Positions 1 to 64,000 of a DNA stretch of 64,000 bases are shown one piece after another. The notes beneath the pieces are model-generated. The model had not been told where the DNA came from, made no database searches, and saw only the letters and a program-made list of their open reading frames with translations. The position numbers were made by a program, and so were the translations under genes. The stretch comes from Thermoplasmata archaeon. Its GTDB lineage: Archaea > Thermoplasmatota > E2 > JACPAO01 > JAHFTW01. The stretch is from contig JAXDQS010000001.1 of NCBI GenBank assembly GCA_034667725.1, positions 192,001 through 256,000 of the forward strand. The letters run 5' to 3'. Positions within the stretch are counted from its first letter, which is position 1, and the number at the start of each line of letters is the position of its first letter.

Positions 1-12
1 AAAACCCTATAA
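1..12 (+). promoter_or_regulatory. Putative BRE/TATA-like promoter of the first surface-protein gene
   Basis: AAAACCCTATAA is an AT-rich island about 25 nt upstream of the in-frame TTG at 34. It lies at the window edge. Confidence 0.35.
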
Positions 13-33
13 CCTGCACGCCAAGTTGCCTCT

Positions 34-3000
34 TTGCCCCAGAGGCACGGCCCTGCCGCGAACCTGGGGAAAGTCGGTGTTGCCTTGCCTGTCCGGGACC
101 GTCCCATCGCCGCGATGCTCGCCGTGGCCTTCCTCGCCCAGGCGTTGGCCCTGCCGTTCTCGTTCGTGGTGGCCCCCGTCGACGCCCAGGCGCCCCCGCC
201 CCCGCTCCCGGTCAGCCCCGCCTTCGGCGCCTACGGCAGCTCCACCTGGGTCCAGTACACCCTGCCGGCGCCCGCCCAAGGCGGCGAGCCGTCCATCGGC
301 GTCGCCCACGGCCTGGACGGCGGCACGACCGCCATGGTGCAGCCCCGCACCTCCGAATGGAGCGTCGCGTGGGACGACGCCGTCCCCGCCGTGGCGACCT
401 ACACCGACGTGACCTCGCCGTTCTCGCTCCCGCTCGGCTTCGACCCCATCCTCTACACCAGCCCCGAGACCGGCCGCACCTGGGCCGGCGAGCTGGAGGT
501 CCCCGCCCTGGTGGCCGGCGCCCCCTCCACGGTCGGCAACCCCGTCCTGCCCCCCAACAGCTGCCTCAACATCCCGCCGACCCCGACCGTCCCCGGCGTC
601 CACGGCAGCCGCACCATCCTGGTCTGCAACAGCGCCGCCACCACCTACGCCGGCTGCAGCAACATGTCCTACACCGACGACAACGGCGCCAACTGGGTCC
701 CCATGGTCGACCCCTGCTCGCTGCCCTCCTGGGACCACCAGAGCATCGGCGCCGGCCCCTGGGCGGCGCCCGTCCCCGCCCTCGCCAGCTACCCGCAGGC
801 GGTCTACTACTGCGCCCAGCAGGGCTACTTCGGCACCTCGCTGTGCTGGATCTCCTACGACGGCGGCCTCAGCTTCGTGCCCACCGAAGGCGCCCCCGAC
901 CAGACCGGCGTCTGCTCCGGCCTGCACGGCCACGTCCGCGTCAGCCGCGTCGACGGCACCGCCTACCTGCCCTACAAGAGCTGCGGCGGCCTCACCGGGT
1001 TCGCGGTCACCACCGACAACGGCGCCACCTGGAACATGCGCACCATCCCGTACGCGGCCACCGGCACCGGCTACTTCGACCCCTCCATCGGCATCGCAGC
1101 CGACGGCACCATCTACGTCGGCATGGCCGAGGAAGGCAACCCCGGCATCGCCGGCGCGGACCCCGGCGCCTACATCTCCGTCAGCCACGACAAGGGCGTC
1201 ACCTGGGACGTGCTGGGCACGAACGTCGCCGCCCTGGCCGGCCTGGAGCGCGCCCAGTTCGCCGAGGTCATCGCCGGCGACCCCGACCGCGCCGCCTTCG
1301 CGTTCCTCGGCTCCCCCTCCAACGACCCGAGCGACACCTGCGCGGCCGCCTCCGGCAGCCACGTCTGGCACATGTACGTCGCCATGACCTACGACGGCGG
1401 CCTGAGCTGGGACGTCCAGCAGGGCACGACCGACCCCGTCCAGCGCGGCGGCATCTGGCCCGGCGGCGGCGGGGCCTCCTGCCGCAACATGCTCGACTTC
1501 AACGACATCGCCCTCGACGTCCACGGCCGCGTCCTCGTCGCCTTCACCGACGGCTGCACCGGCCCCTGCACGGCGGCCGGCGGCACGTACGCCACCTCCA
1601 CCGACAACGACGTCGCCGTGCTGCGCCAAAGCACCGGCCGCGGCCTGTTCAAGAGCGAGGACATCCTGTTCCCCGACCCGCCGGCGCCGTGCGCGCCGCT
1701 CACCGACCCGCGCGTCGCCTTCCTCGACCCCGGCGACGGCGACTTCATCGAGACGAGCCTCCCCACCTGGACCGGCGAGGTCGACCGCCAGCCCCACGGC
1801 AACCCCCTCGCGGCGCACGCCAACGGTCCCTACTTCGGCAAGGTCGGCGCCGACATCCCCCTGAACGGCACCGCCTCCTGCTTCACCAGCGCGCTCGACG
1901 GCTACGGCTGCGAGTGGACCTCCCTCAGCGCCGTCGCCCCCAGCTTCACGCCGAGCGCCTACGACTGCCTCCCCGACATCGTCTACGGCGCCGTGGGCGT
2001 CTACCTCCTGCAACTCAAGGTGACGGACCTGGCCACCATGGCCACCGCCATCGACCTGACCCTCGTCACCGTCACGGACGCCGTGCCCGCGGTCGCGCGC
2101 TGCCCCGCCTCGCCCCTCGACAGCATCCTGGTGGACGACGACCCGGACCTCGACCGCGCCACCTTCGGCGACCCGGTCCAGCACCCCGCCGGCGTCCAGG
2201 AGATCGAGTGCTTCGGCGCCCGCTACGACGCCGGGGCCCAGGAGCTCGAGCTGTTCCTCGACGTGGCGGACCACCTCAAGCCCACGCACGGCGCCCTCAC
2301 GGTGGCCGACGACGGCGCCATGGAGACCTACTGGTTCCGCTTCACCCCGAACTGGGGCACCTACGCCGGCATCGAGCAGATCCTCGAGGTCGAGTGGTAC
2401 GGCCCCAGCAGCGCCACGCCGCTCGCCTGCTTCCTGGCCGCGTCCCCGATGGCAGGGGCCGGCGGCGCGGGCTTCCGCGCCAGCAGCCCCGACCCGGGCC
2501 TCGGCAACGTGATGTGCGACCCGACCCGGCCCTACCCCGCCGTCTCCTGGGCCGGCGACCGCCTCACCGTCGAGATCCTGATGTCCGACCTCGGCGCCGC
2601 CGCGGCCGGTGACCTGGTCGAGGGCCTCTACGCCTGGACCTGGCACGAGGAGACCGACTTCTCCTGGAACGCAGCCCCCAGGACGCACGTGGGCGTCTAC
2701 GGCTACAGCCCCAACCCGCTGGGCGGCTTCGGCAGCGGCACCGGCCGCACCACGGCCCTCGGCTTCGACGGCACCAACCAGGTCTGCATGCCGTCCACGG
2801 CCACGTGCGACGGCTTCTACCACGACGACGACTTCAGCCCCGACTGCCGCCGCGCCGACGTCCGGTTCCTGACCGCCACCACCATCGGCCTCGTCGGCTC
2901 CTGCAACCCTGCGACGCCGACGACCTGCTGCGCGGCGCCCGCCGGCGGCCTGCTCACGGGCCCCGGCGCCGGCCTGTCCGCGCCCAGCCCTGGCCCGCTC

Positions 3001-4221
3001 GGCCTGGTGCCGGCCCTCATCGGCACCCTGGCGGACGCGGTGGCGGGCATCGACCTCGCCCACAGCGCCGACTGGGAGCGCGAGGCGGGCCACCTGCTGC
3101 CGCCCTACGCGGTCGCCAGCCCGACGCCGCCCAGGCTCCCGAGCCTGGCGGACGTGCTGGACACGCTGGAGGCCTGGTCGGCCCCGGCGCCGCCCGCCTT
3201 GACGCCGCCGACGCCCCCCGTCGCGCTGCCGCTGCCGGTGTCGCTGCCGCCGACGGCCCTCCCGTCCGCCTACGGCCTCAGCCTGCTCCGCACGCCCGGC
3301 GCGGGCACGTTCATGTCCGGCAGCGGCTCGTGCACGACCTGCACTCCGCCGCCGTTCTTCCTGCCACCCGCGCCCCCGCCGCCGGCCAAGGAGTACGTCG
3401 TCGTCTACGCCGACTGGAGCGCCCCCGTGGCCGCCGCCGTCGACACCAGTGTTGCCACCCGCGACGACTGGGCCGTCCTCCTGGACCCCTTGGACACCAG
3501 CCTGAACGGCGCCCACACCCTGTTCGTCGAGTGGTACGACGCCTGGGGCAGCACCCTCCTGGACACGGACCAGATCACGGTCTACGTCAACCTGCTCGAC
3601 GGCGTCGAGTCCACGGTCCTCCCGCCCCGCGACGGCGCCCCCCGCGACTCCAACAGCAGCTTCGACCTCGACGGCGACACCGTCCGGGACGGCGACGACA
3701 ACTGCGCCACCACGCCGAACCTGAACCAGACCGACCTGGACGGCGACCTGTTCGGCGACGCCTGCGACCGCGACGACGACGCCGACGGCGTGGTCGATCC
3801 CCTCGACAACTGCGACCTCTTCATCAACCCGGGCCAGTCCGACCTCGACGCGGACGGCCGCGGCGACGCCTGCGACGGCGACCTCGACGGCGACGGCCGC
3901 CTCAACCCGGCCGACAACTGCCCCACCGTGCCCAACGCCAGCCAGGCCGACGCCGACCGCGACCTCTTGGGCGACCCGTGCGACCCCGACCGGGACGGCG
4001 ACGGCATCCCCAACCTCGCCGACCGCTTCCCCGACGGCGCCAACGGCGCCACGGCGCTCGACCCGCTGGACGCGGGCAGCCGCAGCCGCCTCGGCGGCGG
4101 CGCGGTGGCCCCCCACGCCACCGGCCCGGGCCTTGCCGGCCCCCTGGCCGCCACCGGCCTGGCCGTACTTTTGGCCGGCCTGGCCATCGTGGCGGCGGTG
4201 CTGCGCCGGCGTCCGGCCTGA
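34..4221 (+). CDS. Large membrane-anchored surface protein: BNR/Asp-box (sialidase-like) propeller, TSP3 Ca-binding repeats, C-terminal TM
   Basis: Signal-like MLAVAFLAQALAL..VDA (start could be 34, 85 or 115). Asp-boxes: SYTDDNGANW, SYDGGLSF, TTDNGATW, SHDKGVTW, TYDGGLSW. TSP3 repeats DNC..NQ.D.D.D..GDACD. Ends in a hydrophobic helix plus RRR. Strong C/G third-position bias. Confidence 0.85.
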   Translation: MPQRHGPAANLGKVGVALPVRDRPIAAMLAVAFLAQALALPFSFVVAPVDAQAPPPPLPVSPAFGAYGSSTWVQYTLPAPAQGGEPSIGVAHGLDGGTTAMVQPRTSEWSVAWDDAVPAVATYTDVTSPFSLPLGFDPILYTSPETGRTWAGELEVPALVAGAPSTVGNPVLPPNSCLNIPPTPTVPGVHGSRTILVCNSAATTYAGCSNMSYTDDNGANWVPMVDPCSLPSWDHQSIGAGPWAAPVPALASYPQAVYYCAQQGYFGTSLCWISYDGGLSFVPTEGAPDQTGVCSGLHGHVRVSRVDGTAYLPYKSCGGLTGFAVTTDNGATWNMRTIPYAATGTGYFDPSIGIAADGTIYVGMAEEGNPGIAGADPGAYISVSHDKGVTWDVLGTNVAALAGLERAQFAEVIAGDPDRAAFAFLGSPSNDPSDTCAAASGSHVWHMYVAMTYDGGLSWDVQQGTTDPVQRGGIWPGGGGASCRNMLDFNDIALDVHGRVLVAFTDGCTGPCTAAGGTYATSTDNDVAVLRQSTGRGLFKSEDILFPDPPAPCAPLTDPRVAFLDPGDGDFIETSLPTWTGEVDRQPHGNPLAAHANGPYFGKVGADIPLNGTASCFTSALDGYGCEWTSLSAVAPSFTPSAYDCLPDIVYGAVGVYLLQLKVTDLATMATAIDLTLVTVTDAVPAVARCPASPLDSILVDDDPDLDRATFGDPVQHPAGVQEIECFGARYDAGAQELELFLDVADHLKPTHGALTVADDGAMETYWFRFTPNWGTYAGIEQILEVEWYGPSSATPLACFLAASPMAGAGGAGFRASSPDPGLGNVMCDPTRPYPAVSWAGDRLTVEILMSDLGAAAAGDLVEGLYAWTWHEETDFSWNAAPRTHVGVYGYSPNPLGGFGSGTGRTTALGFDGTNQVCMPSTATCDGFYHDDDFSPDCRRADVRFLTATTIGLVGSCNPATPTTCCAAPAGGLLTGPGAGLSAPSPGPLGLVPALIGTLADAVAGIDLAHSADWEREAGHLLPPYAVASPTPPRLPSLADVLDTLEAWSAPAPPALTPPTPPVALPLPVSLPPTALPSAYGLSLLRTPGAGTFMSGSGSCTTCTPPPFFLPPAPPPPAKEYVVVYADWSAPVAAAVDTSVATRDDWAVLLDPLDTSLNGAHTLFVEWYDAWGSTLLDTDQITVYVNLLDGVESTVLPPRDGAPRDSNSSFDLDGDTVRDGDDNCATTPNLNQTDLDGDLFGDACDRDDDADGVVDPLDNCDLFINPGQSDLDADGRGDACDGDLDGDGRLNPADNCPTVPNASQADADRDLLGDPCDPDRDGDGIPNLADRFPDGANGATALDPLDAGSRSRLGGGAVAPHATGPGLAGPLAATGLAVLLAGLAIVAAVLRRRPA

Positions 4222-4350
4222 GCCGCCGAAGCCGGGTACGGGTCCCACCAGACTTGTTCGATGGGGTTATCAAAAGGTGCCGTCATCGAAGGCCGCCCCG
4301 CCCAGAGAGGGACACCCAGGTCCCTCCTGGCAGTACCGAGGCTTCCGCCC

Positions 4351-7300
4351 ATGCCATCGACTTCCCGCGCGCGCACGTCATTCATCCTGGCCCTCCTCCT
4401 GGTGGCGGGCGCCTTGCCTGCGCTGCCGGTGGCCACCGCGGCCGCGCCGGTCGTGACGAGCGCCAACCTGCTGGACGAGGACAACAACGGCCACCTCGAC
4501 GCCGTGCTGCTGACGTTCGACCAGGCCATCCGGTCGGACAGCGTGCGGCCCAGCGACTGGACCCTCGGCTCGGCGGTCGCGCGCAGCGTCGAGCGCCAAA
4601 GCAGCACCCAGTTCAAGCTGTTCTTCCAGGAGGCGCTGGCCTTGGACGGCAACTCCAACGCCATCAACATCGCCTACACCCGCGAGGCCGACCAGCCGCT
4701 CGAGAACCTGGCGACCCCCTTCGAGGACTTCACGGCCAGCACTGTGCCCGCCTCCGCCAAGAAGGACATGGCCAAGCCCATCCTGATGGCGGCCTACGCC
4801 GTCGAGGCCACCAACTACATCGTCGCCGTCTTCAGCGAGGCCGTCACCGACAACGCGGGCGCCATCCTGACCCATGACGAGTTCGTCCTCACCGCGGGCG
4901 GCGCCGGCGCCCCCGCCATCGACACCACCGTCGCCGTCACCGCCCTTGGCTCCCCGGCCCGCGTGTTCCGCATCCCCCTGAACGCCGCCTGGACCACGGC
5001 CCAGCTGGCGCACGCCACCAAGCCCACGCTGGCGATCTCCGGCACCAACCTGGTCAAGGACCTTGCCACCCCCGCCAACAACAACCCCACCGGCATGGCG
5101 GCCGTCCCCGTCGGCGCGCCCTTCATCGAGCGCGTCATGGCCAACCCCGGCGACGACCTCGTGGTCGTCGAGTTCAACGGCCCCGTGGCCGACTCGACCG
5201 GCACCGCCCCGCTCCCGGCCACCTCGAGCGGCGACCTGACGCTGCGCTTCCAGGAAGGCTCCGGCGGCGGCGCCATCGTCACCACCGACATGGTGAACCC
5301 CGTCTTCTCCGACCGCGTCCAGCTCCGGGTCGACGCCCCGCTGCGCCCCGCCGACTTCGCCGCCGGCACCATCAGCAAGATCGTCGCCCAGACGGACAAG
5401 GTGTTCGCGTGGAAGGGCGCCTCCAGCGTCGCGAGCTACAAGGTCCCCGCCGGCGCCGCCGGCAACCTGGCCGACGCCGACGTCTACACCAACCCCTACC
5501 CGACCCGCCTGGAGACGGTGGACCGCGACCTCAACGGCTGCATCGACGCCATCCAGATGACCTGGAACGACGACATCCTCGACGCCAGCCTGGCCGCCAG
5601 CACCGGCTGGGTCGTCGTCTTCCCCAAGAAGGCCTCCGGCACCCCGCTGCCCACCACGCCGCCCGCGCCCGGCATCGTCGGCGCCACCCTGGTGAGCGCC
5701 ATCACCGGCGCCGGCGTCTCCCCGACCCTGTCGCCCGGCGTGGACGACCGCGTCACCTTCCTGACCTTCACCGAGACCGACGCCGCCACCGGCTGCGACC
5801 TGTCCCTGCCGGCCCCCCTGGTGGGCAGCACCGGCCCCGCCGGCGTCCGCCTCCTGCCCCGCGTCTCGCACTGCGACGGCCTCGACTCCGGCTGCACCGG
5901 TCTCAGCCCGACCGACCGCGCCGGCCGCGGCATCGGCGCCTCGCGCGGCGCCTTCAACGACGCCGGCGTCCTGTTCCGCCTCCCGGTGATCGACAGCGCC
6001 CGCCCCGTTTTGATGACGGCGGCGACCCGCGACCTGCCCTCGTCCCCCGACGGCCAGGTCGACCAGATCCTCCTCAGCTTCTCGGAGCCGATGAAGCTCG
6101 GCACCCTCAAGCAGGCCCAGTGGAACGTCCGCGTGCCCGCCAACCAGGCCCAATGCCCGGTCCCCGCCAGCACGGCCTACACCGTCACCTCGGTCGGCTC
6201 CGCCTCCGGCACCTCCGGCGACACCGAGTCCCTGCTCCTGCTGGGCATCCAGCCCTCGGGCACCCCGGACACCGGCTGCATCCTCGACATCGCCTACGGC
6301 ACCACGCCCAACGCCCTCGAGAGCAGCAACGGCCAGGTCCTGCCCGCCATCCCGGCCAACAGCCTCATCCTGACGACCGCCACCGCCACCGCCGGCGGCG
6401 CCAACAGCATCACCGCCGCCGCCACCAACTTCGCCACCGCGGGCGCCCTCACCGGCATGCGCGTCGACGTGAGCCGCGCCGGCACGCCGCTCGGCTCGTT
6501 CACCGTGACCGGGGTCGCCGGCACCACCCTGACGTTCTCGCCCGCCGTGGCGGCCGCCAGCGCCCCCATCGCCGCGGGCGACGTCGCCACGGTCTACCGC
6601 GAGCGCGACGGCGCCGGCCCCGTCCTCTTGGACGGCCGGCTCGTCGGCGCGGTCGGCTCCCGCTTCGCCACCGCCACCTTCAGCGAGGCGGTCCTCGGCG
6701 TCAACGGCAACGCCGTCACCAACACCGACCTGACCTACAAGAACAACGGCGCGGGCGGCGCCTCCGGCATCAGCTGCGTCGCCACCCCGAGCTACACCTC
6801 GGGCACCTGCACCCCCGACCCGGCCGTCACCACGAACCCGGCCCAGTTGTCGCTCACCCTGAACGCGGTGCTCGCCGGCGGCGACGTCGGCACGGGCAAG
6901 GACTGCGTCCAGATCGTCAACTACATCCCGGACGAGAACAGCCTGAACCCCGCCAACCCCGGCGTGCGCGACGCCGCCGGCAACGTCGGCCAGCCGCTCG
7001 AGCCCTCGGGCCCCTGCCGCATCTTCTCCACGGGCGGCACCGTCGCCACCGTGCTCGCCATCGAGACGCTCGACACCAGCAACCCGCCCAACGGCGCCAT
7101 CGACGCCATCCGCGTCACCTTCACGGGCCCCGTCAACGACGACTTCACCGATGGCGTCGCCAAGTGGAAGGTCAAGTTCGGCACCACCACGGCCACCATC
7201 AACACCGTCCAGAGCGGCGGCAACTGCGGCGGCAGCACGCTGACCCCCGACGTCGCCAACGACGCCGTGGTGTTCCTCTGCATCGCGGAGCTCACCGACA

Positions 7301-10300
7301 CCTCCGACCCGGCCAACCCGCTCATCCCCAACACCGGCGCCCTGCCCCTGGTGTCCTACTCGGGCACCCTGCTGGCCGGCGCCACCGACGGCCTGCCGGT
7401 CGCGACCTTCACGGACCGCGCCGCCACCGACGCCGCCCTGCCGGTCCTGATCACCGTGCGCGGCGGCGCCGGCCGCAACACCGTCGAGCTGCGGTTCTCG
7501 GAGGACGTCGTGGACGCCACCACCAAGGGCCCGCTCAAGGCCTCGAACTTCCTCTACTCGAACGGCAACGGCGGCTCCTCGACCTGCTCCAGCGGCGCCT
7601 CCAACATCGTGGACGTGCTGCCGGTCACCGGCTTCAACGACCGCTTCACCGGTGTGCTCAACACGCCGGCCGGCCAGCCGGGCCTGCACTACGACGACAT
7701 CGTCGGCTGCCCCACCGTCGCCAGCCGCGACGAGGTGCGCGCCCTGGCCTCGAGCATCATCGAGAAGGTCGGCCTGCGCGCCATGACCGACAGCACCCCG
7801 CGCGACATCCAGGACATCTTCGGCCCCGACATCCTGTCGGCCCGCTTCATCGACGCCCCAGCCCAGGCTGGCGCCGTCACGGGCGCGGACGGCACCATCG
7901 ACGCCGTCGAGGTCCGGTTCCGCGAGTACGTCTCCGACGCCGCGGCCGCCTTCGGCACCAGTGCCACCGTCACCGGCCAGTGGGCCGTCAAGGTCAACGA
8001 CGGCAGCCTCAAGACCCTCAAGGTCAAGGCCGTCGTCTCGAGCCAGAACGGCGTCCTCGGCGACAGTTGCACGGACACCCAGGCCCGCCCCCTCATCCTC
8101 TGGCCGGGCGAGGTCCAGCCGCCCACCAGCGGCCCCTCCAGCGTCAACGGCGTGGACGACGACACCCTGTTCCTCTGCCTGGAGAACACCGTCGGCGTCT
8201 CGACCCAGGGCACCCTGGGCCTCGGCACCGGCATGGTCGGCACCCTCAGCTACGCCGCCGCCAACCCGACGGCCCGCATCAAGGACCGCAGCGGCAACGG
8301 CTTCGCCGACATCACCCTCGGCAGCGCCCGCACCGTCACCGACGGCGCCCGCCCCGTCGTCCTCAACACCTGCCGCCCCGAGGTCACCCCAGCCCTGCGC
8401 TGCACCGGCGTGTCCCCCGAGTCGGCCGACCTCGACAACGACGGCCTCGTCGACGCCCTGCGCGTCGTGCTGTCCGAGCCCGTGAAGGACGACACCTACA
8501 AGCAGGTCGAGTGGGACCTCGGCTCCGGCTTCGCCATCACCGGCATGGACACCGGCGTCACCGTCGACGACGCCACCATCTTCCTCAAGTTCAACGAAGG
8601 CGCCACGCCGGACACCGGCCGCGGCCGCGCCTCCCAGCCGGGCCTGCCCGACCTGACGTTCAGCTCGACCGGCACGATGGCGGACCGCGCGGGCAACCGC
8701 ATCCGCGCCGTCCAGTCGGGCGCGTGCGGCGCCGCCACCGACACCCACTGCGCCGACGAGCGCGACGGCGTCGAGCCCGTGGTCGTGCGCTCCCAGGCCG
8801 AGGTCGGCTCCGACCTCGTCACCATCGCCCTCAGCGAGCCCGTCCAAGGCACCGGCCCGGTCGCCAGCGGCCGCCCCATCACCACCAGCGACATCGCCTA
8901 CCAGAACAAGGCGGGCGCGGGCGACGGCGCCACCGGCATCGTGGCCATCTCCCATGTCGCGGGCGAGTCGGTCCTCACCATCAAGCTCGACAAGAAGGTC
9001 ACCGAGTTCGACCGCCTCAACGACCGCTTCGTCTTCGTGACGGGCAGCATCAAGGAGGCCCAGTGCACGGTGTCGGCCACGACGCCCTCGTGCTACCGCC
9101 AGCTCGCCATGACGCGCCTCTTTGTCCCCATCGCCTTCGCCGGCGGCGCGGACCCCAAGCCGGCCGCCATCGACGACCTGGACGCCCCCGCCGAGGACGT
9201 CACCGCGACCTCGGTCCGCCTGACCTGGACCGCCCCCGACGACACCGACCTCGCGAGCTACCAGATCTACTTCTGCGAGTGCTCGTTCGCCGGCACCATC
9301 CCGACCGGCGCCCTGACGCCCCCGACCTCGGTCGTCATCCCGACCCCGGACCCCGGCGAGGCCCAGGAGGTCGTCATCACCGGCCTCACCACCGGCAAGA
9401 CCTACAACTTCGTCATCCGCGCCATCGACAACTCCGGCAACACCGCCGAGCTGTCGAACGTCGCGACCGCCCTCGTCGAGGCCCCGGACACCGAGGCGCC
9501 CGACATGGTGTTGGCCCTCCAGGACCTCGCCGCCAGCACCCCGCTGGGCTCCGTCGCCCTCGTCTGGGACGCCCCCGGCGACGACGGCGACCAAGGCACC
9601 GTGGCCGGCTACCGCATCGCGGTCGCCGACCGCCCGATCGCGGCCAGCGACTTCGAGGACTTCGAGACGACCGACTACTCGCTCAACCCGGCCGGCCTTG
9701 CGGACGCGGGCGACACCCAGCGCGCCACCATCTTCGGGCTCATCCCCGGCGACGAGGTGTTCGTGTACATCCTCGCGTACGACGACGCCAGCCCGCCCAA
9801 CGAGTCGCCCCTCAGCGGCGCCGTCCGCGCCACCGTCGGCGGCACCACCACCGACCTGGCCGACCCCGGCCCCATCACCGACCTCACGGCCACCGCCGCC
9901 ACCGACAGCACGGTGGAGCTGGAGTGGCGCGCGCCCGGCGACGACGGCCTCTCCGGCGGCCCCGTCACCGGCTACGACGTCTACTACAGCACCGCGCCGT
10001 TCGCGTCCTCGACCCGCCCGTCCGTGCCCCGCGCCTCCGACGTCACGCTGTCGCCCCGCACCCCCACGGCCGCCGGCCTGAGCCAGCGCGCCACCGTCGG
10101 CGGACTGGAGTCCGACACCGTGTACTACTTCATGGTCCTGGCCCGCGACGACGCGACCAAGACCAGCGCCTCGAACGTGGTCAACCGCGCCACCCTCCCC
10201 GGCGTCGGCGAGCTGACCATCGACGACCTGTTCGCCGCCAACAAGGAGCTCAACGAGAACCTCGAGGTCACCCACGAGGACGGCATCAACATCGTGAGCT

Positions 10301-10980
10301 TCACCATCCCCGAGGCCGCCCGCGACGCCGCCAAGGGCCTGCAGGTCTGGCGCGCCGAGGAGTGCGACGACGCCAACTACGTGCTCGTCAACACCTACGA
10401 CGCCGACGACAGCGTGTTCGAGGACGGCCGCTTCGAGGAGCCCGGCGCCACCACCGACTGCTACAAGGTCACGCTGTTCACCAAGGACAGCCAGGACTCC
10501 GCGCTCGGCCCCAAGGCCAACGCCAGCGACATCGAGCGGTTCGCCGAGCTCGACTCCGCCTCCGCCAGCGACGGCGGCATCGGCACCGGCATGTGGCTGA
10601 TGATCGGCGGCGGCGTTCTCCTGGCCATCCTGCTCGCGGCCCTGCTGGTCTTCCTGGTCCGCCGCCGTGGCGGCGGCCAGCAGACCCTGCCGCCCGAGGA
10701 GACGGCCGAGGGCGGCGAGGCCGGCGAGGGCTGGAGCGAGGTCCCGGAGGAGGGCGCGGCCGAGTCCGTCGCCCCCGCCGCGGACACCTGGTCCGAGCCC
10801 GCGCCCGCCGAGGCCGAGCCCGAGGCGCCGTTGGCCGCGCCGCCCGCCGCCGCGGCGACGACGGCCGCCACGACGCACTACGTGACCTGCCCGCGCTGCA
10901 GCTCGCCGTTCAGCGCCGTCGGCGTCAAGCCGCTCGCCATCCAATGCCCGAGCTGCGGCGTGCGCGGCACGCTGAAATAA
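4351..10980 (+). CDS. Giant cell-surface protein paralogue 1: Ig-like repeats, 3 FN3 domains, TM, cytoplasmic zinc ribbon
   Basis: The ORF is open from 4261; ATG 4351 gives a signal peptide (MPSTSRARTSFILALLLVAGALPALPVATAA). Repeated D.D.(N/D)G.(I/L/V)D and FSE.V motifs. FN3-like LTWTAPDD, LVWDAPGDDG, LEWRAPGDDG. TM MWLMIGGGVLLAILLAALLVFLV-RRR, then an acidic linker and CPRC-x15-CPSC. Confidence 0.9.
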   Translation: MPSTSRARTSFILALLLVAGALPALPVATAAAPVVTSANLLDEDNNGHLDAVLLTFDQAIRSDSVRPSDWTLGSAVARSVERQSSTQFKLFFQEALALDGNSNAINIAYTREADQPLENLATPFEDFTASTVPASAKKDMAKPILMAAYAVEATNYIVAVFSEAVTDNAGAILTHDEFVLTAGGAGAPAIDTTVAVTALGSPARVFRIPLNAAWTTAQLAHATKPTLAISGTNLVKDLATPANNNPTGMAAVPVGAPFIERVMANPGDDLVVVEFNGPVADSTGTAPLPATSSGDLTLRFQEGSGGGAIVTTDMVNPVFSDRVQLRVDAPLRPADFAAGTISKIVAQTDKVFAWKGASSVASYKVPAGAAGNLADADVYTNPYPTRLETVDRDLNGCIDAIQMTWNDDILDASLAASTGWVVVFPKKASGTPLPTTPPAPGIVGATLVSAITGAGVSPTLSPGVDDRVTFLTFTETDAATGCDLSLPAPLVGSTGPAGVRLLPRVSHCDGLDSGCTGLSPTDRAGRGIGASRGAFNDAGVLFRLPVIDSARPVLMTAATRDLPSSPDGQVDQILLSFSEPMKLGTLKQAQWNVRVPANQAQCPVPASTAYTVTSVGSASGTSGDTESLLLLGIQPSGTPDTGCILDIAYGTTPNALESSNGQVLPAIPANSLILTTATATAGGANSITAAATNFATAGALTGMRVDVSRAGTPLGSFTVTGVAGTTLTFSPAVAAASAPIAAGDVATVYRERDGAGPVLLDGRLVGAVGSRFATATFSEAVLGVNGNAVTNTDLTYKNNGAGGASGISCVATPSYTSGTCTPDPAVTTNPAQLSLTLNAVLAGGDVGTGKDCVQIVNYIPDENSLNPANPGVRDAAGNVGQPLEPSGPCRIFSTGGTVATVLAIETLDTSNPPNGAIDAIRVTFTGPVNDDFTDGVAKWKVKFGTTTATINTVQSGGNCGGSTLTPDVANDAVVFLCIAELTDTSDPANPLIPNTGALPLVSYSGTLLAGATDGLPVATFTDRAATDAALPVLITVRGGAGRNTVELRFSEDVVDATTKGPLKASNFLYSNGNGGSSTCSSGASNIVDVLPVTGFNDRFTGVLNTPAGQPGLHYDDIVGCPTVASRDEVRALASSIIEKVGLRAMTDSTPRDIQDIFGPDILSARFIDAPAQAGAVTGADGTIDAVEVRFREYVSDAAAAFGTSATVTGQWAVKVNDGSLKTLKVKAVVSSQNGVLGDSCTDTQARPLILWPGEVQPPTSGPSSVNGVDDDTLFLCLENTVGVSTQGTLGLGTGMVGTLSYAAANPTARIKDRSGNGFADITLGSARTVTDGARPVVLNTCRPEVTPALRCTGVSPESADLDNDGLVDALRVVLSEPVKDDTYKQVEWDLGSGFAITGMDTGVTVDDATIFLKFNEGATPDTGRGRASQPGLPDLTFSSTGTMADRAGNRIRAVQSGACGAATDTHCADERDGVEPVVVRSQAEVGSDLVTIALSEPVQGTGPVASGRPITTSDIAYQNKAGAGDGATGIVAISHVAGESVLTIKLDKKVTEFDRLNDRFVFVTGSIKEAQCTVSATTPSCYRQLAMTRLFVPIAFAGGADPKPAAIDDLDAPAEDVTATSVRLTWTAPDDTDLASYQIYFCECSFAGTIPTGALTPPTSVVIPTPDPGEAQEVVITGLTTGKTYNFVIRAIDNSGNTAELSNVATALVEAPDTEAPDMVLALQDLAASTPLGSVALVWDAPGDDGDQGTVAGYRIAVADRPIAASDFEDFETTDYSLNPAGLADAGDTQRATIFGLIPGDEVFVYILAYDDASPPNESPLSGAVRATVGGTTTDLADPGPITDLTATAATDSTVELEWRAPGDDGLSGGPVTGYDVYYSTAPFASSTRPSVPRASDVTLSPRTPTAAGLSQRATVGGLESDTVYYFMVLARDDATKTSASNVVNRATLPGVGELTIDDLFAANKELNENLEVTHEDGINIVSFTIPEAARDAAKGLQVWRAEECDDANYVLVNTYDADDSVFEDGRFEEPGATTDCYKVTLFTKDSQDSALGPKANASDIERFAELDSASASDGGIGTGMWLMIGGGVLLAILLAALLVFLVRRRGGGQQTLPPEETAEGGEAGEGWSEVPEEGAAESVAPAADTWSEPAPAEAEPEAPLAAPPAAAATTAATTHYVTCPRCSSPFSAVGVKPLAIQCPSCGVRGTLK

Positions 10981-10988
10981 CCCATCCT

Positions 10989-11176
10989 GCCGAGCCGGGG
11001 GCCGCCGCGCGCGTGAGCGCGCAGGACCGAGCACGCCCGCCTGCGCGAGCATCGCGAGCGCACGGGCCGAGGGCGCGGCCCCCTCGCCGTGGGGGCGCAG
11101 GGGGCGAAGCCCCCGCGCAGGCGGAACGAACCGCAGTTCGTTCCGAGCCGAACCTGTTCCTTGTCGTTTTAAATAC
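10989..11176 (+). repeat. Structured intergenic repeat, copy 1 (runs into the TATA box of the next gene)
   Basis: Aligns with 15883-16077 (direct) and 20878-21040 (inverted). Hairpins: GCGCGC-GTGA-GCGCGC, GGGGC-GAA-GCCCC, CGGAACGAAC-n4-GTTCGTTCCG. Confidence 0.9.
11167..11176 (+). promoter_or_regulatory. Archaeal TATA box
   Basis: TTTTAAATAC in an otherwise very GC-rich context, upstream of ATG 11250. An identical 10-mer occurs at 16068. Confidence 0.7.
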
Positions 11177-11249
11177 TTCCCGGGATGGAGCGGACCAAGC
11201 ACCGGACGCCGGACCTTAGGGCCCGGCTTCCGCCCGCAGGTTGATCCCC

Positions 11250-14200
11250 ATGGCCGCCGGTCCCTCCTCTAAACCTCACGCCTTCCGCAGCGTCGCCGTC
11301 TTGACGGCGCTCCTGGTGGCCGTCCTGGCGCCGCTGATTCCGCAGGCTGTCGCCGACGGGACCAGCCTCAGCATCGCGGTCGGTCCCCACTTCGAGATCG
11401 ACACCTCGAGCCCGACGTTCCAGGGCTGCCCCGGGTCGGACGCGACCAGCCCGCAGCTGCGCGCGCGCCCCGACGACGCGGTCGTGCAGACGCGGACGGT
11501 CCGCGTCTTCAACGGCGCCGCCGCCACGCAGACGCAGGTGACGTTCCGCTACACGGTGGCGGGCCCCGGCGCGCCGCCGGTGGACCGCTCCCTGACCTGG
11601 GACGAGGAAGGCTCCTCGGCGGCGGGCTGGACCGTGCAGGCCATCAACACCGGCAGCACGGCGGGCTCCTTCCGGGACCTGGTGTTCAACTCCGGCTCGC
11701 TGGTCCCCGGCGCCGCCGACTTCACCATCGCGTTCCGCGTCCCCACCACCGCCGTCGGCGACGCCGGCACCGCCACGCCTGACCTGTACCCCATCAACGT
11801 GCGCACGGCCGGCGGCGGCGACTTCGAGTCCACCCCGCAGCCGACCAGCTTCTGCATCCGCGTCGACAACAAGGCGCCCAAGCTCACGGACGCCGTCACC
11901 CGCGACACCGACGCCGACGGCCGCATCGACGCCTACGTCCTCACCTTCGACGAGCCCATGGACACGGCGGCCTCCGCCGCGCAGTTCGAGGTCAAGAGCG
12001 TGACCGACCCCAGCCCCTACCAGCCGCTGGGCTTCCGCGCCTCGCACACCTTCCGCCCCGGCGCCGGCACCAACCTGGGCGAGAAGACCGACGCGCTGCT
12101 GGACCGCCAGGCCGTCCTCAACCTCGCGCCCGGCTACTCCTACGACACCGGCGAGAAGCCGGACGTCACGTACCCGAAGGGCGGCGCCGTCGGCGTCATC
12201 CAGGACCAGGCCGGCAACAAGCTGGGCAAGATCGTCACCTCCGACGTCTCGGAGCGCGACGGCGCCAAGCCGGTGCTGGTGAGCGCCTACGGCTTCGACG
12301 GCGCCACCAACATCATCCTCACCTTCAGCGAGAAGGTCTCGGGCTCGCGCGCCGACAAGAACCTCGCCCTCGCGGACCTGTTCTACGAGGACTCGCTGCA
12401 GACCAAGAACTGCATCGGCGCCACCGACGGCGTCTCGGCCGAGCTGGGCGAGCCCAAGCCGAGCCCCGCGCCCGCGCCCGCGACCACCTTCATCATCCCG
12501 GTGCTCACGAGCCGCGCCGGCGCCGGCTGCACCAGCGTCCGCGTCGGCGACGGCGACTCGCACCCGTCCGCCGGCGACCGCATCAAGTTCTTCGACACTG
12601 GAAACTCGTGCGTCGGCCGCGACTTCGACCCGTGCGGCGCGCCCGTGTACGACGTGGCCAGCCTGCACGCCGTCCCCGCCCGCAACGCGCCGGTCGTCGT
12701 GACCGGGCCGTTTGTGAAGGAGGCCGAGGTCAACATCGACTCGTTCCAGTTGACGCTGCGCTTCAACGGCCCTGTCAGCTCGGCCCGCGGCGAGGACCAG
12801 CCCATCCGGCTGGAGGACCTCGACGTGGTGGCGGCCGACGGCACCGGCCAAGGCCCCGGCGGCATCGTCAACGTGCTGCACCGCCCCGGCTCCGACAAGG
12901 CCATCATCACCCTCGACCGCCGCACCCGCCCGACCGACGTGGACGACACGCCGGCGCGCATCAACATCCAGTGCAACGCGATCAAGGGCACCGGCCTGCC
13001 CAGCTTCGTCCCGTGCGGCGACCCGGACAACGACCGCTCGCCCGACGTCAACATGGTGGACCACACCCCGCCCGCCATCGTGGCCGCCGGCACCTACGAC
13101 GGCAACCGCGACGGCTACATCGACGGCGTCAGCCTGCTGTTCAACGAGCCGGTCGACGACGCCACCTTCTGCATCCAGAAGAACGTCGGCGTCCAGCCGC
13201 GCACCATCGCGCACGACTTCGGCGCCACCCCGGACAACATCTGCAACAACCTGGACATCCTGGAGATCGCGTCCATCCCTGGCCCCTACACCTTCGACAC
13301 CGACAAGGTCCAGAACGACGCGCAGGGCATCATCAAGTTCCCGCAGCGCGCCCCGCCGACCTTCAAGCCGGACACCAGCGAATACCTGCCCTACTCGATC
13401 AAGACCACCGGCGACGGCCTGTTCGCCGACCTGGCCCACCCCGAGCCGCCGACGCCCGGCGTCGAGCCGTGGCAGACCGCGAACCTGATGCTGCGCATCT
13501 CGAAGGACCCGGTCACCTGCCCCGACCCGAACATCCCGTGCGCCACCACGCTCACGGTCGCCGACTGGGCCCCGCCCGTCGTGCTGTCCGCCCAGACCGT
13601 GGACACCAAGCCCGCCGTCAAGCCCTCGGACATCGGCGCCCTCGGCTCCGACCCCGTGCCCGACCTCGAAGGCGACGGCTTCCTCGACGGCTACCGCGTC
13701 ACCTTCTCGGAGCGCATCGACGACACCTCGTTCAACGCCGCCGAGTGGCAGGTCGCGGGCTACAAGGTCACCGGGATGCGCACCTACGAGCCGCACGTCA
13801 CCAAGAAGGCCGACCAGAAGGCCCTCAGCAACGACACGGTCATCACCATCCAGTTCGAGCCCAGCAAGGTGGCCGACACCGACGCGCGCCCCGAGCTGCA
13901 CTACCTCGGCTCGACCCAGGCCCGCGCCGGCCTCGACGACCTCGTCGGCAACCGCCTGCTGCCCTTCGGCTCCATCGGCGTCAACGAGGCGGACGACGCC
14001 GGACCCGTCATCGTCGGCATCGCCGCCATCGCGGGCCGCGCCGACGTGACGCTGCTGTTCAGCGAGCCCGTCGACGACGGCAGCCACGGCGCCTTGTCGC
14101 GCCGCGCCCTCCAGTACGGCAACGTCAACGCCAACAAGGTCGCCGAGAGCGCCGCCTCCGGCATGGCCGACCAGGACGCCGTGGTGCACAAGCCGGCCAC

Positions 14201-15788
14201 GCGCTCGGTCGTGATCACCCTCAATGCCCCGCTGAGCACCGGCGACATCAACGACGACACCATCGCGGCCCAGCCGAACTCGGTGTTCGAGACCTCGCCG
14301 ACGGTGCAGGCCAAGAAGGTCGCGTCCTACAAGCCGCACGGCATGGACTTCGCCCGCGACGGCGTGCCCCCGGGCAACGTCACCGCCTCGGTCGTCGCCC
14401 CGCTCATCACCGCCAACTCGGTGACGCTGCAGTGGACCGCGCCCGGCAACGACGGCACCTCGACCCTGCCGGCCCCCGCCCGCGACGGCAAGACCTACGC
14501 CAACGTCACCGGCTACCTCGTCAAGGTGTCCTCCGAGCCCATCACGCCGGAGAACTTCCTGTCGCCGGCCGCCCCGGGCACCATCGCCTTCGGCTACTCC
14601 GACGCCGCCGCCAAGCCGTTCACCGACGGCTCGCGCAACGAGATGGAGCTGGACGACCTGGTCGCCGTGTTCAACCCGGACCTCGGCGCGCTCGCCGGCC
14701 CCGGTGTCATGCAGCAGGTGACGGTGCGCGGCCTGAAGTCCAACACGCTGTACTACTTCGCCGTGGCCGCGTTCGACGACTCCGCCCCCGAGCCCCAGCT
14801 TGGCGGCATCGGCACCGGCACGGTCAGCGCCACCACGGCCGTCGACCCGACGCCGCCCATCGGCACCCCGGTCATCACCTCGAGCACGCACCGCCCCGAC
14901 GTCACCCGCCCCAGCAACAGCAAGACCGCGATTTTCGACTGGACGCCGGCGCGCGACGACGAGTCGCTGGTCACCTACCACACCGCGGTCAACCACGACC
15001 CCGGCTACGTCGCCACCGCGACCGACGAGATGACCACCCGCCTCAGCAAGGAGGTCGTCGTGTCCACCGAGGGCGTCTGGACCTTCCACGTCGCCGCGTG
15101 CAGCGGCGGCGGCTGCGGCGCCACCGGCCACTACAACTTCGGCGTCGGCTACTCGCCGCTCGACAAGCAGGAGATCCGGGTCGCCAACCAGTACGTCAAC
15201 TTCACGGCCGTCCGCGACGACAAGGCGAAGTCCACCACCATCACGTGGGAGCTGCCGCCCGAGGAGTTCCTGCCGTCGCGCGCCAACCTGGAGGCCGTCG
15301 TGGTGTACCGCCTCGACTGCGAGCCCAGCGCCGGCTGCAAGCCCACCGAGGTCCAGCGCGTCAACGGCGACTACACCAACCTCAAGACCGGCTCGGTCAC
15401 GGACACCTCCGACAAGGCGACGCTGGCGTCGGCCTACCGCGTCGACATGGTGTTCGCCTCCGGCCAGGAGCAGGCCGAATCCCTCAGCGGCTTCTCCAAG
15501 GTCCGCGACGTCACCCCGGCCGAGTCCAACCTGATGTGGATCCTCATCGCCATCGGCGCCGTCGTGCTCCTGGCCATCGTGGGCTTCGTCGTGTACGCCA
15601 TGCGCCGCAAGGGCCCCGGCGCCGCCGAGGCCTGGACCGAGGACCAGCCGGCCGGCACCGACCCGACCAGCGGCCTGCCGGCGCACGACGTCCGCTGCCC
15701 GAGCTGCCAGACGGCGTTCCAGGCGGTGGGCACGCTGCCGTTGCAGATCACCTGCCCCAACTGCGGCGTCGGTGGCCTGCTCCAGTAA
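11250..15788 (+). CDS. Giant cell-surface protein paralogue 2: Ig-like repeats, FN3, TM, cytoplasmic zinc ribbon
   Basis: Signal peptide MAAGPSSKPHAFRSVAVLTALLVAVLAPLIPQAVA. Motifs DTDADGRID, DGNRDGYID, DLEGDGFLD. FN3-like LQWTAPGNDG. TM LMWILIAIGAVVLLAIVGFVVYAM-RRK, then CPSC-x15-CPNC. Confidence 0.9.
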   Translation: MAAGPSSKPHAFRSVAVLTALLVAVLAPLIPQAVADGTSLSIAVGPHFEIDTSSPTFQGCPGSDATSPQLRARPDDAVVQTRTVRVFNGAAATQTQVTFRYTVAGPGAPPVDRSLTWDEEGSSAAGWTVQAINTGSTAGSFRDLVFNSGSLVPGAADFTIAFRVPTTAVGDAGTATPDLYPINVRTAGGGDFESTPQPTSFCIRVDNKAPKLTDAVTRDTDADGRIDAYVLTFDEPMDTAASAAQFEVKSVTDPSPYQPLGFRASHTFRPGAGTNLGEKTDALLDRQAVLNLAPGYSYDTGEKPDVTYPKGGAVGVIQDQAGNKLGKIVTSDVSERDGAKPVLVSAYGFDGATNIILTFSEKVSGSRADKNLALADLFYEDSLQTKNCIGATDGVSAELGEPKPSPAPAPATTFIIPVLTSRAGAGCTSVRVGDGDSHPSAGDRIKFFDTGNSCVGRDFDPCGAPVYDVASLHAVPARNAPVVVTGPFVKEAEVNIDSFQLTLRFNGPVSSARGEDQPIRLEDLDVVAADGTGQGPGGIVNVLHRPGSDKAIITLDRRTRPTDVDDTPARINIQCNAIKGTGLPSFVPCGDPDNDRSPDVNMVDHTPPAIVAAGTYDGNRDGYIDGVSLLFNEPVDDATFCIQKNVGVQPRTIAHDFGATPDNICNNLDILEIASIPGPYTFDTDKVQNDAQGIIKFPQRAPPTFKPDTSEYLPYSIKTTGDGLFADLAHPEPPTPGVEPWQTANLMLRISKDPVTCPDPNIPCATTLTVADWAPPVVLSAQTVDTKPAVKPSDIGALGSDPVPDLEGDGFLDGYRVTFSERIDDTSFNAAEWQVAGYKVTGMRTYEPHVTKKADQKALSNDTVITIQFEPSKVADTDARPELHYLGSTQARAGLDDLVGNRLLPFGSIGVNEADDAGPVIVGIAAIAGRADVTLLFSEPVDDGSHGALSRRALQYGNVNANKVAESAASGMADQDAVVHKPATRSVVITLNAPLSTGDINDDTIAAQPNSVFETSPTVQAKKVASYKPHGMDFARDGVPPGNVTASVVAPLITANSVTLQWTAPGNDGTSTLPAPARDGKTYANVTGYLVKVSSEPITPENFLSPAAPGTIAFGYSDAAAKPFTDGSRNEMELDDLVAVFNPDLGALAGPGVMQQVTVRGLKSNTLYYFAVAAFDDSAPEPQLGGIGTGTVSATTAVDPTPPIGTPVITSSTHRPDVTRPSNSKTAIFDWTPARDDESLVTYHTAVNHDPGYVATATDEMTTRLSKEVVVSTEGVWTFHVAACSGGGCGATGHYNFGVGYSPLDKQEIRVANQYVNFTAVRDDKAKSTTITWELPPEEFLPSRANLEAVVVYRLDCEPSAGCKPTEVQRVNGDYTNLKTGSVTDTSDKATLASAYRVDMVFASGQEQAESLSGFSKVRDVTPAESNLMWILIAIGAVVLLAIVGFVVYAMRRKGPGAAEAWTEDQPAGTDPTSGLPAHDVRCPSCQTAFQAVGTLPLQITCPNCGVGGLLQ

Positions 15789-15800
15789 AGCCGAGACGGC

Positions 15801-15830
15801 CCTTTTTCCTTTCCTTCTCCCTGTTTTCGT
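15801..15830 (+). terminator. Pyrimidine/T-rich putative archaeal terminator
   Basis: CCTTTTTCCTTTCCTTCTCCCTGTTTTCGT begins 12 nt after the stop at 15788. Confidence 0.45.
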
Positions 15831-15882
15831 CCCCACTGGACACAGATTCCACAGATTCGCTGGAAGCTGGCGGGTCGAGCGT

Positions 15883-16077
15883 CGAGCCGGGGGCCGCCGT
15901 GCGCGTGAGCGCACAGGACGAGCGGGCCGGCCCGTGCGAGCGAAGCGAGCGCGCCGGCGCGAGGAGCGGCCCCCAAGCCGGGGGGTCGCAGGGGCGCAGC
16001 CCCCGTTCCCAACAGGCGGGACGAACCGCGCAGCGTGTTCGTCCCGAGCCGAATCTGTTCCTTGGCGTTTTAAATAC
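15883..16077 (+). repeat. Structured intergenic repeat, copy 2 (runs into the TATA box of the next gene)
   Basis: Homologous to copy 1 with compensatory stem changes: GTGCGC-GTGA-GCGCAC and CGGGACGAAC..GTTCGTCCCG. Confidence 0.9.
16068..16077 (+). promoter_or_regulatory. Archaeal TATA box
   Basis: TTTTAAATAC about 36 nt upstream of ATG 16113. Confidence 0.7.
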
Positions 16078-16112
16078 CCCCAGGATTGGATGCCTTACCC
16101 CGCTGGTGGCGT

Positions 16113-19100
16113 ATGGTCAACCGAAAATCCGCGTCCCTCCCCTACGTGCTGGCTTTCCTGATGGTGTTCTCCATCTCGCAAGCCATCGTGCCCGAGGCGG
16201 AGGCAGGCGTCGCCCCCGCTGGCCTCATGAGCGTCTCCGTCGAGCCCAGCTTCACGACCAACGTCATCATGGTCAAGCAGGGCATCAGCGCCGAGCGCCT
16301 GGTGCGGGTGTCGCAGGGCGACCCGCTCAACCCGATGACGACCATCGAGTTCGTCTGGTTCATGCGCGACGACACTTCGACGCCGGCCTGCCGCGGCCCG
16401 CCGCGCGACCTGTGCGCCACGGCCGTCAAGTTCGACTGGATCAAGGAGACCAGCTACGCCATGCGCCCCGGCTGGAAGGTCGAGGCCGCCACCTCCACGG
16501 CCGCCAAGATCCTCCGCTTCGTCTCCGACGGCACCCAGGAGCTGCGCTCGGGCACGCCGCAGGACTTCAACGTCGCCTTCAGCCAGCGCGGCGCCGCCCA
16601 GGACGACGAGTACCACATCCAGGTCCGCGGCTACTGCGGCGCCGAGTGCCAGCCCGGGGTCGCCTTCGAGACCACCTGCGCCAGCACCCGCGCCCCCGAG
16701 TTCACCTGCATCCACACCAACCCGCCCTTCACCGGCGCCGCCCCGATCCCCGCGGCGGACTGCAACGCGCCCTGCGGCCAGCTGCCGAGCCTGGTGCTGC
16801 GCATCGACAGCGTGCCCCCGGACCCGCCGGCGGTCATCATGCAGGACATCGACCACAACGGCCACATCGACCGCTTCGTGGCGGACTTCCCCAAGAAGCT
16901 CGACGCCAAGTCGTTCGACGCCCGCCTGTTCACCCTCACCGCCCGCGGCCGCCTGTTCGGCTCCAGCCTCACGGACGCCGGCTACACCATCCAGAACGCC
17001 TACTTCGTCAACCCGGACAACCCGGTGCGCGTGGTCTTCCTGGTCAACGAGATGCCGTACTACGACACCGGCGACCAGGTCAACCTGCGCTACGCCGGCA
17101 CCAGCCTGCGCGACGAGGCCGGCAACCCGCTGCGCGGCATCAACGTCCAGGCCACCGACCGCGCCCCGCCGGTCATCGTCGCCGCCTACGGCCTCCAGGG
17201 CTACGACGGCGTCCACGTGACCTTCAGCGAGCCGGTCGTCGGCACCGGCAACGCCCAGGACCCCGCCACCGGCGTCGGCCTGCAGGACCTGCTGTTCTTC
17301 GACGACGGCGGCAGCGCCCCCGACAGCAAGGTCGGCTGCCCCGCCGCGAGCCCGTGCGTCCTGAGCATCGCCGACTCCCGCTTCGGCGCCATCACGCACC
17401 AGCCCGGCCCCCGCACCGGCCACCAGGCCACCATCAAGACCTCGATCAACCCGGTCACGAGCACGCCCTACACCTTCGGCCCCAACGACGTGCACCCGCT
17501 CAAGGGCGACATGCTCGGCGTCGCCTCCAGCGGCGCCGCCTGCGCCCCCGGCGAGGACCCGCCCTGCGACTCGAAGATCAAGGACGCGGCCGGCCTCAAG
17601 ATGTGGCACCCGCTCACGGCCCCCGCGTCCGTCCGGCACATCACCCGCCCCCTCCTGGTGCGCGCCGAGGTCGACATCGGCTCCGACGCCCTCAAGCTCT
17701 GGTTCAACGGCCCCGTGCGCGCCGCCAAGGAGCCCGGCGTCACGACGCCCCAGCCGATCTCGGTGTCCAACATGGACATCGTGACGGCGGCCGGCACCGG
17801 CGTCGGCCCCCAGGGCCTCATCGGCGACTACTTCCGCGCCGTCGACCAGGACTTCATCGTCGTCAAGCTCGACGCCAAGGCCCGCCCCACCGACGTCGAC
17901 GCGACCCCGACCTCGATCCGCCCGCACTGCAAGAAGATCGTCGGCAGCGGCCTCCCCGAGACCAACGACCAGGCGTTCCTGCCGTGCGACAACCCGGACC
18001 TGTTCTACGAGCAGGAAGCCCGCGTCAAGGGCACCGGCACCTTGGACGCCAAGGGCCGCGACCACGACCTGCCGTCGCCCGGCGCCGCCTTCGTGGACGA
18101 CACGCCGCCGCGCATCGTCCAGGTCCGCACCGTGGACACCGACCACAACGGCTGGCTCGACGGCCTCGAGCTCACCATGAGCGAGCCCGTGGACGACGTC
18201 ACGTTCTGCTCGAACGCCAACACCGCCCCCAACTTCTGCCCCGACTCCTGGACCCCGGTCGGCGGCATCTCCCAGGTCGGCCTCGTGATGATGCAGAACC
18301 TGCGCGCCACCGACGACCGCTCGCAGGAGTGCCTCGGCCTCTACCGCTGGGAGACCGGCCTGGTGGTCAACGACAACGTCGGCATCATCAAGGCCATCAA
18401 CGTCGAGCGCAGCCCCACCGGCGAGTACATCGTGACCAGCCGCGACTGCGTCGAGCGCTACTTCAACCAGGACACCGGCATCCGCATGGACACCGGCCAC
18501 CTGCCGACCTTCACCACCACGGCGCGCGGCCTGTTCGCCGACCTGTCGGTGCCGGAGAACCGGATGCCGCAGTACTGCCAGCTGCAGCGCCTCACCCACT
18601 TCCACCACCCGGACGCCGCCACCACCAAGGACTGCGGCCTCCTGGCCAGCACCAAGGCGCAGTACACCGCCCCCGTCTCCGACGGCGCCCCGCCGGTCGT
18701 CATGGCCGCCCGCACCGTGGACACGCCCGCCGTCAACAAGGACGGCATCCCGGACAAGCCCGCCGTGAACCTCTGGGGCGACGGCCGCATCGACGGCTAC
18801 CGCCTCACCATGAGCGAGTCCGTCAAGGACTCCACCTTCGACCGCCGCGACTGGCTGGTGCAGCGCCTCGGCGCCGCGCAGGCCCCGATCCACGAGGTCA
18901 ACGGCTTCCGCAGCTACGACCTCAACGAGACCCTGGGCGCGCTGCGCTCCAACGACCGCGAGCTCACGGTGCTGTTCAACCCGGACACGGTGCCCGACAC
19001 GGACGCCCGCCCCGAGCTGACCTACCGCCGCGACCCCGACAGCAAGGGCCTCGCGGACATCGTCGGCAACGTCATGGTGGACTTCGACGAGTTCGCCGTG

Positions 19101-20876
19101 GTCGAGCAGGACGACTCCCGCCCCGTCATCGTGGGCATCGAAGGCTACGTCGGCGAGCGTGTCCTGACCCTCCACTTCAGCGAGCCCGTGGACGACGGCG
19201 CCCAAGGCAAGCTGGTGTCGGAGGACTTCTTCTACCACAACAACGACGCGACCACGAACCCCGGCGGTGTTGCCGGCAAGGCGGTGTCCAACCCGGAGAC
19301 GGGACAGGCGGTCAACGTCATCCACGTCCCCGACGTCGACTGCACCGGCAACCTCGAAGAGGACGCCGACGGCTGCAACGAGAAGGCCATCATCCCGCTC
19401 GACCGCGCCCTCACCAACTCCGACCTGACCACCGACCGCATCAACGCGGAGAAGGACACCATCTACGAGAAGGCCCCCACCGTGGTGCCGGTGCAGCGCA
19501 AGGCGGTGCCGAACTTCCAGCAGAAGCTGTCGGTCGGCGCCGACGTGACGCCCCCGGCCAAGGTCACGGACCTGCGCGTGCAGACCGACGCCGTGCTCGC
19601 CAACTCGGTGCTGCTGGCCTGGACCGCGCCCGCGGACGACAGCCTGGCCGGCGGCGCCGTGACGAGCTACGTCTTCAAGGTGTCCACCAGCGCCATCGAC
19701 CCCGCCGGCTTCGACGCCTTGGTCAACCCGAACGGCATCACGCCCGAGTTCGAGCCCGCCGCCATGGCGGCGGTCAACCAGACGCAGACCCTGCGCCTCG
19801 TCGGCTTGAACCCGACCACCCAGTACCACTTCGCCATCCGCGCCGTGGACGAGGCGGGCAACGCCGGCGGCGTCTCCAACGCCGTCACGGCGCTCACCTC
19901 GCGCGACGCCACGGCGCCCGTCGGCACCCTCACGGTCTCGAGCACCAGCCACAAGGCCGGCGAGACGGCCCCCAAGGTGCAGGGCATCTTCTCGTGGAAC
20001 AAGCTGGAGGACCCCGAGTCCACCGTCGTGTACCGCTACGCCCTGACCGGCAGCCCCGCCTACCAGGTGCTGGCCGCCGACAAGTCCGTGACCGGCACCA
20101 GCGTCACCGTCGACATCCCCTCCGAAGGCGACTGGACGTTCCACGTCGCGGCCTTCAGCGGCGGCGGCTCGACCCCGACGGCGCACTTCTCGTTCGGCCG
20201 CGGCTCCCCCGTGCTGGCGGCGGACGCCATCGCCGCCGCCAACGACCGCCTCAAGGACAACGTCGAGATCGTCCGCAAGCCCGTCGAGATCCAGGACGGC
20301 GTCGAGGTCGACCTCAACACCATCACCTGGACCCTGCCGCCCGAGTCGGACCTGCCCGGCACCCTCGAGGCCATCGAGATCTGGCGCCTCGACGCCGGCA
20401 TCCCGACCCTGGTCACGACCCAGCCCGGCAGCTACAGCGAGCTCAAGAGCGGCAACTTCACGGACGTCACCCAAGGCGCGGACGAGAACTCGCTCTACCG
20501 CGTCAACATGGTGTTCGCGCAGGACCAGCGCCAAGCCGACCCAAGCGTCTCCGGCCAGTTCAAGGCCCTCCAGAACCAGACGCCCGGCGAAATCCCCGCC
20601 TGGGTCTACGTCCTGGCAGGCATCGCGCTGGCGTTGATCATCGCGGGCATCATCATCTACTTCGTGCTGCGCGGCCGCCAGAAGGCCGCCGCGGCCGGAG
20701 GGGTGGCGTACTCGTGGGAGTCGGCCGACCCGGAGGCCCTCGGCATCGACGAGGCCACCGGCCTGCCGGTCCACGAGGTCAAGTGCCCGTCGTGCAACAA
20801 CCCGTTCCAGGCGGTGGGCGTCCTGCCCCTGCCGGTGACGTGCCCGACGTGCCAGACGACGGGCATGCTGGAGTAA
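16113..20876 (+). CDS. Giant cell-surface protein paralogue 3: Ig-like repeats, FN3, TM, cytoplasmic zinc ribbon
   Basis: Signal peptide MVNRKSASLPYVLAFLMVFSISQAIVPEAEA. Motifs DIDHNGHID, DTDHNGWLD, GDGRID. FN3-like LAWTAPADD. TM WVYVLAGIALALIIAGIIIYFVL-RGR, then CPSC-x15-CPTC. Confidence 0.9.
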   Translation: MVNRKSASLPYVLAFLMVFSISQAIVPEAEAGVAPAGLMSVSVEPSFTTNVIMVKQGISAERLVRVSQGDPLNPMTTIEFVWFMRDDTSTPACRGPPRDLCATAVKFDWIKETSYAMRPGWKVEAATSTAAKILRFVSDGTQELRSGTPQDFNVAFSQRGAAQDDEYHIQVRGYCGAECQPGVAFETTCASTRAPEFTCIHTNPPFTGAAPIPAADCNAPCGQLPSLVLRIDSVPPDPPAVIMQDIDHNGHIDRFVADFPKKLDAKSFDARLFTLTARGRLFGSSLTDAGYTIQNAYFVNPDNPVRVVFLVNEMPYYDTGDQVNLRYAGTSLRDEAGNPLRGINVQATDRAPPVIVAAYGLQGYDGVHVTFSEPVVGTGNAQDPATGVGLQDLLFFDDGGSAPDSKVGCPAASPCVLSIADSRFGAITHQPGPRTGHQATIKTSINPVTSTPYTFGPNDVHPLKGDMLGVASSGAACAPGEDPPCDSKIKDAAGLKMWHPLTAPASVRHITRPLLVRAEVDIGSDALKLWFNGPVRAAKEPGVTTPQPISVSNMDIVTAAGTGVGPQGLIGDYFRAVDQDFIVVKLDAKARPTDVDATPTSIRPHCKKIVGSGLPETNDQAFLPCDNPDLFYEQEARVKGTGTLDAKGRDHDLPSPGAAFVDDTPPRIVQVRTVDTDHNGWLDGLELTMSEPVDDVTFCSNANTAPNFCPDSWTPVGGISQVGLVMMQNLRATDDRSQECLGLYRWETGLVVNDNVGIIKAINVERSPTGEYIVTSRDCVERYFNQDTGIRMDTGHLPTFTTTARGLFADLSVPENRMPQYCQLQRLTHFHHPDAATTKDCGLLASTKAQYTAPVSDGAPPVVMAARTVDTPAVNKDGIPDKPAVNLWGDGRIDGYRLTMSESVKDSTFDRRDWLVQRLGAAQAPIHEVNGFRSYDLNETLGALRSNDRELTVLFNPDTVPDTDARPELTYRRDPDSKGLADIVGNVMVDFDEFAVVEQDDSRPVIVGIEGYVGERVLTLHFSEPVDDGAQGKLVSEDFFYHNNDATTNPGGVAGKAVSNPETGQAVNVIHVPDVDCTGNLEEDADGCNEKAIIPLDRALTNSDLTTDRINAEKDTIYEKAPTVVPVQRKAVPNFQQKLSVGADVTPPAKVTDLRVQTDAVLANSVLLAWTAPADDSLAGGAVTSYVFKVSTSAIDPAGFDALVNPNGITPEFEPAAMAAVNQTQTLRLVGLNPTTQYHFAIRAVDEAGNAGGVSNAVTALTSRDATAPVGTLTVSSTSHKAGETAPKVQGIFSWNKLEDPESTVVYRYALTGSPAYQVLAADKSVTGTSVTVDIPSEGDWTFHVAAFSGGGSTPTAHFSFGRGSPVLAADAIAAANDRLKDNVEIVRKPVEIQDGVEVDLNTITWTLPPESDLPGTLEAIEIWRLDAGIPTLVTTQPGSYSELKSGNFTDVTQGADENSLYRVNMVFAQDQRQADPSVSGQFKALQNQTPGEIPAWVYVLAGIALALIIAGIIIYFVLRGRQKAAAAGGVAYSWESADPEALGIDEATGLPVHEVKCPSCNNPFQAVGVLPLPVTCPTCQTTGMLE

Positions 20877-20877
20877 C

Positions 20878-21040
20878 GCGGACAACCGCCTGGGGCGTTT
20901 GTCCGCCCTCCAGCGGGGGCTTTGCCCCCGCACCCCCACGGCAAGGGGGCCGCGCCCTCGGCCCGTGCGCTCGCTGGCGCTCGCGCAGGCGGGCGCCCTC
21001 GGTCCTGCGCGCTCACGCGCGCGGCGGCCCCCGGCCCGGC
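20878..21040 (-). repeat. Structured intergenic repeat, copy 3 (inverted)
   Basis: The reverse complement of 20914-21040 is nearly identical to 10989-11115. An analogous terminal hairpin GCGGACAA..TTGTCCGC sits at 20878-20906. Confidence 0.9.
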
Positions 21041-21075
21041 GTGTCGGCTAAATGCGTGAAACCTGTGGAGTCCCT

Positions 21076-21975
21076 GTGCGCCTGCTGTTCCTGACGCGGG
21101 AGGTGCGCCTCTACTCGGTGCGCCGCTTCCAGCAGGCGTGCCGGACGCAGGGGCACGCCTTCGAGCACCTGGACGTGCTCGGCTGCAACCTGGTGCTGCA
21201 CCCCAGCGCCCCGCAGCTCTGGTCGGGCGGGAACCCGGTGCAGCGCCGCGAGGTGGACGCCGTGGTGCCCCGCATCGGCACCTCCGTGACCGACGAGGGC
21301 TGCGCCGTGGTCGCGCAGTTCGAGGCGATGGGCGTCCCGGTCGTCAACGGCAGCGAGGCCATCCAGCGCGCCCGCGACAAGCTGCGCTCCCTCCAGCTCC
21401 TGGCCGGCGCCCACATCCCGATCCCGCGCACGGCGGTCATCCGGGTCACCGACGACCTCGACGAGGCCATCGACCAGGTGGGCGGGATTCCGTGCGTCCT
21501 CAAGCTCCTCAAGGGCACGCAAGGCATCGGGGTCATGCTGGCCGAGTCGCGGGAGGGATTGGAGGCGATGCTGCAGGCGTTCTGGAGCCTCGGCCACACC
21601 GTCCTCTTGCAGGAGTTCATCCATGAGTCGAAGGGCAAGGACGTGCGCGCGTTCGTTGTCGGCGACCGGGTGGTGGGCGCGATGCGGCGCGAGGCCCAGG
21701 TCGGCGAGTTCCGCTCCAACATCCACCGCGGCGGCGTCGGGCGGCCGCTCGTGCTGACCCCCGAGGACGAGGCCAAGGTGCTGCGCGCATCCCGCCTGCT
21801 CGGCCTCGACGTCGCGGGCGTCGACTACCTGGAGTCGGACGACGGGCCGAAGGTCATCGAGGTCAACGCCAGCCCCGGCTTCCAAGGCCTGGAGCAGGCG
21901 ACCGGGCTCGACATCGCGGGCGAGATCGTGCGCCACGCCGCCGAGCGCGGGCGGGCCGGCGCGAGGGGGACGTGA
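21076..21975 (+). CDS. rimK: RimK-family alpha-L-glutamate ligase (ATP-grasp)
   Basis: Motifs VVPRIG, ARDKLRSLQLL, GTQGIGV, LLQEFI, FRSNIHRGG, EVNASPG. GTG start preceded by GGAG. Confidence 0.88.
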   Translation: MRLLFLTREVRLYSVRRFQQACRTQGHAFEHLDVLGCNLVLHPSAPQLWSGGNPVQRREVDAVVPRIGTSVTDEGCAVVAQFEAMGVPVVNGSEAIQRARDKLRSLQLLAGAHIPIPRTAVIRVTDDLDEAIDQVGGIPCVLKLLKGTQGIGVMLAESREGLEAMLQAFWSLGHTVLLQEFIHESKGKDVRAFVVGDRVVGAMRREAQVGEFRSNIHRGGVGRPLVLTPEDEAKVLRASRLLGLDVAGVDYLESDDGPKVIEVNASPGFQGLEQATGLDIAGEIVRHAAERGRAGARGT

Positions 21976-23009
21976 TGGCCGCGGCCCTCAAGGACGGCCG
22001 GTTCGCGGGCCGCGTGGTGGCGCCGGGCGACGTCGCGCAGGTGGACCTCAAGGTGAGCGAGTCGGTCGCGCACCAGCCGATGCGGATCCCGGTGACGGTG
22101 GCGCGCGGCAAGAAGGACGGCCCGGTGCTCTACGTCACGAGCGCCATCCACGGCGACGAGATCAACGGCGTCGCCATCGTCCGCCGCCTCCTGGACGGCA
22201 TCGACGGCCTGCTGGTGGCCGGCACCCTGGTCGCGGTCCCCATCGTCAACCGCTTCGGCTTCGAGTCCGGCGAGCGCTACCTGCCCGACCGGCGCGACCT
22301 CAACCGCCACTTCCCCGGCGACCCCAAGGGCTCCATGGCGGCCCGCCTTGCCGACCAGGTGTTCCGCAAGATCGTCCGCGGCTGCGACTTCGGCGTCGAC
22401 CTGCACACCGCCGCCGACGGCAACACCAACCTCTGCCACATCCGCGGCGACGCCGACCGCCCCGAGCTCAAGGCGCTCATGAAGGCGTTCGGCATCCCCA
22501 TCATGGTGCACGGCGACGGGCCCCGCGGATCATTGCGCCGCGCCGCCACCGAGGCCGGCGTCCCGAGCCTGCTGTTCGAGGCCGGCGAGCCCGGCCGGTT
22601 CCAGCGCCGCGTCGTCGAGGTCGGCCACGCCGGCCTCGTGAGCCTGCTGCGCCACCTCGGCATGGCCGACGGCAAGCCCACCAAGCCGCCGCTGCAGATC
22701 CTGGTGCGCGAGGCCGAGTGGGTCCGCAGCGACCACGGCGGCATCCTCGACCTCGACGTCGAGCCCGGCGACATCGTCCGCAAGGGCGACCCTCTCGGCA
22801 CCATCCACGACCCGCTCGGCCGCCACGTCGACGCCGTGGACGCGCCCATCTCCGGCGTCGTGCTGGGCACCACCACCTCGCCGCTGGTGTTCCCCGGCCT
22901 CGCCATGGTGCACCTCGGCCAGCTCGAGAAGACCTTCGACCGCGCCCGCGCCTACGCCGACGCCGGCGGCGACCTCGGCCACGTCCACTTCCCCGGAGGC
23001 CGCCCGTGA
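21972..23009 (+). CDS. Succinylglutamate desuccinylase/aspartoacylase family (M14-like) hydrolase
   Basis: Motifs HGDEING, RDLNRHFPG, DLH, FEAG, plus a C-terminal biotinyl-like region. GTGA overlap with rimK. Confidence 0.88.
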   Translation: MMAAALKDGRFAGRVVAPGDVAQVDLKVSESVAHQPMRIPVTVARGKKDGPVLYVTSAIHGDEINGVAIVRRLLDGIDGLLVAGTLVAVPIVNRFGFESGERYLPDRRDLNRHFPGDPKGSMAARLADQVFRKIVRGCDFGVDLHTAADGNTNLCHIRGDADRPELKALMKAFGIPIMVHGDGPRGSLRRAATEAGVPSLLFEAGEPGRFQRRVVEVGHAGLVSLLRHLGMADGKPTKPPLQILVREAEWVRSDHGGILDLDVEPGDIVRKGDPLGTIHDPLGRHVDAVDAPISGVVLGTTTSPLVFPGLAMVHLGQLEKTFDRARAYADAGGDLGHVHFPGGRP

Positions 23010-24340
23010 GGCCGCGCAGCGCCGCCACCCTCCTGGCCCGCGGCTGGCTGCGCGACGCGCGCCGCTGGGCCTGGAGCGCCTCGCTGGTGCTCGCCGGCAC
23101 CCTCGGCCTGATGATCGGTGCCGCCGGCATCCTCGAAGGCACCGAGGCCGAGACGCTGGAGCGCGTCGCGGACTTCTACACGGGCGACCTGCGCATCACC
23201 CGCGACCGGCCCGGCGCGCTCCCGCCCGCGTGGTTCGACCTCAACAAGACCACCGGCCCCGACGGCGGCGGCGGGCTCGCGAAGGCGGGCCGCATCGTCT
23301 CCTACCGCGTCGAGGCGCAGTACGTCATGAGCCGGCGCGGCTTCCTGGAGGCCGCCCTGCTGGAGCGCGACCAGTTCATCGTCGAGGCGCCCGGCTCCGC
23401 CGGCAACGCCACCGAGGCCATCGCGCTCGGCTCGCTCGTCGGCCTCGACGCCGGCGACCCGGGCCGCGCGTTGCTGGAGCGCCACCTGGTCGCGGGCCGG
23501 ATGCCCCGCGAGTCCAGCAACGACACGCTGGAGGTCGTCATGTCGCTGCGCCGGCTGTCGCAGTTCTTGACCCCTGGCGAGTCGGCCGCCGCCGCCAACA
23601 TCGCCCCGATGACGGTCGCGGGCGCCCTCAACATCGAGGCCACCAGCGCCCAAGTCGACCTCGGCAACCGCTACCGCCTGCCGATTCGGCGTTCCGTCGA
23701 GGTCGTGGGGTTGTACGACACCAGCGTCGATGTGCTCGACGGCTACACCATGATCGCCGCCGCCCCGGACGTGCGCGCCATGGTCGCCCGCCCGCCGCAC
23801 GAGCGCAGCGCCAACGCCATCGCGGTCTGGGGCGAGACGGCGGGCCTCGCAACCCTCGGCAAGGAGCGCAACTGGGCCGTGCAAGGGCCCGAAGGCTTCG
23901 CCCAGAACTACGTCGGCGAGACCATGGCCATCCTGTCCGCCGTCGTGGTGTTCGTCGGCGCCGTGCTGTTCCTCATTCCCACCTTCCTCGTCAGCCACGG
24001 CCTTGCCCGCCAACTCGCCGCCCAGCAACGCGAGCTCGCCGTCTGCACCGCCATCGGCGTCCCCGCCCGCGTCCTCCGGAACGCCTTGGGCCTGGAGGTG
24101 CTGCGCATCGGCCTCGGCGGCCTGCTGATCGCCGCGGCCCTCGTGGCCCTCGGCGTCTGGCTCCTGCCCGGCGCCTTGGCGAACGTCCACGGCGCCCCGC
24201 TGCCGCTCGGCTTCGCGTTGAGCCTGACCGCCGTCGGCTCCGCCCTCCTGGTGACGCTGCTGTCGATGGCGATCGGCCTGTTCATCGGCGTGCGCAGCCG
24301 GCGCCGGCTCGGGTTGGCGGCGCAGCTGCGGGCGGTTTGA
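23006..24340 (+). CDS. FtsX/MacB-like ABC transporter permease
   Basis: N-terminal TM, large extracytoplasmic loop with GRMP and VVGLYDT, the [10 protein letters not shown] motif, and three C-terminal TMs. GTGA overlap with the upstream gene. Confidence 0.7.
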
Positions 24341-24383
24341 CCCCACAAGAAGCCTGAAAGGGGCGCGCCGGCGTCGGCCCGCC

Positions 24384-25526
24384 ATGCAAATGATGGCCAC
24401 CCCTGAGCACCAGCTCGTCCGCCAGACGATGCGCGAGTTCGCCGAGCGCGAGGTCGCCCCCATCGCGGCCCGCATGGACCAGGAGGACTGGTGGCCGGAC
24501 ACGCTGGTCCCGCGCATGGCCGAGCTGGGGCTTTTGGGCATGACCGTGAAGCAGGAGGACGGCGGCGCCGGGCTCGACACGGTCGCCTACAACATGGCCA
24601 TCGAGGAGATCGCCCGCGTCTCGGGCTCGCTTGCCCTCAGCCTTGCGGCCCACAACGGCCTGGGCATCAGCCACATCTACACCCAAGGCAACGCGGCGCA
24701 ACGGGAAACCTACGTCCGCCCGATGGCGCAGGGCAAGGTCATCGGCGCCTGGTGCCTCACCGAGCCGGGCGCGGGCTCGGACGCGGCGGGGCTCGCGACG
24801 ACGGCGGTGCGCGACGGCGATGGCTGGCGGCTCGATGGCCAGAAGCAGTTCATCACCAACGGCCACATCGCCGGCGTCTTCACCATCATGGCCAAGACCG
24901 ACCCGGCGAAGGGTCCGGCGGGCATCACGGCGTTCGTGGCCAAGGCCGGCGCCAAAGGCCTCCACCTCGGCAAGAAGGAGGACAAGCTCGGCATGCGCGG
25001 CAGCATCACGAGCCAACTCTACTTCGAGGACCTCCACGTCCCGGACGAGGGCGTCGTCGGCAAGGTCGGCGAGGGCTTCCTCGGCACCATGAAGACCTTG
25101 GACGCCGGCCGCATCGCCATCGGCAGCCTCGCCCTCGGCCTCGCCCAAGGCGCCTTCGACGCCAGCCTCGCCTACGCCCAAGAGCGCAAGCAGTTCGGCA
25201 AGCCCATCGCGCACAACCAGGCCATCCAGTGGAAGCTCGCCGACATGGCGACCCAGATCGACGCCGCCCGCCTGCTCTTGCACCGCGCCGCGACCCTCAA
25301 GGACGAGGGCAAGCCGTTCACCCGCGAAGCCAGCATGGGCAAGCTCTACGCCAGCGAGGTCGCCATGTGGGCCACCACGCAGGCCATCCAGGTCCACGGC
25401 GGCAACGGCTACACCCGCGACTACCCCGTCGAGCGCATGTTCCGCGACGCCAAGCTGTGCGAGATCGGCGAGGGCTCGTCCGAGGTTCAGCGGATGGTCA
25501 TCGCGAAGTCGCTCGGTTTGCGTTAG
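24384..25526 (+). CDS. Acyl-CoA dehydrogenase
   Basis: Motifs [53 protein letters not shown]. Confidence 0.95.
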
Positions 25527-27532
25527 CTGCTGCGCCGCCGGGCCATGCCGACCGCCACCGCCGCGACGACTGCGGCCACCGCGGCGCCCACGGACAGGCC
25601 CAGCACGATGGGGCCTGCCGCGGAGCCGCGCTGCCGTGCCAGGCTGGCCTCGTCGTTCGACAGGCCTTGGCGGGCGCGCCCGGAGGCGGCGATGGCGACA
25701 CAGGCGTCGCCGGTGCCGTCCTGGTCGACGTCGGCCTGGTCTGGGTTGCCGACGCCGGGGCAGTTGTCGGTGAAGACGTCCAAGGCGCTGGCCTCGGGGA
25801 CGCCGTCGCCGTCGCGGTCGGGGTCGCACAGGTCGCCCAGCCGGTCGGCGTCGAGGTCCTCCTGCCCGCGGTTGGCGGTCCCGGGGCAGTTGTCCGCGCC
25901 GTCGGCCACGCCGTCGCGGTCGCGGTCCAGGCCGGAGCCGGCGCGCGCGGTGCGGGTCGCGGCGTCGTCGCCGGGCGTGACGGGGTCGGGGTCGCAGACG
26001 TCGCCGACGGCGTCGTGGTCGGCGTCCGCCTGGTCGCCGTTGCTGTCGCTGGGGCAGTTGTCGGCGTCGTCCGCGACGCCGTCCAGGTCGAAGTCCTTGA
26101 CCTGCATCGGCACGGGCGCCGGCACGACCTTGACCTCGACCGTGGCCTCGTCGGTGCAGCCGCCGTCGCTGGCGGAGAACGTGATGGTGTAGACGCCGCT
26201 GTCGCCGGCCGCGGTGCGCCAGGTGAAGGTCCCGGCGTCGAGCAGGGCGTCCGCCGTGGTCGGCAGGTCGCTGACATAGGCGAACGTGATGGGGTCGTGC
26301 TCGTGGTCGGTGACGACGAGGTCGAAGCGGACCAGCGTGCCCTCGGGCACCTCGACGGTGGAGAGGTTCTGGAGGTTGGGGCAGCAGTTGGGGTCGCCGA
26401 CCGAGAAGACGGCCTTGGTGAGCGACGCGGTGGCGCCCTTGTCGTCGGTCACGGTGAGCTTGACGTCGTAGGTGCCCGCGGCGGTGTACTGGTGGACCGG
26501 GTGGCGCACGGTGCTGGCGGGGCTGCCGTCGTCGAAGTCCCACAGCCAGGAGACGACGCTGCCGTCGTCGGTGCTGGCGTCGGTGAAGTGGACGGTGGAG
26601 TCCTCGCAGGCGGTGCGCGCCTCGACCGTGAACCGGGGGACGGGCAGCGGGTTCGGCGGGGGCGGCGGTGGGGGAATGGTGCCGAGCGGCGAGAACAGGG
26701 TGTCGTGCGTGAAGGTCGCGGACACGCCGGGGGGCAGGACGAAGTCCCAGCTCAGGCCGGCGCCGTTGTCCACGAACGAGCCGCAGGCGCAGCTGTTCGG
26801 GAACATCAGGCCGGAGCCGATCTGGTTCCAGACGGTGCCGAAGGAGGTCTCGTAGTAGCGGCTGCCCGGCGTCTTGGGCACCCACATCTCGATGCGGCCG
26901 GGCGGGACGTTGTCCGGGTTCTCGGTGCAGCCGACGGCGGCGTAGTCGCCGGGCGGGTCGGCGTAGCCGTAGCCGTAGTCCGAGTCCTGGAGCTGGCAGT
27001 CGCCGGCGCGCCACAGGCGGTAGGAATGCGCCGCGGTGCCGTCGTTGGTGACGGTCACGAGGGTGGTGTAGTAGTCGTTGCCGACGACGTACTCGTCCGC
27101 CTGGCTGACGGTGGCGTCGCCTGCGGTCACGATGGTGGTGAGCTTGTACGGGCTGGCGGAGGTGCCGGCGCCGCTGACGGCCGACTGGCTGACGGCGATG
27201 AACGGCAGCGCGCCGGTGAACGCCCCGGTGGTGGCCGTGGGCGGGATGGCGCCGGCGTGGCGGGCGAAGTCGGGCGTGCTCAACACCCCGTCCTCCATGA
27301 GGAAGGTGCCGCAGTCGCCGGGCTCGGTGCCGGCCGGGAAGAACTCGAACAGGGCGTCGCCGACGCGCGTCACTTGGCACGCAAGGTCGGTGCCGATGGA
27401 GATTTGCGAGAGCGGGCCGGCCGACGTGATGGTGGTGTAGGGCACGGTCTGGGCGTCCGTCGACGGCAACGCCGCAAGCAGGAGCACGGCCCCGGCCCCC
27501 AGGAGCAGCCAGCGCGTGGCGGGAACGGCCAT
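25523..27532 (-). CDS. Secreted PKD-domain / TSP3-repeat protein with C-terminal membrane anchor
   Basis: Signal peptide. PKD motif [25 protein letters not shown]. Cadherin-like/Ig domain. DNCP..N.DQ.D.D.D..GD.CD repeats. Terminal TM plus RRR. Confidence 0.88.
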
Positions 27533-27610
27533 CGGTGATGGAGCCCGGGGACTGGTTCAAAAGGCTTGGCAGGCCCAAACCGCTTTCTCGTCGCCCCCAG
27601 TCGCAGCCTT

Positions 27611-28798
<1,188 letters not shown>

Positions 28799-28882
28799 CG
28801 CTGGCGGGCAATCGGCGCCAGCGTCCGCCTTGGGCCAGGATTAGCCGAAAGCCTCACCTGTATTCCCTGGCCTCGTGGCCCG

Positions 28883-31800
28883 ATGCCGGACCTCAACCCG
28901 ACGAACCGGAGGCCGCAGGACCTGAGGAGCGCCACGGGCAGCCCGGCCGCCCCGTCGGTCCCCTCCACTTCTGCCATCCCTTCCCCTGCGACGCCCACGG
29001 TGCCTTCCATGCCAGACTCCCCCACGACCCCGTCCATCCCCATCGCCCCGTCGAGCCCGCTGACGCCCCCGTCGGCCCCCTCGGGCGGCACTCCAAGCCC
29101 ACCGTCCCCCTCCGGGCTGCTGCTGGCCGCGCTGCAGAGCGCCACCGTCACGCCCTCCCGCGTCGCCTTGAAGCCCGGCCAGCCGTTCGCGCCGCAGCTC
29201 CAGCTCCCCGGCGCCGTCCTGGCCACGACCCCCGCCGGCCCGACGGCGCTGGACGTGGGCGCCATGGCCAAGGTTCGGTGGCAGGCCTACCCGGCCAAGG
29301 CCGACGGCACGCCGGACTACGCCAACCCCATGCCGCAGCGCCAAGCCACGCTGGTCGGCCCCGTCCACAGCCGGACGCCGACGTTCCTGTTCCGGCCGCG
29401 CATCCTGGGGGACGCCGACCCTGCCACGGCGACCCCGGCGTTCGTGGTGGCCCACCTGGAGGCCATGGCGGACGGCCTCGCGGTCCGGCACGACATCCCC
29501 ATCCCCGTGGACCTGGAGCCCATGGCCACCCGCGAGGTCTACGGCCAGCTGGGCCGCCTGTTCAAGGTCCAGGTCTCCGCCCCCGCCGTGCCGGCCGGCG
29601 GCATCCTGCGCGCCTCCATCCTGCCCCGCGGCGCCGAGGAGACGGAGTTCGTCGTCAAGACCGCCTCGCTCCAGGGCAAGCCCATCCTGGAGGTCACGGG
29701 CAGCGTGGGCCTGGACGGCGCCATGACCGCCCTCAACGCCATCGCGGGCAGGTCCGCCGCCCCCGGCGCCTTCGCGCTGCACGACGTGGCCACTTCGATC
29801 GCCATCCTGAACGACCCTGCCGAGCGCGTGGCCGCGACCCTGGCGATGCTGGGCGAGCCCATCGACCGCCTGGCCGGCGTCATGGCGCTTCTGAGCGAGC
29901 CCACCGACCGGGTCGCCGCCACGCTGGCGATGTTGAGCGAGCCCGTCGACCGCGTCGCCTCCGCCCTGGCCCTGGCCTCCCTGCCGGTGGACAAGATCGC
30001 TGACGTGGCCGCCGTCCTGCTGATCCCCCTGGACCGCATCGCGGGCATCATCGGCCTCTTGAGCGAGCCGTTCGAGGAGGTCGCCCGGGCGCTCCACTTG
30101 CTTGGCTACCCCGCCGAGAAGGTGGCGCAGGCCCTCGCCATGCTGGTGGAGCCGGTGGCCGGGGCCGTCAGCGTCGTGAGCGCCTTCATCGGCAAGGGCT
30201 CCGGCTTCGACGTGGACGCCGGCGACCTGACCCGCCAGGCCACCCCCGTCCTGGGAGGCGCCAGCCGTCTGGGCGACACGGCCGGCACCGTCGGCGCCCT
30301 GCTGGACACCAGCGACCTGCGCCGCCGCATCGCCTCCATCCTGGCGTCCACCGACGTCAAGGGGCAGGTCCGCGCCATGATGCAGGCCCCCGGGTTCCAG
30401 GAGCGCACGCGGGCCATCCTCGACGACCGCGGCCTGCCGGAACGGCTCGCGGCCGTGCTCGACAACAAGGACTCCATGCGCCGGCTACGGCCCCTCCAGC
30501 AGACGGGCCAGGGCAGCGACCGCGGGGCTGCCGTCCTGGCCGGGAAGGGCCGGCTGGAGCGCATGCAGGCCCAGGCCGCCCGCGACGGCGTGGCCCGCGG
30601 CGTGCAGCTCCCCATCAACGTCCAGGTCAAGAACGCCGACTTCACCAAGCACCTCGTCCGCCGCGAGGACGAGGACCCGGTGTACAAGCTGACGCCCAGG
30701 GCCCGCCAGCTCCCCGAGGTGCCCGGCCTGGTGGACGAGATGCAGGTCGCCGACCGGCTGCCCGACGGGGTCGCGGCCTTCGAGGCGGGGCCGCTGCGGC
30801 TGCCGTTCTCCATCAAGGGCGCCACCTGGCAGCTCTTCCGGTCCCCCGGCGAGCGGGACGAACTGCCCGCCTCCCGCTACCGCTTCGCCGAGGGCACCGC
30901 GGGGCGGAACCTGGTCCGGTCGCTCCAGCTCGGCGTCCCCGAGGCTGACACGGTCCTGCGCCTCGTCGTCAAGCTCCAGTTCGGCTTCGACCCGAACCAG
31001 GTGGCCGCCGAGGGGCTGCCGCCGCTGCCGGACTCTTGGGTTGCGCTGCCCGACGTCCCGCTGCGTTGGCTAGGCGCCGACGTGCTGGACCTCGTGGCCC
31101 AGCAAATCACCCTGTCCGCCCCGGCCACGGTGCCGCCCGGCGGCCCCGTCCCCGCCAGCCTTGCCTGCCCCCTGTTCGCGCAGGCCGACCCGGCCGCCAC
31201 CGAGGTCGGCGGCACCGCCACCCTCGGGGAGGGCGTGCCGGTGCCCTTCAAGATTACCAACGTCCAGTGGCGCCTCTTGGACACGACGGGGCAGGAACGG
31301 CAGCGGGACGCCGGCCGCACCGGCTTCGCCGCCCTGGCCGCCCGCCTGGACGCCGGGCTCCCCAGCACGGACGAGACCTGCGTGCTGGAGGCCTCGTTCC
31401 GCCTCCAGGCCGGCGACGGCGGCCTCGTGCCGACGACGCAAGGGGACGCGCCCTTGACCCTGCGCACCGCCCTGAGGATCGAGGGGGTGGACGTCCTCGG
31501 GCTGCTGCTGTCCCAGATCTCCCTGGACGCGCCGGCCACGGTGCCCGCCGGCGCCACGGCCACCCTAGGCGTCCTGTCCCCCTTGCTGCCCGACGGGCTC
31601 CCCGCCGGGGGCGCCACCGTGCGCCTGGCCATCGCGGGCGGCCCCGGCCTTCCCGTCCAGTTGGCGGACCCCGTGTGGGAGGTCAAGGACGAGGCGGGCC
31701 AAGCGGCCAACCTGCCTGTGCTGCCGCCCCAGGACACGACGCGCACCGTCGCGCTGTCGTTCGAGGCCCGGCCCACCGGCCTTCCCCCCACCCGTGTCCG

Positions 31801-34228
31801 GCTGGGGCCGGTGCGGATTCGCTTCCTGGGGCTCGACCTGGAGGCCGCCTTGCGCAGGCAGCTTGCCATCGGCTGCCCCGCCCGGCTGGCGCCTCTCGCG
31901 CCCTTGGCCGTGCGCCTGGATGGCGCCGTGCTGGAGGACAAGGCCATCCCGTTGGGCGTCGGCGTGCCCGCCTTGCCCATCGCGCTCGCCGGCGTCCAAT
32001 GGAGCCTCAAGCGCAGGGACGGCTCGGCGGCCCCGGGCCAAGCCCTGCCGTCGCAGGCGCCGCAGGAGCAGTCCTACGGCATGCCGCTTCTGGCCGAGGA
32101 CACGGCGCTTGCGCTGGAGGCCCAGGTCCGCCTCCAGGCCGGCGGCTTCGGCCCCATCCCCGTCCGCGAGGTGTCCCTGACCCTCCAGGCCGCGGTCACG
32201 GTGGCCGGCCTGGACGTCGGCAAGGCGTTGGGCGATGCCCTGCACATCCAGGCGCCTGCGTCTGTGGCTCCCGGCAAGCCGGTCGTCGCCCGGCTGGAGT
32301 CGCACCTCTTCCAGGCCACGGACGGCGCCACCGGCCTGCTCCCCGTGCCCGACGGCCCCGGCCTGCCCTTCGAGGTGCGGCGCGTGGACTGGACCCTGGT
32401 CCCATCCAGCGGGCAGGCCCTCGCCGCCACGGGCGCGGGTCCCACGGTCCGGCAGGCCACGCTCGGCTCCCTGCTGCCCGAGGCCTCCACGGAGGCCATC
32501 GTCGGCGCCACCGTGATTGCCGCGGTCGCGGGCCAGGAGTTGGCGGCCCTCCGGCTGCCCCCTGTTCCCATCCAGTTGGGCGGCCTCGACCTGGTGCAGG
32601 CCGCCTTGGCGCAGCAGCTCCGCGTCGAGGTGCCGGCGACATCGCCCAAGATCGGGGACCACATCCAGGCGACCTTGACGGGGGCTGGCCTTGACTCCAC
32701 CCCGGACGCGCTGGCCGGGACGCTCGGCGGCGACCTGCCGCTGCCGTTCAAGGTGTCCGCGGTCGCCTGGTCCTTGGAGCAGGCCGGCGGCGGCGCCGTC
32801 CCGGTGGCGACGGACCCCGAGCAGATGCGGACGCACACCTTCGACGCGCTGCTGCCGGACACCACGGTCCCCTGGTGGGTCCGGGCCAGCCTCACCGTGC
32901 AGGTGGACGGGCTGCGCGGCACGCCCGTCGAACGCCAGCTCGAGCTGCGGTCGCGGCCCCTGCGCATCCCTGGTGTGGACCTGGTGCGCGCCGCCGTGGT
33001 CGGCAAGCTCCGCCCGACCATCAAGGGAAACGAAGAGCCCGGCGGCTGGGTGGAGGTCGGCCTCGACGCCGACTTCCCGCTTCAGCCCAACGGCCCGAAT
33101 CTGCGGGGAGTGAGGCTTGGAGTGGGGCGGCCGATGGTCGCCGGCCATCCCGTCGAGATTCTCGTGAGGCTGCAGGCCGGCGGTTCCGGGCTGGCTGGCG
33201 AACGCCCGTGCCTGGCCCGGTCCAAGGACAACCTAACATGGGAGCTCCTGTTCGCGCCGGAGGTGGCCATCCGGCCGGCCGGGCCCGCCACCCGCCCCGT
33301 GAAGGTACAGTTTGGTGTCTACATGCGCCACCCCCAGACGGGCGACGTTGTGACCTTGCACGTGGAACAGTCCGAGTCCATCGTGTTGGTTCCCCCGATC
33401 CAGTTGCCGGCGCTGGCGGCCGCCGTGGAGGAAGGCAAGATCGCCTGCATCGCGGTCCCCGACTACTACCGCTTTTGGCACGTGGACGGCTGGGAAAGCC
33501 TGGCGGACACCCTGAAGGCGGCCCGCAAGCAGGTCGAGGGGGTCCTTGAGGCCCTGCGGGCGAAAGGGGCGTCCACTTCCGACGTCGAGCCCTACTCGGT
33601 GACGGCGGAGGCCCTTCGCCTCATCCTGGACGCCAGCGGGGGCGCGGAGGCGTTCCGCTTCATGCGGAGAACCGGCGACATCTATTCCCACCCGGCCGAC
33701 GAGGACATCAAGGCCGCCCAGAGTTGGCTGCTCGCCGTCCCGCAGTTCGGGGAAAGGATGGCCCTCGTGGCATTCACGCGCAGCACGTTCGGCATGACCA
33801 CCCATGCCCAGATGGGCGGGGACATGGCAAGGGAGGTGGCGATGGCCCGGGGAAGTCCGTTCGACCTCTTGGAGCGCCTTGGCGAGTTGATGAAATCCCG
33901 CTACTTCTGGGACCGCTTCACGCGCCTGCCCAGCGCGCCGCCGGTCCTCATCCGCTACGACCTCCAGAACCCGGATGGCGTCTGGGAGGACGCACGGGCC
34001 CAGTTCGAGGCGGTGTACGCCGAGCCCCAGCCGCCCGTGCCGGCCGTCCGCCTGCTGCCGCCCCGCGGCTACCGCGCCGAATGGGACTTCAGGATGGGCG
34101 GCAAGAAGCGGGAGGGAAGCGCCGACCTGGCATCCGCTGGCAACCCGGACTTCCGGATGACCAAGGGCGGGTGGGACCGGCGTTTCATCGACCAGTTGAA
34201 CCTGTCGCCCCCCGAACCGGAGGCCTGA
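28883..34228 (+). CDS. Giant repetitive hypothetical protein (1781 aa), no signal peptide
   Basis: Long ORF with coding-type bias. Pro/Ser-rich N-terminus, nine 14-aa repeats, about 7-8 repeats of ~120 aa, and a unique C-terminal domain. Confidence 0.8.
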   Translation: MPDLNPTNRRPQDLRSATGSPAAPSVPSTSAIPSPATPTVPSMPDSPTTPSIPIAPSSPLTPPSAPSGGTPSPPSPSGLLLAALQSATVTPSRVALKPGQPFAPQLQLPGAVLATTPAGPTALDVGAMAKVRWQAYPAKADGTPDYANPMPQRQATLVGPVHSRTPTFLFRPRILGDADPATATPAFVVAHLEAMADGLAVRHDIPIPVDLEPMATREVYGQLGRLFKVQVSAPAVPAGGILRASILPRGAEETEFVVKTASLQGKPILEVTGSVGLDGAMTALNAIAGRSAAPGAFALHDVATSIAILNDPAERVAATLAMLGEPIDRLAGVMALLSEPTDRVAATLAMLSEPVDRVASALALASLPVDKIADVAAVLLIPLDRIAGIIGLLSEPFEEVARALHLLGYPAEKVAQALAMLVEPVAGAVSVVSAFIGKGSGFDVDAGDLTRQATPVLGGASRLGDTAGTVGALLDTSDLRRRIASILASTDVKGQVRAMMQAPGFQERTRAILDDRGLPERLAAVLDNKDSMRRLRPLQQTGQGSDRGAAVLAGKGRLERMQAQAARDGVARGVQLPINVQVKNADFTKHLVRREDEDPVYKLTPRARQLPEVPGLVDEMQVADRLPDGVAAFEAGPLRLPFSIKGATWQLFRSPGERDELPASRYRFAEGTAGRNLVRSLQLGVPEADTVLRLVVKLQFGFDPNQVAAEGLPPLPDSWVALPDVPLRWLGADVLDLVAQQITLSAPATVPPGGPVPASLACPLFAQADPAATEVGGTATLGEGVPVPFKITNVQWRLLDTTGQERQRDAGRTGFAALAARLDAGLPSTDETCVLEASFRLQAGDGGLVPTTQGDAPLTLRTALRIEGVDVLGLLLSQISLDAPATVPAGATATLGVLSPLLPDGLPAGGATVRLAIAGGPGLPVQLADPVWEVKDEAGQAANLPVLPPQDTTRTVALSFEARPTGLPPTRVRLGPVRIRFLGLDLEAALRRQLAIGCPARLAPLAPLAVRLDGAVLEDKAIPLGVGVPALPIALAGVQWSLKRRDGSAAPGQALPSQAPQEQSYGMPLLAEDTALALEAQVRLQAGGFGPIPVREVSLTLQAAVTVAGLDVGKALGDALHIQAPASVAPGKPVVARLESHLFQATDGATGLLPVPDGPGLPFEVRRVDWTLVPSSGQALAATGAGPTVRQATLGSLLPEASTEAIVGATVIAAVAGQELAALRLPPVPIQLGGLDLVQAALAQQLRVEVPATSPKIGDHIQATLTGAGLDSTPDALAGTLGGDLPLPFKVSAVAWSLEQAGGGAVPVATDPEQMRTHTFDALLPDTTVPWWVRASLTVQVDGLRGTPVERQLELRSRPLRIPGVDLVRAAVVGKLRPTIKGNEEPGGWVEVGLDADFPLQPNGPNLRGVRLGVGRPMVAGHPVEILVRLQAGGSGLAGERPCLARSKDNLTWELLFAPEVAIRPAGPATRPVKVQFGVYMRHPQTGDVVTLHVEQSESIVLVPPIQLPALAAAVEEGKIACIAVPDYYRFWHVDGWESLADTLKAARKQVEGVLEALRAKGASTSDVEPYSVTAEALRLILDASGGAEAFRFMRRTGDIYSHPADEDIKAAQSWLLAVPQFGERMALVAFTRSTFGMTTHAQMGGDMAREVAMARGSPFDLLERLGELMKSRYFWDRFTRLPSAPPVLIRYDLQNPDGVWEDARAQFEAVYAEPQPPVPAVRLLPPRGYRAEWDFRMGGKKREGSADLASAGNPDFRMTKGGWDRRFIDQLNLSPPEPEA
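29801..30178 (+). repeat. Nine tandem 42-bp (14-aa) coding repeats
   Basis: AILNDPAERVAATL / AMLGEPIDRLAGVM / ALLSEPTDRVAATL / AMLSEPVDRVASAL ... with a Pro every 14 residues. Confidence 0.85.
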
Positions 34229-34237
34229 CGGCGGCAC

Positions 34238-35344
34238 TCACCCGCCCCAGCACGCCCGCAGCCCGTCCAAGCCGGCGTCCGTGCGCACGCCCTGCGCGTC
34301 GAGGTGCGCGCGCGCCGCCGCGAAGCCGGCCGCCCGCAGCCGCGCGATCAGCACGTCGCGGCGCGGCGGCGGCCCCAGCCGCTTCTGGAACAGATCGGGC
34401 TCGACCCAGAACGCGGGCGCGTCCGCCTCCTCGGTGAACAAGGCCAAGAGCGCGTCCGCCTCCTTCGGGCGGGCCAACTGCTTGCCCTCGCGCGCGGCGC
34501 GCATCGCGGCCACCAGGCCGGCGTCGTGCAGCGGGCCGCCCCACAGCGGCCCCGCCCACTTGCCGTCGGGGACCTCGTGCGCCGGCGCCATGCGGCCGAG
34601 GCCGTCGGCGTCCAGCACGGCGTTCCGGAGGCCGCGCAGCCCGTCGTCGGTGTCCTTCTTGCCCTCCTCGACGCGCGCCACCACGCGCATCCAGTGGCCC
34701 GAGGCGATGGAGAGCACGGGAGTCGCGACCCGCTCGAAGCGCGCCGCCGACCGCACCAGCGCGCCGCCCAGCACCCGCAGGCCCACCTCGGCGCGCCACG
34801 GCGCCGGGTGCAGGCCGTGGTGGGCGTCGTAGCGGCGGCGGCAGACGCGCGGGAACTTGCCGGCCAAGGCGCCGGTGTCGGTGGCGGTGGCGCACACCAA
34901 GGCGCCGACGCGGGCGGCGCGCATCGCGGCGTCCACGAACGGCATCGGGCTGCCGCAAGGATCCAGGTCGATGACGTCGAAGCGCTGCGTGGCCAGGAAG
35001 GCGTGCGCGTCGCCCTCGTGGATGCGCAGCCGGGCGCCGACGGGATGGGCACGCATGGCCGCGACGCCGCGCGGGTCGGCGTCGTTGGCGTGCACGATGA
35101 TGGGCGCCTCGACCTCGCCGGTCAGGCGCAGGCTGCGCGCGCCGGTGCCCGCGAGCGCGTCGGCCACGTCGATCTCGCGCCCCCGCGCGCGGGCGAACGC
35201 CTCCACCAGCAGGACCGAGAGGTCGCGGTTGAGCGCCATGCCTGGGTTGTAGAACGGCTGTCCCTTGGCGCGCTCGCCCGGCTGGCGCGGCCCCTTCTGC
35301 AGGTTGGCGGGCGGCGGGAACAGGCGGGTGGCGCCCTCCATCAT
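34238..35344 (-). CDS. trm1: tRNA (guanine26-N2)-dimethyltransferase Trm1
   Basis: Motifs FYNPGMALNRDLSV, DALAGTGARSLR, FDVIDLDPCGSP, TATDT, EVGLRVL, GPLWGGPLHD. Start is 35344, 35341 or GTG 35353. Confidence 0.9.
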   Translation of the reverse strand: MMEGATRLFPPPANLQKGPRQPGERAKGQPFYNPGMALNRDLSVLLVEAFARARGREIDVADALAGTGARSLRLTGEVEAPIIVHANDADPRGVAAMRAHPVGARLRIHEGDAHAFLATQRFDVIDLDPCGSPMPFVDAAMRAARVGALVCATATDTGALAGKFPRVCRRRYDAHHGLHPAPWRAEVGLRVLGGALVRSAARFERVATPVLSIASGHWMRVVARVEEGKKDTDDGLRGLRNAVLDADGLGRMAPAHEVPDGKWAGPLWGGPLHDAGLVAAMRAAREGKQLARPKEADALLALFTEEADAPAFWVEPDLFQKRLGPPPRRDVLIARLRAAGFAAARAHLDAQGVRTDAGLDGLRACWGG

Positions 35345-35375
35345 GCCGTCCACAAGGGGGCCACGACGAGGCGCG

Positions 35376-37316
35376 TTATCGGCTTGATGGCCTCCGCCGG
35401 GAGGGCTTCTTGGGTGGGGCGGAGTTGAGGTTTTCCAGACGCCCTTCGATGTCAGCAATCCAGTCTGCCTGCGGGCCGTGCAGGCGCTTTTCTGCGGCCA
35501 GCGACCGGAGCGTCTGGAGGTTCTCTTCCAGGAGGGTGCGGGTGCGTTCCCGATCAATGCCCGCCTTCCCGCCTTCGGCAAGCATGACGAACCGCATTTT
35601 GGAGACCACGAGGTCCGTCTGCCATTGGGCGTTTGCCTGGTCTTTGGCGGCCAGTCGTTGCGCGATGGCGAGGCTGTCCTGGTAGGCCGTCAGGGCGGCC
35701 GGGAGGTTGCCTTGCGCTTGGAGGATGTCGCCGATTTTGTTGTGGCTGATGCTGAGGTCGCGTTGCCACTCGGTGTTGGCGGGGTCCTTGGCGGCCAGGG
35801 TTTGGCGAAGGGCGAGGCTGCCCTGGTAGGCCGTCAGGGCCGCCGGGAGGTTGCCCTGCGCCTGGTGGATGCCGCCGATCTTCTCGTGGCTGACGCTGAG
35901 GTCACGTTGCGAGTCGGTGTTGGCGGGGTCCTTGGCGGCCAGGGTTTGGCGAAGGGCGAGGCTGTCCTGGTAGGCCGTCAGGGCCGCCAGGAGGTTGCCC
36001 TGCGCTTGGAGGATGTCGCCAATCTTCTCGTGGCTGATGCTGAGGTCGCGTTGCCACTGGGTGTTGGCAGGGTCCTTGGCGGCCAGTCGTTGCGCGATGG
36101 CGAGGCTGTCCTGGTAGGCCGTCAGGGCCGCCAGGAGGTTGCCCTGCGCCTGGTGGATGCCGCCGATGTTGTCGTGGCTGACGCTGAGGTCGCGTTGCCA
36201 CTGGGTGTTGGCGGGGTCCTTGGCGGCCAGTCGTTGCGCGATGGCGAGGTTGTCCTGGTAGGCCGTCAGGGCCGCCGGGAGGTTGCCCTGCGCCTGGTGG
36301 ATGCCGCCGATTTTGTTGTGGCTGACGCTAAGGCGGCGCAGCCAACCGTTGCCTCGGGCCTTGGCCACTGCCGTCTCCGCCACCGAAAAGGCTTCCCTAT
36401 ACGATGCCAAAGCCGCCATCGAATCACCTTGGCTGGCCAGGAGGCCCCCAAGCTCCTCGTGGGCAATCCAGACGGTTTCCGGTTCCCCAAGGCCCTCGGC
36501 AATCGTCAGGAGTTGCTGGTACTGCGCGGCAGCCTTGCCTGAGAGCCCGATGCGTCGCAGGAAGGCCCCGTACTCTTGCAGGAACGAGGGCGCCGGGAAC
36601 GTCGCCACCGCCTTCGCGTAGGCCTCCTCCGCCAGGGTGAACTCGTGCTTGGCCAGATGTTCCCTTGCTTTTGCCTCCAAAACCTTCGCCGCCTGGAACT
36701 GGCGGTTCCCTTCGAGCTTGGCCGGGTCATGGACGACTAGGTCTTTGGAAGGATGTGCGACTGGGGCGATGTCGTTGGTCGGCGGGGCGGCCAACTCCCC
36801 GTCCGCCCTCTTGTCCAGCCAGTTGCAAAGACGCTTCCGAAGCTCGCCCGACCAGTCCTCCTCGCCTTGGTAGCGGGCGTAGAGGGTCTTCTGCTCCTTC
36901 TCAAGCCTCGCCTTGAAGACCAAGACCTTCTGAAGCTGCGGCCCGGCGTCCGCCAACTGGTCGTCCGGGACGCTGCGGAAGTAGACCAGGATATGCTTCC
37001 CCGCCTCCTTGGCGACGTGGAACTCCTCCTCGGTGCCGGACGAGAACTTGTCCGTCGGCGTCCCCCACCGCTTCCAGAACACCAGGACGCAGAGGTCGCA
37101 CTCTCGCACGTCCTTGTTGATGAGATCCTGGGCGCGGGTGCCGTGGCCTGGAAGGGTGTCTTCCCATCCGATGCCCTCCAGGTGGAGGCCTATGGGGTGG
37201 GCCTTCAGGCCGTTGACCTCCTCGATGACACGGGTGAATTGTTTCCGTTCCTCGGGGACGTCGTTGGGGGAGCCAATGAAGACGTGAAGAACCTCGTACT
37301 GCTTGGGACGGGCCAC
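35376..37316 (-). CDS. DUF4062-like N-terminal domain plus TPR-repeat protein
   Basis: N-terminal VFIGSPNDVPEER..GWE..CDLCVLVFWKRWGTPT..SGTEEEF fits DUF4062 (TIR/nucleoside-deoxyribosyltransferase-like fold). C-terminal 48-aa TPRs. Atypical codon usage. Confidence 0.85.
   Translation of the reverse strand: MARPKQYEVLHVFIGSPNDVPEERKQFTRVIEEVNGLKAHPIGLHLEGIGWEDTLPGHGTRAQDLINKDVRECDLCVLVFWKRWGTPTDKFSSGTEEEFHVAKEAGKHILVYFRSVPDDQLADAGPQLQKVLVFKARLEKEQKTLYARYQGEEDWSGELRKRLCNWLDKRADGELAAPPTNDIAPVAHPSKDLVVHDPAKLEGNRQFQAAKVLEAKAREHLAKHEFTLAEEAYAKAVATFPAPSFLQEYGAFLRRIGLSGKAAAQYQQLLTIAEGLGEPETVWIAHEELGGLLASQGDSMAALASYREAFSVAETAVAKARGNGWLRRLSVSHNKIGGIHQAQGNLPAALTAYQDNLAIAQRLAAKDPANTQWQRDLSVSHDNIGGIHQAQGNLLAALTAYQDSLAIAQRLAAKDPANTQWQRDLSISHEKIGDILQAQGNLLAALTAYQDSLALRQTLAAKDPANTDSQRDLSVSHEKIGGIHQAQGNLPAALTAYQGSLALRQTLAAKDPANTEWQRDLSISHNKIGDILQAQGNLPAALTAYQDSLAIAQRLAAKDQANAQWQTDLVVSKMRFVMLAEGGKAGIDRERTRTLLEENLQTLRSLAAEKRLHGPQADWIADIEGRLENLNSAPPKKPSRRRPSSR
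35620..36340 (-). repeat. Five near-identical 144-bp tandem TPR-coding repeats
   Basis: GCTGAGGTC recurs at 35751, 35895, 36039 and 36183. Unit: RDLS.SH..IG.I.QAQGNL.AALTAYQ..LA..Q.LAAKDPANT..Q. Confidence 0.9.
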
Positions 37317-37405
37317 ATTCCAACACGACTGGCTTCCCCTATATCGTCGGATTGGCTAATGATGGGCCAAATGCCGTTTTCGATACGCACTCTCGCGAGC
37401 GCGCT

Positions 37406-37981
37406 TCATGGCGCCACCGCGGCCGGGCGCATGGACTCGGGGCCGGTGCAAGGCGGCCGCCCCGCGTCGAACGAGGTGCGAATCTCGCCCTTGGGCGGCG
37501 GATCAGGCCAACTGTGGAAGCGGCGGTGCCAGCGGTGGCCGCGCACCAGGTCGTGGAAGAACTTCTCGTGGTCCCACTCGACCTCGGCCATGCCCAAGAG
37601 CTCGTCGGCGAAGTCCGCGCGCTCGGCTTGCAGGGCGAGGCGGGCGGCGACCTCGTACTCCCAGATGTTGCGGCGCTCGATGCGGCCGGCGCCATACATC
37701 GGGACGTACCAGCCGCCGACGAAGCACGAGGCCGCGATGGCGGTGCCGACCGTCCCCATCCAGAGGTCGCGCGGCTTGCCGGGGCGGGCGCCGAGCTCGC
37801 GCATCATCTCGCCGACGCGGGCGCGGTGGGCGAGCTCCTCGCGCATGATGCGCTGGATGTCCACCTTCTGCCCCTTGTCGCGCACCGAGCGCCAATGGCC
37901 GGCGTAGGCGCGCGCCGCCGCCAGCTCGCCGGCGTAGGCCAGGCGGAGCCGGTGCACCAAGGCGTCCCGGGCGGCGGTCAT
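37406..37981 (-). CDS. Ferritin-like (COQ7-like di-iron) protein
   Basis: AYAGELAA, EELAH, IE..N..EY and EVEWDHE give the two ExxH pattern. Confidence 0.75.
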   Translation of the reverse strand: MTAARDALVHRLRLAYAGELAAARAYAGHWRSVRDKGQKVDIQRIMREELAHRARVGEMMRELGARPGKPRDLWMGTVGTAIAASCFVGGWYVPMYGAGRIERRNIWEYEVAARLALQAERADFADELLGMAEVEWDHEKFFHDLVRGHRWHRRFHSWPDPPPKGEIRTSFDAGRPPCTGPESMRPAAVAP

Positions 37982-38014
37982 CCCGGGCTTGGGGGGCCTT
38001 CGCGCCGGAAAAGG

Positions 38015-38281
38015 CTACTGCCGCTCGTGCGGCCGGCCCTCGACGTCGATGACGTCCTCCCGTTGCTTGCGGGCGGACTGGGCGGCGGCCGCGCCGAACA
38101 CCATGCCCCACCTGCGGACCTCGCGGCGCACCTTGCGCTTGACGTACCAGACGGCGAACAGGGCCAGCAGGAACAGGCCGAGGATGGTGCCGCCCACGAT
38201 GGCGGCGACCACGCCGAGGCCGTTGAGGCCCCAGACGGCGATGACCACGATCAGGACAATGAGCAGCAGGACAGGCAGCAT
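38015..38281 (-). CDS. Small membrane protein
   Basis: Two hydrophobic helices, a basic stretch, and a C-terminal VIDVE motif. Confidence 0.6.
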   Translation of the reverse strand: MLPVLLLIVLIVVIAVWGLNGLGVVAAIVGGTILGLFLLALFAVWYVKRKVRREVRRWGMVFGAAAAQSARKQREDVIDVEGRPHERQ

Positions 38282-38326
38282 CGGCTCAGGGCGTTGTGGC
38301 GGTCTTGGGTGATAGCGCTTGCGGGC

Positions 38327-38503
38327 TCAGGCGTGCAGGCGGCGGCCGCTGCGGAAGTGGCCGGTGAGCAGCCCGATGACGATGAGCGCGACCACGACGA
38401 TCAGGATGAGCTTGAGCGTGCCCGCGACGACGTTCATGAACAGCAGCGGGCCCATGAGGACCACGAGCAGGACGATCGCGAGGATCAGCAGCAAGGATGC
38501 CAT
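38327..38503 (-). CDS. Small two-TM membrane protein (58 aa, absent from the ORF track)
   Basis: Manual translation: MASLLLILAIVLLVVLMGPLLFMNVVAGTLKLILIVVVALIVIGLLTGHFRSGRRLHA*. Typical codon bias. Confidence 0.65.
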   Translation of the reverse strand: MASLLLILAIVLLVVLMGPLLFMNVVAGTLKLILIVVVALIVIGLLTGHFRSGRRLHA

Positions 38504-38560
38504 GATTCTTCTTCGGCGACGGCCCCAGTCAACCCTTTCCCACGGAAGGCGCGGCCCGCT

Positions 38561-39133
38561 TCAGTAATAGCTCGTCTGAAGGTGGTCCTTCATGAGCTTC
38601 TCGATCTTGTAAGGCAGGAGGTTCTTGTTCACCGGCGTGACCTCCAGGATGCGCACGTCGTCGCGGCGCCGCAGGTCCTGCAGGAGCGGGTTGCGGCTTT
38701 TCTTGTGCAGCGTCATGATGACGGGCTTCGGGCAGTCCAGCGCCAGCTTTACGACGTCGTTGAACTTCTCGGAGTGCATCTCCATCTTGCCGACCTCGTC
38801 GATGATGATGATGTCCACCTCCTCGTCCTGGATGGCGTCGCGCACCGCCTTGACCCCGATGCGGTCGAGCGGGTCCAAGTCCACGAAGTAGTCGCCGTCG
38901 TCGGTCTCGGCCTTGTACTTCGTCTTGAACTCCTTGGAGGCGAACACCTCCTTCTCGCCGGTGCGCCAGTCCTCGACGTAGAAGCCGATGCGGACGGTGC
39001 CGTCGCCGGGACGGTAGGCGCGCGTGATCATGCCGCCGACGATGAAGTCGTCGCGCTCGAGCTTGCGGCAGATGGCGGCCAGCGTCGCGGTCTTGCCCAC
39101 GTTGGGAAGGCCCGTGATGCCGATCTTTGGCAT
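38561..39133 (-). CDS. Nucleoside-triphosphatase, THEP1/NTPase_1 family
   Basis: Walker A ITGLPNVGKT, GGMIT, and Walker B IIIIDEVGKME. Confidence 0.9.
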   Translation of the reverse strand: MPKIGITGLPNVGKTATLAAICRKLERDDFIVGGMITRAYRPGDGTVRIGFYVEDWRTGEKEVFASKEFKTKYKAETDDGDYFVDLDPLDRIGVKAVRDAIQDEEVDIIIIDEVGKMEMHSEKFNDVVKLALDCPKPVIMTLHKKSRNPLLQDLRRRDDVRILEVTPVNKNLLPYKIEKLMKDHLQTSYY

Positions 39134-39219
39134 GGTCTCGAACAGTCGACGGTCCCCCGGCTACGCGGCGACGTATGGGCCCCTCATTGAAAAGGGGAAC
39201 GTTGCCGCGACCCGTGCCC

Positions 39220-40077
39220 TCAGGCTGCCGCGACGATGCCGGGCTGGGCCAGCTGGAGCGCCGGCACGAGGCGGCCGGTGGGCGCGTAGCTCGGGCGGCC
39301 GTCCACCTTGGCGGCGTCCACGAGGCCCGCCTGCGCCAGCTTCGCCAGGTGCTTCGACACCGCGGCGGGCTGCAGGTCGAGCTCGGCGCACACCGCGTTG
39401 TGGCGGATGCCCGGCTTGGCGGCCACGGCCGTCGCGATGCGCAGGGCGGTGCCGTTGCGGAGCGCTGCCAGGTCCTCGCGGGCGCGGGACTCGGGCGTGT
39501 TGGCGGCGTAGAGCAGCTTGCGCGGGCCCTGGCGGACGGACACCAGGTGGCCGGTGCCCTCCAGGCGGCGGACGTGGTGCACCAGCGTGCCCCAGGCAAC
39601 GCCGACCAGCTCCTGCAGCTCCTTGAGGTGGAGGCCAGGGCGCGAAGTCACGGCGTCGAGGATGCGCTGGCGGGTCTGGTGCTCCAGCACGTCGTCCTTC
39701 TGGATGCGCGAGAACAGGCCGACGCCCGTGAAGCCGAGCGCCTTCAGGGCCATGATGCCGAGCAGGGCCAGGAGACCGAGGCCGGCGGCGCCGGTGGCGA
39801 CCGCGACCACGGGGTCGACGCGGGGCGGCGCGCTCCGGGACTCAGGCACTTCGATGGGGAGCTCGGGCGCTTGGCTGGGCGCGAGGCCGTCGAGCGGGTC
39901 CACGCCGGTGCCGATCGGGCCGATGGGCGTGTCGGCGGCCACCGCGAGGCCGTCGGCGGTGGCTTGCAGGTCCCCGCCCACCTCGACCTGGGCAGCCAGG
40001 TCCGTCTGCGCCGCGGCCAGGCCGGCGACGGCAAGGAGGGCCAAGAGAGCGATGCTGGGCCAAGCTCGGAGCACCAT
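39220..40077 (-). CDS. Membrane-anchored winged helix-turn-helix transcriptional regulator (tandem wHTH)
   Basis: Signal-like N-terminus and a TM, then LFSRI..DDVLEHQTRQRI..PGLH..GTLVHHVRRLE and a second wHTH (PGI..VSKHLAKLAQAGLV). Confidence 0.8.
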   Translation of the reverse strand: MVLRAWPSIALLALLAVAGLAAAQTDLAAQVEVGGDLQATADGLAVAADTPIGPIGTGVDPLDGLAPSQAPELPIEVPESRSAPPRVDPVVAVATGAAGLGLLALLGIMALKALGFTGVGLFSRIQKDDVLEHQTRQRILDAVTSRPGLHLKELQELVGVAWGTLVHHVRRLEGTGHLVSVRQGPRKLLYAANTPESRAREDLAALRNGTALRIATAVAAKPGIRHNAVCAELDLQPAAVSKHLAKLAQAGLVDAAKVDGRPSYAPTGRLVPALQLAQPGIVAAA

Positions 40078-40502
40078 GGTTGTCCCTTCTTCCAGGGACA
40101 TTGTTAAGGCTCTCGTTCCGGGGGTCCCCGCGGGCGTTTTTCCTCCTGTTCCGCGGCCCGATCGGGGCTTGGCCGGGGCTTGCGCGGCGGGGTGCCGGCC
40201 GGGCCGGAGGACAACCTTGGCGGGGCTCTTGGAACGAACGTGGAAACCATGGCGGGCACGGACATGACGCGGGGCGGATTCCGCGCACTTTCCCGCTCTG
40301 TCGCCTCGCTTTATCCCGCGCGCCGTCGAGCCAGGAGACAACCGGGGGCCCGCTTGCACCGCGGACCCCCGGCCCCATTGGCCCCGATCGTCCCAAAACG
40401 AGCCCAGCACCCCCGTGCCGGGTTCGATCCTCCTCTTTTCCTGCCCCAGGCATGACTCTGCCGGTCCATGCCGCCAAATACCTTCGCCGCGTAGGCCGCG
40501 CC

Positions 40503-41465
40503 ATGCGCGCCATCCTGGCCGTGACGGCCATGGCCCTGCTTGCGGGCTGCACCGCGCCCGCCACGGACTCCCTCACGACCGCCCCCGGGGAGGCTGCCGC
40601 CGAGGTTCCGCTGGCCGCCCCCACGCTGCGCGTCGGCGACTGGTGGAACTTCACGGCGCCCGGCCTCGGCCCGTTCACGCTCGTGGTGGCGGCGGACGCC
40701 GGCTCCGATTGGGTGTTCGCCACCGACGACCCGGACGCCGCGTTCTACGACCTGCGCAACGACATCAGCTACCTCGGGCCCCAGCGCAAGTCGGACCTCG
40801 CCGGCTCCCAAGGCACCGAGCGCGTCAAGTTCCTCGACTTCCCGCTCACGGACAACAAGACCTGGACGACGACCTGGGACCATCAGCCCGTGACCGTGCG
40901 CGCCACCCGGGACGGCGACCGGTTCCACCTCCTGGCCTCGAACGCGACCCGGCCCTACGTCGCCTACGACTACGACCCGGCCGTCCGCTGGTTCACCGAG
41001 ATGGACTTCCTCCAGCCCGACGGCTCCTCCTTCGTCATGTCGCTGCAACGCTCCGGCGGCAACTACACCGGCACCCTTGCCCACTGGCAGCTTGACACCT
41101 TGGTCGAGATCCACGGCGACCTCGCCTCGACGCCGTTCGGCAGCCAAGCCTACCAGGTCCCCGCCGGCACCACTGACGTCTGGGTGGACGCCGAGCTGCA
41201 CTGCACGGCCGGCTTCGCAGGCGCCGGCACCGCGCCCGCCCCGTTCGTGGGCAGCCTGGCGGGCACCGACGAGCGCGGCGCCGGCTCGCCTGGCGGCGCG
41301 TGCCCCGCGGACGAGTCGTTCTCGGGCGTCGCCGGCGACGTGCGGCCGGACGCCAGCGGGAGCGAAGCATGGGGCTACTCCGCGGGCGGCGCCGGCGGTG
41401 CTGTGGGCACCATCGACCTCTTGATCCTGCTGCGCACCTTGGAGCGCACGCCCCTGGGCGCCTGA
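40503..41465 (+). CDS. Lipoprotein, paralogue A
   Basis: Lipobox LLAGC. Shares DWW, LGPQRK.DLAGSQG, WTT.WD and YD...RWF with 42216-43151. Confidence 0.8.
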   Translation: MRAILAVTAMALLAGCTAPATDSLTTAPGEAAAEVPLAAPTLRVGDWWNFTAPGLGPFTLVVAADAGSDWVFATDDPDAAFYDLRNDISYLGPQRKSDLAGSQGTERVKFLDFPLTDNKTWTTTWDHQPVTVRATRDGDRFHLLASNATRPYVAYDYDPAVRWFTEMDFLQPDGSSFVMSLQRSGGNYTGTLAHWQLDTLVEIHGDLASTPFGSQAYQVPAGTTDVWVDAELHCTAGFAGAGTAPAPFVGSLAGTDERGAGSPGGACPADESFSGVAGDVRPDASGSEAWGYSAGGAGGAVGTIDLLILLRTLERTPLGA

Positions 41466-41530
41466 CGCCCTCGATCGCCGCGGGACGCATCGTCAAGTCC
41501 CCCGGGGCTTCGGGTGGGGCGAGGCGCCCC

Positions 41531-42175
41531 ATGCCCAAGAAAGCCATCATCCTCACCGCAGACCAGTTCGAGGACCTCGAGGTCCTGGTGCCGAAGAACC
41601 GCCTGGAGGAGGCTGGCTGGACCGTGGACGTGGCGGCGCCCAGGCGGGGCCGGGTCGAAGGCGAGCACGGCTACGAGGTCGAGGCCCGCTGGGACCTCGA
41701 CGAGGTCGAGCCCGACGACTACGACCTGCTGCTAATCCCCGGCGGCCCGCCGGAAGGCGGCGCCGGCACGGTGCGCAGCTACCGCAGCGCCCGCCGCGTC
41801 GTGCAGGCGTTCATGGAGGCCGACAAGCCGGTGGCGGCCATCTGCCACGGGCCGTGGGTGCTCGTGTCCGCCGACGTGGTGGAAGGCCGCCGCCTCACCT
41901 CCGTCAAGAAGGACGGCGTCCCCGACGAGATCGAGGACGAGGGCGGCAAGTGGGTGGACGAGGAGGTCGTCGTGGACGGCAACCTCGTCACCTCCCGCAC
42001 GCCGCGCGACCTGCCCGCCTTCCTGCGCGAGGTCATGCGCCTGGTCGAGAAGGGCGGCAGCCGCGCCCGCCGCGCCCCCAAGAAGGCCGCCCGCAAGCGC
42101 TCCGACCGGGCGTCCAACGGGGTCGCCCGCGGCGACGGCTCGCGGGTCGTCGAAGTCTCCCCCGGCATGACCTGA
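41531..42175 (+). CDS. PfpI/DJ-1 family protease/deglycase
   Basis: Motifs FEDLE, LLIPGG, AAICHGPW, VVVDGNLVTSRTP.DLPAF. Basic C-terminal tail. Confidence 0.9.
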   Translation: MPKKAIILTADQFEDLEVLVPKNRLEEAGWTVDVAAPRRGRVEGEHGYEVEARWDLDEVEPDDYDLLLIPGGPPEGGAGTVRSYRSARRVVQAFMEADKPVAAICHGPWVLVSADVVEGRRLTSVKKDGVPDEIEDEGGKWVDEEVVVDGNLVTSRTPRDLPAFLREVMRLVEKGGSRARRAPKKAARKRSDRASNGVARGDGSRVVEVSPGMT

Positions 42176-42215
42176 CTGGGCTAGGCTCATTTGCCAGGAC
42201 CGGGTCGCCGCCCTC

Positions 42216-43151
42216 GTGCGGTTCGCGCCCTGGATCCTGGTCGCCCTGCTCGCCGGCTGCACGGCCCCCGCCGCGGACGACGCCACCCTCACGCCCCCGC
42301 TGGCCCCGGACGCCGGCGCGGGCCTCCAGGTGCCTGCCTGGGCGCTGCGCGACTGGTGGTCCTACCGCGTCGGCGACGAGGTCGCGACCTACGTCGTCAC
42401 CCAAGACCTCGGCGCAGCGTGGCAGATGGACACCGACTCCCAGGCGCGCGCCTTCCAGGACGCCCGCGACGACGTGAGCCGCCTCGGGCCGCAGCGCAAG
42501 GCCGACCTCGCCGGCTCGCAAGGCGACGACGCCGTGCAGTTCTTCCGGTGGCCCCTTGCCGCCGGCGACAACTGGACGACGCCCTGGGACGGCGTCGAGA
42601 TGGGCATCACGGTGCTGGCCGTCGACGGCCCGCTGGCCCGCCTGGAGGCCCGCAACGCCACCGGCGGCCTCGTCTACACCTACACCTACGACGCCGGCGC
42701 GCGCTGGTTCCGCGACCTGCGCCGCCTCGCCGCCGACGGCACCGAGCTGGTCCGCCTCGAGCTGTCCGCCTCCGGCCGCAACTGGACCGGCACCGCGGTG
42801 CGCTGGGACCTCGCCTCCCTCGCGGCAGGCGCCGGGGCGGCCAGCACTGCCGTCCCGTTCAACGTCCCAGAAGGAGTGACCGACCTGTGGCTGGCCTACA
42901 CGGCCCAATGCAGCGGCGGCCAAGGCGGCTACGCCATCGCGGTCAAGCCCGCCGACCCCGCCGCCGTCACCGCCACCGAAGGCTACGCCAACCAAGGCCC
43001 CTGCGGTGACGTCGCGTTCGCGGAGGTCATCCAGGAGGCGCCGCGCCCCGGCCAATGGGCGTTCGCCGTGAGCATGGGCGGCAACCCGGCCGACGCCGCG
43101 TTCAGCTACGAGGTGCTCCAGCGCACCCTCCGCTTCGTCCCGGTCGGCTGA
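42216..43151 (+). CDS. Lipoprotein, paralogue B
   Basis: Lipobox LLAGC. Homologous to 40503-41465. Confidence 0.8.
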   Translation: MRFAPWILVALLAGCTAPAADDATLTPPLAPDAGAGLQVPAWALRDWWSYRVGDEVATYVVTQDLGAAWQMDTDSQARAFQDARDDVSRLGPQRKADLAGSQGDDAVQFFRWPLAAGDNWTTPWDGVEMGITVLAVDGPLARLEARNATGGLVYTYTYDAGARWFRDLRRLAADGTELVRLELSASGRNWTGTAVRWDLASLAAGAGAASTAVPFNVPEGVTDLWLAYTAQCSGGQGGYAIAVKPADPAAVTATEGYANQGPCGDVAFAEVIQEAPRPGQWAFAVSMGGNPADAAFSYEVLQRTLRFVPVG

Positions 43152-43188
43152 CGCCAAGCTTTTCGGGGGCGGCCCCGATGGGCCCGCC

Positions 43189-43476
43189 ATGCGCCCCGCC
43201 CTCGCGCTCCTGGCCATCGTCCTCGCCCTGCCCACCGCCACCGCCATGGCCGTCCCGCTGCCCGTCGTCGTCCACCTCGACGCCGACCCCGACTGCACGG
43301 ACTGCATCGGCGTCGAAGCCGGCGTCGGCGCCTTCATCCCCGGCTGCCTCGACTGCCCCGCCGTGGGCGCCTCCGCCGCCGCCGAGACCGACGGCACCAC
43401 CACGACCGCCACCGTCCGCGTCTGCTACGCCAGCTTCTACGTCCTCTGCCTCGTGGACGAGACGGTCACGGTCTAG
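43189..43476 (+). CDS. Small secreted Cys-rich protein
   Basis: Signal peptide, two CxxC motifs and two further Cys. Confidence 0.6.
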   Translation: MRPALALLAIVLALPTATAMAVPLPVVVHLDADPDCTDCIGVEAGVGAFIPGCLDCPAVGASAAAETDGTTTTATVRVCYASFYVLCLVDETVTV

Positions 43477-43817
43477 GACGTCCGGCTCTCCACCACGACC
43501 ACCTCGGGCCACCCCTGCATCGGGTAGGACTCCGCCCAGGCGTCCACGTCGAACGAGACCGTCTGCCCGACGCCCACGCTTTCGAGGGTGGTGGGCGGGC
43601 AGGAGCCGTCGTGCTCCCGTCGCAGCAGCCTGGCGCCCGAGAGATGCAGCACCGCCGGCTCGCCGCCGTCCAACTGGACGCGCAGCGACGACTCGCCCAC
43701 CTCGGTGACGGTGGCGCGCTGGCCAGGGCGGACGCAGGCCTCGCCGGGCAGGGGCTGGTCGGCGAGGCAGCCGGCCATCAGGACCGCGACGGCCAGCAAA
43801 CCCAGGAGGCCACGCAT
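43473..43817 (-). CDS. Small lipoprotein
   Basis: Lipobox in MRGLLGLLAVAVLMAGC. C-terminal AESYPMQG motif. Confidence 0.65.
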   Translation of the reverse strand: MRGLLGLLAVAVLMAGCLADQPLPGEACVRPGQRATVTEVGESSLRVQLDGGEPAVLHLSGARLLRREHDGSCPPTTLESVGVGQTVSFDVDAWAESYPMQGWPEVVVVESRTS

Positions 43818-43828
43818 GGAGGCCGCCG

Positions 43829-44068
43829 TCAGAGGAGCTCGCGGCAGCCGCGGCCGGCCTCGCAGCGGGTCACGGTGACCCCGTCGCCATCCGCGCAGGC
43901 GATGGTCGCCGTGCCACGGCCCTGGCCATGGTAGACGCAGACGGACTCCTCGCCCGCGTCGATGCCGGTGCAGGCGTCCTGGGCGACGCAGTGGCCGACC
44001 CACTCCCCGGACGCGGGGACGGCGAAGGCGGTCAAGGCGAGCAAGGCGATGGCAGCAAGGACGCGCAT
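43829..44068 (-). CDS. Small secreted Cys-rich protein (in frame with the stop-less TFB ORF)
   Basis: Signal peptide [21 protein letters not shown] followed by 6 Cys. Confidence 0.6.
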
Positions 44069-44093
44069 CGGGGTGGCATGGCGGGCGCCGCGC

Positions 44094-44380
44094 TTAGGGG
44101 TTTGCCAGCCTTTCGGCCAGCCCCCTGAGCCTCGCTGATGCTCGCTCAGGGTCCGGCGTCGCCTTCGGCGTGCCTGCTCGCAGAGCGCGGCCTGTCGGAC
44201 CTCGCCTCCTCGCTGCGGCTCAGAGGACGATGTCGATGTCCAAGCGCTCTGCCCCTTCCTGCCTTCGCTTCTCTCTGGCTGGAAGGTCCGCTCGCCTTCG
44301 CTGCGCTCGGCTCGCATCCACCTTCGGCTGAGGCCTTCGGCCTTCAGCACGATGTCGATGTCCAGCCTTTCGGCCAGCTC
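44094..44380. repeat. Palindrome-rich segment containing repeated copies of the tfb 3' end
   Basis: 17-bp direct repeat CCAGCCTTTCGGCCAGC at 44105 and 44362. GATGTCGATGTCCA at 44229 and 44351. Many CTTCG/CGAAG hairpins. Confidence 0.8.
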
Positions 44381-45295
44381 CTTGTACCGGTTGCGGATCG
44401 TGACCTCGGTCACGCCCGCGACCTCGGCGACCTCGCGCTGGGTGCGGCGCTCGCCCGACAGGATGCTCGCGATGTAGATGGCGGCCGCGGCGACACCGGT
44501 CGGCCCCCTTCCACTCGTCAGTTCCCGGTCGGCGGCCTGCTTCAGGATGTCCACCGTCTTGGCCTGGACGTCGCCCGACAGCTTCAGCTCGGAGCAGAAG
44601 CGGGGGATGTAGTCCTGGGGCGCGGTCGGCATCAGCTTGAGCTTGAGCTCGCGGGCGATGAAGCGGTAGGTGCGGCCGATCTCCTTGCGGGAGACGCGGG
44701 ACGCGTCGGCGATCTCGTCCAAGGTGCGCGGCACGTCGCACTGGCGGCAGGCGGCGTAGAGCGCGGCGGCGGCGACACCTTCGATGGAGCGGCCGCGGAT
44801 GAGGTTCTTCGTGACGGCGCGCCGGTAGACCATGGCCGCCGTCTCGCGGACGTTGCGGGGCAGGCCCATGCCGGAGGCCATGCGGTCCAGCTCGGAGAGG
44901 GCGAAGGCGAGGTTGCGCTCGGTCGCGTTCGAGACGCGGATGCGGCGCTGCCACTTGCGCAGGCGGTAGAGCTGGGCGCGGTTGCGGGTCGGGATCGACT
45001 TGCCGTAGGAGTCCTTGTTCTTCCAGCCGATCATGGTGGAGAGACCCTTGTCGTGGATGGTGTAGGTCATGGGCGCGCCGACGCGGGCGCGCTTCTCGCG
45101 CTGCTCGGAGTCGAACGCGCGCCACTCGGGGCCTTGGTCGATGAACGCGTCGTCCAGCACCAGGCCGCAGGTCTCGCACACCATCTCGCCGCGCTCGTAG
45201 TCGGACTGGATGTGGTCCGACCCGCACTCCGGGCAAGTGGTGATCTCCTCGATCTTCTGCTGCTCCTTCTTCTTCGGCTTCGCGATCTCGACCAT
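44345..45295 (-). CDS. tfb: Transcription initiation factor IIB (conserved part; no stop at the usual end, frame open to 43829)
   Basis: Zn ribbon [55 protein letters not shown]. Confidence 0.95.
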
Positions 45296-45349
45296 GGAAA
45301 ACCGGGGTCCCGGGCGGCTGCGGGGGGCGCCGCCCTGTCTGGGTTTGCT

Positions 45350-45425
45350 GTGATAGCAATAAACAGTTAAGCCTTTCCCAGTTTTTCCATGGCGCTTCAT
45401 ATACTTGGACCAAGTTTTGACTTGA
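45350..45425. promoter_or_regulatory. AT-rich divergent promoter region (tfb / PMT-like gene)
   Basis: AT-rich island with TATA-like GTATATGAA and TTTATT on the minus strand. Confidence 0.5.
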
Positions 45426-45511
45426 AGCTGTCGTCCGGCACTGCCCCCGGGCCCCGCGCGGTTCCATAAAAAGAGAACCTTCATGGAAGGCAGCCCCCTC
45501 GGCCGCGCGCC

Positions 45512-46639
45512 GTGGACCTGTCGCGCCTGCCCGAGCCCACGTCGCAGATCGCGCAGGAGCGGGTCGCGCCAGGCCTCCCGTCCCGCAACTTCCTGGTCGC
45601 CGTCGCCGTGCTGGCGACCCTGTTCCTGGTGGTCGCGCTCTGGCTGTCGCGCTTCCCCGCCAACCACGTCCTGCCGGCGGAAAGCGGCGCGGCCCCGCTG
45701 CCGGGCTCGTTCACCTACCCGATCGGGCTGCACCCCGCCCGCATCGTGAGCGCGGTCTTCGGCGCCGCCGCGGTGGCCGCCACCTGCCTGGTCGCGCGCC
45801 GCCTGCTGCACAACGACACCGCCGCCCTGCTCGCCGGCGGCCTGGTCGCGCTCGACCCTGCCCTCCTGGCCGTGTCCCGGCTGGCCCTCCCCGACACCCT
45901 CGCCCTCGCCTCCCTCCTGGCCGCCCTCGCCTGCTTCCTGGCCATCCCGGTCTCGATCCATTGGCTGGGCGCCGGCCTCCTTGCGTTCGCCGCCCTCGCC
46001 GAACCGCGCACCCTGCTCTGGAGCCTGCCGCTGCTGTGGATGGTGCTGATGCGCGGCCACATCTACGCCGCCCCGCGCCACCTCACCCTCGCCGCCCTTC
46101 AGACCGTGGCCGCCCCGCTCTTGGGCGTCCTGCTGCACCTGCTGACCAACGGCGGCATCGTCGGCCTCCCGTGCCGGGTCCCCATCCAGTCCAGCCTGGC
46201 GCTCACCTCCAGCATCGGCTACGGCGGCGTCGTCGCCATCCACAACCCCATCACCTGGTTCGGCGGCCTCGGCGCCATCCTCCTGCTGGGCGGCACCGCG
46301 CTTGCCATCGTCGCCCGCCAGTTCCGCATCGCCCGCCTCCCCGGCCGCGTCCAGATGCGCCTCGCCGACCCCCTCCCCGGCACCCACGCCCGCATCCTGT
46401 GGCTGCTGCTGCTCGCGGTCCTCGCCCCCTTCCCCATGGTGTGGCTGCCGCTGTTCGCCATCGCCCTGGCCTCCGGCATCAGCCTGCTCGCGGAGGACGC
46501 GCCCGGCTTCGGCGCCGTGGTCGCGCTCGTGACCCTGCTGTTCGGCGTGCTCGGCCTGCTGCGCGTCTGGGGCCTGGTCTCCGGCACCGGCGGCCAAGTC
46601 ACCAGCCTTGTCCCCTGGAGCCACGTCATCGGCTGCTAG
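45512..46639 (+). CDS. GT-C fold membrane glycosyltransferase-like protein (PMT/GT39-like)
   Basis: Multi-[26 protein letters not shown]...SRLALPD and HNPITW resemble the PMT family. Confidence 0.6.
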
Positions 46640-46684
46640 CGTTGACCCGCAAGCGTGATGCCCCTGCCTGGGAGAGAAGCCATC

Positions 46685-48394
46685 ATGCCTACGGCCCCTC
46701 GCCTGCCGCTCCTTGCCGTCGCCCTCCTGCTTGCCGCGCCCCTGGCCGCCATGGCCGTCCAGGCCAACCACCTCCAGACCGCCGCCTCCGGCCGCCAAGT
46801 GGCCTTCGACCACCGCACCGGCAACGAGTGGTGGGTCGAGGTCGTCCTGAGCGGCCCCGACGCCAACTCCGTCAGCAAGGTGGAGGCCATGGACACCGGC
46901 GGCGCCTGGGTGCCGCTGTCGCTCAAGAGCTGGGGCGCCTGGGCCGCCTCGTTCCACATCGAGCCCGGCCACCAGGTCCGCTTCCGCGCCACCTGGACCA
47001 CCACCGTCATCGAGAGCTGCTGGTTCACCCACCCGGCCGGCGTCGAGCAATGCTCCACCACGCCGCCTCCGCCGCCCCCGCCGACCGGCTTCGACGCCAC
47101 CTTCAGCGGCGTCAAGGGCAACGAATGGTGGGTCCAGGCCAACGTGGCCGGCAACCAGCCCATCGCCAAGGTGGACGCCCGCGTCAACTGCGGCGCCACC
47201 TGGCGCCCCCTCACGCTCCAAAGCTGGGGCGGCTGGGCCGCAAGCTTCCAAATCCCCTCCGGCAGCAAGATCGACTTCCGCGCCACCTCCAGCACCGGCG
47301 CCACCGACCTCTCCGGCGGCTACACTTGGCCCAGCGCCACGCCCACCACCGGCTGCGGCGGCACCACGCCCCCTCCCGGCTTCGGCGCCACCTTCACCAA
47401 CGCCCGCGGCAACCAATACTGGACCGAGGTCGACGTGTCGGCCAACCAGCCCATCGCCGGCGTCGAGATGCGCGTCGAGCACCAGGACTGGATCCCCATG
47501 GGCAAGACCTCCTGGGGCTCCTGGGCCGTAAACGGAGGCGGCGGCATCGGCGGCATGATCGAGTTCCGCGCCCGCGCCACCGACGGCCAACACGACACCT
47601 CCTACCTTGCCTACCTCTGGTGGCCCGACGGCCCCGACCCCTACCCCGGCCCCGCCGAGGGGGTCCAGGCGCTGTGGGACTACGCCGCCGGCGACCACAC
47701 CACCCTCCGCATCGACACCCACACCACGGCCCGCCTCTCCGCCCATCACTACAGCGTCGACGGCGGCGCCTGGCAACCCATGACGAAGCTCCCCGACGGC
47801 GACTGGAGCGCCACCGGCGCCGCCATCCCGTCGCACGCCACCGTCCGCTTCCGCGCCACCTTCGAAGGCACCGGCGCCACCCACACCAGCGCACCGTTCG
47901 CCTGGCCGCCGTGGCCCCAGCCCGGCGCCTGGGCCGAATACGAAGGCGTCAGCATCGGCCAACCCAACGACGCGCCGCCCTGGAACATCCCCACCCACGG
48001 CCGCATGGTCCTCCAAGACGACTGGACCTGGGAGATCACCTGCGGCGACGCCACCGAGCCCGACCCCCAGATGGCGTGGCACGTCACCGTCGCCCCCATG
48101 GTCGCAGAACCCCCCGTCGACAGCCTCGGCGACATCACCATGTTCATGTCGAGCACCTGCGGCGGCATGGCCGCCAACGGCGCCGCCAACGCCCGCGCCT
48201 CCTACACCAGCTCCGTCGGCCCCGTCGACGCCTGGCACCTCCGCTACGACAACGGCGCCAGCTTCCACGACGCCTGGATCGACACCACCTACGGCATCAG
48301 CCTCGACTGGCACCTCCACGACGTCCACGGCGGCGGCACCTTCGACAACCGCGGCTGGCTCGTCGACACGTCGGCGGAGATCCAGGACGTCTAG
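46685..48394 (+). CDS. Secreted Trp-rich protein with three tandem ~95-aa repeats
   Basis: Signal peptide. Three copies of GN(E/Q)(W/Y)W..V..V(E/D)..W.P..SWG.WA separated by Pro/Thr linkers. Confidence 0.8.
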
Positions 48395-48575
48395 CCGCGC
48401 CGACTTCGCTGCGGCGAAGCCGGCGTCCCCTGCGGCCGTCCTGACGGCCGGCCGCAGGGTCCGCATCGCTTGCCCGGCGCTTGCGCGCGGGCCCGCTCGC
48501 TACGCGGCTTCGATCCCGCACACCTGCCTCATGCGCTCGGCCTGCGGCGCGCTCCGCGCGGCCGCTCGCCGGCGT
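48395..48575. repeat. Palindrome-rich tRNA trailer containing an antisense T-arm copy
   Basis: Hairpins CGCCG.CTTCGC..GCGAAGCCGGCG and CCCTGCGGCCG..CGGCCGCAGGG. 48500-48519 is complementary to tRNA positions 48591-48611. Confidence 0.65.
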
Positions 48576-48582
48576 CAGTGAG

Positions 48583-48653
48583 TGCGGGTAGCGGGAATCG
48601 AACCCGCGTAGGCAGCTTGGGAAGCTGCAGTCATACCATTAGACCATACCCGC
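48583..48653 (-). tRNA. tRNA-Gly(CCC), intronless, CCA not encoded
   Basis: GCGGGTA-TG-GTCTAATGGTATGAC-T-GCAGC-TTCCCAA-GCTGC-CTAC-GCGGG-TTCGATT-CCCGC-TACCCGC-A folds as a cloverleaf. Confidence 0.95.
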
Positions 48654-49061
48654 GTGGGAGAGGCGCTCCTGGATGGCGGCGGCCGCGTTGGCCAGCTCCT
48701 CGGCGTCCTGGGAAGCGGCCTCGAACGCCTGCTGGATGGCGGCGACGCGCTCCTGCAAGGCGCGGGCGACGTCGGCCGGCGGCGCCTCGGTGGAGTAGCC
48801 GGCGCCGATCGGCAGCAGCACGGGGGCGGCGCCATCGACCTGGGCGCGCACGTGGACGCCCGCGCCCAGGGGCACGAGGGCCTCCTGGGGGCCGCCGGCC
48901 TGGGCGAGCGCCTCGACGGCCGCGGCCGCCTGCTGGGTCTCGAGCATCTGCTGCTCGATGGCGGCCATGCGGCGGTCCATGCGCTGGAGCTCGCGCTGCA
49001 CGACCTCGAACTGCGCCATCAGCTGCTCCGGGCGCTCGCTGGCCTCGGGGGCGTCCGCCAT
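48639..49061 (-). CDS. pfdA: Prefoldin subunit alpha
   Basis: Coiled coils flanking LVPLGAGVHV..VLLPIGAGY. Conserved position after LX. Confidence 0.9.
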   Translation of the reverse strand: MADAPEASERPEQLMAQFEVVQRELQRMDRRMAAIEQQMLETQQAAAAVEALAQAGGPQEALVPLGAGVHVRAQVDGAAPVLLPIGAGYSTEAPPADVARALQERVAAIQQAFEAASQDAEELANAAAAIQERLSHAGMV

Positions 49062-49065
49062 CGGC

Positions 49066-49299
49066 TTACTTGCCCTTGAGCTCGACGCGCGCGGTCGCGT
49101 CCGTGACGTCCTCGGCCTTGATGGCCTTGGCCGACGCGATGCTAATCTGGCGGCGCTCGACGCCGTGGCGGCTGCCGAGGGTGGCCAGCACGCGCTCGCG
49201 GGCGGCGGCCTCGTCCTTCGCGACGACCTGCAGGATGAAGTGCTGGCGGACGCGGCCCATCTGGAATTCGCCTTCGACTTGGTACGGCTTGTTGCTCAT
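49066..49299 (-). CDS. rpl18a: 50S ribosomal protein eL20 (LX/L18Ae)
   Basis: MSNKPYQVEGEF..ERVLATLGSRHGVERRQISI, and synteny. Confidence 0.9.
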   Translation of the reverse strand: MSNKPYQVEGEFQMGRVRQHFILQVVAKDEAAARERVLATLGSRHGVERRQISIASAKAIKAEDVTDATARVELKGK

Positions 49300-49310
49300 G
49301 GTGATGACCT

Positions 49311-49979
49311 CTACTCTAGGAATCCGAGGGCCTCGTCGATGCGCCCCAGCTCGATGCCGGTGGTGCGCGAGCCGCAGGCGGCGCCGTTCTGGTTGGCGGC
49401 GATGCCTGCGCCCACGAGGCCGTGCCCGTGGTTGACCGTCCCGATACGGACGGGGGCATTGAGGGTTTTCTTCAGGAGGGCCAGCTCGCCCTCGGTGGCC
49501 AGCGGGTGGCACAGCACGCCGCGGTTGGTGGCGACCCCGGCGGAGCCGACGGTGGGCAGGCCGGCGACCGACCCCTTCTCGACGGGGACGCCGAGCGCCT
49601 TCTCGACGGCGCGGACGGCCTTGGCGGACAGGTCCGGGTGGACGTAGGCGCCGTGGTCGTTGCACAGGATGTTGTTGCCGGCGGCGTTGAGCTTCGCGTT
49701 CTCCAGCCGGACGGCGGCAAGGCCGGCGGCGCGGAACGGCTCCAGGTCGCGCTCGGAGGCGAAGTCCGCCACCACGACGCCGTTCTTGTTGGCGGCCACC
49801 AGGGAGCCGATCAGCTCGGAGCCGCCCACCATCAAGCGCACGGCGTCCAAGCCGAGGGCCTCCTGGAGGTCGCTGACGTTCTGGTCGGTCAGGCCGGGCG
49901 GCACGAACAGGTGCGTGCTGGTCGCACGGACGTACACCCCGACGTTCGGGTTGCCGAATGGGTCGAGGCGCTTGAACAA
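49311..49979 (-). CDS. eif6: Translation initiation factor 6 (aIF-6)
   Basis: Motifs GNPNVGVY, GNNILCND, TVGS..VATNRGVLCHP, GTVNHG, TTGIEL.RI. Confidence 0.95.
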   Translation of the reverse strand: MFKRLDPFGNPNVGVYVRATSTHLFVPPGLTDQNVSDLQEALGLDAVRLMVGGSELIGSLVAANKNGVVVADFASERDLEPFRAAGLAAVRLENAKLNAAGNNILCNDHGAYVHPDLSAKAVRAVEKALGVPVEKGSVAGLPTVGSAGVATNRGVLCHPLATEGELALLKKTLNAPVRIGTVNHGHGLVGAGIAANQNGAACGSRTTGIELGRIDEALGFLE

Positions 49980-50002
49980 GGTGCCCTCCGCGCGGCGCGG
50001 CC

Positions 50003-50626
50003 TTAGTCCTGCTTCTCGGCAGGCTTGTCGTCGCTGGGCTCGGCGCCCTTGCCCGAAAGCAGGGCCTTCGCGTCGGCGATGAGGCCGGCGAGCTTCTCCT
50101 CGGCGATGCCCGAGGCCTCGGCGGCCTCCTTGGCGTCCGCCGCGGCAAGCTCCTGCACGGTGTGGATCTCGGCCTTGTCAAGCTTCTCGGCCATCGCGGG
50201 CCCGATGCCCTTGACGTCGGTGACCGGCTTGTCGTCCGGGCCGTGGGTGTGGCCGTCCTCGCCCTCGTCGGCCTCGGGGGCCTTCAGGACGGGGCTCTCG
50301 GCGGCCTTCTCGCGGCGGGCCTGGATGGCCGTGCGCACGGAGCCCTCCTGGGCGGCCTCGGGGAGCGTGACCTCGACGACGCCGTCGCTGAAGCGGGTGG
50401 CGCGGACGCGGATGCGGCTCGGGATCATGAACTTGCCACGGGCCCACAGCGCCTGGTTGACCTCGTTGTCCAGCCAGATGTCGTCGGACTTCATGTGGCG
50501 GGACAGGAAGCGCTTGACGTCGCGCACGGCCAGGTCGGCGCGGCGCGAGCGGACGAGGTCCTTGGTCTTGCGGAGCGGGATGGTGTAGATGCGCTCGAGC
50601 TCGGAGGTGGTGGTCTTGTCTGCCAT
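50003..50626 (-). CDS. rpl31e: 50S ribosomal protein eL31 with a C-terminal helix-hairpin-helix extension
   Basis: ERIYTIPLR..RHMK..VNQALWARG..PSRIRV, then DVKGIGPAMAEKL..IHTVQELA. GAGGTG SD upstream. Confidence 0.9.
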   Translation of the reverse strand: MADKTTTSELERIYTIPLRKTKDLVRSRRADLAVRDVKRFLSRHMKSDDIWLDNEVNQALWARGKFMIPSRIRVRATRFSDGVVEVTLPEAAQEGSVRTAIQARREKAAESPVLKAPEADEGEDGHTHGPDDKPVTDVKGIGPAMAEKLDKAEIHTVQELAAADAKEAAEASGIAEEKLAGLIADAKALLSGKGAEPSDDKPAEKQD

Positions 50627-50636
50627 GGTCTGCACC

Positions 50637-50792
50637 TCACATCTTCAGGTGGCTCTTGCGCCAGGTGCGGCGCTTCGGGTGGCTGGTGAAGCGGCGCGCC
50701 GTCCGGATCGTGATCCAGGCCGGGACACGGCGGTTGCTTTTCTCCGCCCTCATGAGGCGGAGCTTCTTTCCGAGCGGCTTGCGGCTTCCCAT
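50637..50792 (-). CDS. rpl39e: 50S ribosomal protein eL39 (absent from the ORF track)
   Basis: Manual translation: MGSRKPLGKKLRLMRAEKSNRRVPAWITIRTARRFTSHPKRRTWRKSHLKM*. Confidence 0.93.
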   Translation of the reverse strand: MGSRKPLGKKLRLMRAEKSNRRVPAWITIRTARRFTSHPKRRTWRKSHLKM

Positions 50793-50815
50793 TGTGGTTC
50801 ACTCCCCTTGCGGGG

Positions 50816-51166
50816 TCACTTGCGTGTGATGCTGATGTCGCGGTCCTTCGGCGTCAGTTGGGCGAGGACCTGGCGAAGGTCCACGTCCGACAGGCGCCGC
50901 GCGAGCCGGCCCTGCTGCGCCAGGGTCGCCAACTGGTTGGCGACCGCGGCAGCCAGGTCGGGCCTGCTCATGCGGATGCGGGTGAGGCGCTCGCGCGCCT
51001 CGGGCTCCAGGACCTGCTGCAGGAGGCGCTCCAACGCGGCCTCCTCGGCGGCGGCCCGACGGGCCTCCGCCTGGGCCTGCGCCGCCGGGTCCTGGGCGGC
51101 GGCGCGGGCCTGTTGCGCCTGGAGCTCGGCCAGCCGCCTGCGGCGGGCCGCTTCCAGGTCGTCCAT
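50816..51166 (-). CDS. PDCD5-like dsDNA-binding protein
   Basis: LEAARRRRLAELQ..LEPEARERLTRIRMSRP..ISITRK, and synteny with eS19. Confidence 0.92.
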   Translation of the reverse strand: MDDLEAARRRRLAELQAQQARAAAQDPAAQAQAEARRAAAEEAALERLLQQVLEPEARERLTRIRMSRPDLAAAVANQLATLAQQGRLARRLSDVDLRQVLAQLTPKDRDISITRK

Positions 51167-51178
51167 TGCTGTGCTCCC

Positions 51179-51631
51179 CTAGTACTTCTCCAAAGCCGGG
51201 ATGTCCTTCTGGATCGTCTGCCGCACGGCGTGCGCGGCGTTGTCCATCAGGCTCCGGCCCTGGGCGGTCACGATGCGGCCCTTGGCCTGGACCGTCTGGA
51301 CCAGGCCCGCCTCCTCGAGCTGCTGCAGGGCCGTGCGGGCGATGGAGCCCGAGCCCTTCACAGCGCGGTTCGGCTTGTTGCCGCGGTCGCGGTACCCACC
51401 GAAGTGGGCCCGCAGCTTCTCGGTGCCGATGGGGCCTTCCGTGTACACCTTGCGGAGCACGGCGGCGACCCGCGTGTGCCACCAGTCGTCTTGGACGGGA
51501 GGCTTCTCCGTGTGGATGCCGGTCTTGACGAACGGCGCCCACTCCGGAGCCTCGATCTGCTTGACGTCCTGAAGGCGCTTGGAGGCCTCCGTGATCAAGG
51601 CAGTGGCAGGGACATCGAACGCGGTGGTCAT
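51179..51631 (-). CDS. rps19e: 30S ribosomal protein eS19
   Basis: Motifs PEWAPFVKTG, DWWHTRVAAVLRKVY, GSGSIARTALQQLE. Confidence 0.96.
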   Translation of the reverse strand: MTTAFDVPATALITEASKRLQDVKQIEAPEWAPFVKTGIHTEKPPVQDDWWHTRVAAVLRKVYTEGPIGTEKLRAHFGGYRDRGNKPNRAVKGSGSIARTALQQLEEAGLVQTVQAKGRIVTAQGRSLMDNAAHAVRQTIQKDIPALEKY

Positions 51632-51677
51632 TCCAGTGACGCTCCCAGGGGTGCAGGCTGCGCCGAAGAAGGGGGGG

Positions 51678-51690
51678 TATAAACCTGTTT
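51678..51690 (-). promoter_or_regulatory. BRE/TATA of the rps19e operon
   Basis: Minus strand reads AAACAGGTTTATA about 47 nt upstream of the rps19e ATG. Confidence 0.6.
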
Positions 51691-51720
51691 GGGAGAGACA
51701 GGTCTGGAGGGCGTTGGAGA

Positions 51721-52167
51721 CTACCCCGCCTTCGCCACCGCCACCGTCCCGTCCGCCGTGGCGTTCACGGCGTCGCAGCCCATGAACAGCGTGGTGCCGT
51801 TGCCGTAGGTCTCGCCTTCGGCGGCGGTGCCTTCGGACATGCCGTCGCCGTCTTCGTCGTAGAGGACCGAGCAGCCGGCGGGGACGTCGATGGCGACCAC
51901 GATGCTGTCGCCGTCCAGGGTCACGAGGTCGCAGCCGGCGACGGTGGGGCCTTGGGCGCCGATGACGTAGCCGGGCTCGGAGGTGCAGGTGTGCTCGGTG
52001 GCGGCGGCGGACGCGCCGGGCTCGGCGGGAGCGTCGGTGGGGGGCGCGCCGTCGGTGCCGGTCGTGGGGGTCGTCCCAGTGGCGGTGTCGGTCGCATCGT
52101 CGGAGGAGGCGCAGCCGGAGGCCGCGAGGGCGAGGGCAAGCAGCAAGGCGGGCGTCAGGGGTTGCAT
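51721..52167 (-). CDS. Lipoprotein
   Basis: Lipobox in ALALAASGC, a Thr/Pro linker and a small Cys-containing domain. Confidence 0.7.
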   Translation of the reverse strand: MQPLTPALLLALALAASGCASSDDATDTATGTTPTTGTDGAPPTDAPAEPGASAAATEHTCTSEPGYVIGAQGPTVAGCDLVTLDGDSIVVAIDVPAGCSVLYDEDGDGMSEGTAAEGETYGNGTTLFMGCDAVNATADGTVAVAKAG

Positions 52168-52228
52168 GGGAACCGGCCTTCCACGCGCCGGGTGGCTTGA
52201 TGAGCCTTGGTGGCGCGACGGCGAAACG

Positions 52229-53032
52229 TCAGACCAGCCCGAGCGCGATGAGCGGCCCCATCGCCAGCAGCAGGGCGCCCACGAGGATGCGGACGCCGGC
52301 GACGGTGGCGTGCGGGAGCAGGCGGGCGCCGAGGAACGCCCCCGCGAACGCCATCAATACGGCGCCGGCCAGCACGCCCCAGCCGCCCGCGGCCGTGATG
52401 GAGGCGGCGTCGCTGGCGTGCCGGCCCGAGTAGACGGCGAGGCGCGCGACGTCCACGAAGATAGCGCACATGACGCCGGTGGCGACGAAGGCGCGCGGCG
52501 ACAGTCCGAGCTTGGCGAGGAACACGCTGCGGAGGGCGCCCTGGTGGCCGGACAGGCCGCCGAAGAAGCCGGACAGCAGGCCGCCGGCAACGAGGTGCCG
52601 CTTGCCCGCTTGCAAGCGGCGCAGCGCGGGCACCAGGTCGAGGAGCGCGAACGCGACGACGAGGAGGCCGACGGTGAGGCCGATGGGCGTCACGGCGCGC
52701 GGGCCGCCGAGGTCGTACCGCCATGCCGGCCCGCCTTCGAGCAGCAGCAGGACGCCGGCGCCGGCGACCGCCGCGAGGGTGGCGGGAATCCCGAAGCGGA
52801 GCACGGTCGGCCCGTGGGCGGCGCGTCCCAGCAGCGCGCCCTTGGCGAGGTTGTTGGCGAGGTGGACGACGGCCGTCGCGGCGATTGCGACCTCGAGGGG
52901 GAACGCGAGCGCGAAGGCCGGCAGGAGCAGCGTGCCGAGGCCGAAGCCGGAGAACAGGGTCAGGAGGCTCGCAAGGAAGGCGACGGCGAGGATCGCCGCG
53001 ACCCGCCAGTCCAGCCCTTCCACGTGCGGCAA
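52229..53032 (-). CDS. Sulfite exporter TauE/SafE family membrane protein
   Basis: Motifs FSGFGLGTLLLP and GGLLSGFFGGLSGHQGA; multi-TM. Confidence 0.85.
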   Translation of the reverse strand: MPHVEGLDWRVAAILAVAFLASLLTLFSGFGLGTLLLPAFALAFPLEVAIAATAVVHLANNLAKGALLGRAAHGPTVLRFGIPATLAAVAGAGVLLLLEGGPAWRYDLGGPRAVTPIGLTVGLLVVAFALLDLVPALRRLQAGKRHLVAGGLLSGFFGGLSGHQGALRSVFLAKLGLSPRAFVATGVMCAIFVDVARLAVYSGRHASDAASITAAGGWGVLAGAVLMAFAGAFLGARLLPHATVAGVRILVGALLLAMGPLIALGLV

Positions 53033-53048
53033 GCGGGGGCGTGGCGCA

Positions 53049-53933
53049 TCAGGCTTGCCACACGCGGTCGAGGAACGCCGCGACGCGCGCCTCGTACTCG
53101 GCTTGGGCGTGCTCGTGCGCCTCGACGTGGCCGGCGCCTTCGACCTTCCACACGTCGGCGCGCTCGGCGCTGCGGTGCAGCTCGTCCACCTGGTCGGGCG
53201 TGACGGCGGTGTCCGCGGCGCCTTGCACCAGCAGGATGGGGCCGTGGTAGTCGACCAGCCACTCGACGGGGGCGTGGTTGCCGAGGTCGACGCCGATGCT
53301 CATGCCCGCGAACTGGACGGCGAGCGGGCCGAACGGCCATTTCGGGAGCCCCGTGAACTCGGAGATCGAGGTCTCGACGATGCGTTGCAGGCGGCTGAAG
53401 GCGCCGTCGGTCACGATGCCGTCGATGCGCGGGTCGAGGGCGGCGACGTGGATGGCGGTGGCGCCGCCCATGCTCCAGCCGAGCAGGACGACCGCGGGGT
53501 CGGCGTGGCCGGTCTTGTTCTCCAGCCAGTCGAGGGCGCCTTGGACGTCGGCCACCTCGTCCAGGCCGACGGTGGTGTGGTCGCCGCCGGATTGGCCGTG
53601 CGCGCGGAAGTCGAACGCCAGCACGTTGACGGAGTGGTTGTGCAGCGACGGGTAGAGCGGCAGCCCTTGGTCCTTGGCGTCGCCGTAGCCGTGCAGGAAC
53701 AGCACCGTCTGGTCCGTGGTCGCGTTCGCCGGCATCCACCAGCCCACCAGCGGGACGCCGTCGCGGGCGGTGAAGTTCGCCCAGGTCCAGGCCAGCCCCA
53801 TGTCCGTCGGCGTGCCGGCGCCGGTGTCGCGAGCCGGATGCAGGAGGTCTTGGCCCGCTTTCCAGGACACTGCCAGGACCGCGGCGAGCAGCAAGGCCAC
53901 GGCGGCCAGGAGGACCTTCCAGCGGCGCCTCAC
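53049..53933 (-). CDS. Alpha/beta hydrolase with N-terminal membrane anchor
   Basis: Motifs LHGY, FDFRAHGQSGG, nucleophile GWSMGG, G..D and GAGH. Confidence 0.9.
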   Translation of the reverse strand: MRRRWKVLLAAVALLLAAVLAVSWKAGQDLLHPARDTGAGTPTDMGLAWTWANFTARDGVPLVGWWMPANATTDQTVLFLHGYGDAKDQGLPLYPSLHNHSVNVLAFDFRAHGQSGGDHTTVGLDEVADVQGALDWLENKTGHADPAVVLLGWSMGGATAIHVAALDPRIDGIVTDGAFSRLQRIVETSISEFTGLPKWPFGPLAVQFAGMSIGVDLGNHAPVEWLVDYHGPILLVQGAADTAVTPDQVDELHRSAERADVWKVEGAGHVEAHEHAQAEYEARVAAFLDRVWQA

Positions 53934-53986
53934 GCCCTGGGGATGCGTCCAGCCGCGGAGGGCCTTTGCGCCCTGGGCAACCCGAA

Positions 53987-54262
53987 TCAGGCGCGCCAGA
54001 AGACCGCGGTGTGCCCGCGAATCTCCACCAGTTGCGCGTCGGCGCCGTCCGCGAGCTGCTGCGCCTGGGCCTCCGTCGTGGTGCCGCCCTCGGTCGCCGA
54101 GGGCAGCAGCCGGACCTTGACGAGCTTGTGCTTGTGCAGCTGCGCCTTCAGCTCCTTGACGACGGTGTCGTTGACGCCGAGCTTGCCGACGTGCAGCGAC
54201 ACCGCGAGCTGGTTGGCCTCCGCGCGCTTGGCGCGCAGCTGGTCGGGGTTCAGGCGGTTCAT
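53987..54262 (-). CDS. YhbY/CRM-domain RNA-binding protein
   Basis: HVGKLGV..ELKAQL..HKLVKVRLL..IRGHTAVFWR. Confidence 0.88.
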   Translation of the reverse strand: MNRLNPDQLRAKRAEANQLAVSLHVGKLGVNDTVVKELKAQLHKHKLVKVRLLPSATEGGTTTEAQAQQLADGADAQLVEIRGHTAVFWRA

Positions 54263-54567
54263 GGCAAGGGTCTCCGGGCGACGTGGCCGCAGGCGAGGCA
54301 GGTCGTGGCGACGCGGCCCGCCCGCAGCCGGGTGCGGCTGGTGGCCACGCTGCGGAACGCGCCGCACGCCCGGCACAGCTGCGCCTTCTGGTGGCGGGCG
54401 AGGCCGGTCTGGTATTTCTGCGCGATGCGCAGCGCCAGGTCGACGTGGCGGTGCGGCAGCGGCGAGGCGGGATGCGCGAGGCGCTCGGCCCGCGCGGCCG
54501 CGAGCAGCAGGTCGATGCGGGCGGCGGCGACCGCGCGCTCCTCGCCCTTGTCGCGGCGCCGGGCCAT
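54259..54567 (-). CDS. rnp4: Ribonuclease P protein component 4 (Rpp21)
   Basis: A..RI..L, LA.RIAQK, CRAC..CLACG..RRP. Adjacent to yhbY, as in many archaea. Confidence 0.85.
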   Translation of the reverse strand: MARRRDKGEERAVAAARIDLLLAAARAERLAHPASPLPHRHVDLALRIAQKYQTGLARHQKAQLCRACGAFRSVATSRTRLRAGRVATTCLACGHVARRPLP

Positions 54568-54617
54568 GGGCGGCCGACCTGGGGCCGGCGTTAAGAGCGT
54601 GGCGTCGGTGCGGACGC

Positions 54618-55103
54618 ATGCGCATCCGGACGGGCCGGACGGGCGACCTGGGCTGGATGCTCCACCGCCAAGCGGTCGTGTACGCCGAGGAGTTCGGCTA
54701 CCATCCGGTGTTCGAGGCGTACGTGGCGCGCGGCATCCCGCCGTTCTTGGACCACTTCGACAAGGCGCGCGACGGCGTCTGGGTGGCGGAGGACCAGGCC
54801 GGGCAGCCGCTCGGGTTCATCGCAATCCAGCACGACAAGGAGCGCGAAGGCTGGGCCAAGCTGCGCTGGTTCCTGGTGGAGGCGGAGGCGCGCGGCATGG
54901 GGGCTGGGCGACGCCTCATGGACGAGGCGCTGGGCTTCGCGCGCAAGGCCGGCTACAAGGGCATCTACCTCTGGACGGTGGACGACCTCGCCGCCGCCCG
55001 CCGGGTGTACGAGCGCGCCGGCTTCCAGTTGGCGTACCAGGATCCGCATCCGTGCGCGTGGGCGCCGTGGGGGCACGAGCAGCGCTGGGAACTGGTGCTG
55101 TGA
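54618..55103 (+). CDS. GNAT acetyltransferase
   Basis: GDLGW..Y..EFG, AKLRWFLVE.EARGMGAG, LWT..L.AARRVYE.AGF. Confidence 0.88.
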   Translation: MRIRTGRTGDLGWMLHRQAVVYAEEFGYHPVFEAYVARGIPPFLDHFDKARDGVWVAEDQAGQPLGFIAIQHDKEREGWAKLRWFLVEAEARGMGAGRRLMDEALGFARKAGYKGIYLWTVDDLAAARRVYERAGFQLAYQDPHPCAWAPWGHEQRWELVL

Positions 55104-55736
55104 GTGGAGCGCGCGGCCAATGCGTGGGACCGCTTCTACCGTTACCACGAGGCGCCGTGGCGGGGCGAGCGTGCCGTCGAGAACCTCCTCCCGCTCTTGG
55201 GGCCAGGCCCCGTGCTTGAGCTGGGGTCGGGCAACGGCAAGCTCCTGAAGCCCCTCGCCGCCGCCGGCGTCCGCGTCGTCGGCCTCGACGTCTCGTGGCA
55301 CATCCTGCGCCGCCTGCCCGGCGCCATCCCCGCCGTGCTCGCCGACGCCGCCAGCCTCCCGTTCGCCGACGCCGCGTTCACGGCGGTGCTGGACGTCCAC
55401 TGCACCGGCCACCTCCTGGCCGCCGGCCGCGCGCAGGCCGCCCGCGAAGCGTGGCGGGTGCTGCGGCCCGGCGGAATCCTCGTCGTCGAGCGCCTCACGC
55501 CCAACGACCTGCGCGCCGGCCAAGGCAGCCCCGTGCCCGGCGAGCCCGGCGTCCGCGCTTTACAAGACGGCCGCACGACCCACTTCGCCACGCCGGAGGC
55601 GTTGGCGGAGGGGTTCGTGGCGGCCGGGTTCACGCCGCTGGGCGCGGAGCTGGAGCGGCGGGAGCCGGGCCATCGCGGCCGCTTGGTCGTGCGGGAGTCG
55701 GTGCGGGCCGTGTTCGCGAAGCCGGCTGGTGCCTGA
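55104..55736 (+). CDS. Class I SAM-dependent methyltransferase
   Basis: Motifs VLELGSGNG, GLDVS, ADAASLPFAD, RVLRPGG. Confidence 0.88.
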   Translation: MERAANAWDRFYRYHEAPWRGERAVENLLPLLGPGPVLELGSGNGKLLKPLAAAGVRVVGLDVSWHILRRLPGAIPAVLADAASLPFADAAFTAVLDVHCTGHLLAAGRAQAAREAWRVLRPGGILVVERLTPNDLRAGQGSPVPGEPGVRALQDGRTTHFATPEALAEGFVAAGFTPLGAELERREPGHRGRLVVRESVRAVFAKPAGA

Positions 55737-56649
55737 AGCTGCCTTGCGACAACGGGATGCCGGCCCGTTCGAAGGCAACCTTGAGCGCCGCCTGGAGCCG
55801 GTCTTGCGACTGGGGGTCGTGGACGCGCGCGGCGAACTCCTCCAGCCCTGAGCCAGGGCCCGCGTGGGCGGCCATGCGGGCGTCGAGGACGGGCAGCACG
55901 CCTTCGAGGTAGCCCCACGGCGCCGTGTATGCCGACTGGATGCCGGTGGCGGCGAGGGCCTCGGCGACCTGGGTCGGCGTGATGCCTCCCGTGAGCGGGT
56001 ATGCGGGCGCGTGGTTGGCGAACGTCGTGAGGCCCGCGTCGGCCAGCGCGCGCAGCGTGTCGAGGCGGGCCTGGATGGGCGGGGCGCCGGGCTCCAGGAT
56101 GGCGCGCACCCGGTCGTCGAGGGTCGGCACCGACAGCCCGACCTCCAGGTCCGAGAAGCGCCGCAGCAGGTCCATGTCGCGCAGCACCAGCGGGCTCCGG
56201 GTGAGGACGCGCACCGGCCAGTCGGCGCGCAGCAGCAGCTCCAGGCAGGCCCGTGTGACCTTGTGCTCGCGCTCGACGGGCTGGTAGCAGTCCGTGGCCG
56301 TGCTGAGGTACACCCGGCGCGGCTCCTTGCTGGCCAGCTCGCGCCGCAGCAGGGTCGGCAGGTTGGTCTTGACCGCGACGAAGCTGCCCCAGCGCGTCCG
56401 GTCTGTCCGCATCGTGTCCGGGACGTAGCAGTAGCCGCAATCATGCAGGCAGCCGACGTACGGATTCAGCGACCAGCAGGGGAAGCCCATCGCGGCCTCG
56501 GTGAGCGCGGACTTCGCCTCGATCTCCTGGACTTGGCGCGACCCGTAGGCGGTGCGGCCCGCCCCCTTCTCCAAGGCGTCGATGCGCAGTTGGCCGAGCG
56601 GGCGGGCGCGGCGAAGCGTGGGATGCTGGCGGTCGTCGCGCGCCTCCAT
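55630..56649 (-). CDS. Radical SAM protein, spore-photoproduct-lyase-like family
   Basis: LNPYVGCLHDCGYCY (CxxxCxxC), STATDCYQP.E, LTRSPLVLRD, EPGAP. The 3' end overlaps the convergent methyltransferase. Confidence 0.88.
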   Translation of the reverse strand: MEARDDRQHPTLRRARPLGQLRIDALEKGAGRTAYGSRQVQEIEAKSALTEAAMGFPCWSLNPYVGCLHDCGYCYVPDTMRTDRTRWGSFVAVKTNLPTLLRRELASKEPRRVYLSTATDCYQPVEREHKVTRACLELLLRADWPVRVLTRSPLVLRDMDLLRRFSDLEVGLSVPTLDDRVRAILEPGAPPIQARLDTLRALADAGLTTFANHAPAYPLTGGITPTQVAEALAATGIQSAYTAPWGYLEGVLPVLDARMAAHAGPGSGLEEFAARVHDPQSQDRLQAALKVAFERAGIPLSQGSFRHQPASRTRPAPTPARPSGRDGPAPAAPAPRPAA

Positions 56650-56719
56650 GGCGCCAAGGCATCCAAAGGCGGCTTCAGTCCGTCGCGGAGGCAAGTGAAG
56701 CCATTTCCGCGCGTCGCGG

Positions 56720-57694
56720 TTACTCGCTCGACGCCGTCGACCCCGTCGCGCGCCGCTTCGCGCCCGCCGCCACCGTCGCCTCGAACTGCAGCTTGGCCGG
56801 CCGGCGCGGCGCCTGCGCGCTCACGGCCACGACCTCGACCATGGCGCGCTCCTCGGGCCGCGCGTCCTTGGGGGCGATCACGATGACGGACAGCTCCTCC
56901 TCCTGGCCGCCATCGAGGTCGACCTGGGGCGTCGGCAGGAACGTCGCCCACCCTTCGGCCTTGCAGACGGCGCGCAGCACCACGGTGTCCTCGCGCTTGG
57001 TGATGTTGGAGACGGTGACCGGCAGCGCGACCCGGCCGCCGGGGGCGATGTCGAGGTGCGCGGCGGGGCTTGCGATGCGCACGGCGACGCGCCGGTTGGC
57101 GGCCAGGACGCTGGAGAGCACGACGACGGCGGCCAGCAAGCCCAGGAGCACGACCCAGAGGTAGGGGCCGGTCTGCTCGAGCAGGTTGCGCACCGCGGAG
57201 TCGTCGCGGGTGGCCCGCAGCGGGGCGGTGTCGGTGGCCTCGGGGTCCACGGCCGGCCCGACGCCGGGCACGACGCCCACGCCCGCGGGATACATGCGGG
57301 CCGTGACGTTGAGGTCGGCCACCGTCGCCTGGGCTTGCGCCGACACGCCCACCGTGACCCGCGCTTTCAGGGACTGGCCTGGATTGAGCACCAGCGTCGT
57401 CGGGTCGATGCTCGCGGTCCAGCCGTTGGTTTCGCCCACCACGTCCAGGACGACGGTGCGCGGCTGGTCGAGCGGCGTCCCGGTCGGAGTGCCGGTGTTC
57501 GTGACCGTGAGCTCGACGACCGCCGACTCGTCGAGGCTGACGGTGACCTGGGCGCGGTCCATGCGCACCTCCACGCCGGCCGACGCCGACCCGCCGGGGG
57601 GCGGCGGCAGCGGCGGGATCGGGGGCACCTGGGCGGCCGCCGAGTGCAGCACCAGCAGCACGGCCAAGGTCGCCAGGATCGCGCGCGGCCTCAT
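56720..57694 (-). CDS. Bitopic membrane protein with Ig-like domains on both sides of one TM
   Basis: Signal peptide, beta-rich domain (VTNTG..GW..L.PG), central TM followed by RR, and a second similar domain (VSNIT..GW..L.GG). Confidence 0.75.
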   Translation of the reverse strand: MRPRAILATLAVLLVLHSAAAQVPPIPPLPPPPGGSASAGVEVRMDRAQVTVSLDESAVVELTVTNTGTPTGTPLDQPRTVVLDVVGETNGWTASIDPTTLVLNPGQSLKARVTVGVSAQAQATVADLNVTARMYPAGVGVVPGVGPAVDPEATDTAPLRATRDDSAVRNLLEQTGPYLWVVLLGLLAAVVVLSSVLAANRRVAVRIASPAAHLDIAPGGRVALPVTVSNITKREDTVVLRAVCKAEGWATFLPTPQVDLDGGQEEELSVIVIAPKDARPEERAMVEVVAVSAQAPRRPAKLQFEATVAAGAKRRATGSTASSE

Positions 57695-57770
57695 GTTCGA
57701 GTGGCCGACGCGCTCGGCGGCTCATAGACTTGTGGCCTTGCGCCGGGACCCGAAGTCCAACGGCTGTCCG

Positions 57771-58337
57771 ATGCCCCTTTTCCCAGCCGGCCCAAATGCT
57801 CCGGACGTGCCGACCCCCGACAGGGCCAGCCTGCTGTTCTTGGCAGACGAGTCCCGCCGCATCGTCCGCCTCCAGTTCGAGGCCGGCAACGAGCTCGCAG
57901 GCAAGGCCGAGGCCATCGTGAAGTTCAATGGCCTGTTCTTTGGCCTGCTGCTGACCGCCTTGGGCCTGGCATCGAAATTCCGGCTGGCGGTGCCAGGCCT
58001 CGGGCCGTCTTGGCTGGGCTGGGCCGTCCTCGCCGCCGGGCCGGGGCTGCTGTTCGTCTCCATGCTGTGCGGTGTGTGGGCCTTCAAGTCCGTCGACTTC
58101 GAGATCGGCCTGTCCGAGCAGGGGATGCTCCAGGCGCTCCGCTTGCCGCTCAAGGAGCCCCAGATGCTGCGCAAAGCCGTCCAGGCTTACGCGAAAGGCA
58201 TCGAGGCCAACAAGGCGTCCATCAACAAGGTCGAGGTGCTGATTTCCGTCGGCCTGCTTGCCATGGCCTTGGGTGCTGCCTTGGTCCTCACAGGAGGCCT
58301 CATTACCTGGATTAGCAATGGAGGCTTGCATGACTAA
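57771..58337 (+). CDS. Three-TM hypothetical protein (PycTM/DUF5706-like topology)
   Basis: ..GKAE before TM1, then TM2, a soluble helix ending EANKASINK, and TM3. Less GC-skewed codon use. Start uncertain. Confidence 0.6.
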   Translation: MPLFPAGPNAPDVPTPDRASLLFLADESRRIVRLQFEAGNELAGKAEAIVKFNGLFFGLLLTALGLASKFRLAVPGLGPSWLGWAVLAAGPGLLFVSMLCGVWAFKSVDFEIGLSEQGMLQALRLPLKEPQMLRKAVQAYAKGIEANKASINKVEVLISVGLLAMALGAALVLTGGLITWISNGGLHD

Positions 58338-58482
58338 GAACGCCTCCCCCGCCGGTTATAAAGGGCAAGCCCGCGACTCGGCCAAAATCAAGGAGTTCGC
58401 GTTCGGGATGTCCGTCATCCGCAAGGCCCAGCCCCGTCAGCCGCAGCCGGCGACCCAAGGCCGCAAGCCTGGATCCCGATGA
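58330..58482 (+). CDS. Possible small basic protein (50 aa)
   Basis: GGAGG SD before ATG 58330. Overlaps the upstream stop and has an ATGA overlap with alaX. Confidence 0.3.
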   Translation: MTKNASPAGYKGQARDSAKIKEFAFGMSVIRKAQPRQPQPATQGRKPGSR

Positions 58483-59213
58483 CCCGCCTGCTCTACATGG
58501 ACGCCCTTGAGGCGTGCTACGCCCGCGCCTTCGAGGCGACCGTCATGGAGGCCAAGCCGGACGCCGTCATCCTCGACCAGAGCCTGTTCTATCCGCTGGG
58601 CGGCGGGCAGGAGTGGGACACGGGCACGCTCATGACCCCCGACGGCCGCACCGCGCGCGTCGTCGAGGTCACCAAGCGCGGCCCCGTCCGGCACACCATC
58701 GGGCTGGGGCATGGCCTCGTGGCGGGCGACAAGGTGGCGGGCGCCATCGACTGGGACCGGCGCTATGCCCACATGCGGATGCACACCGCGCAGCACCTCG
58801 TGTCGGGCCTTGCCTACGAGATGTTCGGCGGGCCGCGCACGGTCGGCAACCAAATCCACGCCGACCGCAGCCGCATCGACTTCAACCCCGTCAACTTCAC
58901 CAACGAGATGCTGCGGGACTTGGAGACGGCGGCCAACGACGCCATCCGCGCCCAGCACAAGGTGACGTTGGCGACCATGACGCGCGACCAGGTCCTGGCC
59001 GAGCAGCCGCCGGAGCGCACCAACATGGACCTCCTTCCAAAGTCCGTCACCGAGCTGCGGGTCATCCGCATCGGCGCCGACGTGGACCTGTGCCCGTGCG
59101 CCGGCACCCACGTCCAGAACACCAAGGAGATCGGCGAGGTGCGCATCGTGGCGCGGTCGTCGAAGGGGTCGGGGACGCAGCGCATCGAGTACGTGCTGGA
59201 GCAGCCTGCCTAG
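58479..59213 (+). CDS. alaXM: Alanyl-tRNA editing protein AlaX-M
   Basis: LDQSLFYPLGGGQ..DTG, IDWDRRY.HMRMHTAQH (HxxxH), CPCAGTHV (CxxxH). Confidence 0.92.
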   Translation: MTRLLYMDALEACYARAFEATVMEAKPDAVILDQSLFYPLGGGQEWDTGTLMTPDGRTARVVEVTKRGPVRHTIGLGHGLVAGDKVAGAIDWDRRYAHMRMHTAQHLVSGLAYEMFGGPRTVGNQIHADRSRIDFNPVNFTNEMLRDLETAANDAIRAQHKVTLATMTRDQVLAEQPPERTNMDLLPKSVTELRVIRIGADVDLCPCAGTHVQNTKEIGEVRIVARSSKGSGTQRIEYVLEQPA

Positions 59214-60007
59214 GCGGCCAGCTCGCCGCGCACCGTGGTCACCGCGAACCCGGCCAGCTCGACCCGGCCCCCCATCGGCTTGACCCAGAAGGTGCCGCCG
59301 CGCGCCGACACTTGCTTGCCCACCAGCTCCGCCTTGCCGAGCCGCTGCGCCCAGTAGGGTCCCAACGCGGTCTGGATCGAGCCGGTCACCGGGTCCTCGT
59401 CGATGCCGTACGCGGGCACGAAGTAGCGGCACACGTAGTCCACGCCGCCGGCGCCGGGGGCGGTCACGACGAAGCCATGCACGTCGCTGATGCGGGCCAA
59501 CGCCTGGAAGTCGGGGCGCACGGCCTGCACCGTCGCCTCGTCCGTCGCGACGACGACGTGGTCGAGGCGGTTGCGCAGCACCGGTGCCGGCTCGATCCGC
59601 AGCGCCTCCCACAACCCGACGGGCGCGGGGGCCGGCGCCGGCGGGTTGGCGGGGAAGTCCATGGCGATGCGGCCGGCCGGTCCTTGGCGGCAGGTCAGGC
59701 GGCCGCTGCGGGTGTCGAACCGCGCCGGCTCGCCGTGGCGCAGCATCTTCGTTTCCCAGAGCGCGTGGGCCGAGGCGAGGGTGGCGTGGCCGCACAGGTC
59801 GACTTCCTTGGTCGGGGTGAACCAGCGCAGCGCCCAGGCGTCGCCGGCGGGATGGACGAACGCCGTCTCGGAAAGGTTCAGCTCGCGCGCGACCAGGCGC
59901 ATCCACGGCTCGGGCGCGGGGCCGTCCAGGAGGCAGACGGCGGCCGGGTTGCCCCTGAACGGCTGGTCGGTGAAGGCGTCCACCGTCAGGATGGGAATGT
60001 GTGGCAC
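59210..60007 (-). CDS. PhzF family isomerase
   Basis: Motifs VDAFT..FRGNPAAV, NLSETAF, LRWFTP..EVDLCGHATLA, EDPVTGS. Confidence 0.93.
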   Translation of the reverse strand: MPHIPILTVDAFTDQPFRGNPAAVCLLDGPAPEPWMRLVARELNLSETAFVHPAGDAWALRWFTPTKEVDLCGHATLASAHALWETKMLRHGEPARFDTRSGRLTCRQGPAGRIAMDFPANPPAPAPAPVGLWEALRIEPAPVLRNRLDHVVVATDEATVQAVRPDFQALARISDVHGFVVTAPGAGGVDYVCRYFVPAYGIDEDPVTGSIQTALGPYWAQRLGKAELVGKQVSARGGTFWVKPMGGRVELAGFAVTTVRGELAA

Positions 60008-60071
60008 GAAATGCAGGAAAATGCGAACCAGGTTAAGCGTTAGGGCCGAAAACCTGAACTGGGTTCAATTT

Positions 60072-61346
60072 TCACGACCGCGCCACGACCGTCTCGTCGC
60101 GGCCCGGCCCGATCCCGACCAGCCGGATTTGGGCCCCCGTGTGCTCCCGGATGGTCTGGAGGTAGCTGCGGGCCTCGGTGGGGAGCCCCTGCCAGGTCCC
60201 GTCGCCCAGCTCCGTCCAGCCCTCGAACTCCTGGTAGACCGGCTTGGCTTGGGCGAAGTCCTCCGGGTCCGACGGGATGTGCGTGATGCGCGCGCCGCCG
60301 GGAAGCTCGTAGGCCGTGCAGACCTTGACGACGTCGAGGCCGGAGAGCACGTCGAGCTTCGTGACCGCGAGCTGGTTGATGCCGCACAGCCGCACCGCGT
60401 GGTTGACGACGACCAGGTCGAGCCAGCCGCAGCGCCGCTGCCGCCCGGTGGTGGTGCCGACCTCGTGGCCGACGGTGGAGAGGTGCTTGCCGATGCCCTC
60501 GGTGAGCGACAACTCGGTGGGGAACGGGCCGGAGCCGACGCGGGTGGTGTAGGCCTTGACGACGCCGACCACGTCGCCGACGTCGCGCGGGGACAACCCG
60601 GAGCCGCTGCACATGCCGCCCGAGGCCGTGCTGGACGAGGTCACGTAGGGATAGGTGCCGTGGTCGATGTCGAGCATCGTGCCCTGGGCGCCCTCCAGCA
60701 GGATGCCCTCCTCCTGGTCGACCGCCTCCTGCAGCAGCCGCACGGTGTCGGTGATGTACGGCTTGAGGTCCTTGCCGGCCGCCTGGAGCGCGCCCAGGAT
60801 CTGCCGGGCGTCGAACTGCTCGCTCGACCCGAGGTGCTTCAGGAGCGCGTTCTTGGCGACGACGGCGGCGTTCACCTTCTCCTCCAGCCGCGCCGGCCGC
60901 AGCAGGTCGCCCGCCTGGATGCCGGCCCGGCTGACCTTGTCCGCGTAGCACGGCCCGATGCCGCGCCCGGTGGTGCCGACCTTGCGGCCCGCCTTGGCCG
61001 CCTCCTCCGCGTTGTCCTGCGCCTTGTGGTACGGCAGGATCAGGTGGGCCCGGTCCGAGAGGTAGAGGTGCGGGTCGAGGCCGCGGGCGCGCAGGCCCTC
61101 CACTTCCGAGAGCAGCACGAAGGGATCGACGACGCAGCCGTTGCCGATCACCGACTTCTTGCCCGACACCACGCCCGACGGCAGCAAATGGAGCTTGTAG
61201 GTCTGGCCGCCGACCACGATGGTGTGGCCGGCGTTGTTGCCGCCCTGGAAGCGCACGACCCAGTCGACGCGGTCCGCGAGGTAGTCCACGACCTTGCCCT
61301 TGCCCTCGTCGCCCCATTGGGTCCCGATGACGGCGGTGACGGCCAC
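60072..61346 (-). CDS. purA: Adenylosuccinate synthetase
   Basis: Motifs QWGDEGKGK, GGNNAGHT, GTT.RGIGP, EGAQG..LD.DHGTYPYVTSS, GTTTGR.RRCGWLD, TKLDVL. Confidence 0.97.
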   Translation of the reverse strand: MAVTAVIGTQWGDEGKGKVVDYLADRVDWVVRFQGGNNAGHTIVVGGQTYKLHLLPSGVVSGKKSVIGNGCVVDPFVLLSEVEGLRARGLDPHLYLSDRAHLILPYHKAQDNAEEAAKAGRKVGTTGRGIGPCYADKVSRAGIQAGDLLRPARLEEKVNAAVVAKNALLKHLGSSEQFDARQILGALQAAGKDLKPYITDTVRLLQEAVDQEEGILLEGAQGTMLDIDHGTYPYVTSSSTASGGMCSGSGLSPRDVGDVVGVVKAYTTRVGSGPFPTELSLTEGIGKHLSTVGHEVGTTTGRQRRCGWLDLVVVNHAVRLCGINQLAVTKLDVLSGLDVVKVCTAYELPGGARITHIPSDPEDFAQAKPVYQEFEGWTELGDGTWQGLPTEARSYLQTIREHTGAQIRLVGIGPGRDETVVARS

Positions 61347-61410
61347 GAGGCGGCGACGGAGGGGCCCGATAAAGCCGTGCGGCGAGCGTTTCAGGTGGAG
61401 GCGTCAGGCC

Positions 61411-61929
61411 TCAGCCGGCGTAGTGCAACCCCGCCGACTTGTGGTCGATCGCCGCCATCTCCTTGTGGTGCACCTCGGCCCCCACCACCTCCATGATGAC
61501 GGTGGCGTGGTCGCCCAGCTCGCGCATCTCCTTGAGCCGCAGCTCGACGCTCGCGGGCAGCTCCGGCAGCAGCGGGCACCCGGTCGCGGGGCCGTCGCGC
61601 GCCGCCAGCGGCCCGGCCTTGCCGTCCGCGACCACGACGTGCTTGAAGAACGGCTTCACGAGCTCCTTCTGCCCCGCGCCCAGCAGGTTCAGGCTCAACA
61701 CACCAGTCTCCCGGACGCCCTTGAGGGCCTCGCCGTCCTTGTGCATCCCGAGCACCACGAGCGGCGGGTCGAAGCTGGTCTGCGTGAACCACGACACCAG
61801 GCTCACCGCCTTGTGGCCGTCGGCGTGCCGCGAGCCCGCCAAGTAGAGGCCGTAGGGGACGAGGCGCAGGGCGTGCTTCTTGGCGGCAGGGTCCATGCCC
61901 GGGCGCACCTGCGGCGGCGACTTGGTCAT
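61411..61929 (-). CDS. Flavin reductase-like FMN-binding protein
   Basis: Motifs PYGLY, SWFTQTSFDPPLV, GCPLL, GDH..EVV. Confidence 0.88.
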   Translation of the reverse strand: MTKSPPQVRPGMDPAAKKHALRLVPYGLYLAGSRHADGHKAVSLVSWFTQTSFDPPLVVLGMHKDGEALKGVRETGVLSLNLLGAGQKELVKPFFKHVVVADGKAGPLAARDGPATGCPLLPELPASVELRLKEMRELGDHATVIMEVVGAEVHHKEMAAIDHKSAGLHYAG

Positions 61930-62651
61930 TGCGCCAGCACGGCAACGGCCAGCGCGACGGCGGCGGGCACGGCGCTCGCGAGGAAATTGACGTCCTGCTT
62001 CGTCAGGCGGCCCCGCGGGCTCTCCAGGGTCGCGCCCAAGAGCGAGTCGAGCTGGCAGCCGAGGAAGCCGCCCGCGACCACGAAGCCCGCCCACGCCATC
62101 GGCAGGCCGACGAAGGCGACGGCCGCGGCGGCGATGGCGGCGGCCCCCGCCAGCGCGGCGCCTTGGCCGGCCCAGCTCACGGCCCCGTTGGTGCCGCGCG
62201 GGACGGCGGCGAACGGCGGCAGCACGATGCGGGCGCGGGCCGACAACGCGCCGATCTCGGAGGCCAGCGTGTCGGCGGTGACGGCGGCGACCGCGACGGC
62301 GTAGGCCAAGCGCACGGCGTCCGGCCCGATGCCGGGCAGCTGGATGGCCAGCACGGCAAGGCCGGCGGCGGCCCCGTTGCCCATGACGTTGCCGACGCCG
62401 CGCTCGCCGCGGTCGCCCTCCGCCAGGCCGAGCGCCTTCTTGCGGCCGTAGCCGAGGCGGGTCGCGGCGAAGCCGAGGCCGGTGAACAGCACCATGAGGG
62501 CCAGCCAGCTCAGGTCGCCCAGGAGCGCGATGAGGAGGCCCAGGAGGAACGAGGCGACCGAGCCCAGGAGGTCGAGGACGCCGAGGGCGAACGCCAGCAG
62601 CGACAGGCCCGCCAAGGCGAGCACCGTCACGAGGAGCCAGGGGACTTCCAT
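61926..62651 (-). CDS. DUF92/TMEM19 family membrane protein
   Basis: Motifs RG..NVMGNG, ADTLASEIG, V.RGTNGAVS..G, DSLLGATLE, VNFLA. Confidence 0.9.
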   Translation of the reverse strand: MEVPWLLVTVLALAGLSLLAFALGVLDLLGSVASFLLGLLIALLGDLSWLALMVLFTGLGFAATRLGYGRKKALGLAEGDRGERGVGNVMGNGAAAGLAVLAIQLPGIGPDAVRLAYAVAVAAVTADTLASEIGALSARARIVLPPFAAVPRGTNGAVSWAGQGAALAGAAAIAAAAVAFVGLPMAWAGFVVAGGFLGCQLDSLLGATLESPRGRLTKQDVNFLASAVPAAVALAVAVLAQ

Positions 62652-62661
62652 GCCGCCGCCG

Positions 62662-63026
62662 TCACCGGGGCAGGACGGGCGCGTCCCAGGAGCCTTGCAG
62701 CAGCACCAGGCCGCGGGCGGGGGCGTCGGGATGGGGCCCTTCCCAGAGGACGAGGCCCTCCAGCGCGACGTCGCGGCCGGTCGGGATGGGCGAGGCCGCC
62801 GTCACGAGGACCAGCGCATCGGCGCCCGTCTCCAGCACGTAGGTCACCTTGTCCAGGAGGGCGGCGACGGCCTCCCACTGAGGGCCGTCCGGCACCTGGA
62901 ACGGCGCCATGGTGCCGCGCATCGCGACGACGGCGCCAGCGACGGGGGTCGGCTCGTGCGGGGCCGGCTCGTCGAGCGCGGCCAGGACGCCCGCGCTGGC
63001 CAGCAAGGCCAAGGACAACGCCAACA
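62662..63026 (-). CDS. Hypothetical protein with N-terminal hydrophobic anchor (start uncertain)
   Basis: Fills the gap between rpl10e and DUF92 with coding-like bias. Only TTG starts are available near NKPLLALSLALL. Confidence 0.4.
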
Positions 63027-63056
63027 GCGGCTTGTTGCGAACCGTGCGGTCACGAC

Positions 63057-63575
63057 CTAGAAGGTCACGAGCTCGAGGCCCTGCACGTCGATGTGGCACG
63101 GGCTCGCGATCTTGTTGTATGACTTGCGCATGGCCTCCTTGGCCGCCGCGAAGCCGCGGGCCGGGACCTTGATGGTCATGACGGCCTGGCCGGGGGCGAC
63201 ACGGGCCGCGGTGCCGATGGCCTTGCCGAAGGCCAGGCGCATGCCCATGGAGACACGGTCGGCGCCGGCGCCCGACGCCTGCTTGTTCTGGCGCAGGACG
63301 TGGTGCGGGTAGACGCGGACCTTGAGGTGGTAGTTCTCGCGGCCGAGGGCGGCATCGAGGGCGCGGACGGCGGTGATGCGCATGGCCTCGAGGGCGGTGT
63401 GGCGAATCTGGCCCTCCTCCTCGGGGATGAGGTGCAGGACGACGGGGAAGTCGCCGTTCGCCTTGCCGGACTCGTACTGCAGGATGCGGTTGCCAGGGAC
63501 GCCGCCCATGAATTCGCGGCGCGTGTAGGCGTGCTGCGTCAACTTGCGGTACATGCGAGCGGGGTTCTTCGCCAT
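63057..63575 (-). CDS. rpl10e: 50S ribosomal protein uL16 (L10e)
   Basis: PARMYR..YTRREF, QIRH.ALEA.R, YPHHVLR.NK..GAGADR...GMRLAFGK..GTAARV. Confidence 0.96.
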   Translation of the reverse strand: MAKNPARMYRKLTQHAYTRREFMGGVPGNRILQYESGKANGDFPVVLHLIPEEEGQIRHTALEAMRITAVRALDAALGRENYHLKVRVYPHHVLRQNKQASGAGADRVSMGMRLAFGKAIGTAARVAPGQAVMTIKVPARGFAAAKEAMRKSYNKIASPCHIDVQGLELVTF

Positions 63576-63703
63576 GGCAGTCCACCTAGGGGATGGCCGT
63601 GCCGACAGGGGGTTCGTATGTATGGCTTTCGGCGGGAGGGACGAAGCCCCGGGGGCCGACGCGACCCGAATCGCTGAAAGCCGATTCCCCCGCTGGGTTG
63701 GCC

Positions 63704-64000
63704 GTGGACCTGCTGACCATCGTCCTGCGCTTCGTGCACATCCTGGCCGCCATCGCGTGGGCCGGCGGCGGGCTGTTCGTCCTCGCCGTCCTCGACCCGA
63801 TGATGGGCCGCATCAGCGCCGCCGAGGGCAACCGCTTCATGCGCCACATCCAGCTGCGGACCAAGCTGGCCGCCTACTTCCCCGTCACCGCCGTGCTCAC
63901 CGTCGTCGCCGGCATCGTGCTCTACTTCGTCGTGGACGGCCGCACGCTCTACCCGATGTCCACCACCCAAGGCCAGGTCTTCCACGTCGGCATGGTCTTC
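63704..64000 (+). CDS. Membrane protein, DUF2269/CopD-like (truncated by window end)
   Basis: VDLLTIVLRFVHILAAIAWAGG..; the frame is open to the window edge. Confidence 0.65.
   Translation, partial: MDLLTIVLRFVHILAAIAWAGGGLFVLAVLDPMMGRISAAEGNRFMRHIQLRTKLAAYFPVTAVLTVVAGIVLYFVVDGRTLYPMSTTQGQVFHVGMVF

Follow-up and report, generated by a model that had tools for sequence, protein, structure and literature searches.

Positions 34 to 20876 of the window, the whole 64,000-nucleotide stretch of a Thermoplasmata archaeon contig analysed here, encode giant secreted proteins, and the question they raise is whether such proteins act as receptors or build the coat of the cell. The first-pass annotation favoured an adhesion or signalling receptor family over an S-layer protein. 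Our analysis partly confirms its observation of the array, most of which holds: the family is uncharacterised, its ectodomain varies and its cytoplasmic module is constant. The step from there to a receptor is not supported, given a tail devoid of a recognisable signalling domain and the lack of a conserved regulator. Archaeal surface-layer proteins described in the literature searched end just past their anchor, and the coat has therefore been seen as a passive exoskeleton. In the order of uncultured soil archaea considered here, giant surface proteins carry at their cytoplasmic end a predicted folded, length-invariant zinc ribbon that is kept far more strictly than any extracellular part.

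Gene organization and coding frames

ORF calling gave four open reading frames on the forward strand (34-4221, 4261-10980, 11241-15788 and 16086-20876), and a third-position GC content (GC3) of 0.98 in each indicates that these are real coding frames. The likelier starts are ATG 4351 for gene 2, ATG 11250 for gene 3 and ATG 16113 for gene 4. Translation of the four co-oriented frames totals 6,745 aa, in line with the earlier estimate of about 6,700 aa of secreted protein. The genes are listed below.

34..4221, + strand: gene 1 (P0001, 1395 aa), with a signal peptide, a BNR/Asp-box propeller-like region and at least three thrombospondin type 3 repeats
4351..10980, + strand: gene 2 (P0002 residues 31-2239), the largest paralogue, from GC3 of 0.98, translation and hydropathy
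11250..15788, + strand: gene 3 (P0003 residues 4-1515), from paralogue alignment and hydropathy
16113..20876, + strand: gene 4 (P0004 residues 10-1596; P0005 on record is the same protein), from translation

The description of the locus as an array of four fits genes 2-4, which are related, and fails for gene 1. Sequence comparison found no similarity between gene 1 and genes 2-4 (best E 0.48). In Pfam, gene 1 matched TSP_3 at 90.6 bits, with BNR and BNR_2 under the cut-off, and its residues 1213-1327 matched COMP and thrombospondin in a PDB sequence search. Its C-terminus is a hydrophobic helix with an RRRPA end, extending 6 residues past the TM, and the same-genus genome G004 has an orthologue of 39% identity in the equivalent position. 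Judged by these comparisons, gene 1 is a neighbouring surface protein outside the paralogue family.

The label "Cys-rich" was overstated, as cysteine makes up 1.3-1.6% of genes 2-4; the number of cysteines is even in every one of the three proteins, four of them being the predicted ribbon ligands. N-glycosylation sequons number only 2-4 per protein, a low figure by the standard of archaeal S-layer glycoproteins.

Domain architecture of genes 2-4

The three genes are paralogous, as first proposed. Genes 3 and 4 align nearly end to end with 33% identity (E 2e-171), and gene 2 is related to both (E 1e-18 and 2e-13), having repeat modules, a membrane-proximal domain, the TM and the ribbon in common with them. 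Alignment with ten homologues, together with hydropathy, supports the common juxtamembrane domain and the single TM of each paralogue. The reported FN3 counts of three versus one and one are confirmed, with differing scores in Pfam fn3 (PF00041). Gene 4 has a single domain at 31 bits. Gene 2 has two pieces above the cut-off and one weak piece (42.1, 14.5 and 45.1 bits; 83.5 bits overall), and gene 3 reaches 22-24 bits against the 25-bit cut-off. The segments of the three proteins are as follows.

9172..10185, + strand: gene 2, three tandem FN3, residues about 1638-1975 (Pfam fn3)
10213..10575, + strand: gene 2, membrane-proximal FN3-like domain common to the three paralogues (alignment with genes 3, 4 and ten homologues)
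10591..10662, + strand: gene 2, TM helix followed by RRR (Kyte-Doolittle peak 2.91)
10873..10977, + strand: gene 2, C-terminal zinc ribbon H-x-V-x-CPxC-15-CPxC-7-COOH (motif, translation)
15534-15602, + strand: gene 3, TM (hydropathy)
15681-15785, + strand: gene 3, ribbon (alignment)
19563-19883, + strand: gene 4, FN3 (AlphaFold2 model)
19923-20210, + strand: gene 4, Ig-like domain (AlphaFold2 model)
20220-20516, + strand: gene 4, short helix and membrane-proximal FN3-like domain (AlphaFold2 model)
20598..20693, + strand: gene 4, TM helix, residues 1505-1536, followed by RGRQK (AlphaFold2 model, hydropathy)
20694..20873, + strand: gene 4, cytoplasmic tail, with the conserved linker AYSWES-NPE-LGIDEATGLP followed by the zinc ribbon at 20766-20873

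From ATG 4351, gene 2 begins with MPSTSRARTSF..., after which comes the signal peptide, and its ribbon is preceded by an acidic, Pro/Ala-rich linker of about 70 aa. Behind its signal peptide, the gene 3 protein has about ten beta-sandwich domains, then one FN3, one Ig-like domain and the membrane-proximal domain. AlphaFold2 modelled gene 4 residues 1145-1596 with a mean pLDDT of 84.7, and the Foldseek matches of this model are tandem FN3 structures; its FN3-FN3-TM-tail part matched contactin and insulin-receptor ectodomain stalks, a match that is generic to FN3. The model of P0004:36-1150, built from a 12-row alignment, had a mean pLDDT of 59.5 and retrieved only generic Ig strings (titin, FMG1B, Fabs). 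Tandem Ig-like domains followed by a TM helix are present in the models, in which the ectodomains appear as all-beta beads.

In each of the three proteins, hydropathy shows a single signal-like hydrophobic stretch at the N-terminus and a single TM towards the C-terminus, after which RRR, RRK or RGRQK follows. Charge distribution places the C-terminal domain inside the cell, as the first-pass annotation had it, and genes 2-4 are probably type I proteins with a cytoplasmic tail, to judge from hydropathy, this charge pattern and the TM helix in the AlphaFold2 model.

Searches of Pfam, NCBIfam and PDB sequences returned no full-length match to a characterised family, consistent with the proposal that the system had not been described. 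Beyond fn3, no Pfam or NCBIfam model passed on genes 2-4, and none of the S-layer models matched at E<=0.01. Pfam scans of gene 4 segment by segment and PDB profile and sequence searches with the ectodomain alignment and with gene 2 likewise gave no match. Big_5 (PF13205) scored 21.5 bits on P0002:60-300, under its cut-off of 23.6; PF13205 is precomputed on P0037, a gene 3 orthologue, and the atlas gave a lead at 0.84. Feature-based and shape-based atlas searches produced only Big_5/CopC and FN3 leads, below a useful score.

The C-terminal zinc ribbon

The zinc-ribbon C-terminus noted at the outset is kept in genes 2-4 as CxxC-15-CxxC with 7 residues after the last cysteine, and it is predicted to bind zinc. 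Among at least 105 tail-bearing members, which are diverged from one another, the CPxC-15-CPxC spacing is held by 104 of 105, and exactly 7 residues follow the last cysteine in 97 of 105. The signature reads H-x3-CPxC-x3-F-x-A-x-G-x2-PL-x3-CPxCG-x2-G-x-L-x-COOH and offers a clean new domain definition for annotating proteins now labelled "hypothetical" or "FN3 domain-containing". The tail consists of this 35-aa ribbon and a linker, about 60-130 aa in all. Homologues that share 20-48% identity in their ectodomains share 70-95% in TM plus tail.

AlphaFold2 modelled the gene 4 ribbon as beta hairpins with four short strands (pLDDT 67-76), and the tail fits the generic zinc ribbon fold, with two CxxC knuckles on beta hairpins that are predicted to bind zinc. 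Curated zinc ribbons, including the MJ0042-type/Zn_ribbon_4 (PF13717), scored at best 16.8-20.9 bits against a cut-off of 30.3; these sub-threshold generic ribbons were the only matches, and Pfam and NCBIfam revealed no recognisable signalling domain in the tails. PF18204, the PGF-CTERM motif, had no match anywhere in the genome, and genes 2-4 extend about 60-105 aa beyond the TM. A tail HMM run against all six-frame ORFs of the genome found only genes 2-4 and one unrelated membrane protein on contig C12, and no duplicated gene end behind the repeat copies. In the literature searched, no description of a zinc-ribbon tail on archaeal surface proteins was found.

Concerted evolution of the tails was considered and rejected, as they are closer to orthologues elsewhere than to paralogues in the same genome. 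Genome G006 bears the ribbon on just one of three tandem paralogues, and the tail is therefore not obligatory for every subunit. Co-folding the C-terminal parts of the gene 3 and gene 4 proteins, each spanning the membrane-proximal domain, TM and tail and supplied with an orthologue alignment, gave 0.12 against a mark of 0.32 in a run without controls, a score that counts neither for nor against an interaction.

Phyletic distribution and gene order

Among 301 genomes sampled across the phylum, the family turned up in 10, all of them from the window's own order. Within its taxonomic family, all 24 genomes had a match at E<=0.001, and at least 21 of these 24 matches cover the membrane-proximal domain and the TM by our own reading of the match table; at E<=1e-12, matches remained in 8 of the 9 genomes of this family within the phylum sample. 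The proteins are near-universal in the taxonomic family and have the distribution of core genes. Searches in further families of the same class returned no member. A pattern-based scan of genome contigs, which is no census, recovered 6 loci only.

The phylogenetic tree places genes 2, 3 and 4 in three separate old clades, with 10 representatives in the gene 2 clade (SH-aLRT 99) and 9 in the gene 3 clade. The order gene 2-gene 3-gene 4 is preserved in two same-genus genomes, G004 and G005. These old, separate clades and the preserved order indicate three components rather than switchable variants; the paralogues are old orthogroups in a fixed order and not variable cassettes. Same-genus orthologues of the giant proteins share 35-39% identity, as against 79% for a neighbouring acyl-CoA dehydrogenase-like gene, a difference that we read as a putative signature of surface exposure. 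Comparison of related genomes revealed no kinase, regulator or GTPase gene conserved beside the array, comparison of the flanks no linked processing enzyme or chaperone gene, and no conserved neighbouring gene points to a partner.

Promoters and codon usage

Two promoter blocks were recognised by 23-mer count and conservation.

11154..11176, + strand: gene 3 promoter block, with the TATA box TTTTAAATA at 11167-11175
16055..16077, + strand: gene 4 promoter block, with TTTTAAATA at 16068-16076

In the whole genome, the promoter 23-mer lies only ahead of gene 3 and gene 4, and TTTAAATA has three copies in 2.32 Mb, upstream of gene 3, gene 4 and the thermosome. Gene 2 has no canonical TATA box. 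The orthologous spacers of G004 and G005 conserve the promoter block and nothing else. GC3 values of 0.980-0.984 exceed the genome's 95th percentile and lie near those of the thermosome and of a frame that we take, from its N-terminus, as a putative ribosomal protein L4. These promoter and codon proxies suggest that the products of genes 2-4 may be highly abundant.

Comparison with known systems

PySLP of Pyrobaculum arsenaticum (Thermoproteota), a "colossal" Ig-domain S-layer protein, is comparable by description to genes 2-4: it is a very large polypeptide with a signal peptide, an Ig-like stalk and a C-terminal TM, and its TM/tail region is the most conserved (bioRxiv 10.64898/2026.08.21.746120). 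PySLP and its relatives have a short basic end, in PySLP terminating in Lys, in contrast to the roughly 60-130 aa with a Cys4 zinc ribbon in genes 2-4, which upholds the earlier view that this tail is unlike known archaeal S-layer anchors (bioRxiv 10.64898/2026.08.21.746120). Among genes 2-4, only gene 2 has a C-terminal Lys. Moreover, PySLP is a single protein, whereas genes 2-4 are three tandem paralogues from another phylum, restricted to one order.

In the phylum of genes 2-4, the cultured Thermoplasmatales Cuniculiplasma and Oxyplasma lack an S-layer and have a roughly 20-nm surface layer, in which as yet unassigned proteins densely cover the membrane (PMC12448462). As searches in other families of the class returned no relative of genes 2-4, those proteins are probably different ones.

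Small cytoplasmic ribbons on membrane or membrane-associated proteins with a flexible linker offer a second comparison. The ZnR domains of the bacterial membrane proteins GltJ and ZitP dock MglB or PopZ (PMC11135422), and the zinc ribbons of Haloferax CdpC (Cys4, also Cys3His) dock FtsZ1 (bioRxiv 10.64898/2026.07.16.738847). Since these ribbons dock cytoplasmic partners, they support a docking role for the tail by analogy rather than by sequence, the tail's Zn_ribbon_4 score being 19-21 bits against a cut-off of 30.3. They are N-terminal or on small proteins, whereas those of genes 2-4 lie at the C-terminus of proteins with giant ectodomains.

Bacterial giant surface proteins of the Big_5/SbsA type, rich in FN3, share FN3 with the family, in which Big_5 is borderline on gene 2. 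In long proteins of the representative library that have no ribbon, the Ig-like domain that precedes the membrane-proximal one is repeated 5-19 times; we take these proteins to be bacterial from their C-terminal sequences, which look like secretion-sorting tails. Such long Ig-repeat Big_5/FN3 surface proteins do not have the TM-plus-ribbon ending of genes 2-4.

Functional interpretation

We tentatively propose, at somewhat below an even chance, that genes 2-4 encode the main membrane-anchored coat proteins of the cell, forming an S-layer-like or envelope-protein layer with a cytoplasmic docking tail. Each paralogue would be exported by a Sec-type signal peptide, and about 10-16 beta-sandwiches of Ig-like, Big_5-like and FN3 type would make its ectodomain a rod with a fast-evolving, outward-facing N-terminal end. 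The membrane-proximal FN3-like domain would rest on the membrane, the single TM helix would anchor the protein, and the last ~60-130 residues would be cytoplasmic, ending in a zinc ribbon with four cysteines and a fixed geometry. This ribbon may serve as a protein-docking knob that fastens the coat to a conserved partner in the cytoplasm, or one tail to a neighbouring tail.

We infer a coat from the type I topology, the all-beta beads, the core distribution, the fixed order and the expression proxies, as well as from the pairing of a fast-diverging ectodomain with a strictly constrained tail. The surface protein layer of cultured Thermoplasmatales (PMC12448462) also speaks for it. The reading is weakened by the missing match to S-layer family models and the few sequons. 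S-layers usually use one or two proteins, a number that three paralogues exceed. These three paralogues weaken the coat reading, as do the lack of a canonical TATA box in gene 2, the absence of a partner-suggesting neighbour and the ribbon-less paralogues of G006. In addition, the same genome encodes other giant surface proteins, which could be the coat instead.

Receptors whose ectodomain binds a ligand, surface or cell while the ribbon tail recruits or releases a cytoplasmic effector seem to us unlikely. The variable ectodomain above a constant cytoplasmic module, the stalk-like layout that recalls contactin and the insulin receptor through generic FN3, neighbouring genes for further surface proteins that bear BNR-like and TSP3 modules, and the GltJ zinc ribbon, a switch in bacterial focal adhesion (PMC11135422), would suit them. 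However, the tail offers only sub-threshold generic ribbon matches, the array has no conserved kinase, regulator or GTPase gene, and orthologous ectodomains stay collinear instead of shuffling their binding modules. Near-universality, fixed order and strong promoters are also unusual in accessory adhesins or sensors; a core structural coat fits near-universal, fixed-order orthogroups with thermosome-grade promoters and codon bias better. A distinctly improbable role for the tail is that of a biogenesis or placement signal instead of a cytoskeletal link, acting in insertion recognition, ribbon-ribbon clustering of anchors, targeting to a membrane region or, via the free C-terminus, as a turnover mark. 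The invariant C-terminal distance suggests that the free end itself may be read; the tails are orthogroup-specific rather than homogenised within the genome, and ribbon-less family members exist. Other surface proteins of this genome end in a helix and an Arg cluster, and it has three exosortase/archaeosortase-like genes, so at least two anchoring routes coexist. Yet the array has no linked processing enzyme or chaperone gene, and a 35-aa ribbon kept in at least 105 diverged members exceeds what known sorting signals need.

It is highly improbable that the paralogues are surface variants expressed alternately, for example against viruses, and swapped by recombination at repeated spacers. The gene 2-gene 3 and gene 3-gene 4 spacers share 79% identity across about 200 nt as direct repeats, a third repeat copy is inverted, and the ectodomains evolve fast. 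Against such swapping, the orthogroups are old and occur together and in order in other genomes, gene 3 and gene 4 each have their own promoter, the GC-rich repeat is genome-wide and does not occur in the corresponding spacers of G004 or G005, and a similarity comparison, rather than a family scan, showed no recombinase gene in the array or its immediate flanks.

If genes 2-4 do encode coat proteins, the envelope is identified for a lineage without a cultured member, and the 35-residue ribbon provides a bait with which to ask how the coat meets the division, shape or motility machinery. A further conjecture, for which we see little probability at present, is that the tails couple the coat, mechanically or by regulation, across the membrane to filaments in the cytoplasm or to the division or motility system, each tail type having its own partner or state. 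Such coupling would be an archaeal counterpart of the integrin or GltJ type and, if true, the first surface layer of an archaeon to be connected with the inside of the cell by a dedicated folded domain.

A dispersed repeat in the spacers

The same structured element had been reported after each paralogue. It is real, about 130 nt long and GC-rich, but it proved to be a dispersed repeat whose third copy is inverted.

10989..11120, + strand: copy 1, GC-rich and multi-hairpin (blastn against the genome; fold z -1.4)
15883..16005, + strand: copy 2 (blastn)
20913..21040, - strand: copy 3, inverted, 92% identical to copy 1

A locus-specific structured RNA was rejected on account of the dispersed copies, the weak fold and the absence of the repeat from the G004 and G005 orthologous spacers; folding energies do not clearly beat those of shuffles (z -1.4, -1.4 and -2.3), and Rfam gave no match in the element. 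The GC-rich element is not part of the surface-protein system. Blastn located at least 14 copies in the genome, on contigs C1, C5, C6 and C10; three overlap open frames by rough calls, and most lie, in one orientation or the other, 2-100 nt past the stop codon of an unrelated gene.

Reading frames, topology and gene membership

The first 21 kb of the window (72% GC) carries four co-oriented reading frames on the + strand, whose stop-free translations comprise 1395, 2239, 1515 and 1596 residues for genes 1, 2, 3 and 4, respectively. Because third-position GC (GC3) is 0.98 in all four, in a genome of such composition, they are regarded as true coding frames, and the first-pass annotation of four co-oriented genes for secreted proteins is upheld.

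34-4221, + strand: gene 1, with a BNR/Asp-box-like region, a long middle part assigned to no family, thrombospondin type 3 (TSP3) repeats (90.6 bits) and a helix ending in RRRPA
4351-10980, + strand: gene 2, giant surface protein; likely start ATG 4351
11250-15788, + strand: gene 3, giant surface protein; likely start ATG 11250
16113-20876, + strand: gene 4, giant surface protein; likely start ATG 16113, in agreement with the 1587-aa protein on record

In genes 2-4, the residues after each start follow the Sec signal-peptide pattern: a basic segment precedes a hydrophobic one and an Ala-x-Ala-type site. Beyond the N-terminus, hydropathy identifies exactly one strongly hydrophobic segment per protein, located near the C-terminus and followed by a basic cluster (RRR, RRK or RGRQK). 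Under the positive-inside rule, this cluster would place the bulk of each protein outside the cell and its C-terminal end in the cytoplasm, as previously proposed for a single transmembrane (TM) helix; this topology is read from charge and hydropathy, together with the helix in a structure model of gene 4. The source genome is archaeal, encoding a TATA-binding protein (217 bits) and a group II chaperonin (618 bits), and contigs related to it bear metagenome-assembled genome titles such as "Thermoplasmatota archaeon".

Genes 3 and 4 can be aligned from one end to the other (33% identity, E 2e-171). Gene 2 has several internal modules in common with gene 3 (E 1e-18), and its TM helix and tail are matched as well (E 2e-13). 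Sequence comparison found no similarity between gene 1 and genes 2-4. The TSP3 repeats of gene 1 match COMP and thrombospondin in the PDB, and gene 1 is similar to its upstream neighbour, a subtilase that also has TSP3 repeats and ends in the same way, with a transglutaminase-like protein encoded farther upstream. Judged by these comparisons, the locus is a surface-protein neighbourhood, and within the four-gene array described earlier the paralogous set has three members.

The neighbouring surface-gene run extends from C1:186715-192012, just upstream of the window, through window 34-4221, and encodes the transglutaminase-like secreted protein, the subtilase, a small putative lipoprotein and gene 1. 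The subtilase and gene 1 both have a hydrophobic helix with an Arg cluster at the C-terminus, and endings of this kind may be an unnamed sorting signal. Three exosortase/archaeosortase-like genes are present in the source genome, and no PGF-CTERM match was obtained there.

Ectodomain architecture

FN3 is the sole Pfam family recognised in genes 2-4: gene 2 has three copies, two clear and one weak, gene 4 has one, and gene 3 has one just below the cut-off; the earlier count of three versus one and one holds for gene 4 and depends elsewhere on weak or sub-threshold copies. Big_5 is borderline at the gene 2 N-terminus and is annotated in an orthologue of gene 3, while NCBIfam and PDB sequence searches with genes 2-4 gave nothing further.

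The C-terminal 452 residues of gene 4 were modelled with AlphaFold2 (mean pLDDT 84.7). From N to C, an FN3 domain and an Ig-like sandwich are followed by a short helix that packs against a second FN3-like sandwich, then by a 32-residue TM helix, a disordered linker and a four-stranded ribbon holding four cysteines. The second sandwich is the membrane-proximal domain common to genes 2-4, in line with the shared juxtamembrane domain noted previously. Foldseek and Atlas matches to this model were generic tandem FN3 proteins only. A model of residues 36-1150, of low confidence (pLDDT 59.5), is all-beta, with about seven sandwiches in a string. Many modules start with D-x-(A/T)-P-P-V and have a second strand ending in (F/L/M)-S-E-P-V, and some contain a DxDxDG-type loop. 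Cysteines, always even in number, make up 1.3-1.6% of genes 2-4, for which "Cys-rich" is too strong a description.

Each of these proteins has only 2-4 N-x-S/T sequons, in contrast to the AglB/STT3 oligosaccharyltransferase gene (C10:62577-65996, 1139-aa frame), whose GC3 of 0.984 is among the genome's highest.

The C-terminal zinc ribbon

All three proteins terminate in H-x-V-x-CPxC-x3-F-x-AVG-x2-PL-x3-CPxC-x3-G-x-L-x, corroborating the conserved zinc-ribbon end described earlier. A profile of the last ~320 residues, searched against 1.84 billion representative proteins, returned 839 matches, 72 of them at <1e-30. Among the best 150 of these 839, 92 of 144 new representatives have a TM helix, then 56-135 residues, then a terminal ribbon. 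The knuckle spacer is 15 residues in 104 of the 105 members in hand, and the last cysteine lies exactly seven residues from the C-terminus in 97 of 105. Curated zinc-ribbon models all scored well under their cut-offs against the tails.

When gene 4 is aligned with its homologues, identity in the TM-plus-tail block is 70-95% for most of them (exceptions: gene 3, its paralogue, with 45%, and the homologue farthest from it, with 57%), compared with 20-48% for ectodomain blocks; only the close relative P0006, 80% identical to gene 4, retains 68-81% in the latter. The tails are paralogue-lineage-specific, being closer to orthologues in other genomes than to adjacent paralogues, so their conservation reflects selection rather than gene conversion.

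Within the source genome, a tail HMM finds the module in genes 2-4 only. Next in rank is a membrane protein of the DUF4234 type that carries two ribbons at its C-terminus (C12:50530-51690), the second of which (CPACKTQFQAV...CPKCG) resembles that of the giant proteins (E about 1e-8). A third same-genus genome encodes three tandem paralogues of ~1,520 aa with the common membrane-proximal domain (L021, G006:C7:1610-15795). One carries the ribbon and the other two end 8-11 residues past the TM helix; the ribbon is therefore a module absent from some family members.

Distribution and evolution

The counts below describe samples, in which absence means not found in the genomes searched. Among 41 relatives, all 24 same-family genomes gave a match at E<=0.001, and at least 21 of these matches, as read from the match table, cover the membrane-proximal domain and TM helix. 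In a phylum sample, 10 of 301 genomes matched at E<=1e-12, all from the window's own order (8/9 in its family and 1/1 in a sister family); no match at this threshold was found in the other families searched.

In a tree of 96 C-terminal modules, gene 2 belongs to a clade of 10 rows (support 99), and genes 3 and 4 fall into two groupings (SH-aLRT 93 each) within a 30-row clade (99). Two same-genus genomes keep the order of genes 2, 3 and 4, one with a gene 1 orthologue in front. Identity to these syntenic genomes is 35-39% for the giant proteins, against 59% for the transglutaminase-like neighbour and 79% for an acyl-CoA dehydrogenase-like neighbour, indicating unusually fast ectodomain evolution.

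Expression signals and a dispersed repeat

Cross-genome conservation in the spacers, assessed with the two syntenic genomes, forms a block around a TATA box. Canonical TATA-like octamers number only 12 in the 2.32 Mb genome (71% GC), and TTTAAATA occurs three times.

11168-11175: TTTAAATA, upstream of gene 3
16069-16076: TTTAAATA, upstream of gene 4
C10:42934, - strand: TTTAAATA, upstream of the thermosome gene

Sharing this rare box with the thermosome, together with a giant-gene GC3 above the genome's 95th percentile and near the thermosome value, suggests very high expression. Octamers of the TTTAAATA type could mark the most strongly transcribed genes. No such box precedes gene 2, which may be transcribed by read-through from gene 1. 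Other TATA-like boxes lie upstream of the TBP gene, a secreted-protein gene on C4 and a frame that we take, from its N-terminus, to encode a CDC48-like ATPase.

A GC-rich, multi-hairpin repeat of ~130 nt lies behind each paralogue. A genome-wide sequence search found at least 14 copies on four contigs.

10989-11120: copy behind gene 2
15883-16005: copy behind gene 3
20913-21040: copy behind gene 4, inverted
C1:4657; C5:162124 and 182199; C6:11111: further copies
C10:4751, 22799, 86443, 109026, 127860, 138166 and 296537: further copies

Most copies, in one orientation or the other, lie 2-100 nt past the stop codon of an unrelated gene; three overlap rough open-frame calls. Folding is not clearly better than that of shuffled sequence, and Rfam gave no match. 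The structured element previously assigned to the array does follow all three paralogues, but it is a genome-wide repeat, present at this locus by chance. The repeat was not found in the equivalent spacers of the two syntenic genomes and is therefore probably mobile, or has spread recently. Separately, a T-rich tract (TTTTTCCTTTCCTTCTCCCTGTTTTCG; 15789-15835) directly after the gene 3 stop codon, before the repeat, looks like an archaeal oligo-T terminator; no comparable tract lies behind genes 2 and 4.

Functional interpretation

Near-universality in the family, three old components in fixed order, strong-promoter and codon signals, a rod-like Ig/FN3 architecture with a membrane anchor and fast-evolving outer parts are together better explained by a structural core system of the envelope than by accessory adhesins or sensors. 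The first-pass annotation favoured an adhesion/signalling receptor over an S-layer protein; such a role is possible, but no recognisable signalling domain was found in the tail and no conserved regulator gene beside the array, and a coat fits better. Phase variation among the paralogues is unlikely given their orthogroup structure.

Among described designs, the one closest to such a coat is that of Pyrobaculum, whose colossal Ig-domain S-layer protein (bioRxiv 10.64898/2026.08.21.746120) likewise combines stalk and anchor in one chain; the tail of that protein is short and basic, whereas that of genes 2-4 is a folded, length-invariant cytoplasmic ribbon. Small ribbons have been documented to serve membrane-associated proteins as docking modules: the GltJ ribbon binds MglB as well as its own linker, that of ZitP binds PopZ (PMC11135422), and CdpC binds FtsZ1 (bioRxiv 10.64898/2026.07.16.738847). 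By analogy with these modules, rather than homology, we propose that the tail would dock a conserved cytoplasmic partner or cluster the anchors; the gene neighbourhood points to no partner. No description of such a tail on archaeal surface proteins was found in the literature searched, and database entries name members "hypothetical protein" or "fibronectin type III domain-containing protein". Genes 2-4 are read as candidate coat proteins of a known kind, membrane-anchored, Ig-rich and archaeal, with a new cytoplasmic module.

Other giant open frames in the source genome are alternative candidates for envelope components: C3:291177-306113 (4978 aa); C1:96800-107029 (3409 aa), with Calx-beta repeats and a TM helix plus Arg-rich tail; and C10:339693-345653 (1986 aa), with NPCBM_assoc/DUF11-like domains and an end of TM helix plus RRK. 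In the window itself, a 1781-aa ORF at 28883-34228 (GC3 0.93) was initially read as a repeat protein that has neither signal peptide nor anchor.

Follow-up and report, generated by a model that had tools for sequence, protein, structure and literature searches.

The three giant surface proteins encoded in tandem within the window (the whole 64,000-nucleotide stretch of Thermoplasmata DNA analysed here) each end in a 34-residue zinc-ribbon tail of fixed geometry. With a probability of about 0.55, we consider this tail to be a protein-docking knob that binds a cytoplasmic partner and couples the surface giants to the cell interior. We infer the docking function, and with it the existence of a partner, by reference to three known ribbons (ZitP–PopZ, GltJ–MglB and CdpC–FtsZ1) described below.

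Three tandem giants with a common terminal ribbon

The features on which the analysis is based are located as follows.

4351..10980, + strand: giant surface protein A, 2209 aa from ATG at 4351, GC3 0.98; the frame is open from 4222 and has an upstream ATG at 4261 (start alternatives 4261/4351)
10597..10659, + strand: TM helix of A by hydropathy scan (residues 2113-2133 of P0004), followed by RRRGGG
10660..10875, + strand: linker of A, 72 aa, acidic, Ala/Pro-rich, carrying Trp
10876..10980, + strand: zinc-ribbon tail A, 34 aa and stop, H-x-V-x-CPxC-15-CPxC-7-COOH, profile E = 3.5e-22
11250..15788, + strand: giant surface protein B, 1512 aa from ATG at 11250 (TTG at 11241), GC3 0.98
15531..15593, + strand: TM helix of B by hydropathy scan (residues 1431-1451 of P0005), with an RRK cluster 3 residues on
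15594..15683, + strand: linker of B, 30 aa, ending in a conserved lead-in, G-x-D-x-x-[TS]-G-L-P
15684..15788, + strand: zinc-ribbon tail B, 34 aa and stop, profile E = 4.6e-29
16113..20876, + strand: giant surface protein C, 1587 aa from ATG at 16113 (TTG at 16086), GC3 0.98
20604..20666, + strand: TM helix of C by hydropathy scan (residues 1507-1527 of P0006), followed by RGRQK
20667..20771, + strand: linker of C, 35 aa, with a conserved A-Y-[SA]-W-E-S motif and a G-x-D-[EDP]-A-T-G-L-P lead-in
20772..20876, + strand: zinc-ribbon tail C, 34 aa and stop, ending in Glu, profile E = 2.8e-27
23006-24340: FtsX-like permease

Each of proteins A, B and C carries a signal peptide, an FN3-bearing ectodomain of approximately 1400-2100 aa, one TM helix, an R/K cluster, a linker and a single terminal ribbon, with 64-106 residues located C-terminal to the TM helix. 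The three are type-I membrane proteins according to the predicted topology. As an N-terminal signal peptide is combined with a single TM helix and an R/K cluster right after it, the tail should lie on the cytoplasmic side. Comparison of the whole proteins with Pfam and NCBIfam detected fn3-type domains only, proteins A (83.5 bits) and C (31 bits) being above the fn3 cut-off of 25 bits and protein B slightly under it (22.1); the relative P0009 carries Big_5. The signal peptide and C-terminal TM helix, both read from the sequence, and the Ig/FN3 repeats are features of archaeal S-layer and giant Ig-FN3 proteins, and the huge Ig/FN3-type ectodomain is probably an S-layer-like coat or an adhesin. 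In the protein collection, one entry of 1512 aa (P0007) is 100% identical to protein B, and another of 2209 aa (P0039) has the same C-terminal 110 residues as protein A.

The tail peptides given in the original prediction were found to be exact translations of the three + strand segments listed above, each followed by a stop and each ending a long open reading frame. The consensus proposed with them is valid in all three tails, and direct counting gave 15 residues between the CPxC knuckles and 7 after the last Cys. A six-frame scan of the whole 2.3-Mb genome, which covered 17,746 stop-to-stop frames 60 aa or longer, detected the strict pattern CP.C-15-CP.C-7-stop at only three sites, all of them these tails. 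Since the strict pattern is unique to these three places, it is not a product of chance. The linker had been described as acidic, Trp-containing and about 25 to 70 aa long; measured from the TM helix to the conserved His, it is 72, 30 and 35 aa in A, B and C, rich in E and with Trp in acidic context. Linkers of 81 relatives contain 12.6% E and 2.6% W, compared with 3.8% and 1.0% in the ectodomains, and the tether length among relatives ranges from 27 to 155 aa. Linker C is mostly disordered by AlphaFold2 prediction and 72% identical among C-type orthologues.

Conservation, distribution and predicted fold of the tail

The tail is under strong purifying selection. Identity among orthologues is 72-79% for the tail against 28-43% for the ectodomain, and among the three paralogues of the window 53-59% against 27-39%. 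The tail is thus approximately twice as conserved as the ectodomain, and the objection that it might be no more conserved than the rest of the protein fails for orthologues and paralogues alike. Synonymous differences exceed nonsynonymous ones in the B and C tail codons (13:3, 14:1 and 14:2), indicating that selection acts on the protein and not on the DNA. Each tail type (A, B or C) keeps residues of its own, type B being nearly invariant between species. One shared partner does not fully explain such type-specific residues; tail-tail contacts could.

A ribbon match is present in all 38 genomes of the order, and in 24 of these it closes an open reading frame of at least 1000 aa. Of 54 giant relatives of 1000 aa or more, taken as representatives at 50% identity, all have 15 residues between the knuckles, 50 have a distance of 7 to the C-terminus, and 49 have His at -4. 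Within a wider set of 152 proteins, made up of the 150 best library matches and two found earlier (P0007-P0158), the last ribbon lies 6-13 residues from the C-terminus in 148 and exactly 7 in 118, and a strong hydrophobic helix is located at most 260 aa upstream in 81 of the 87 single-ribbon proteins. The motif therefore does not occur at random positions unlinked to TM-anchored proteins, the other objection that had been anticipated. Outside the order, the module was found, among the library matches, mainly on smaller proteins, most of them with TM helices, and relatives in other lineages carry 2-7 ribbons in tandem. Searches of the literature detected no published description of the tail.

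The Cys4 arrangement of the tail suggests zinc binding, the two CxxC knuckles forming a putative site read from the sequence. In AlphaFold2 models, each CPxC is placed between two strands, and a four-strand ribbon fold is predicted confidently: the mean pLDDT is 88.1 with four strands for tail A (residues 2200-2239), and 84-88 for the ribbon part of the tail C model (residues 1528-1596). The nearest folds are the ribbons of ZitP, LysW and TMEM55B, all of them weak matches (Foldseek E >0.1, VIA Z <4). Foldseek gave the ZitP zinc finger as top match for tail A (probability 0.97, TM 0.61, 32% identity, E 0.33), with no match to either model in the PDB at E <= 0.001. By VIA-align, ZitP scored Z 3.2 (1.9 A over 34 residues), level with many other ribbons, and LysW scored Z 3.5 (1.3 A over 34). 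The top Z of 3.9 was observed for the cytosolic domain of TMEM55B (PDB 8oqh; 33% identity over 36 residues), likewise a zinc ribbon on the cytosolic side of a membrane protein; TMEM55B is however eukaryotic and lysosomal, and nothing in this weak match indicates common descent. Comparison of the tail profile with PDB sequences gave C2H2-linker artefacts and weak partial LysW matches only, and the best score of an ESM Atlas feature search (0.83) was under the useful range.

At the family level, the ribbon is, judging from its weak family matches, a divergent relative of the MJ0042/Zn_ribbon_4 type, represented by NCBIfam TIGR02098 and Pfam Zn_ribbon_4 (PF13717) and Zn_ribbon_5 (PF13719). Against a TIGR02098 cut-off of 20.9 bits, isolated 50-aa tails scored 25.4 (B), 24.2 (C) and 16.0 (A) and whole proteins 12-14, and the alignment spans only profile positions 19-37 of 38, that is, half a domain out of register. 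Zn_ribbon_4 scored 18.4-24.0 bits on the tails against a cut-off of 30.3, and was passed (33.5-62.7 bits) by 7 of the 10 multi-ribbon relatives scanned, which had been retrieved with the tail profile. The MJ0042-type ribbon is usually located at the N-terminus of a protein, whereas the ribbon forms the last 34 residues of A, B and C. Faint precomputed matches to PF26787 and PF26788 were noted on two related small proteins.

A putative docking knob facing the cytoplasm

In the proposed mechanism, a Sec-type signal peptide would export the giant ectodomain, and the single TM helix with its R/K cluster would anchor the protein in the membrane. The last 64-106 residues would remain cytoplasmic as a disordered acidic Trp tether of variable length followed by the ribbon. 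Held under the membrane in this way, the Cys4 ribbon of fixed geometry (His at -4, CPxC, 15, CPxC, 7, end) would bind its partner, and docking could link where the surface giants lie, how they cluster or what state they are in to something intracellular. The original prediction was of a docking or sorting tag read by a common partner. Its docking part is supported by the three precedents and its sorting part found no support; the common partner is a supposition to which no candidate corresponds so far.

Three ribbons with known partners resemble the tail to different extents. ZitP of Caulobacter (PDB 2nb9) also carries a small cytoplasmic Cys4 ribbon on a bitopic membrane protein, and this ribbon is reported to dock onto the cytoplasmic organiser PopZ (as cited in PMC11135422; PMC5182065, PMC5182063). 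The ribbon of ZitP is however N-terminal and its partner bacterial, whereas the giants are archaeal, with the ribbon at the extreme C-terminus, a 15-residue spacing and a conserved His at -4. GltJ (AgmX) of the Myxococcus focal adhesions resembles the giants in having a cytoplasmic ribbon, which a flexible linker connects to an envelope-spanning surface machine; its ZnR binds its own linker and MglB, and the ZnR-linker-GYF switch links the surface adhesion complex to cytoplasmic control (PMC11135422). Unlike the giants, GltJ has its ribbon at the N-terminus, a GYF domain, and MglA and MglB as partners (PMC11135422), and in the AlphaFold2 model linker C does not pack onto the ribbon. CdpC of Haloferax volcanii (HVO_0399, DUF7093) has a C-terminal archaeal Cys4 ribbon that binds FtsZ1, a long disordered linker and a membrane-binding element (bioRxiv 10.64898/2026.07.16.738847). 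It is, on the other hand, a cytoplasmic protein of 346 aa with two ribbons and an amphipathic helix, lacking both ectodomain and TM helix (bioRxiv 10.64898/2026.07.16.738847). The CdpC order of N-terminal ribbon plus amphipathic helix, long linker and C-terminal ribbon is absent from the giants, and DUF7093 was not among the 25 best Pfam matches to the tails.

As to the ectodomain side, a parallel is offered by PySLP of Pyrobaculum, a giant surface protein built of many Ig domains, which likewise has a signal peptide and a C-terminal TM anchor and whose cytoplasmic tail is conserved (bioRxiv 10.64898/2026.08.21.746120). The PySLP tail differs from the ribbon in being short, basic and ending in Lys, zinc is not mentioned for it, and the organism belongs to another phylum (bioRxiv 10.64898/2026.08.21.746120).

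The search for a partner by gene neighbourhood gave none; no neighbour gene is present in all tail-carrying genomes. The neighbouring genes for RimK-like and AstE-like proteins, FtsX-like permease and diadenylate cyclase are syntenic, not obligatory. In 16 of the 38 genomes, no FtsX-like permease was detected at E <= 1e-30; in at least four genera (g4, g5, g6 and g9) the giants are followed by diadenylate cyclase, for which tblastn gave no match in this genome. No Roadblock/LC7 (MglB-type) gene was detected in this genome, which is 90% complete, nor was the small two-TM, two-ribbon protein that is common in the order. A search of sequencing runs for expression gave no RNA run, the only full match being a soil metagenome, from which this DNA may itself derive.

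The usual view of archaeal coat proteins is that a plain membrane anchor holds them in place. A bolder form of the docking reading, which we regard as doubtful, is that the giants form the S-layer-like coat of the order and that the tail is a transmembrane coupler tying coat subunits to an intracellular scaffold. The scaffold might be the division ring, some other protein with a cytoskeletal or organising role, or the FtsX-like machine encoded nearby. If so, the cell could place, cluster or sense its coat from inside, and the coupler would be the archaeal equivalent of coupling through focal adhesions or integrins. That the largest surface proteins of a whole order carry a zinc knob so strictly conserved in the cytoplasm would imply communication between coat and cytoplasm, with a bearing on the placement of new coat subunits, cell shape and division in wall-less archaea. 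Being short, soluble and sharply defined (34 residues with fixed spacing and end), the tail is a ready bait for partner searches. The same terminal module is found on many other Thermoplasmatota membrane proteins, and its reader could explain a whole unannotated class.

Alternative roles of the ribbon

Instead of binding a separate partner, the tails may bind each other, as homo-oligomers or an A:B:C hetero-oligomer, and so cluster or register the lattice subunits from inside. Arrays in which two or three tailed giants follow one another are common in different genera (G000, G012, G016, G019, G027, G030, G032 and G034), the type-specific, near-invariant residues are those expected of a specific paralogue interface, and the 2-7 tandem ribbons of other-lineage relatives suggest multivalency. 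Only one tailed giant was however detected at E <= 1e-7 in several species of the same genus (G006, G009, G011, G013 and G017), so that a fixed heterotrimer cannot be general, and the tethers of 27-155 aa exceed what is needed for joining neighbouring helices. We consider tail-tail binding unlikely.

By analogy with CdpC, the docking partner might be the FtsZ1 division ring, with new giants gathered or inserted at mid-cell. Binding of FtsZ1 by the CdpC CTD C4 ribbon is abolished by mutation of any zinc ligand, and distant multi-zinc-ribbon relatives are known in all Thermoplasmatota classes (bioRxiv 10.64898/2026.07.16.738847). This genome has two FtsZ paralogues, and the one taken as FtsZ1 has an orthologue in 37 of the 38 genomes of the order. 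Against this stand the lack of any demonstrable relationship in sequence of the tail to the CdpC family, the nature of CdpC itself, a soluble two-ribbon protein with an amphipathic helix and not a TM-anchored giant, and the absence of any genomic linkage to ftsZ. Prediction of a complex of FtsZ1, tail and Zn returned 'no answer' (score 0.00), which counts neither for nor against binding. Such a role at the division ring would be quite improbable.

The ribbon could also act with no partner at all, as a passive plug that fixes C-terminal topology or stability, or as a sensor of zinc or redox state. Small zinc ribbons fold stably on their own, and the search for a partner gene was empty. A plug needs only four Cys and a small core, however, whereas the tail also keeps its surface residues, its His at -4 and its exact lengths constant; nor would a plug need a long acidic tether. 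In addition, the TSP3 surface protein encoded nearby has a TM helix and RRRPA at its end and no ribbon; since these alone anchor it, the ribbon is not needed for anchoring. We give a partner-free ribbon little credence.

LysW carries a flexible acidic C-terminal extension ending in Glu, which is the part that is modified. Were the ribbon a LysW-like handle, a RimK-family ATP-grasp ligase would add Glu to its C-terminal carboxylate and an AstE/AspA-like zinc hydrolase would remove it. Genes for a RimK-family protein (Pfam RimK, 194 bits) and an AstE_AspA protein (133.6 bits) start 176 bp after tail C, which itself ends in Glu, and in 10 genomes of 6 genera, this one included, a tailed giant is followed on the same strand by a RimK orthologue at a distance of 0.1-2.5 kb. 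LysW is the zinc-ribbon carrier used by the RimK-family ligases LysX/ArgX, and it gave the best superposition on the predicted ribbon (PDB 3wwl, 3vpb and 5k2m; 1.3-1.4 A over 34 residues). Yet 12 of the 38 tail-carrying genomes lack a RimK-like gene at E <= 1e-20, among them the two species whose trio is most similar, and the last residue of the tail adjoining the RimK block is E in only 4 of the 10 genomes and R or P in the remaining ones. LysW is moreover a free protein of 53-56 residues in the matched PDB entries, whereas the tail is fused to giants, ends 7 residues past the last Cys with no acidic extension, and has a variable last residue (R, Q, D, N, E, K or S among giant relatives). The neighbour block also belongs to a longer stretch of synteny in which a housekeeping acyl-CoA dehydrogenase is found, so that the adjacency may reflect inherited gene order. 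A LysW-like handle is very unlikely.

Known archaeosortase signals end a few residues past the TM helix. It is hardly credible that an archaeosortase-like enzyme recognises the tail as a C-terminal sorting signal and cleaves it off: the genome does contain three Exosortase_EpsH-family genes above the Pfam cut-off, and the TM helix and basic cluster resemble the second and third parts of such signals, but the stretch of 64-106 residues beyond the helix is far from the short basic tail of PGF-CTERM and its relatives (motif, TM helix, short basic tail), NCBIfam GG_III-CTERM matched the TM region weakly (E 0.42-0.66), and strong selection would be odd for a discarded peptide.

Architecture and predicted fold of the ribbon-tailed giants

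Translation of the three tail stretches gave exactly the peptides of the original prediction, with a stop codon after each. The tails end three same-direction ORFs, with a third-position GC of 0.98, for the giant surface proteins A, B and C.

Giant surface proteins of the window
4351-10980, + strand: protein A, 2209 aa counted from the likely ATG
11250-15788, + strand: protein B, 1512 aa
16113-20876, + strand: protein C, 1587 aa

The layout is common to all three: from a hydrophobic Sec-type N-terminus, each protein runs through a very long FN3-bearing ectodomain, a TM helix, an R/K cluster and a linker to the tail. Pfam fn3 scores were 83.5, 22.1 and 31 bits for A, B and C, respectively, B being below the cut-off of 25. 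Each protein carries one strongly hydrophobic helix with a Trp-rich rim at its start, and the cluster after this helix reads RRRGGG (A), RRK (B) or RGRQK (C). The linker of 72 (A), 30 (B) or 35 (C) residues leads to the 34-residue tail. Direct counting confirmed the predicted invariance of length: the spacing between the two CPxC knuckles is 15 residues and the distance from the last Cys to the end is 7 residues in A, B and C. The genome (26 contigs, 72% GC, estimated 90% complete; the window is C1:192001-256000) was searched for the strict pattern CPxC-15-CPxC-7-stop in six frames over the whole 2.3 Mb, and only three sites were detected, the ends of A, B and C. In a search of sequencing runs, the only full match to this DNA was a soil metagenome.

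AlphaFold2 with family alignments predicted a confident ribbon of four short strands, each CPxC lying between two strands, where the mean pLDDT was 88.1 in tail A and values in the ribbon part of C reached 84-88; the C linker was predicted to be disordered. Structure searches with the tail models matched only other small zinc ribbons, none significantly. The top Foldseek match of tail A was the ZitP zinc finger (probability 0.97, TM 0.61, 32% identity, E 0.33), and VIA-align gave TMEM55B (Z 3.9), RNF216 (Z 3.6), LysW (Z 3.5; 1.3 A over 34 residues) and ZitP (Z 3.2). We treat the tail as a probable divergent, C-terminal offshoot of the MJ0042/Zn_ribbon_4 superfamily, not as a proven member, because the isolated B and C tails exceed the NCBIfam MJ0042-type finger cut-off over half of the profile only, all three tails stay under the Pfam Zn_ribbon_4 cut-off, and multi-ribbon relatives reached via the tail profile pass the latter.

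Conservation and position of the tail

The tail was found to be more conserved than the rest of the protein, as predicted: within three orthologue groups, identity to the window copy was 72-79% for the tail, 28-65% for the TM helix and 28-43% for the ectodomain. Among the paralogues A, B and C, the tails are 53-59% and the ectodomains 27-39% identical. Compared across species, tails B and C show 9-14 synonymous codon differences against only 1-5 nonsynonymous ones, indicating selection on the peptide and not on an overlapping DNA or RNA signal; recent gene conversion does not explain the pattern either.

A 50-column tail profile was run against 1.84 billion representative proteins, giving 360 matches at E <= 0.001, and 152 proteins were examined (the best 150 of the 360 plus two found earlier). 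The tail is not placed at random, in agreement with the original prediction: the last ribbon lies 6-13 residues from the C-terminus in 148 of the 152, and exactly 7 in 118. Of 54 single-ribbon proteins of at least 1000 aa, every one had a knuckle spacing of 15, 50 had a distance of 7 to the end, and 49 had the His at -4, before the first knuckle. As four giants have slightly longer ends (three of 8 residues, one of 13) and the last residue varies (R, Q, D, N, E, K, S), what is constant is the domain boundary (G-x-L-x-end) and not a particular terminal residue. A strong hydrophobic helix was detected within 260 residues upstream in 81 of 87 single-ribbon C-terminal proteins, the remainder being mostly short fragments. 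The observation of the tail itself is solid.

Linkers among the relatives span 27-155 residues and are rich in Glu (12.6% vs 3.8% in ectodomains) and Trp (2.6% vs 1.0%). In B and C (linkers at 15594-15683 and 20667-20771), the conserved stretch reaches about 11 residues upstream of the His, with G-x-D-x-x-[TS]-G-L-P directly before the ribbon. In the C linker, A-Y-[SA]-W-E-S is kept in C-type orthologues about 15 residues past the TM helix, and many giants of other genera carry repeated Trp with acidic flanks. These linker features could be separate short binding motifs.

Putative docking role and candidate partners

From the topology of the giants, the ribbon would be located in the cytoplasm, held by a flexible acidic tether. 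It is only mildly basic or neutral, so nucleic-acid binding is not suggested. The fixed lengths, and selection acting at almost all surface positions of so small a domain (34 residues), point to a tight protein interface. A docking role is documented for other membrane-tethered ribbons: ZitP is reported to dock to PopZ (as cited in PMC11135422; see also PMC5182065 and PMC5182063), the ribbon of GltJ tunes focal adhesions by binding MglB and its own linker (PMC11135422), and the C-terminal C4 ribbon of archaeal CdpC binds FtsZ1 (bioRxiv 10.64898/2026.07.16.738847). On these grounds we favour a putative docking knob for a protein partner, at a probability of about 0.55. The main alternative, association between the tails themselves, would fit the type-specific conservation of each of the A, B and C types and the fact that tailed giants often stand in tandem arrays; we consider it rather unlikely.

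For the docking knob, ZitP, GltJ and CdpC are the nearest functional analogues. In architecture, a whole giant has its nearest analogue in Pyrobaculum, in a colossal Ig-domain S-layer protein; the cytoplasmic tail of that protein is short and basic, zinc being unmentioned in the paper (bioRxiv 10.64898/2026.08.21.746120). No description of a zinc-ribbon tail on archaeal surface giants was found in the literature searched; membrane-tethered cytoplasmic zinc-ribbon modules are already known, and the tailed giants are rated as a variant of these.

The ribbon is not needed for anchoring. Just upstream of A, a TSP3-repeat surface protein (13-4221, + strand) ends in a TM helix and RRRPA-COOH, with neither linker nor ribbon; plain and ribbon-tailed anchors thus coexist in one locus. 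Elsewhere, the genome encodes an archaeal-type S27ae C-terminus (identified by eye), two FtsZ paralogues, and three Exosortase_EpsH-family (archaeosortase-like) genes above the Pfam cut-off (C10:174684-175418, C1:146459-147208 and C3:266135-266623).

Within the family to which this genome belongs, the giants are followed by a conserved gene order: (diadenylate cyclase), (TrkH), (RimK-like ligase, AstE/AspA-like hydrolase), FtsX-like permease, acyl-CoA dehydrogenase, with variable genes in parentheses.

Genes downstream of the giants
21052-21975, + strand: RimK-like ligase
21972-23009, + strand: AstE/AspA-like hydrolase
23006-24340, + strand: FtsX-like permease (Pfam FtsX only 16.4 bits)

Versions of this run were also seen at loci L031, L033, L035, L036 and L085. 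In at least four other genera (g4, g5, g6, g9), the last giant and the ligase are separated by the gene for a DAC-domain protein (diadenylate cyclase, about 290 aa), and in one genome (G032) by a TrkH gene as well. Genomes G012 and G016 have neither ligase nor hydrolase here, and the permease comes immediately after the trio. LysW, a zinc-ribbon carrier, is read by RimK-family enzymes and the tail fold superposes on it, which makes a RimK link tempting; however, the tail is without a flexible C-terminal extension, and of the 10 linked genomes only 4 have a Glu at the end of the adjacent tail. The most constant neighbour is the permease: in five species of the genus, it comes straight after the last giant. 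No neighbour gene qualifies as an obligatory partner, the ligase being missing from 12 of the 38 genomes of the order and the permease not being found throughout it. Since the run includes a housekeeping gene, inherited synteny alone may explain the adjacency.

Distribution of the ribbon

All 38 species-level genomes of the order gave a ribbon match at E <= 0.01, and in 24 of them the ribbon forms the end of an ORF of 1000 aa or longer (maximum 3042 aa). For most of the others, the frame looks short apparently because the match, judging by its coordinates, lies near a contig end, or the genome is fragmentary; four have weaker matches only, on small proteins. In a phylum sample, 68 of 401 genomes matched at E <= 1e-7, carriers outside the order being mostly ORFs of 150-600 aa. 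The giant-plus-tail design is thus essentially an order-level trait, and the ribbon module is wider.

Elsewhere, the ribbon is carried in 2-4 cytoplasmic copies by large surface proteins, and some proteins have as many as 7. Eight profile-matched proteins (P0018, P0019, P0036, P0040, P0047, P0067, P0100, P0117) have 3-7 tandem ribbons of the same type, the last ending 6-10 residues short of the C-terminus; several of the eight are large surface proteins in which a TM helix precedes the array. These proteins may overlap with the remote 'multi-zinc-ribbon' relatives of CdpC that a 2026 preprint mentions (bioRxiv 10.64898/2026.07.16.738847). A small protein encoded in many genomes of the order (loci L042-L045 in G013, G028, G017 and G010; stop-to-stop frames of 179-182 aa) combines a pair of TM helices at its N-terminus with two ribbons, the second ribbon ending G-x-L-R-COOH (G-R-I-H in G028). 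By tblastn it was not found in the window's genome, the best match being tail A. This genome does encode three more membrane proteins ending in related Cys4 ribbons, on other contigs.

Further ribbon-ending membrane proteins of the same genome
L037:155-1294, + strand
L038:85-1185, - strand
L039:89-712, + strand

Among the three is a DUF4234-type protein with a tandem pair of ribbons, matching the tail profile at E 2.3e-10; the remaining two are multi-TM proteins, and their last ribbon ends 5-7 residues ahead of the stop.

What the first reader, a model, noticed from the sequence alone, without database searches (positions are those of the whole stretch)
10989..21040. Three copies of a ~160-190 bp structured element with compensatory substitutions, one after each paralogue
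Seen: copies at 10989-11176 (+), 15883-16077 (+) and 20878-21040 (-). Stem 1 is GCGCGC-GTGA-GCGCGC versus GTGCGC-GTGA-GCGCAC (paired C:G to T:A change, GNRA loop). Stem 2 is GGGGC-(GAA/GCA/AAA)-GCCCC, where only the loop changes. Stem 3 is CGGAACGAAC/GTTCGTTCCG versus CGGGACGAAC/GTTCGTCCCG (paired A:T to G:C change, loop 4 versus 10 nt), and a different-sequence hairpin occupies the same place in copy 3. Covariation points to selection on ssDNA or RNA structure. Inference: a REP/MITE-like element (for example an HUH-transposase substrate) or a new ncRNA.
Basis: partly seen in the sequence, partly recalled or inferred. Interest (0 to 1): 0.75.

Follow-up and report, generated by a model that had tools for sequence, protein, structure and literature searches.

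The report
Gene-end-docking multi-hairpin repeat, archaeal
The three look-alike stretches are copies of a gene-less, tightly folding DNA repeat about 155 bases long, present about 15 times in this soil archaeon and in diverged form in related genomes, that sits with one hairpin against the end of a gene and probably spreads as folded single-stranded DNA by an enzyme not yet identified.

Summary
The three copies and their paired substitutions are real. The true units are window 10989-11148 (+), 15883-16046 (+) and 20878-21040 (-).

- **Copy number.** The genome is a 2.3-Mb, 71% GC Thermoplasmatota MAG. It holds 13 full and 2 degenerate copies, all intergenic, next to unrelated genes.
- **Fold.** Outer stem P1 closes hairpins P2 and P3. 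A G-run, hairpin P4 and a hypervariable hairpin P5 follow. Every helix shows compensatory changes.
- **Loops.** GCGNAGC/GCGNNAGC mini-hairpin caps occur 51 times on one strand and 3 on the other, whatever the neighbouring gene's orientation.
- **Position.** P5 lies 0-5 nt from, or overlaps, the stop codon of a gene on the opposite strand in 11 of 15 copies.
- **Relatives.** Five related genomes carry diverged versions with the same architecture. They sit at different loci, against stop codons or tRNA 3' ends.
- **Not found.** No TIR, TSD, ORF or Rfam match, and no Y1, TnpB or IS110 transposase.

Verdict: a mobile, REP/BIME-like or PATE-like element that acts as folded ssDNA, mover unknown. Covariation alone does not prove selection. 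First readers noted other copies of this family elsewhere in this genome.

The parts
10989..11148 (+). Copy 1, full element (core type A). The 5' boundary is near CCGAGCC and the 3' boundary is the foot of P5.
   Evidence: (112.8 bits).
10997..11006 (+). Copy 1, P1 5' strand GGGGGCCGCC. It pairs with 11073-11083.
   Evidence: 10 bp, all 11 sequences paired, with one G:C to A:U double change (the C6 copy).
11007..11022 (+). Copy 1, P2 hairpin GCGCGC-GTGA-GCGCGC. It contains GCGTGAGC, a GCGNNAGC mini-hairpin.
11035..11067 (+). Copy 1, P3 long hairpin GCCCG..TGCGC..GCGCA..CGGGC, with tandem G-A pairs near the apex.
   Evidence: two pairs switch C:G to G:C and U:A to C:G between the two core types.
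11073..11083 (+). Copy 1, P1 3' strand G(C)GCGGCCCCC.
11091..11114 (+). Copy 1, G-run plus P4 hairpin GGGGGC-GAA-GCCCCC. This module is shared with five related genomes.
11122..11145 (+). Copy 1, P5 hairpin CGGAACGAAC-CGCA-GTTCGTTCCG. Its 3' arm begins with GTTCG, which is invariant in element-free orthologous promoters.
11149..11176 (+). Host promoter of paralogue 2, with a TATA-like TTTTAAATA at 11167-11175. It is not part of the repeat.
   Evidence: conserved upstream of the gene-2 orthologues of G004 and G005, which lack the element.
10978..10980 (+). TAA stop of giant paralogue 1, 8 nt before copy 1.
15800..15834 (+). T-rich tract just after the stop of paralogue 2 (15788). It is a likely archaeal oligo-T terminator and is also present in G004.
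   Evidence: The terminator role is inferred.
15883..16046 (+). Copy 2, full element (core type B/intermediate). P1 is 15889-15898 with 15964-15974, P2 is 15899-15914, P3 is 15926-15958, P4 is 15991-16003 and P5 is 16017-16046.
   Evidence: (98.5 bits).
16047..16077 (+). Host promoter of paralogue 3 (TTTTAAATA at 16068-16076). It is not part of the repeat.
20878..21040 (-). Copy 3, full element (core type A), inverted. P1 is 21023-21032 with 20945-20955, P2 is 21007-21022, P3 is 20961-20994, P4 is 20915-20929 and P5 is 20879-20905.
   Evidence: (102.4 bits).
20874..20876 (+). TAA stop of giant paralogue 3. The foot of P5 of copy 3 starts 2 nt later.
   Evidence: In G005 the same stop is followed after 16 nt by the next gene's TATA box, with no element.

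Best explanation
This is a non-autonomous, gene-less mobile repeat that folds as single-stranded DNA. It is an archaeal counterpart of REP/BIME elements or of IS200/IS605-type PATEs.

One strand folds into a three-way junction (P1 closing P2 and P3), followed by a G-run and two hairpins (P4 and P5). The hairpins are capped by GNA or GNNA loops of the extra-stable DNA mini-hairpin type.

Copies are made and inserted at the 3' ends of genes. P5 is docked against, or overlaps, the last nucleotides of a protein or tRNA gene on the opposite strand.

The fold is kept for two reasons. The unidentified trans-acting machinery needs it, and template switching at such stable hairpins keeps perfecting and extending the stems. 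That would also explain why P5 is hypervariable and sometimes pairs with the host gene's own stop codon.

Shown: repeat family, fold, strand bias, gene-end position, different loci in different genomes. Inferred: ssDNA as the active form, the copying mechanism, template switching.
For: **Family and spread**
- G000 holds 13 full and 2 degenerate copies at 78-92% identity, all intergenic.
- Neighbouring genes are unrelated: carboxyltransferase, Hsp20, aIF5A-like, ferredoxin, DEAD helicase, ArsA.
- The G-run+P4 pattern occurs 2-10 times in each of five other genomes of the same family. The reversed-pattern control gives 0 hits in 197 genomes.
- Those copies have the same P1/G-run/P4/P5 layout.
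- Only 1 of about 23 of their loci coincides with a G000 copy.

**Filled against empty sites**
- G001 L170 is filled and G000 C4:79364 is empty.
- G000 copy 3 is filled and G005 is empty.

**Fold**
- 98.8% of cells pair, against 34-62% when the partner is slid.
- Each of the four helices has double changes.
- P5 stem positions 5-9 each have 3-4 Watson-Crick pair types.
- P1 covaries between genomes: GGGGGCCGC, GGGTGGCCGC and GGGCGGTCGC, each with a matching partner.

**Strand and DNA signature**
- GCGN(N)AGC occurs 51 times on the element strand and 3 on the other.
- This holds although the orientation relative to neighbouring genes is mixed.
- DNA mini-hairpins of this sequence are far more stable than their RNA versions (PMC13037366).
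- G-U/G-T pairs are only about 1-2% of stem cells.

**Gene-end docking**
- In G000, P5 lies 0-5 nt from a stop codon or overlaps it in 11 of 15 copies.
- In G019, P5 lies about 1-10 nt from the 3' ends of tRNA-Arg, Glu, Phe and Pro.
- Host C-termini are conserved up to the stop.

**Mobility of parts**
- A 58-nt two-hairpin module sits in the P2 loop of two copies and in the P3 loop of a third.
Against: - No candidate mover was found. Y1_Tnp, OrfB_IS605 and IS110 gave no match, and the TnpB zinc-ribbon model gave only three sub-threshold matches, in a 90%-complete MAG. Mobile genes are often missing from MAGs, so this is weak evidence.
- No TIR, TSD or conserved target motif defines an insertion chemistry.
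- Energy-based folding does not separate the two strands. Z-scores are -0.1 to -4 on both.
- The active strand is inferred from loop motifs only.
- Hairpins directly behind stop codons are general in this genus. aIF5A has a different one in most of the 12 genomes. A host function could therefore also explain the position.
Confidence: 0.55

Rival explanations
1. Host-function reading. The hairpin cluster is kept because it works for the cell at transcript 3' ends, for example as a termination or read-through barrier between close-packed genes, or as protection of mRNA and tRNA precursor ends from 3' exonucleases. In this view the copies are recruited terminator or stabiliser modules, and structure is conserved at the RNA level.
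For: - Every copy lies just behind a gene end. Three or four of them fill most or all of the space between convergent stop codons.
- In the genus, aIF5A is followed directly by a hairpin in most of the 12 genomes.
- Outside this family, intergenic GNA-capped hairpins are sense to the upstream gene 24 times and antisense 10 times.
- All stems also form on the opposite strand.
- In E. coli, REPs within 15 nt of a stop codon affect translation (PMC12306157).
Against: - The special loops are strand-specific (51:3). They lie on the strand antisense to the docked gene in most copies, and antisense to both neighbours in about half.
- Archaeal termination is known to use oligo-T tracts. Paralogue 2 has such a tract before its copy.
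- Orthologous genes in related genomes do without the element.
- G-U pairs are very rare.
- This reading still needs a copying mechanism to explain 15 near-identical 150-nt units.
Confidence: 0.22
2. Integrative mini-cassette reading. The element enters by site-specific recombination at gene ends, carrying a short replacement copy of the target's 3' end and displacing the old one. Earlier notes of this scan propose this for other hairpin cassettes in the genome.
For: - At C10:86419, the last 10 nt of the P1-side gene before its TAG (CAGGCCATCC) recur as the 3' arm of P5.
- Copies 1 and 2 are flanked by (C)CGAGCCG on both sides.
- In G007 the aIF5A tail (27 nt) is duplicated around a different hairpin cassette.
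- Docking at tRNA 3' ends is typical of integrase-driven elements.
- One tyrosine-recombinase gene is present at C10:27530-28006.
Against: - 12 of 15 copies show no flanking direct repeat above the shuffled controls.
- Host C-termini are unchanged up to the stop at every locus that could be compared.
- Three copies at unrelated loci share the same P5 stem (CGGACAGGC), so P5 is not simply a copy of the target.
Confidence: 0.1
3. No dedicated mobility. The units spread only by ectopic gene conversion or segmental copying between hairpin-rich intergenic regions, and template-switch mutation alone creates and maintains the stems.
For: - Core types and P4 types are reassorted between copies.
- Copies are clustered: 8 of 15 on contig C10 and none on the largest, 666-kb contig.
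- Partial duplicates of the 5' end precede two copies.
- Template switching can create and repair stems (PMC8794818, PMC3820800).
Against: Conversion needs pre-existing homology at the recipient site. Yet the element appears at loci that are simple short spacers in relatives. The sharp, repeated docking of the same end (P5) at gene ends, in two genera, is not expected from random conversion.
Confidence: 0.1

Closest known systems
REP/BIME elements of bacteria (with RAYT, a Y1 HUH transposase)
   Same: Extragenic, GC-rich, hairpin-forming and multi-copy. Often found within a few nucleotides of stop codons. Modular mosaics. Thought to act as folded single strands. Species-specific sequence families.
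   Different: REPs are 20-40 bp single palindromes, usually in more than 100 copies, with a GTAG or CGTC tag and a cognate RAYT gene (PMC2817692, PMC3733652). Here the unit is about 155 nt with five helices. There are about 15 copies, no consistent tag and no RAYT. The host is an archaeon.
IS200/IS605-derived PATEs (palindrome-associated transposable elements, described in haloarchaea; from my own knowledge)
   Same: ORF-less, with no terminal inverted repeats and no target duplication. Hairpins are near the ends, the structure is strand-specific, and the host is archaeal.
   Different: PATEs share ends with resident IS1341/IS605 copies and need TnpA. No TnpA or TnpB is detectable here, and no fixed 4-5 nt target flanks the copies.
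ERIC/IRU and other enterobacterial structured repeats (from my own knowledge)
   Same: Imperfect palindromes of about 120-150 nt in transcribed intergenic regions. Longer variants are made by insertions at fixed internal sites, much like the 58-nt module in the P2 or P3 loops.
   Different: These are bacterial, conserved across genera in sequence, and lack both GNA-capped mini-hairpins and gene-end docking.
IS1397/ISKpn1-type insertion into REP loops (from my own knowledge)
   Same: A mobile unit that lands in the apical loop of a pre-existing extragenic hairpin, as the nested 58-nt module does.
   Different: Those are full insertion sequences that encode a transposase. The module here is 58 nt and encodes nothing.
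Quasi-palindrome template-switch mutation (PMC8794818, PMC3820800)
   Same: It explains one-step paired changes and the extension of stem identity into flanking sequence, as seen where P5 pairs with host stop codons.
   Different: It is a mutation mechanism, not an element. It does not explain dispersal to new loci.

Membership tests
REP/BIME (RAYT-mobilised) | Short (20-40 bp) single palindrome in high copy number (usually >100) | tested here: not met
   The unit is about 150-165 nt with five helices. There are 15 loci in 2.3 Mb.
REP/BIME (RAYT-mobilised) | Conserved GTAG or CGTC tetranucleotide at one end of the palindrome | tested here: not met
   The 5' flanks vary: CGAGCC, TTGGCC, CGAACC and others. 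CGTC occurs in only 2 of 13.
REP/BIME (RAYT-mobilised) | Cognate Y1 HUH transposase (RAYT) gene in the genome | tested here: not met
   PF01797 gave no match in the own genome (90% complete). The positive controls did match.
REP/BIME (RAYT-mobilised) | Extragenic location, often close to stop codons | tested here: met
   All 15 loci are intergenic. 14 of 15 lie within 17 nt of a stop codon.
MITE | Terminal inverted repeats | tested here: not met
   The 5' end (..GCCGGGGGCCGCC) and the 3' end (P5 foot ..TCCG) are not complementary. P1 is internal.
MITE | Target-site duplication of fixed length | tested here: not met
   Local alignment of the flanks against 200 shuffles found one copy above the shuffles. 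Short repeats of 7-10 nt occur at 3 of 15 copies, with differing lengths and positions.
IS200/IS605-type PATE | Strand-specific subterminal hairpins, no TIR, no TSD | tested here: met
IS200/IS605-type PATE | Resident TnpA (Y1) and/or TnpB copies sharing the element ends | tested here: not met
   PF01797 and PF01385 gave no match. PF07282 gave only sub-threshold zinc-ribbon matches.
IS200/IS605-type PATE | Fixed 4-5 nt target sequence flanking one end | tested here: inconclusive
   P5 is followed by 1-3 nt and then TTA, CTA or TCA (a stop codon on the other strand). TGCTA recurs in G003 and G011, but empty sites share no motif beyond the stop.
Known ncRNA family (Rfam 15) | Match to a curated covariance model | tested here: not met
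   No match at gathering score on the window, and none at E<=1 on seven loci.
Independent ncRNA gene | Own conserved promoter, and consistent transcription of the structured strand | tested here: not met
   No conserved AT-rich box lies upstream of P1. The structured strand is antisense to both neighbours in about half of the copies. Expression itself cannot be tested here.
Integrase-type integrative element at gene 3' ends | Direct repeat of the target gene's 3' end flanking the insert (attL/attR) | tested here: not met
   Seen only at C10:86419 (10 nt). Absent at the other loci, and host C-termini are unchanged.

The most novel reading that the evidence does not exclude
The family is an undescribed class of ORF-less archaeal mobile element.

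- It recognises gene ends as such, both stop codons and tRNA 3' ends, rather than a fixed sequence.
- It docks a terminal hairpin there.
- It re-templates the inner arm of that hairpin on the host gene's last nucleotides, by fold-back or template-switch copying nucleated by extra-stable GNA mini-hairpins.
- It accretes further hairpin modules by insertion into its own loops.
- It is moved by an enzyme outside the known HUH, TnpB, IS110 and DDE families.
Probability: 0.25. Interest if true: 0.85.

Novelty: new variant of a known kind. Interest (0 to 1): 0.62.

Why it matters
Small structured repeats are well studied in bacteria but hardly at all in archaea. How gene-less elements choose their sites and move is an open question.

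This family offers a compact case. It has a defined fold, a clear single-strand signature and a sharp rule of position: one particular end lies against the end of a protein or tRNA gene. It has visible module gain in hairpin loops, and diverged relatives in several genomes for comparison.

It is also a caution for structure prediction. In very GC-rich genomes with stable DNA hairpins, compensatory changes can come from template switching and need not mean a functional RNA.

If the docking and arm-matching reflect a real mechanism, it would be a new way for selfish DNA to sit harmlessly at gene ends. It would also be a source of rapid turnover of 3' regions in streamlined archaeal genomes.

Tried and rejected
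- **Rfam.** Searches at gathering score and at E<=1 found nothing for the element.
- **Other collections.** blastn against the phage and plasmid collections found no match.
- **Exact-pattern scans.** Scans of genome contigs, IMG/VR and metagenome contigs gave nothing, apart from one chance hit inside a coding region.
- **'Species-only family'.** The core model R1 found no copy in 37 other genomes of the order, so I first held this view. I rejected it when the P4-module pattern revealed diverged relatives in five genomes.
- **'P5 is each gene's own terminator'.** Rejected. P5 stems are related between unrelated loci, and three copies share one stem.
- **'The tail shared by copies 1 and 2 belongs to the element'.** Rejected. 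It is the orthologous promoter.
- **'The element carries a small gene'.** Rejected. The small ORFs next to P5 are unrelated.
- **Gene-tail replacement at the carboxyltransferase, aIF5A-like and C5 loci.** Rejected. The C-termini are conserved.
- **Free-energy z-scores.** They did not separate the strands or DNA from RNA.
- **P4-P5 covariance model.** I gave up on a second model because MAFFT could not align P5 structurally.
- **Ribozyme or tRNA-like fold.** No ribozyme-like or tRNA-like match was seen for the element (Rfam; ARAGORN found only ordinary flanking tRNAs).
Full report
**1. The observation**

The three stretches are real and alignable.

The window is 69-77% GC throughout. The three large + strand ORFs (4261-10980, 11241-15788, 16086-20876) carry fibronectin type III domains.
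- Copy 1 starts 8 nt after the TAA of the first ORF.
- Copy 2 lies 94 nt after the stop of the second, behind a T-rich tract.
- Copy 3 is inverted, and its last hairpin starts 2 nt after the TAA of the third.

**2. Genome and family size**

The window is C1:192001-256000 of a 2.32-Mb, 26-contig assembly that is 90% complete. The nearest titled relatives of a neighbouring gene are Thermoplasmatota archaeon MAGs.

blastn, a covariance model and nhmmer agree on 13 full copies plus two degenerate ones (C1:4620-4757 and C10:457918-458068). All are intergenic.

Eight copies lie on contig C10, four on C1, two on C5 and one on C6. None lies on the largest contig, C3 (666 kb). The chance of that under even spread is 0.713^15, about 0.006 by my arithmetic.

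The genes next to the copies are unrelated housekeeping genes. Small ORFs beside the copies share no similarity, so the element carries no cargo. The link to the paralogues is therefore incidental.

**3. Anatomy**

RNAalifold and a hand-written structure give the same picture.
- **P1.** GGGGGCCGCC pairs over about 65 nt with G(N)GCGGCCCCC.
- **P2.** Hairpin GCGCGC-GNNA-GCGCGC, inside P1.
- **P3.** A 10-bp hairpin with a variable apex, also inside P1.
- **Junction strands.** CAGGA(C)CGAG and CGAGG are nearly invariant.
- **After P1.** A G-run, hairpin P4 (GGGGGC-GAA-GCCCCC or GGGGCGC-GCA-GCGCCCC) and hairpin P5 follow.

On 11 copies, 98.8% of stem cells are standard pairs. The figure is 34-62% when the partner is slid by 1-3 columns. 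Six pairs show double changes, at least one in each helix.

P5 is the most variable part. Twelve of 15 copies have perfect 9-bp stems, and stem positions 5-9 each show three or four Watson-Crick pair types.

Minimum free energies are low, but z-scores are modest (about -0.1 to -4) on both strands, as expected for 70% GC. The case for the fold therefore rests on covariation, not on energy.

**4. Which strand, and DNA or RNA?**

The loops are one-sided. GCGNAGC or GCGNNAGC occurs 51 times on the element strand of the 15 copies and 3 times on the other strand. The background is about 1.7 per kb per strand.

These are the sequences of the 'mini-hairpin DNA' motif. The DNA form is extraordinarily stable and the RNA form much less so (PMC13037366).

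G-U/G-T pairs make up only about 1-2% of stem cells.

The orientation of the element relative to its neighbours is mixed, and in about half of the copies the loop-bearing strand is antisense to both neighbours. No conserved AT-rich box precedes the copies.

The constraint therefore follows the element's own strand, not the host transcripts. That fits a folded single-stranded DNA better than an RNA.

**5. Position**

In G000 the foot of P5 lies 0-5 nt from the stop codon of a gene on the opposite strand, or the stem contains that stop, in 11 of 15 copies. C10:109001-109023 and C5:182149-182177 both start CTGA and contain the stop.

In three or four convergent pairs the element fills most or all of the spacer.

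In seven copies the P1 end lies 17 nt or less from the stop of a gene in the same orientation, or overlaps it.

Where there is spare spacer, the element still hugs the stop. By my own rough Fisher combination of five loci, P is about 0.005.

Host C-termini are intact:
- carboxyltransferase ends HGTVI* across the genus;
- the aIF5A-like protein ends MITKM*;
- the C5 gene ends (F/W)IG*.

**6. The shared 'tail' of copies 1 and 2**

Paralogues 2 and 3 are only 32.5% identical as proteins. Yet the ~45 nt after P5 are nearly identical.

The same block, CCGAATCTGTT(C/G)CTTG..GTTTTAAATAC, stands upstream of the orthologues of both genes in G004 and G005, which have no element. It is the host promoter.

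Homology to those element-free promoters begins exactly at GTTCG. That is the first five bases of the 3' arm of P5, at the same spacing from CCGAA in all six sequences. At these two loci, therefore, the outer arm of P5 overlaps ancestral host DNA, and the inner arm is complementary to it.

**7. Relatives**

The core model R1 finds nothing in 37 other genomes of the order.

The G-run+P4 pattern is different. It occurs in G019 (10 hits; a different genus), G003 (5), G006 (3), G001 (3) and G011 (2). The reversed control gives no hit in 197 genomes of the class, and there is no hit outside this family.

Their context shows the same plan in G003, G011, G001 and most G019 copies:
- an outer stem that covaries with G000's P1 (GGGTGGCCGC/GCGGCCACCC in G003 and G011; GGGCGGTCGC/GCGACCGCCC in G001);
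- a multi-hairpin core of different content;
- the G-run and P4;
- a genome-typical P5 (CGGACAAACG.. in G019; CGCGAAACG.. in G003 and G011, GCGAAACG.. in G001).

P5 is followed at once by a reverse-complement stop codon. In four G019 copies it is followed instead by the 3' end of tRNA-Arg, Glu, Phe or Pro, about 1-10 nt away.

Mapping their flanks onto G000 shows that only one of about 23 loci coincides with a G000 copy. That one is the 65-residue zinc-ribbon gene at C10:4907, and there the two P5 sequences are unrelated.

Clean filled/empty pairs exist:
- In G001, the orthologue of the gene that ends at C4:79364 in G000 reads ..QVPLGETGSLRSPRFAGG*, running through P5. G000, without the element, has ..QVPLA* followed by a 53-nt spacer.
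- In G005, the stop of paralogue 3 is followed after 16 nt by the next gene's TATA box. G000 has copy 3 at that place.

The family is therefore older than the species, differs in location between genomes and is homogenised within genomes. This is the behaviour of a mobile repeat.

**8. P5 and the host gene's last bases**

In five copies the outer base pairs of P5 depart from the genome's usual P5 sequence, and instead contain the host's last codon bases and stop. These are the two G000 copies named above and G019 L171, L176 and L184.

For example, GAT TGA AACG in L176 ends a protein whose C-terminus..YQEED*, matches ..YEEED* in G000. GG TGA AACG occurs in L184. In each case the inner arm is complementary.

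Chance complementarity of 4-6 nt at five of about 18 protein-docked copies is very unlikely.

Two explanations remain open: selection for a stem that reaches the stop, or template-switch copying. [quoted passage not shown]

The same mechanism weakens the inference from covariation to selection.

**9. Modularity**

A 58-nt two-hairpin module (GAAGCGAAAGCCCG..GCAACC) is inserted in three places:
- the P2 loop of C10:296523;
- the P2 loop of the deletion derivative C10:457918;
- the P3 apical loop of C10:22765.

A relative of the module lies in another cassette at C3:490317-490369.

Core types (A, B) and P4 types are combined in several ways. Two copies are preceded by a truncated duplicate of their own 5' end.

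**10. What could move it**

- PF01797 (Y1 HUH), PF01385 (OrfB_IS605) and PF01548 (IS110) give no match in the genome.
- PF07282 gives only three sub-threshold matches.
- One tyrosine recombinase is present at C10:27530-28006.
- There are no TIRs and no regular target duplication.
- One copy (C10:86419) has a 10-nt direct repeat of the neighbouring gene's last bases, and copies 1 and 2 are flanked by (C)CGAGCCG.
- These repeats keep an integrase-type or cassette-type reading alive, but only weakly.

**11. Verdict**

I read the element as a non-autonomous mobile repeat that acts as folded ssDNA and docks at gene ends (0.55). A host 3'-end function is the main rival (0.22).

It is a new variant of a known kind. 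The gene-end docking and arm-matching may turn out to be something new.

**12. Earlier notes of this scan**

The notes told me that the organism is a Thermoplasmatota archaeon, which I checked. They also showed that first readers had flagged other copies of this same family on other pieces of the genome, and that other agents had described tail-duplicating hairpin cassettes here.

I tested the tail-duplication idea for this family and found it mostly not met. The 'matched mirror arm' idea I found partly met.

Noticed in passing
G000 contigs outside the window, e.g. C3:171730-171765, C3:365409-365443, C4:86315-86350, C11:11261-11295: This is a separate hairpin repeat family, CGGATTKCACGGA-N10-12-TCCGTGNAATCCG. 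It has a 12-bp stem and about 12 copies, and it is unrelated to the element studied.
   Followed up: no
G000 C3:223779, C3:267869, C4:18696, C10:432108, C11:32460, C12:47: Another small repeat, the hairpin CTAGGGGCGAAGCCCCTAG. It has a GCGAAGC cap and CTAG ends, in about 8 intergenic copies.
   Followed up: no
G007 locus L150, just after the aIF5A-like gene: The last 27 nt of the gene (ATGATCACCAAGATGGAACAGTCCTAG) occur twice, about 110 nt apart, around a hairpin cassette. This is a duplicated gene tail of the kind earlier notes describe for this lineage.
   Followed up: partly
Window 15836-15860; also loci L027, L028 and L142 (congeners): The short motif CACAGATT / CGCAGAT(G/T) is repeated two or more times in intergenic regions of several genomes of the genus, between terminator-like tracts and promoters.
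   Followed up: no
Window 11136-11154 and 16037-16055; L157, L158, L141, L142: A palindromic box, GTTCGG-N5-7-CCGAA(T)C, is conserved about 15 nt upstream of the TATA box of the giant surface-protein paralogues in three genomes. It is a likely operator for a shared regulator.
   Followed up: partly
G000 C3:490270-490400: A different cassette lies behind a stop codon. It contains a relative of the 58-nt module and is flanked by a 12-nt direct repeat, CCCCGGTCGGAT.
   Followed up: no
G000 C10:27530-28500: The only Phage_integrase match in the genome lies beside a GNA-capped hairpin (C10:28337-28357) and a tRNA-like T-arm sequence (C10:28468-28492). It may be an integrated element.
   Followed up: no
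G001 loci L164, L170, L175: In all three G001 copies found, an open frame on the opposite strand appears to read through P5 and ends between P5 and P4 (..ETG..RFA(A/G)G*). This would give short element-encoded C-terminal extensions. Only L170 was confirmed as a real gene, by its G000 orthologue.
   Followed up: partly

Follow-up and report, generated by a model that had tools for sequence, protein, structure and literature searches.

The WHO elements at the FBA1 gene of Torulaspora and Lachancea yeasts are homing elements whose unit comprises the element together with the gene 3' end upstream of it, with older gene ends displaced downstream; each unit encodes its own endonuclease, replaces ~400 bp and is several kb long (Coughlan et al. 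2020, PMC7282813). A comparable arrangement lies behind the gene for transcription factor B (tfb) of a Thermoplasmata archaeon, in the window considered here, the whole stretch of 64,000 nucleotides that was analysed. In both systems an essential gene has been affected repeatedly at a single position close to its 3' end, both consist of a full-length gene followed by units and left-over 3' fragments that can decay (two units and two ends at tfb), and in both the ends are recoded between alleles. Unlike WHO units, the tfb cassettes measure 90–100 nt, contain no ORF and no endonuclease, concern only 6–20 codons and form fold-backs that include the gene end.

Integron cassettes, units with an imperfect attC hairpin, follow one another head to tail from a fixed site, and the attC hairpin, which varies in sequence while its structure is kept, recombines as a folded single strand. 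The tfb cassettes are likewise stacked units ending in imperfect hairpins that differ in sequence while keeping their structure, and for them recombination of a folded single strand is plausible. They depart from integrons in that they carry no more than the final codons of the neighbouring gene as cargo and in that arrays occur behind many housekeeping genes, with no single platform; neither an integron integrase nor attI was found. Archaeal elements of the SSV and pNOB8 types, and e14 or phage 21 at icd, integrate at the 3' end of a tRNA or protein gene and bring a substitute end with them. These integrative elements are kilobases long, encode an integrase and are bounded by att repeats that are identical over the crossover core. 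The tfb cassettes share with them direct repeats of the gene end flanking the insert and a gene left intact, but their inserts have no ORF or recombinase and their repeats are recoded at synonymous sites. The genome (90% complete) yielded a single tyrosine recombinase, on a contig other than that of tfb.

PATEs, which derive from IS200/IS605, and REP/REPIN sequences are moved by Y1 transposases or RAYTs and leave neither a target duplication nor a copy of the neighbouring gene. Like them, the tfb cassettes are small, ORF-less and rich in hairpins, occur immediately downstream of genes and are probably processed in single-stranded form; unlike them, they are flanked by direct copies of 17–48 nt, one set for each tfb insert. 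The 90% complete genome yielded no match to the Y1 (HUH) transposase family PF01797, for which positive controls matched, and none to the TnpB zinc-ribbon family PF07282. A diversity-generating retroelement also differs from the locus, where the changes between copies 1 and 2 of the tfb end (among them C/A, A/G, G/C, C/T and G/C) are not confined to template adenines and are all synonymous, and where the neighbouring reading frames encode TFB, a small secreted protein and a lipoprotein, with no reverse transcriptase. A literature search for archaeal MITEs at stop codons returned no description of such elements, and the locus is apparently an undescribed, ORF-less variant of 3'-end-associated cassette elements.

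Where tfb ends

The following features, all on the minus strand, bear on the end of the gene and on the reading frame beyond it.

44345–45295, minus strand: tfb coding sequence, 317 aa, with a zinc ribbon and two TFIIB cyclin repeats
44342–44344, minus strand: the codon directly after the last sense codon, AAG here and TAG (stop) in other assemblies
44320–44323, minus strand: bases 44323 and 44320, which differ from the JGI contig, both A/T transversions within the antisense arm
43829–44068, minus strand: gene for a small cysteine-rich protein of 79 aa with a signal peptide, in the read-through frame

Pfam families Zn_Ribbon_TF and TFIIB are matched by a JGI protein identical to the 317-aa TFB, and this is the sole TFB gene found in the genome (90% complete), a single gene with two TFIIB repeats. 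In the window's assembly, the frame past the AAG codon that follows …DIDIVL is open to 43829, and the earlier note accordingly described a tfb without a stop at its normal end, running into a small secreted protein. The open frame stands for this assembly; the missing stop and the fusion do not, given what other assemblies contain. JGI metagenome contig Ga0467041_0000057 encodes the exact 317-aa TFB and is identical to the window over 2,451 nt up to the tfb end, a stretch comprising the upstream membrane-protein gene, the intergenic region and the whole of tfb, after which TAG replaces AAG. The three differences between this contig and the window fall within 25 nt of a hairpin-rich stretch, and all are A/T transversions. 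A Logan contig from soil run X1, probably the source run, also carries A on the plus strand at 44344 (T on the minus strand; depth 7.3/7.3), the JGI and X1 contigs being independent assemblies that possibly come from one sample and are not necessarily independent data. In the related contig Ga0299906_10008355 (L089), the last 36 nt of tfb are identical to copy 1 and are followed by TAG. Comparison of tfb ends in related genomes, which the earlier note had proposed, extends this result across the family: all 38 of the TFB ends read, from the loci of 29 relatives, stop directly after the tail, which is close to the ten-residue tail of this TFB in all 38 and identical across most of the family. 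A stop directly after DIVL is thus what the comparison finds, produced by substitution (TAG) and not by the indel that the earlier note had envisaged.

Judged from these assembled contigs, tfb is almost certainly intact in the organism, with TAG as its stop codon, and AAG at 44344 would be either an assembly error or a rare variant. Because fold-back 1, described below, is about equally stable in both versions (-18.9 vs -18.1 kcal/mol), the AAG allele could be a real variant. The small cysteine-rich gene is a separate gene that shares the read-through frame only by coincidence. It sits between the tfb array and the lipoprotein gene and is not there in G007, G009 or L089, which indicates a lineage-specific addition; an origin as an older tfb relic was considered and rejected (best local alignment 20, shuffled mean 19).

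Most species of the genus have two or three tandem tfb paralogs ~1 kb apart, seen in G001, G003, G005, G006, G008, G011 and G012 (loci L011, L014–L016, L018, L022 and L027); this genome has a single tfb. Within that gene, a 25-nt patch at 44503–44527 (minus strand) carries nine synonymous differences from the closest relatives, including a TCC-to-AGT serine switch, AGG GGG codons and a GGAAGGGGG run resembling cassette 3' ends. The patch is complete only in G022, with parts in G005 and G011, and in sequence it looks like a short gene-conversion patch. A conversion tract at the tfb end itself was also considered and set aside: the last 140 nt are nearest G007 and G001, with no clean boundary beside the cassette.

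Two hairpin cassettes and the extra tfb ends

The array behind tfb is made up of the following parts, listed in the direction of transcription.

44345–44384, minus strand: copy 1, the in-frame tfb end encoding a 13-residue region, reference for both repeats and 5' arm of fold-back 1
44253–44341, minus strand: spacer of cassette 1, 89 nt, no ORF, supported by folding, a 33-nt match and module detection
~44333–44309, 44315–44283 and 44289–44253, minus strand: parts of cassette 1, respectively the arm antisense to copy 1, the 33-nt core and the 3' hairpin
44220–44260, minus strand: copy 2, from the repeat search, a degenerate K-E-L region, the ten-residue tail (44252–44223) and TGA (44222–44220)
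44121–44219, minus strand: spacer of cassette 2, 99 nt, no ORF, with its 3' hairpin, GGACC to a G run, at 44154–44121
44094–44127, minus strand: copy 3, a K-E-L-A-E-R-L region including the 17-bp exact repeat, a 23-nt copy of 91% identity

The recurrence of the tfb end 122 and 257 nt downstream, reported in the earlier note, is confirmed in the sequence. The first recurrence, in copy 2 (44252–44220), lies 122 nt downstream in the -1 frame relative to tfb and contains seven base changes in six codons, every one synonymous, followed by TGA. The second rests on a 17-bp exact repeat (44378–44362 and 44121–44105, spacing 257 nt), past which copy 3 diverges to read ...LAERLANP and TAA (44096–44094); copy 3 is a truncated or decayed relic, and its counterpart in G017 has decayed as well. 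The repeat search extends the homologies to 48 nt for copy 2 (71% identity) and 23 nt for copy 3 (91%), and both copies share one start point in tfb, the K-E-L codons. The longest exact stretches common to the tfb-end copies are 15 and 17 nt, the remainder being recoded.

That the extra ends differ only synonymously follows from the near-invariance of the tail across the family, since any recently functional tfb end would encode the same peptide whatever its codons. Plain duplication with neutral decay fits poorly, because it predicts roughly equal numbers of non-synonymous and synonymous differences. The suggestion that the copies serve as switchable C-termini fares no better: copy 2 encodes the same peptide as copy 1, and use of copy 3 would delete the DIDIVL tail, which varies little from this form across the 38 ends. 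The extra copies are best read as displaced or spare gene ends that are not translated.

The two spacers, neither of which holds an ORF, share a three-part build. Each unit opens with a long imperfect fold-back: the coding gene end supplies its 5' arm, the start of the spacer supplies the antisense arm, and predicted ssDNA folds place the loop at the tfb stop codon. Next comes a short core carrying GNA-triloop mini-hairpins of the GCC-GAA-GGC type, and the unit closes with a 3' hairpin running from GGACC to a G run, immediately after which the next gene-end copy begins. Cassette 1 additionally has a hairpin with a GGCC-GAA-GGCC loop, and its 3' hairpin also begins with GGACC and ends in a G run; in cassette 2, the arm antisense to copy 2 contains a 9-bp perfect stem and is accompanied by a GCC-GAA-GGC mini-hairpin. 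All parts (fold-back, GNA-loop hairpins, G-run hairpin, and recoded end with stop) are thus present in both units. Arms 1 and 2 cannot be aligned with one another, nor can the two 3' hairpins, and the 33-nt core of spacer 1 is 97% identical to a locus on contig 7. As ssDNA, the cassette 1 unit is predicted to fold with -29.6 kcal/mol (z -2.97) and the cassette 2 unit with -39.1 kcal/mol (z -3.0); fold-back 1 alone reaches z -4.8. The 3' stem of the 3' hairpin repeats the AAG-GAG region of tfb in degenerate form, giving a layout of gene end, inverted copy around the core, and gene end. An Rfam scan of 43000–46000 at E up to 1 gave no match. We consider it probable that tfb ends normally and that two nested, ORF-less cassettes of ~90–100 nt stand behind its stop, with the extra gene ends as spare or displaced copies that are not translated.

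Gene-end copies elsewhere in the genome and in relatives

The arrangement at tfb is one of many in this genome. An unbiased DNA-level scan of 2,095 gene ends returned 22 with a downstream copy (at least 22 of 30 bases identical), against one in the reverse-complement control, an excess far beyond chance; together with a separate peptide scan, it places the pattern at no fewer than 20 gene ends other than that of tfb. Mismatches between gene end and copy number 22, 16 and 58 at codon positions 1, 2 and 3, those at the first two positions lying mostly at the 5' edge of the copy. Nearly all copies have a stop codon at the homologous position, and the spacing of copies at these other loci represents all three frames. 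On contig 7, for instance, a KH-domain gene ending EIDEVQVI and stop is followed, behind spacers of the same type, by VQVI and stop and then by EIDEVQVI and stop. Cassette parts like those at tfb were found on contigs 2, 7, 8 and 10 and behind a tRNA-Gly gene.

The latter gene, tRNA-Gly(CCC) at 48653–48582 (minus strand), is followed by a cassette of the same build, the array region spanning 48419–48653. Within this cassette, the T-arm and acceptor region of the tRNA recur in antisense, and a 3' hairpin runs from GGACC to a G run at ~48462–48427; a perfect 9-bp direct repeat, GACGCCGGC, flanks the cassette at 48576–48568 and 48427–48419. The flanking repeat is non-coding and identical on both sides, resembling a target duplication. 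Behind a housekeeping gene with a variable tail ('KISLGF'), homologous cassettes occur in five species of the genus (G002, G007, G008, G011 and G012; loci L056–L063). Their distal copies preserve the tail variant of their own lineage (KITLGF, KIKLGF or KIQLGY), with the lineage's residue conserved (K in G011, Q in G008) despite differences at 2–5 synonymous sites, a combination that points to donors, if any, among close sister lineages or to another constraint on the copies. The proximal copy of this gene matches the cassette-free G009 at 29 of its last 30 nt, with no jump in identity at the gene end, and to judge from these alignments it looks vertically inherited.

No single sequence marks the cassettes. 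The core 9-mer GAGCGGACC occurs 33 times in the genome and 68 times in a reversed-sequence control, with only 4 of the 33 in cassettes, and from this lack of enrichment the family is defined by its architecture. A hairpin pattern search returned 214 modules, mostly noise. One candidate, the ribosomal stalk tails (…AAAGLGALFG) of two adjacent genes at C4:13069–13406 (plus strand), proved a false positive with no cassette. A dispersed repeat family containing GGGAATCTTCCGAATCTG occurs at more than 10 loci on C3, C5, C7 and C10 (e.g. C7:17881–18050, plus strand), often in tandem at spacings of 74–76 or 115–118 nt; it is unrelated to the gene-end cassettes.

At tfb itself, 7 of the 32 family genomes, representing four genera, have an intact second end 117–141 nt downstream, and decayed copies occur in three more (G017, G018 and G041). 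Arrays contain up to three copies in G022 and G045; G045 has two identical 138-nt units, and G022 has a 64-nt exact repeat covering gene end, stop and left arm. The 3' hairpin of cassette 2 has homologues among the modules that follow tfb in G015 and G017, so that with the present genome (G000) three genera are involved. In every relative with a cassette, the upstream tfb end has its own stop. Empty sites are found in G009 and L089, where the lipoprotein gene starts 3–5 nt after the tfb stop. The tfb of L089 is 87% identical in nucleotides, and its TAG is followed by three bases and then by the lipoprotein start codon. Its last 36 nt, a stretch too short for a tree, show no differences from the window where ~3.6 are expected, and closer relatives show 2–3.

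Origin of the arrays

The small element targeting the tfb 3' end and supplying replacement ends, which the earlier note had put forward as one possibility, fits the two fold-back cassettes, their recurrence and the empty site. The extent of its unit is indicated by the arms. In four cassettes on contigs 2, 8 and 10, arm scores against the preceding and the following copy are 35/12, 28/12, 24/14 and 24/16, and in G041, G046 and G047 the arms change together with the codons used by the preceding copy, even for the decayed relic in G041. These comparisons, like the 64-nt exact repeat of G022, fit a unit made of a gene end and the arm after it. At tfb, the arm scores are 14 vs 12 with a shuffled maximum of 14, hence no better than shuffled sequence, and the fold-back there rests on the ssDNA folds and not on the arm alignment score. 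As to the order of copies, copy 1 equals the native end of the cassette-free relative L089, and copy 3 shares the unusual codons of copy 1 in its 5' part. Distal copies vary from intact to decayed (G017, G018, G041, G045 and copy 3 here), and arrays do not always run from intact to decayed, the distal copy being intact in G017. In a test for the newer copy on three other genes across the genus, synonymous sites were saturated, leaving no power.

In a mechanism consistent with these features, related lineages would trade units, each comprising a gene end, its arm and a 3' hairpin, and the units would pile up at a single position within the gene. Recombination would act on folded, probably single-stranded DNA, as in homing elements that replace 3' ends or in integron cassettes, with catalysis supplied in trans by a putative enzyme. 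In the most likely order, the newest unit would stand beside the gene body and older ends would be pushed downstream to decay. Movement of the cassettes is something we infer: the sequences compared contain no filled/empty polymorphism within one species and no direct mobility event. The fullest version of the proposal, which we advance tentatively as possible but rather doubtful, is that these are non-autonomous, self-folding cassettes that home to the final codons of essential genes, the only tfb among them, carrying a working gene end and target-complementary arms that guide a trans-acting recombinase or nuclease, with integron-like stacking and movement between archaeal lineages.

The arrays might also arise with no mobile element at all, from native 3' hairpins, from duplication, unequal crossing-over or template switching that builds the array locally, and from homologous import that recodes the in-frame copy. 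The identical 138-nt units of G045 and the 64-nt repeat of G022 establish that tandem amplification does occur, and the direct-inverted-direct layout around the core, the 9-mer repeat at tRNA-Gly with its likeness to a target duplication, and the identity of copy 1 to the native end of a cassette-free relative can all be accommodated by local events. The units at tfb, however, were not born as identical duplicates, since their arms and 3' hairpins are unalignable with each other; arms track the preceding copy, where import into the gene alone predicts the opposite; homologous 3' modules stand behind tfb in three genera (cassette 2 of G000, G015 and G017); the 33-nt core also lies behind an unrelated gene; and differences fall almost entirely at third codon positions, whereas neutral decay would spread them about equally over the classes. 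A purely local origin consequently appears unlikely. Still less probable is a genuine loss of the stop in the sequenced strain, by which TFB would gain a 171-aa C-terminal extension through the cassettes into the secreted-protein gene. The AAG codon, the frame open to 43829 and a fold-back that remains equally stable despite three differences, as a natural variant might, speak for this reading, but TAG stands in two other assemblies of the same organism, the three A/T transversions cluster in 25 nt after 2,451 identical nt, the gene is the only TFB gene found in the genome, and all relatives read have a stop at this position.

Two further explanations address the duplication itself. An assembly chimera of alleles from co-occurring strains, a concern already raised in the earlier note, is suggested by the origin of the genome as a metagenome bin and by the breaks of other assemblies at ~44286–44296, beside the 33-nt core common to contig 7. 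It is nonetheless very improbable: one Logan contig spans 43800–44285, from the cassette 1 hairpin through copy 2, cassette 2 and copy 3 to the downstream gene, while the JGI contig and a second Logan contig span copy 1 and the left part of cassette 1, so that both halves of the array are covered except for 44286–44295; the join between them is backed by the synteny of tfb and the lipoprotein gene in relatives; the shared words of 15 and 17 nt are too short to link a de Bruijn graph; and the same layout recurs in many independent genomes. Scarcely credible, finally, is an intervening sequence, the 122-nt or 257-nt spacer being removed from mRNA or DNA. Removal of 122 nt would join the frames and yield a normal protein, and the spacer is highly structured, but other assemblies and all cassette-bearing relatives have a stop at the end of the upstream copy, and the distances between copies at other loci represent all three frames. 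The earlier note could find no convincing bulge-helix-bulge, and a search at spacings of 122, 135 and 257 was likewise empty, with 3 candidates elsewhere vs 6.1 expected from shuffles; there is no Rfam match, and the DNA contigs contain no joint, nor do the RNA contigs, all of which come from relatives.

With tfb ending at TAG and two cassettes behind it, the sole general transcription factor B of this archaeon would be neither fused, spliced nor switchable, and the apparent stop loss is unfit for annotation. Cassette arrays of this kind break short-read assemblies and invite mis-calls of gene ends. With its empty site and near-invariant target tail, the locus offers a clear example of a poorly understood process, in which gene-less hairpin cassettes appear to reshape housekeeping genes and tRNAs repeatedly at their 3' ends, in an uncultured family of soil archaea, while leaving the genes unbroken. 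If the cassettes are mobile, they would constitute a homing-like element with no gene of its own, and they would point to an enzyme that acts on structured DNA and to lineages that often exchange gene ends.
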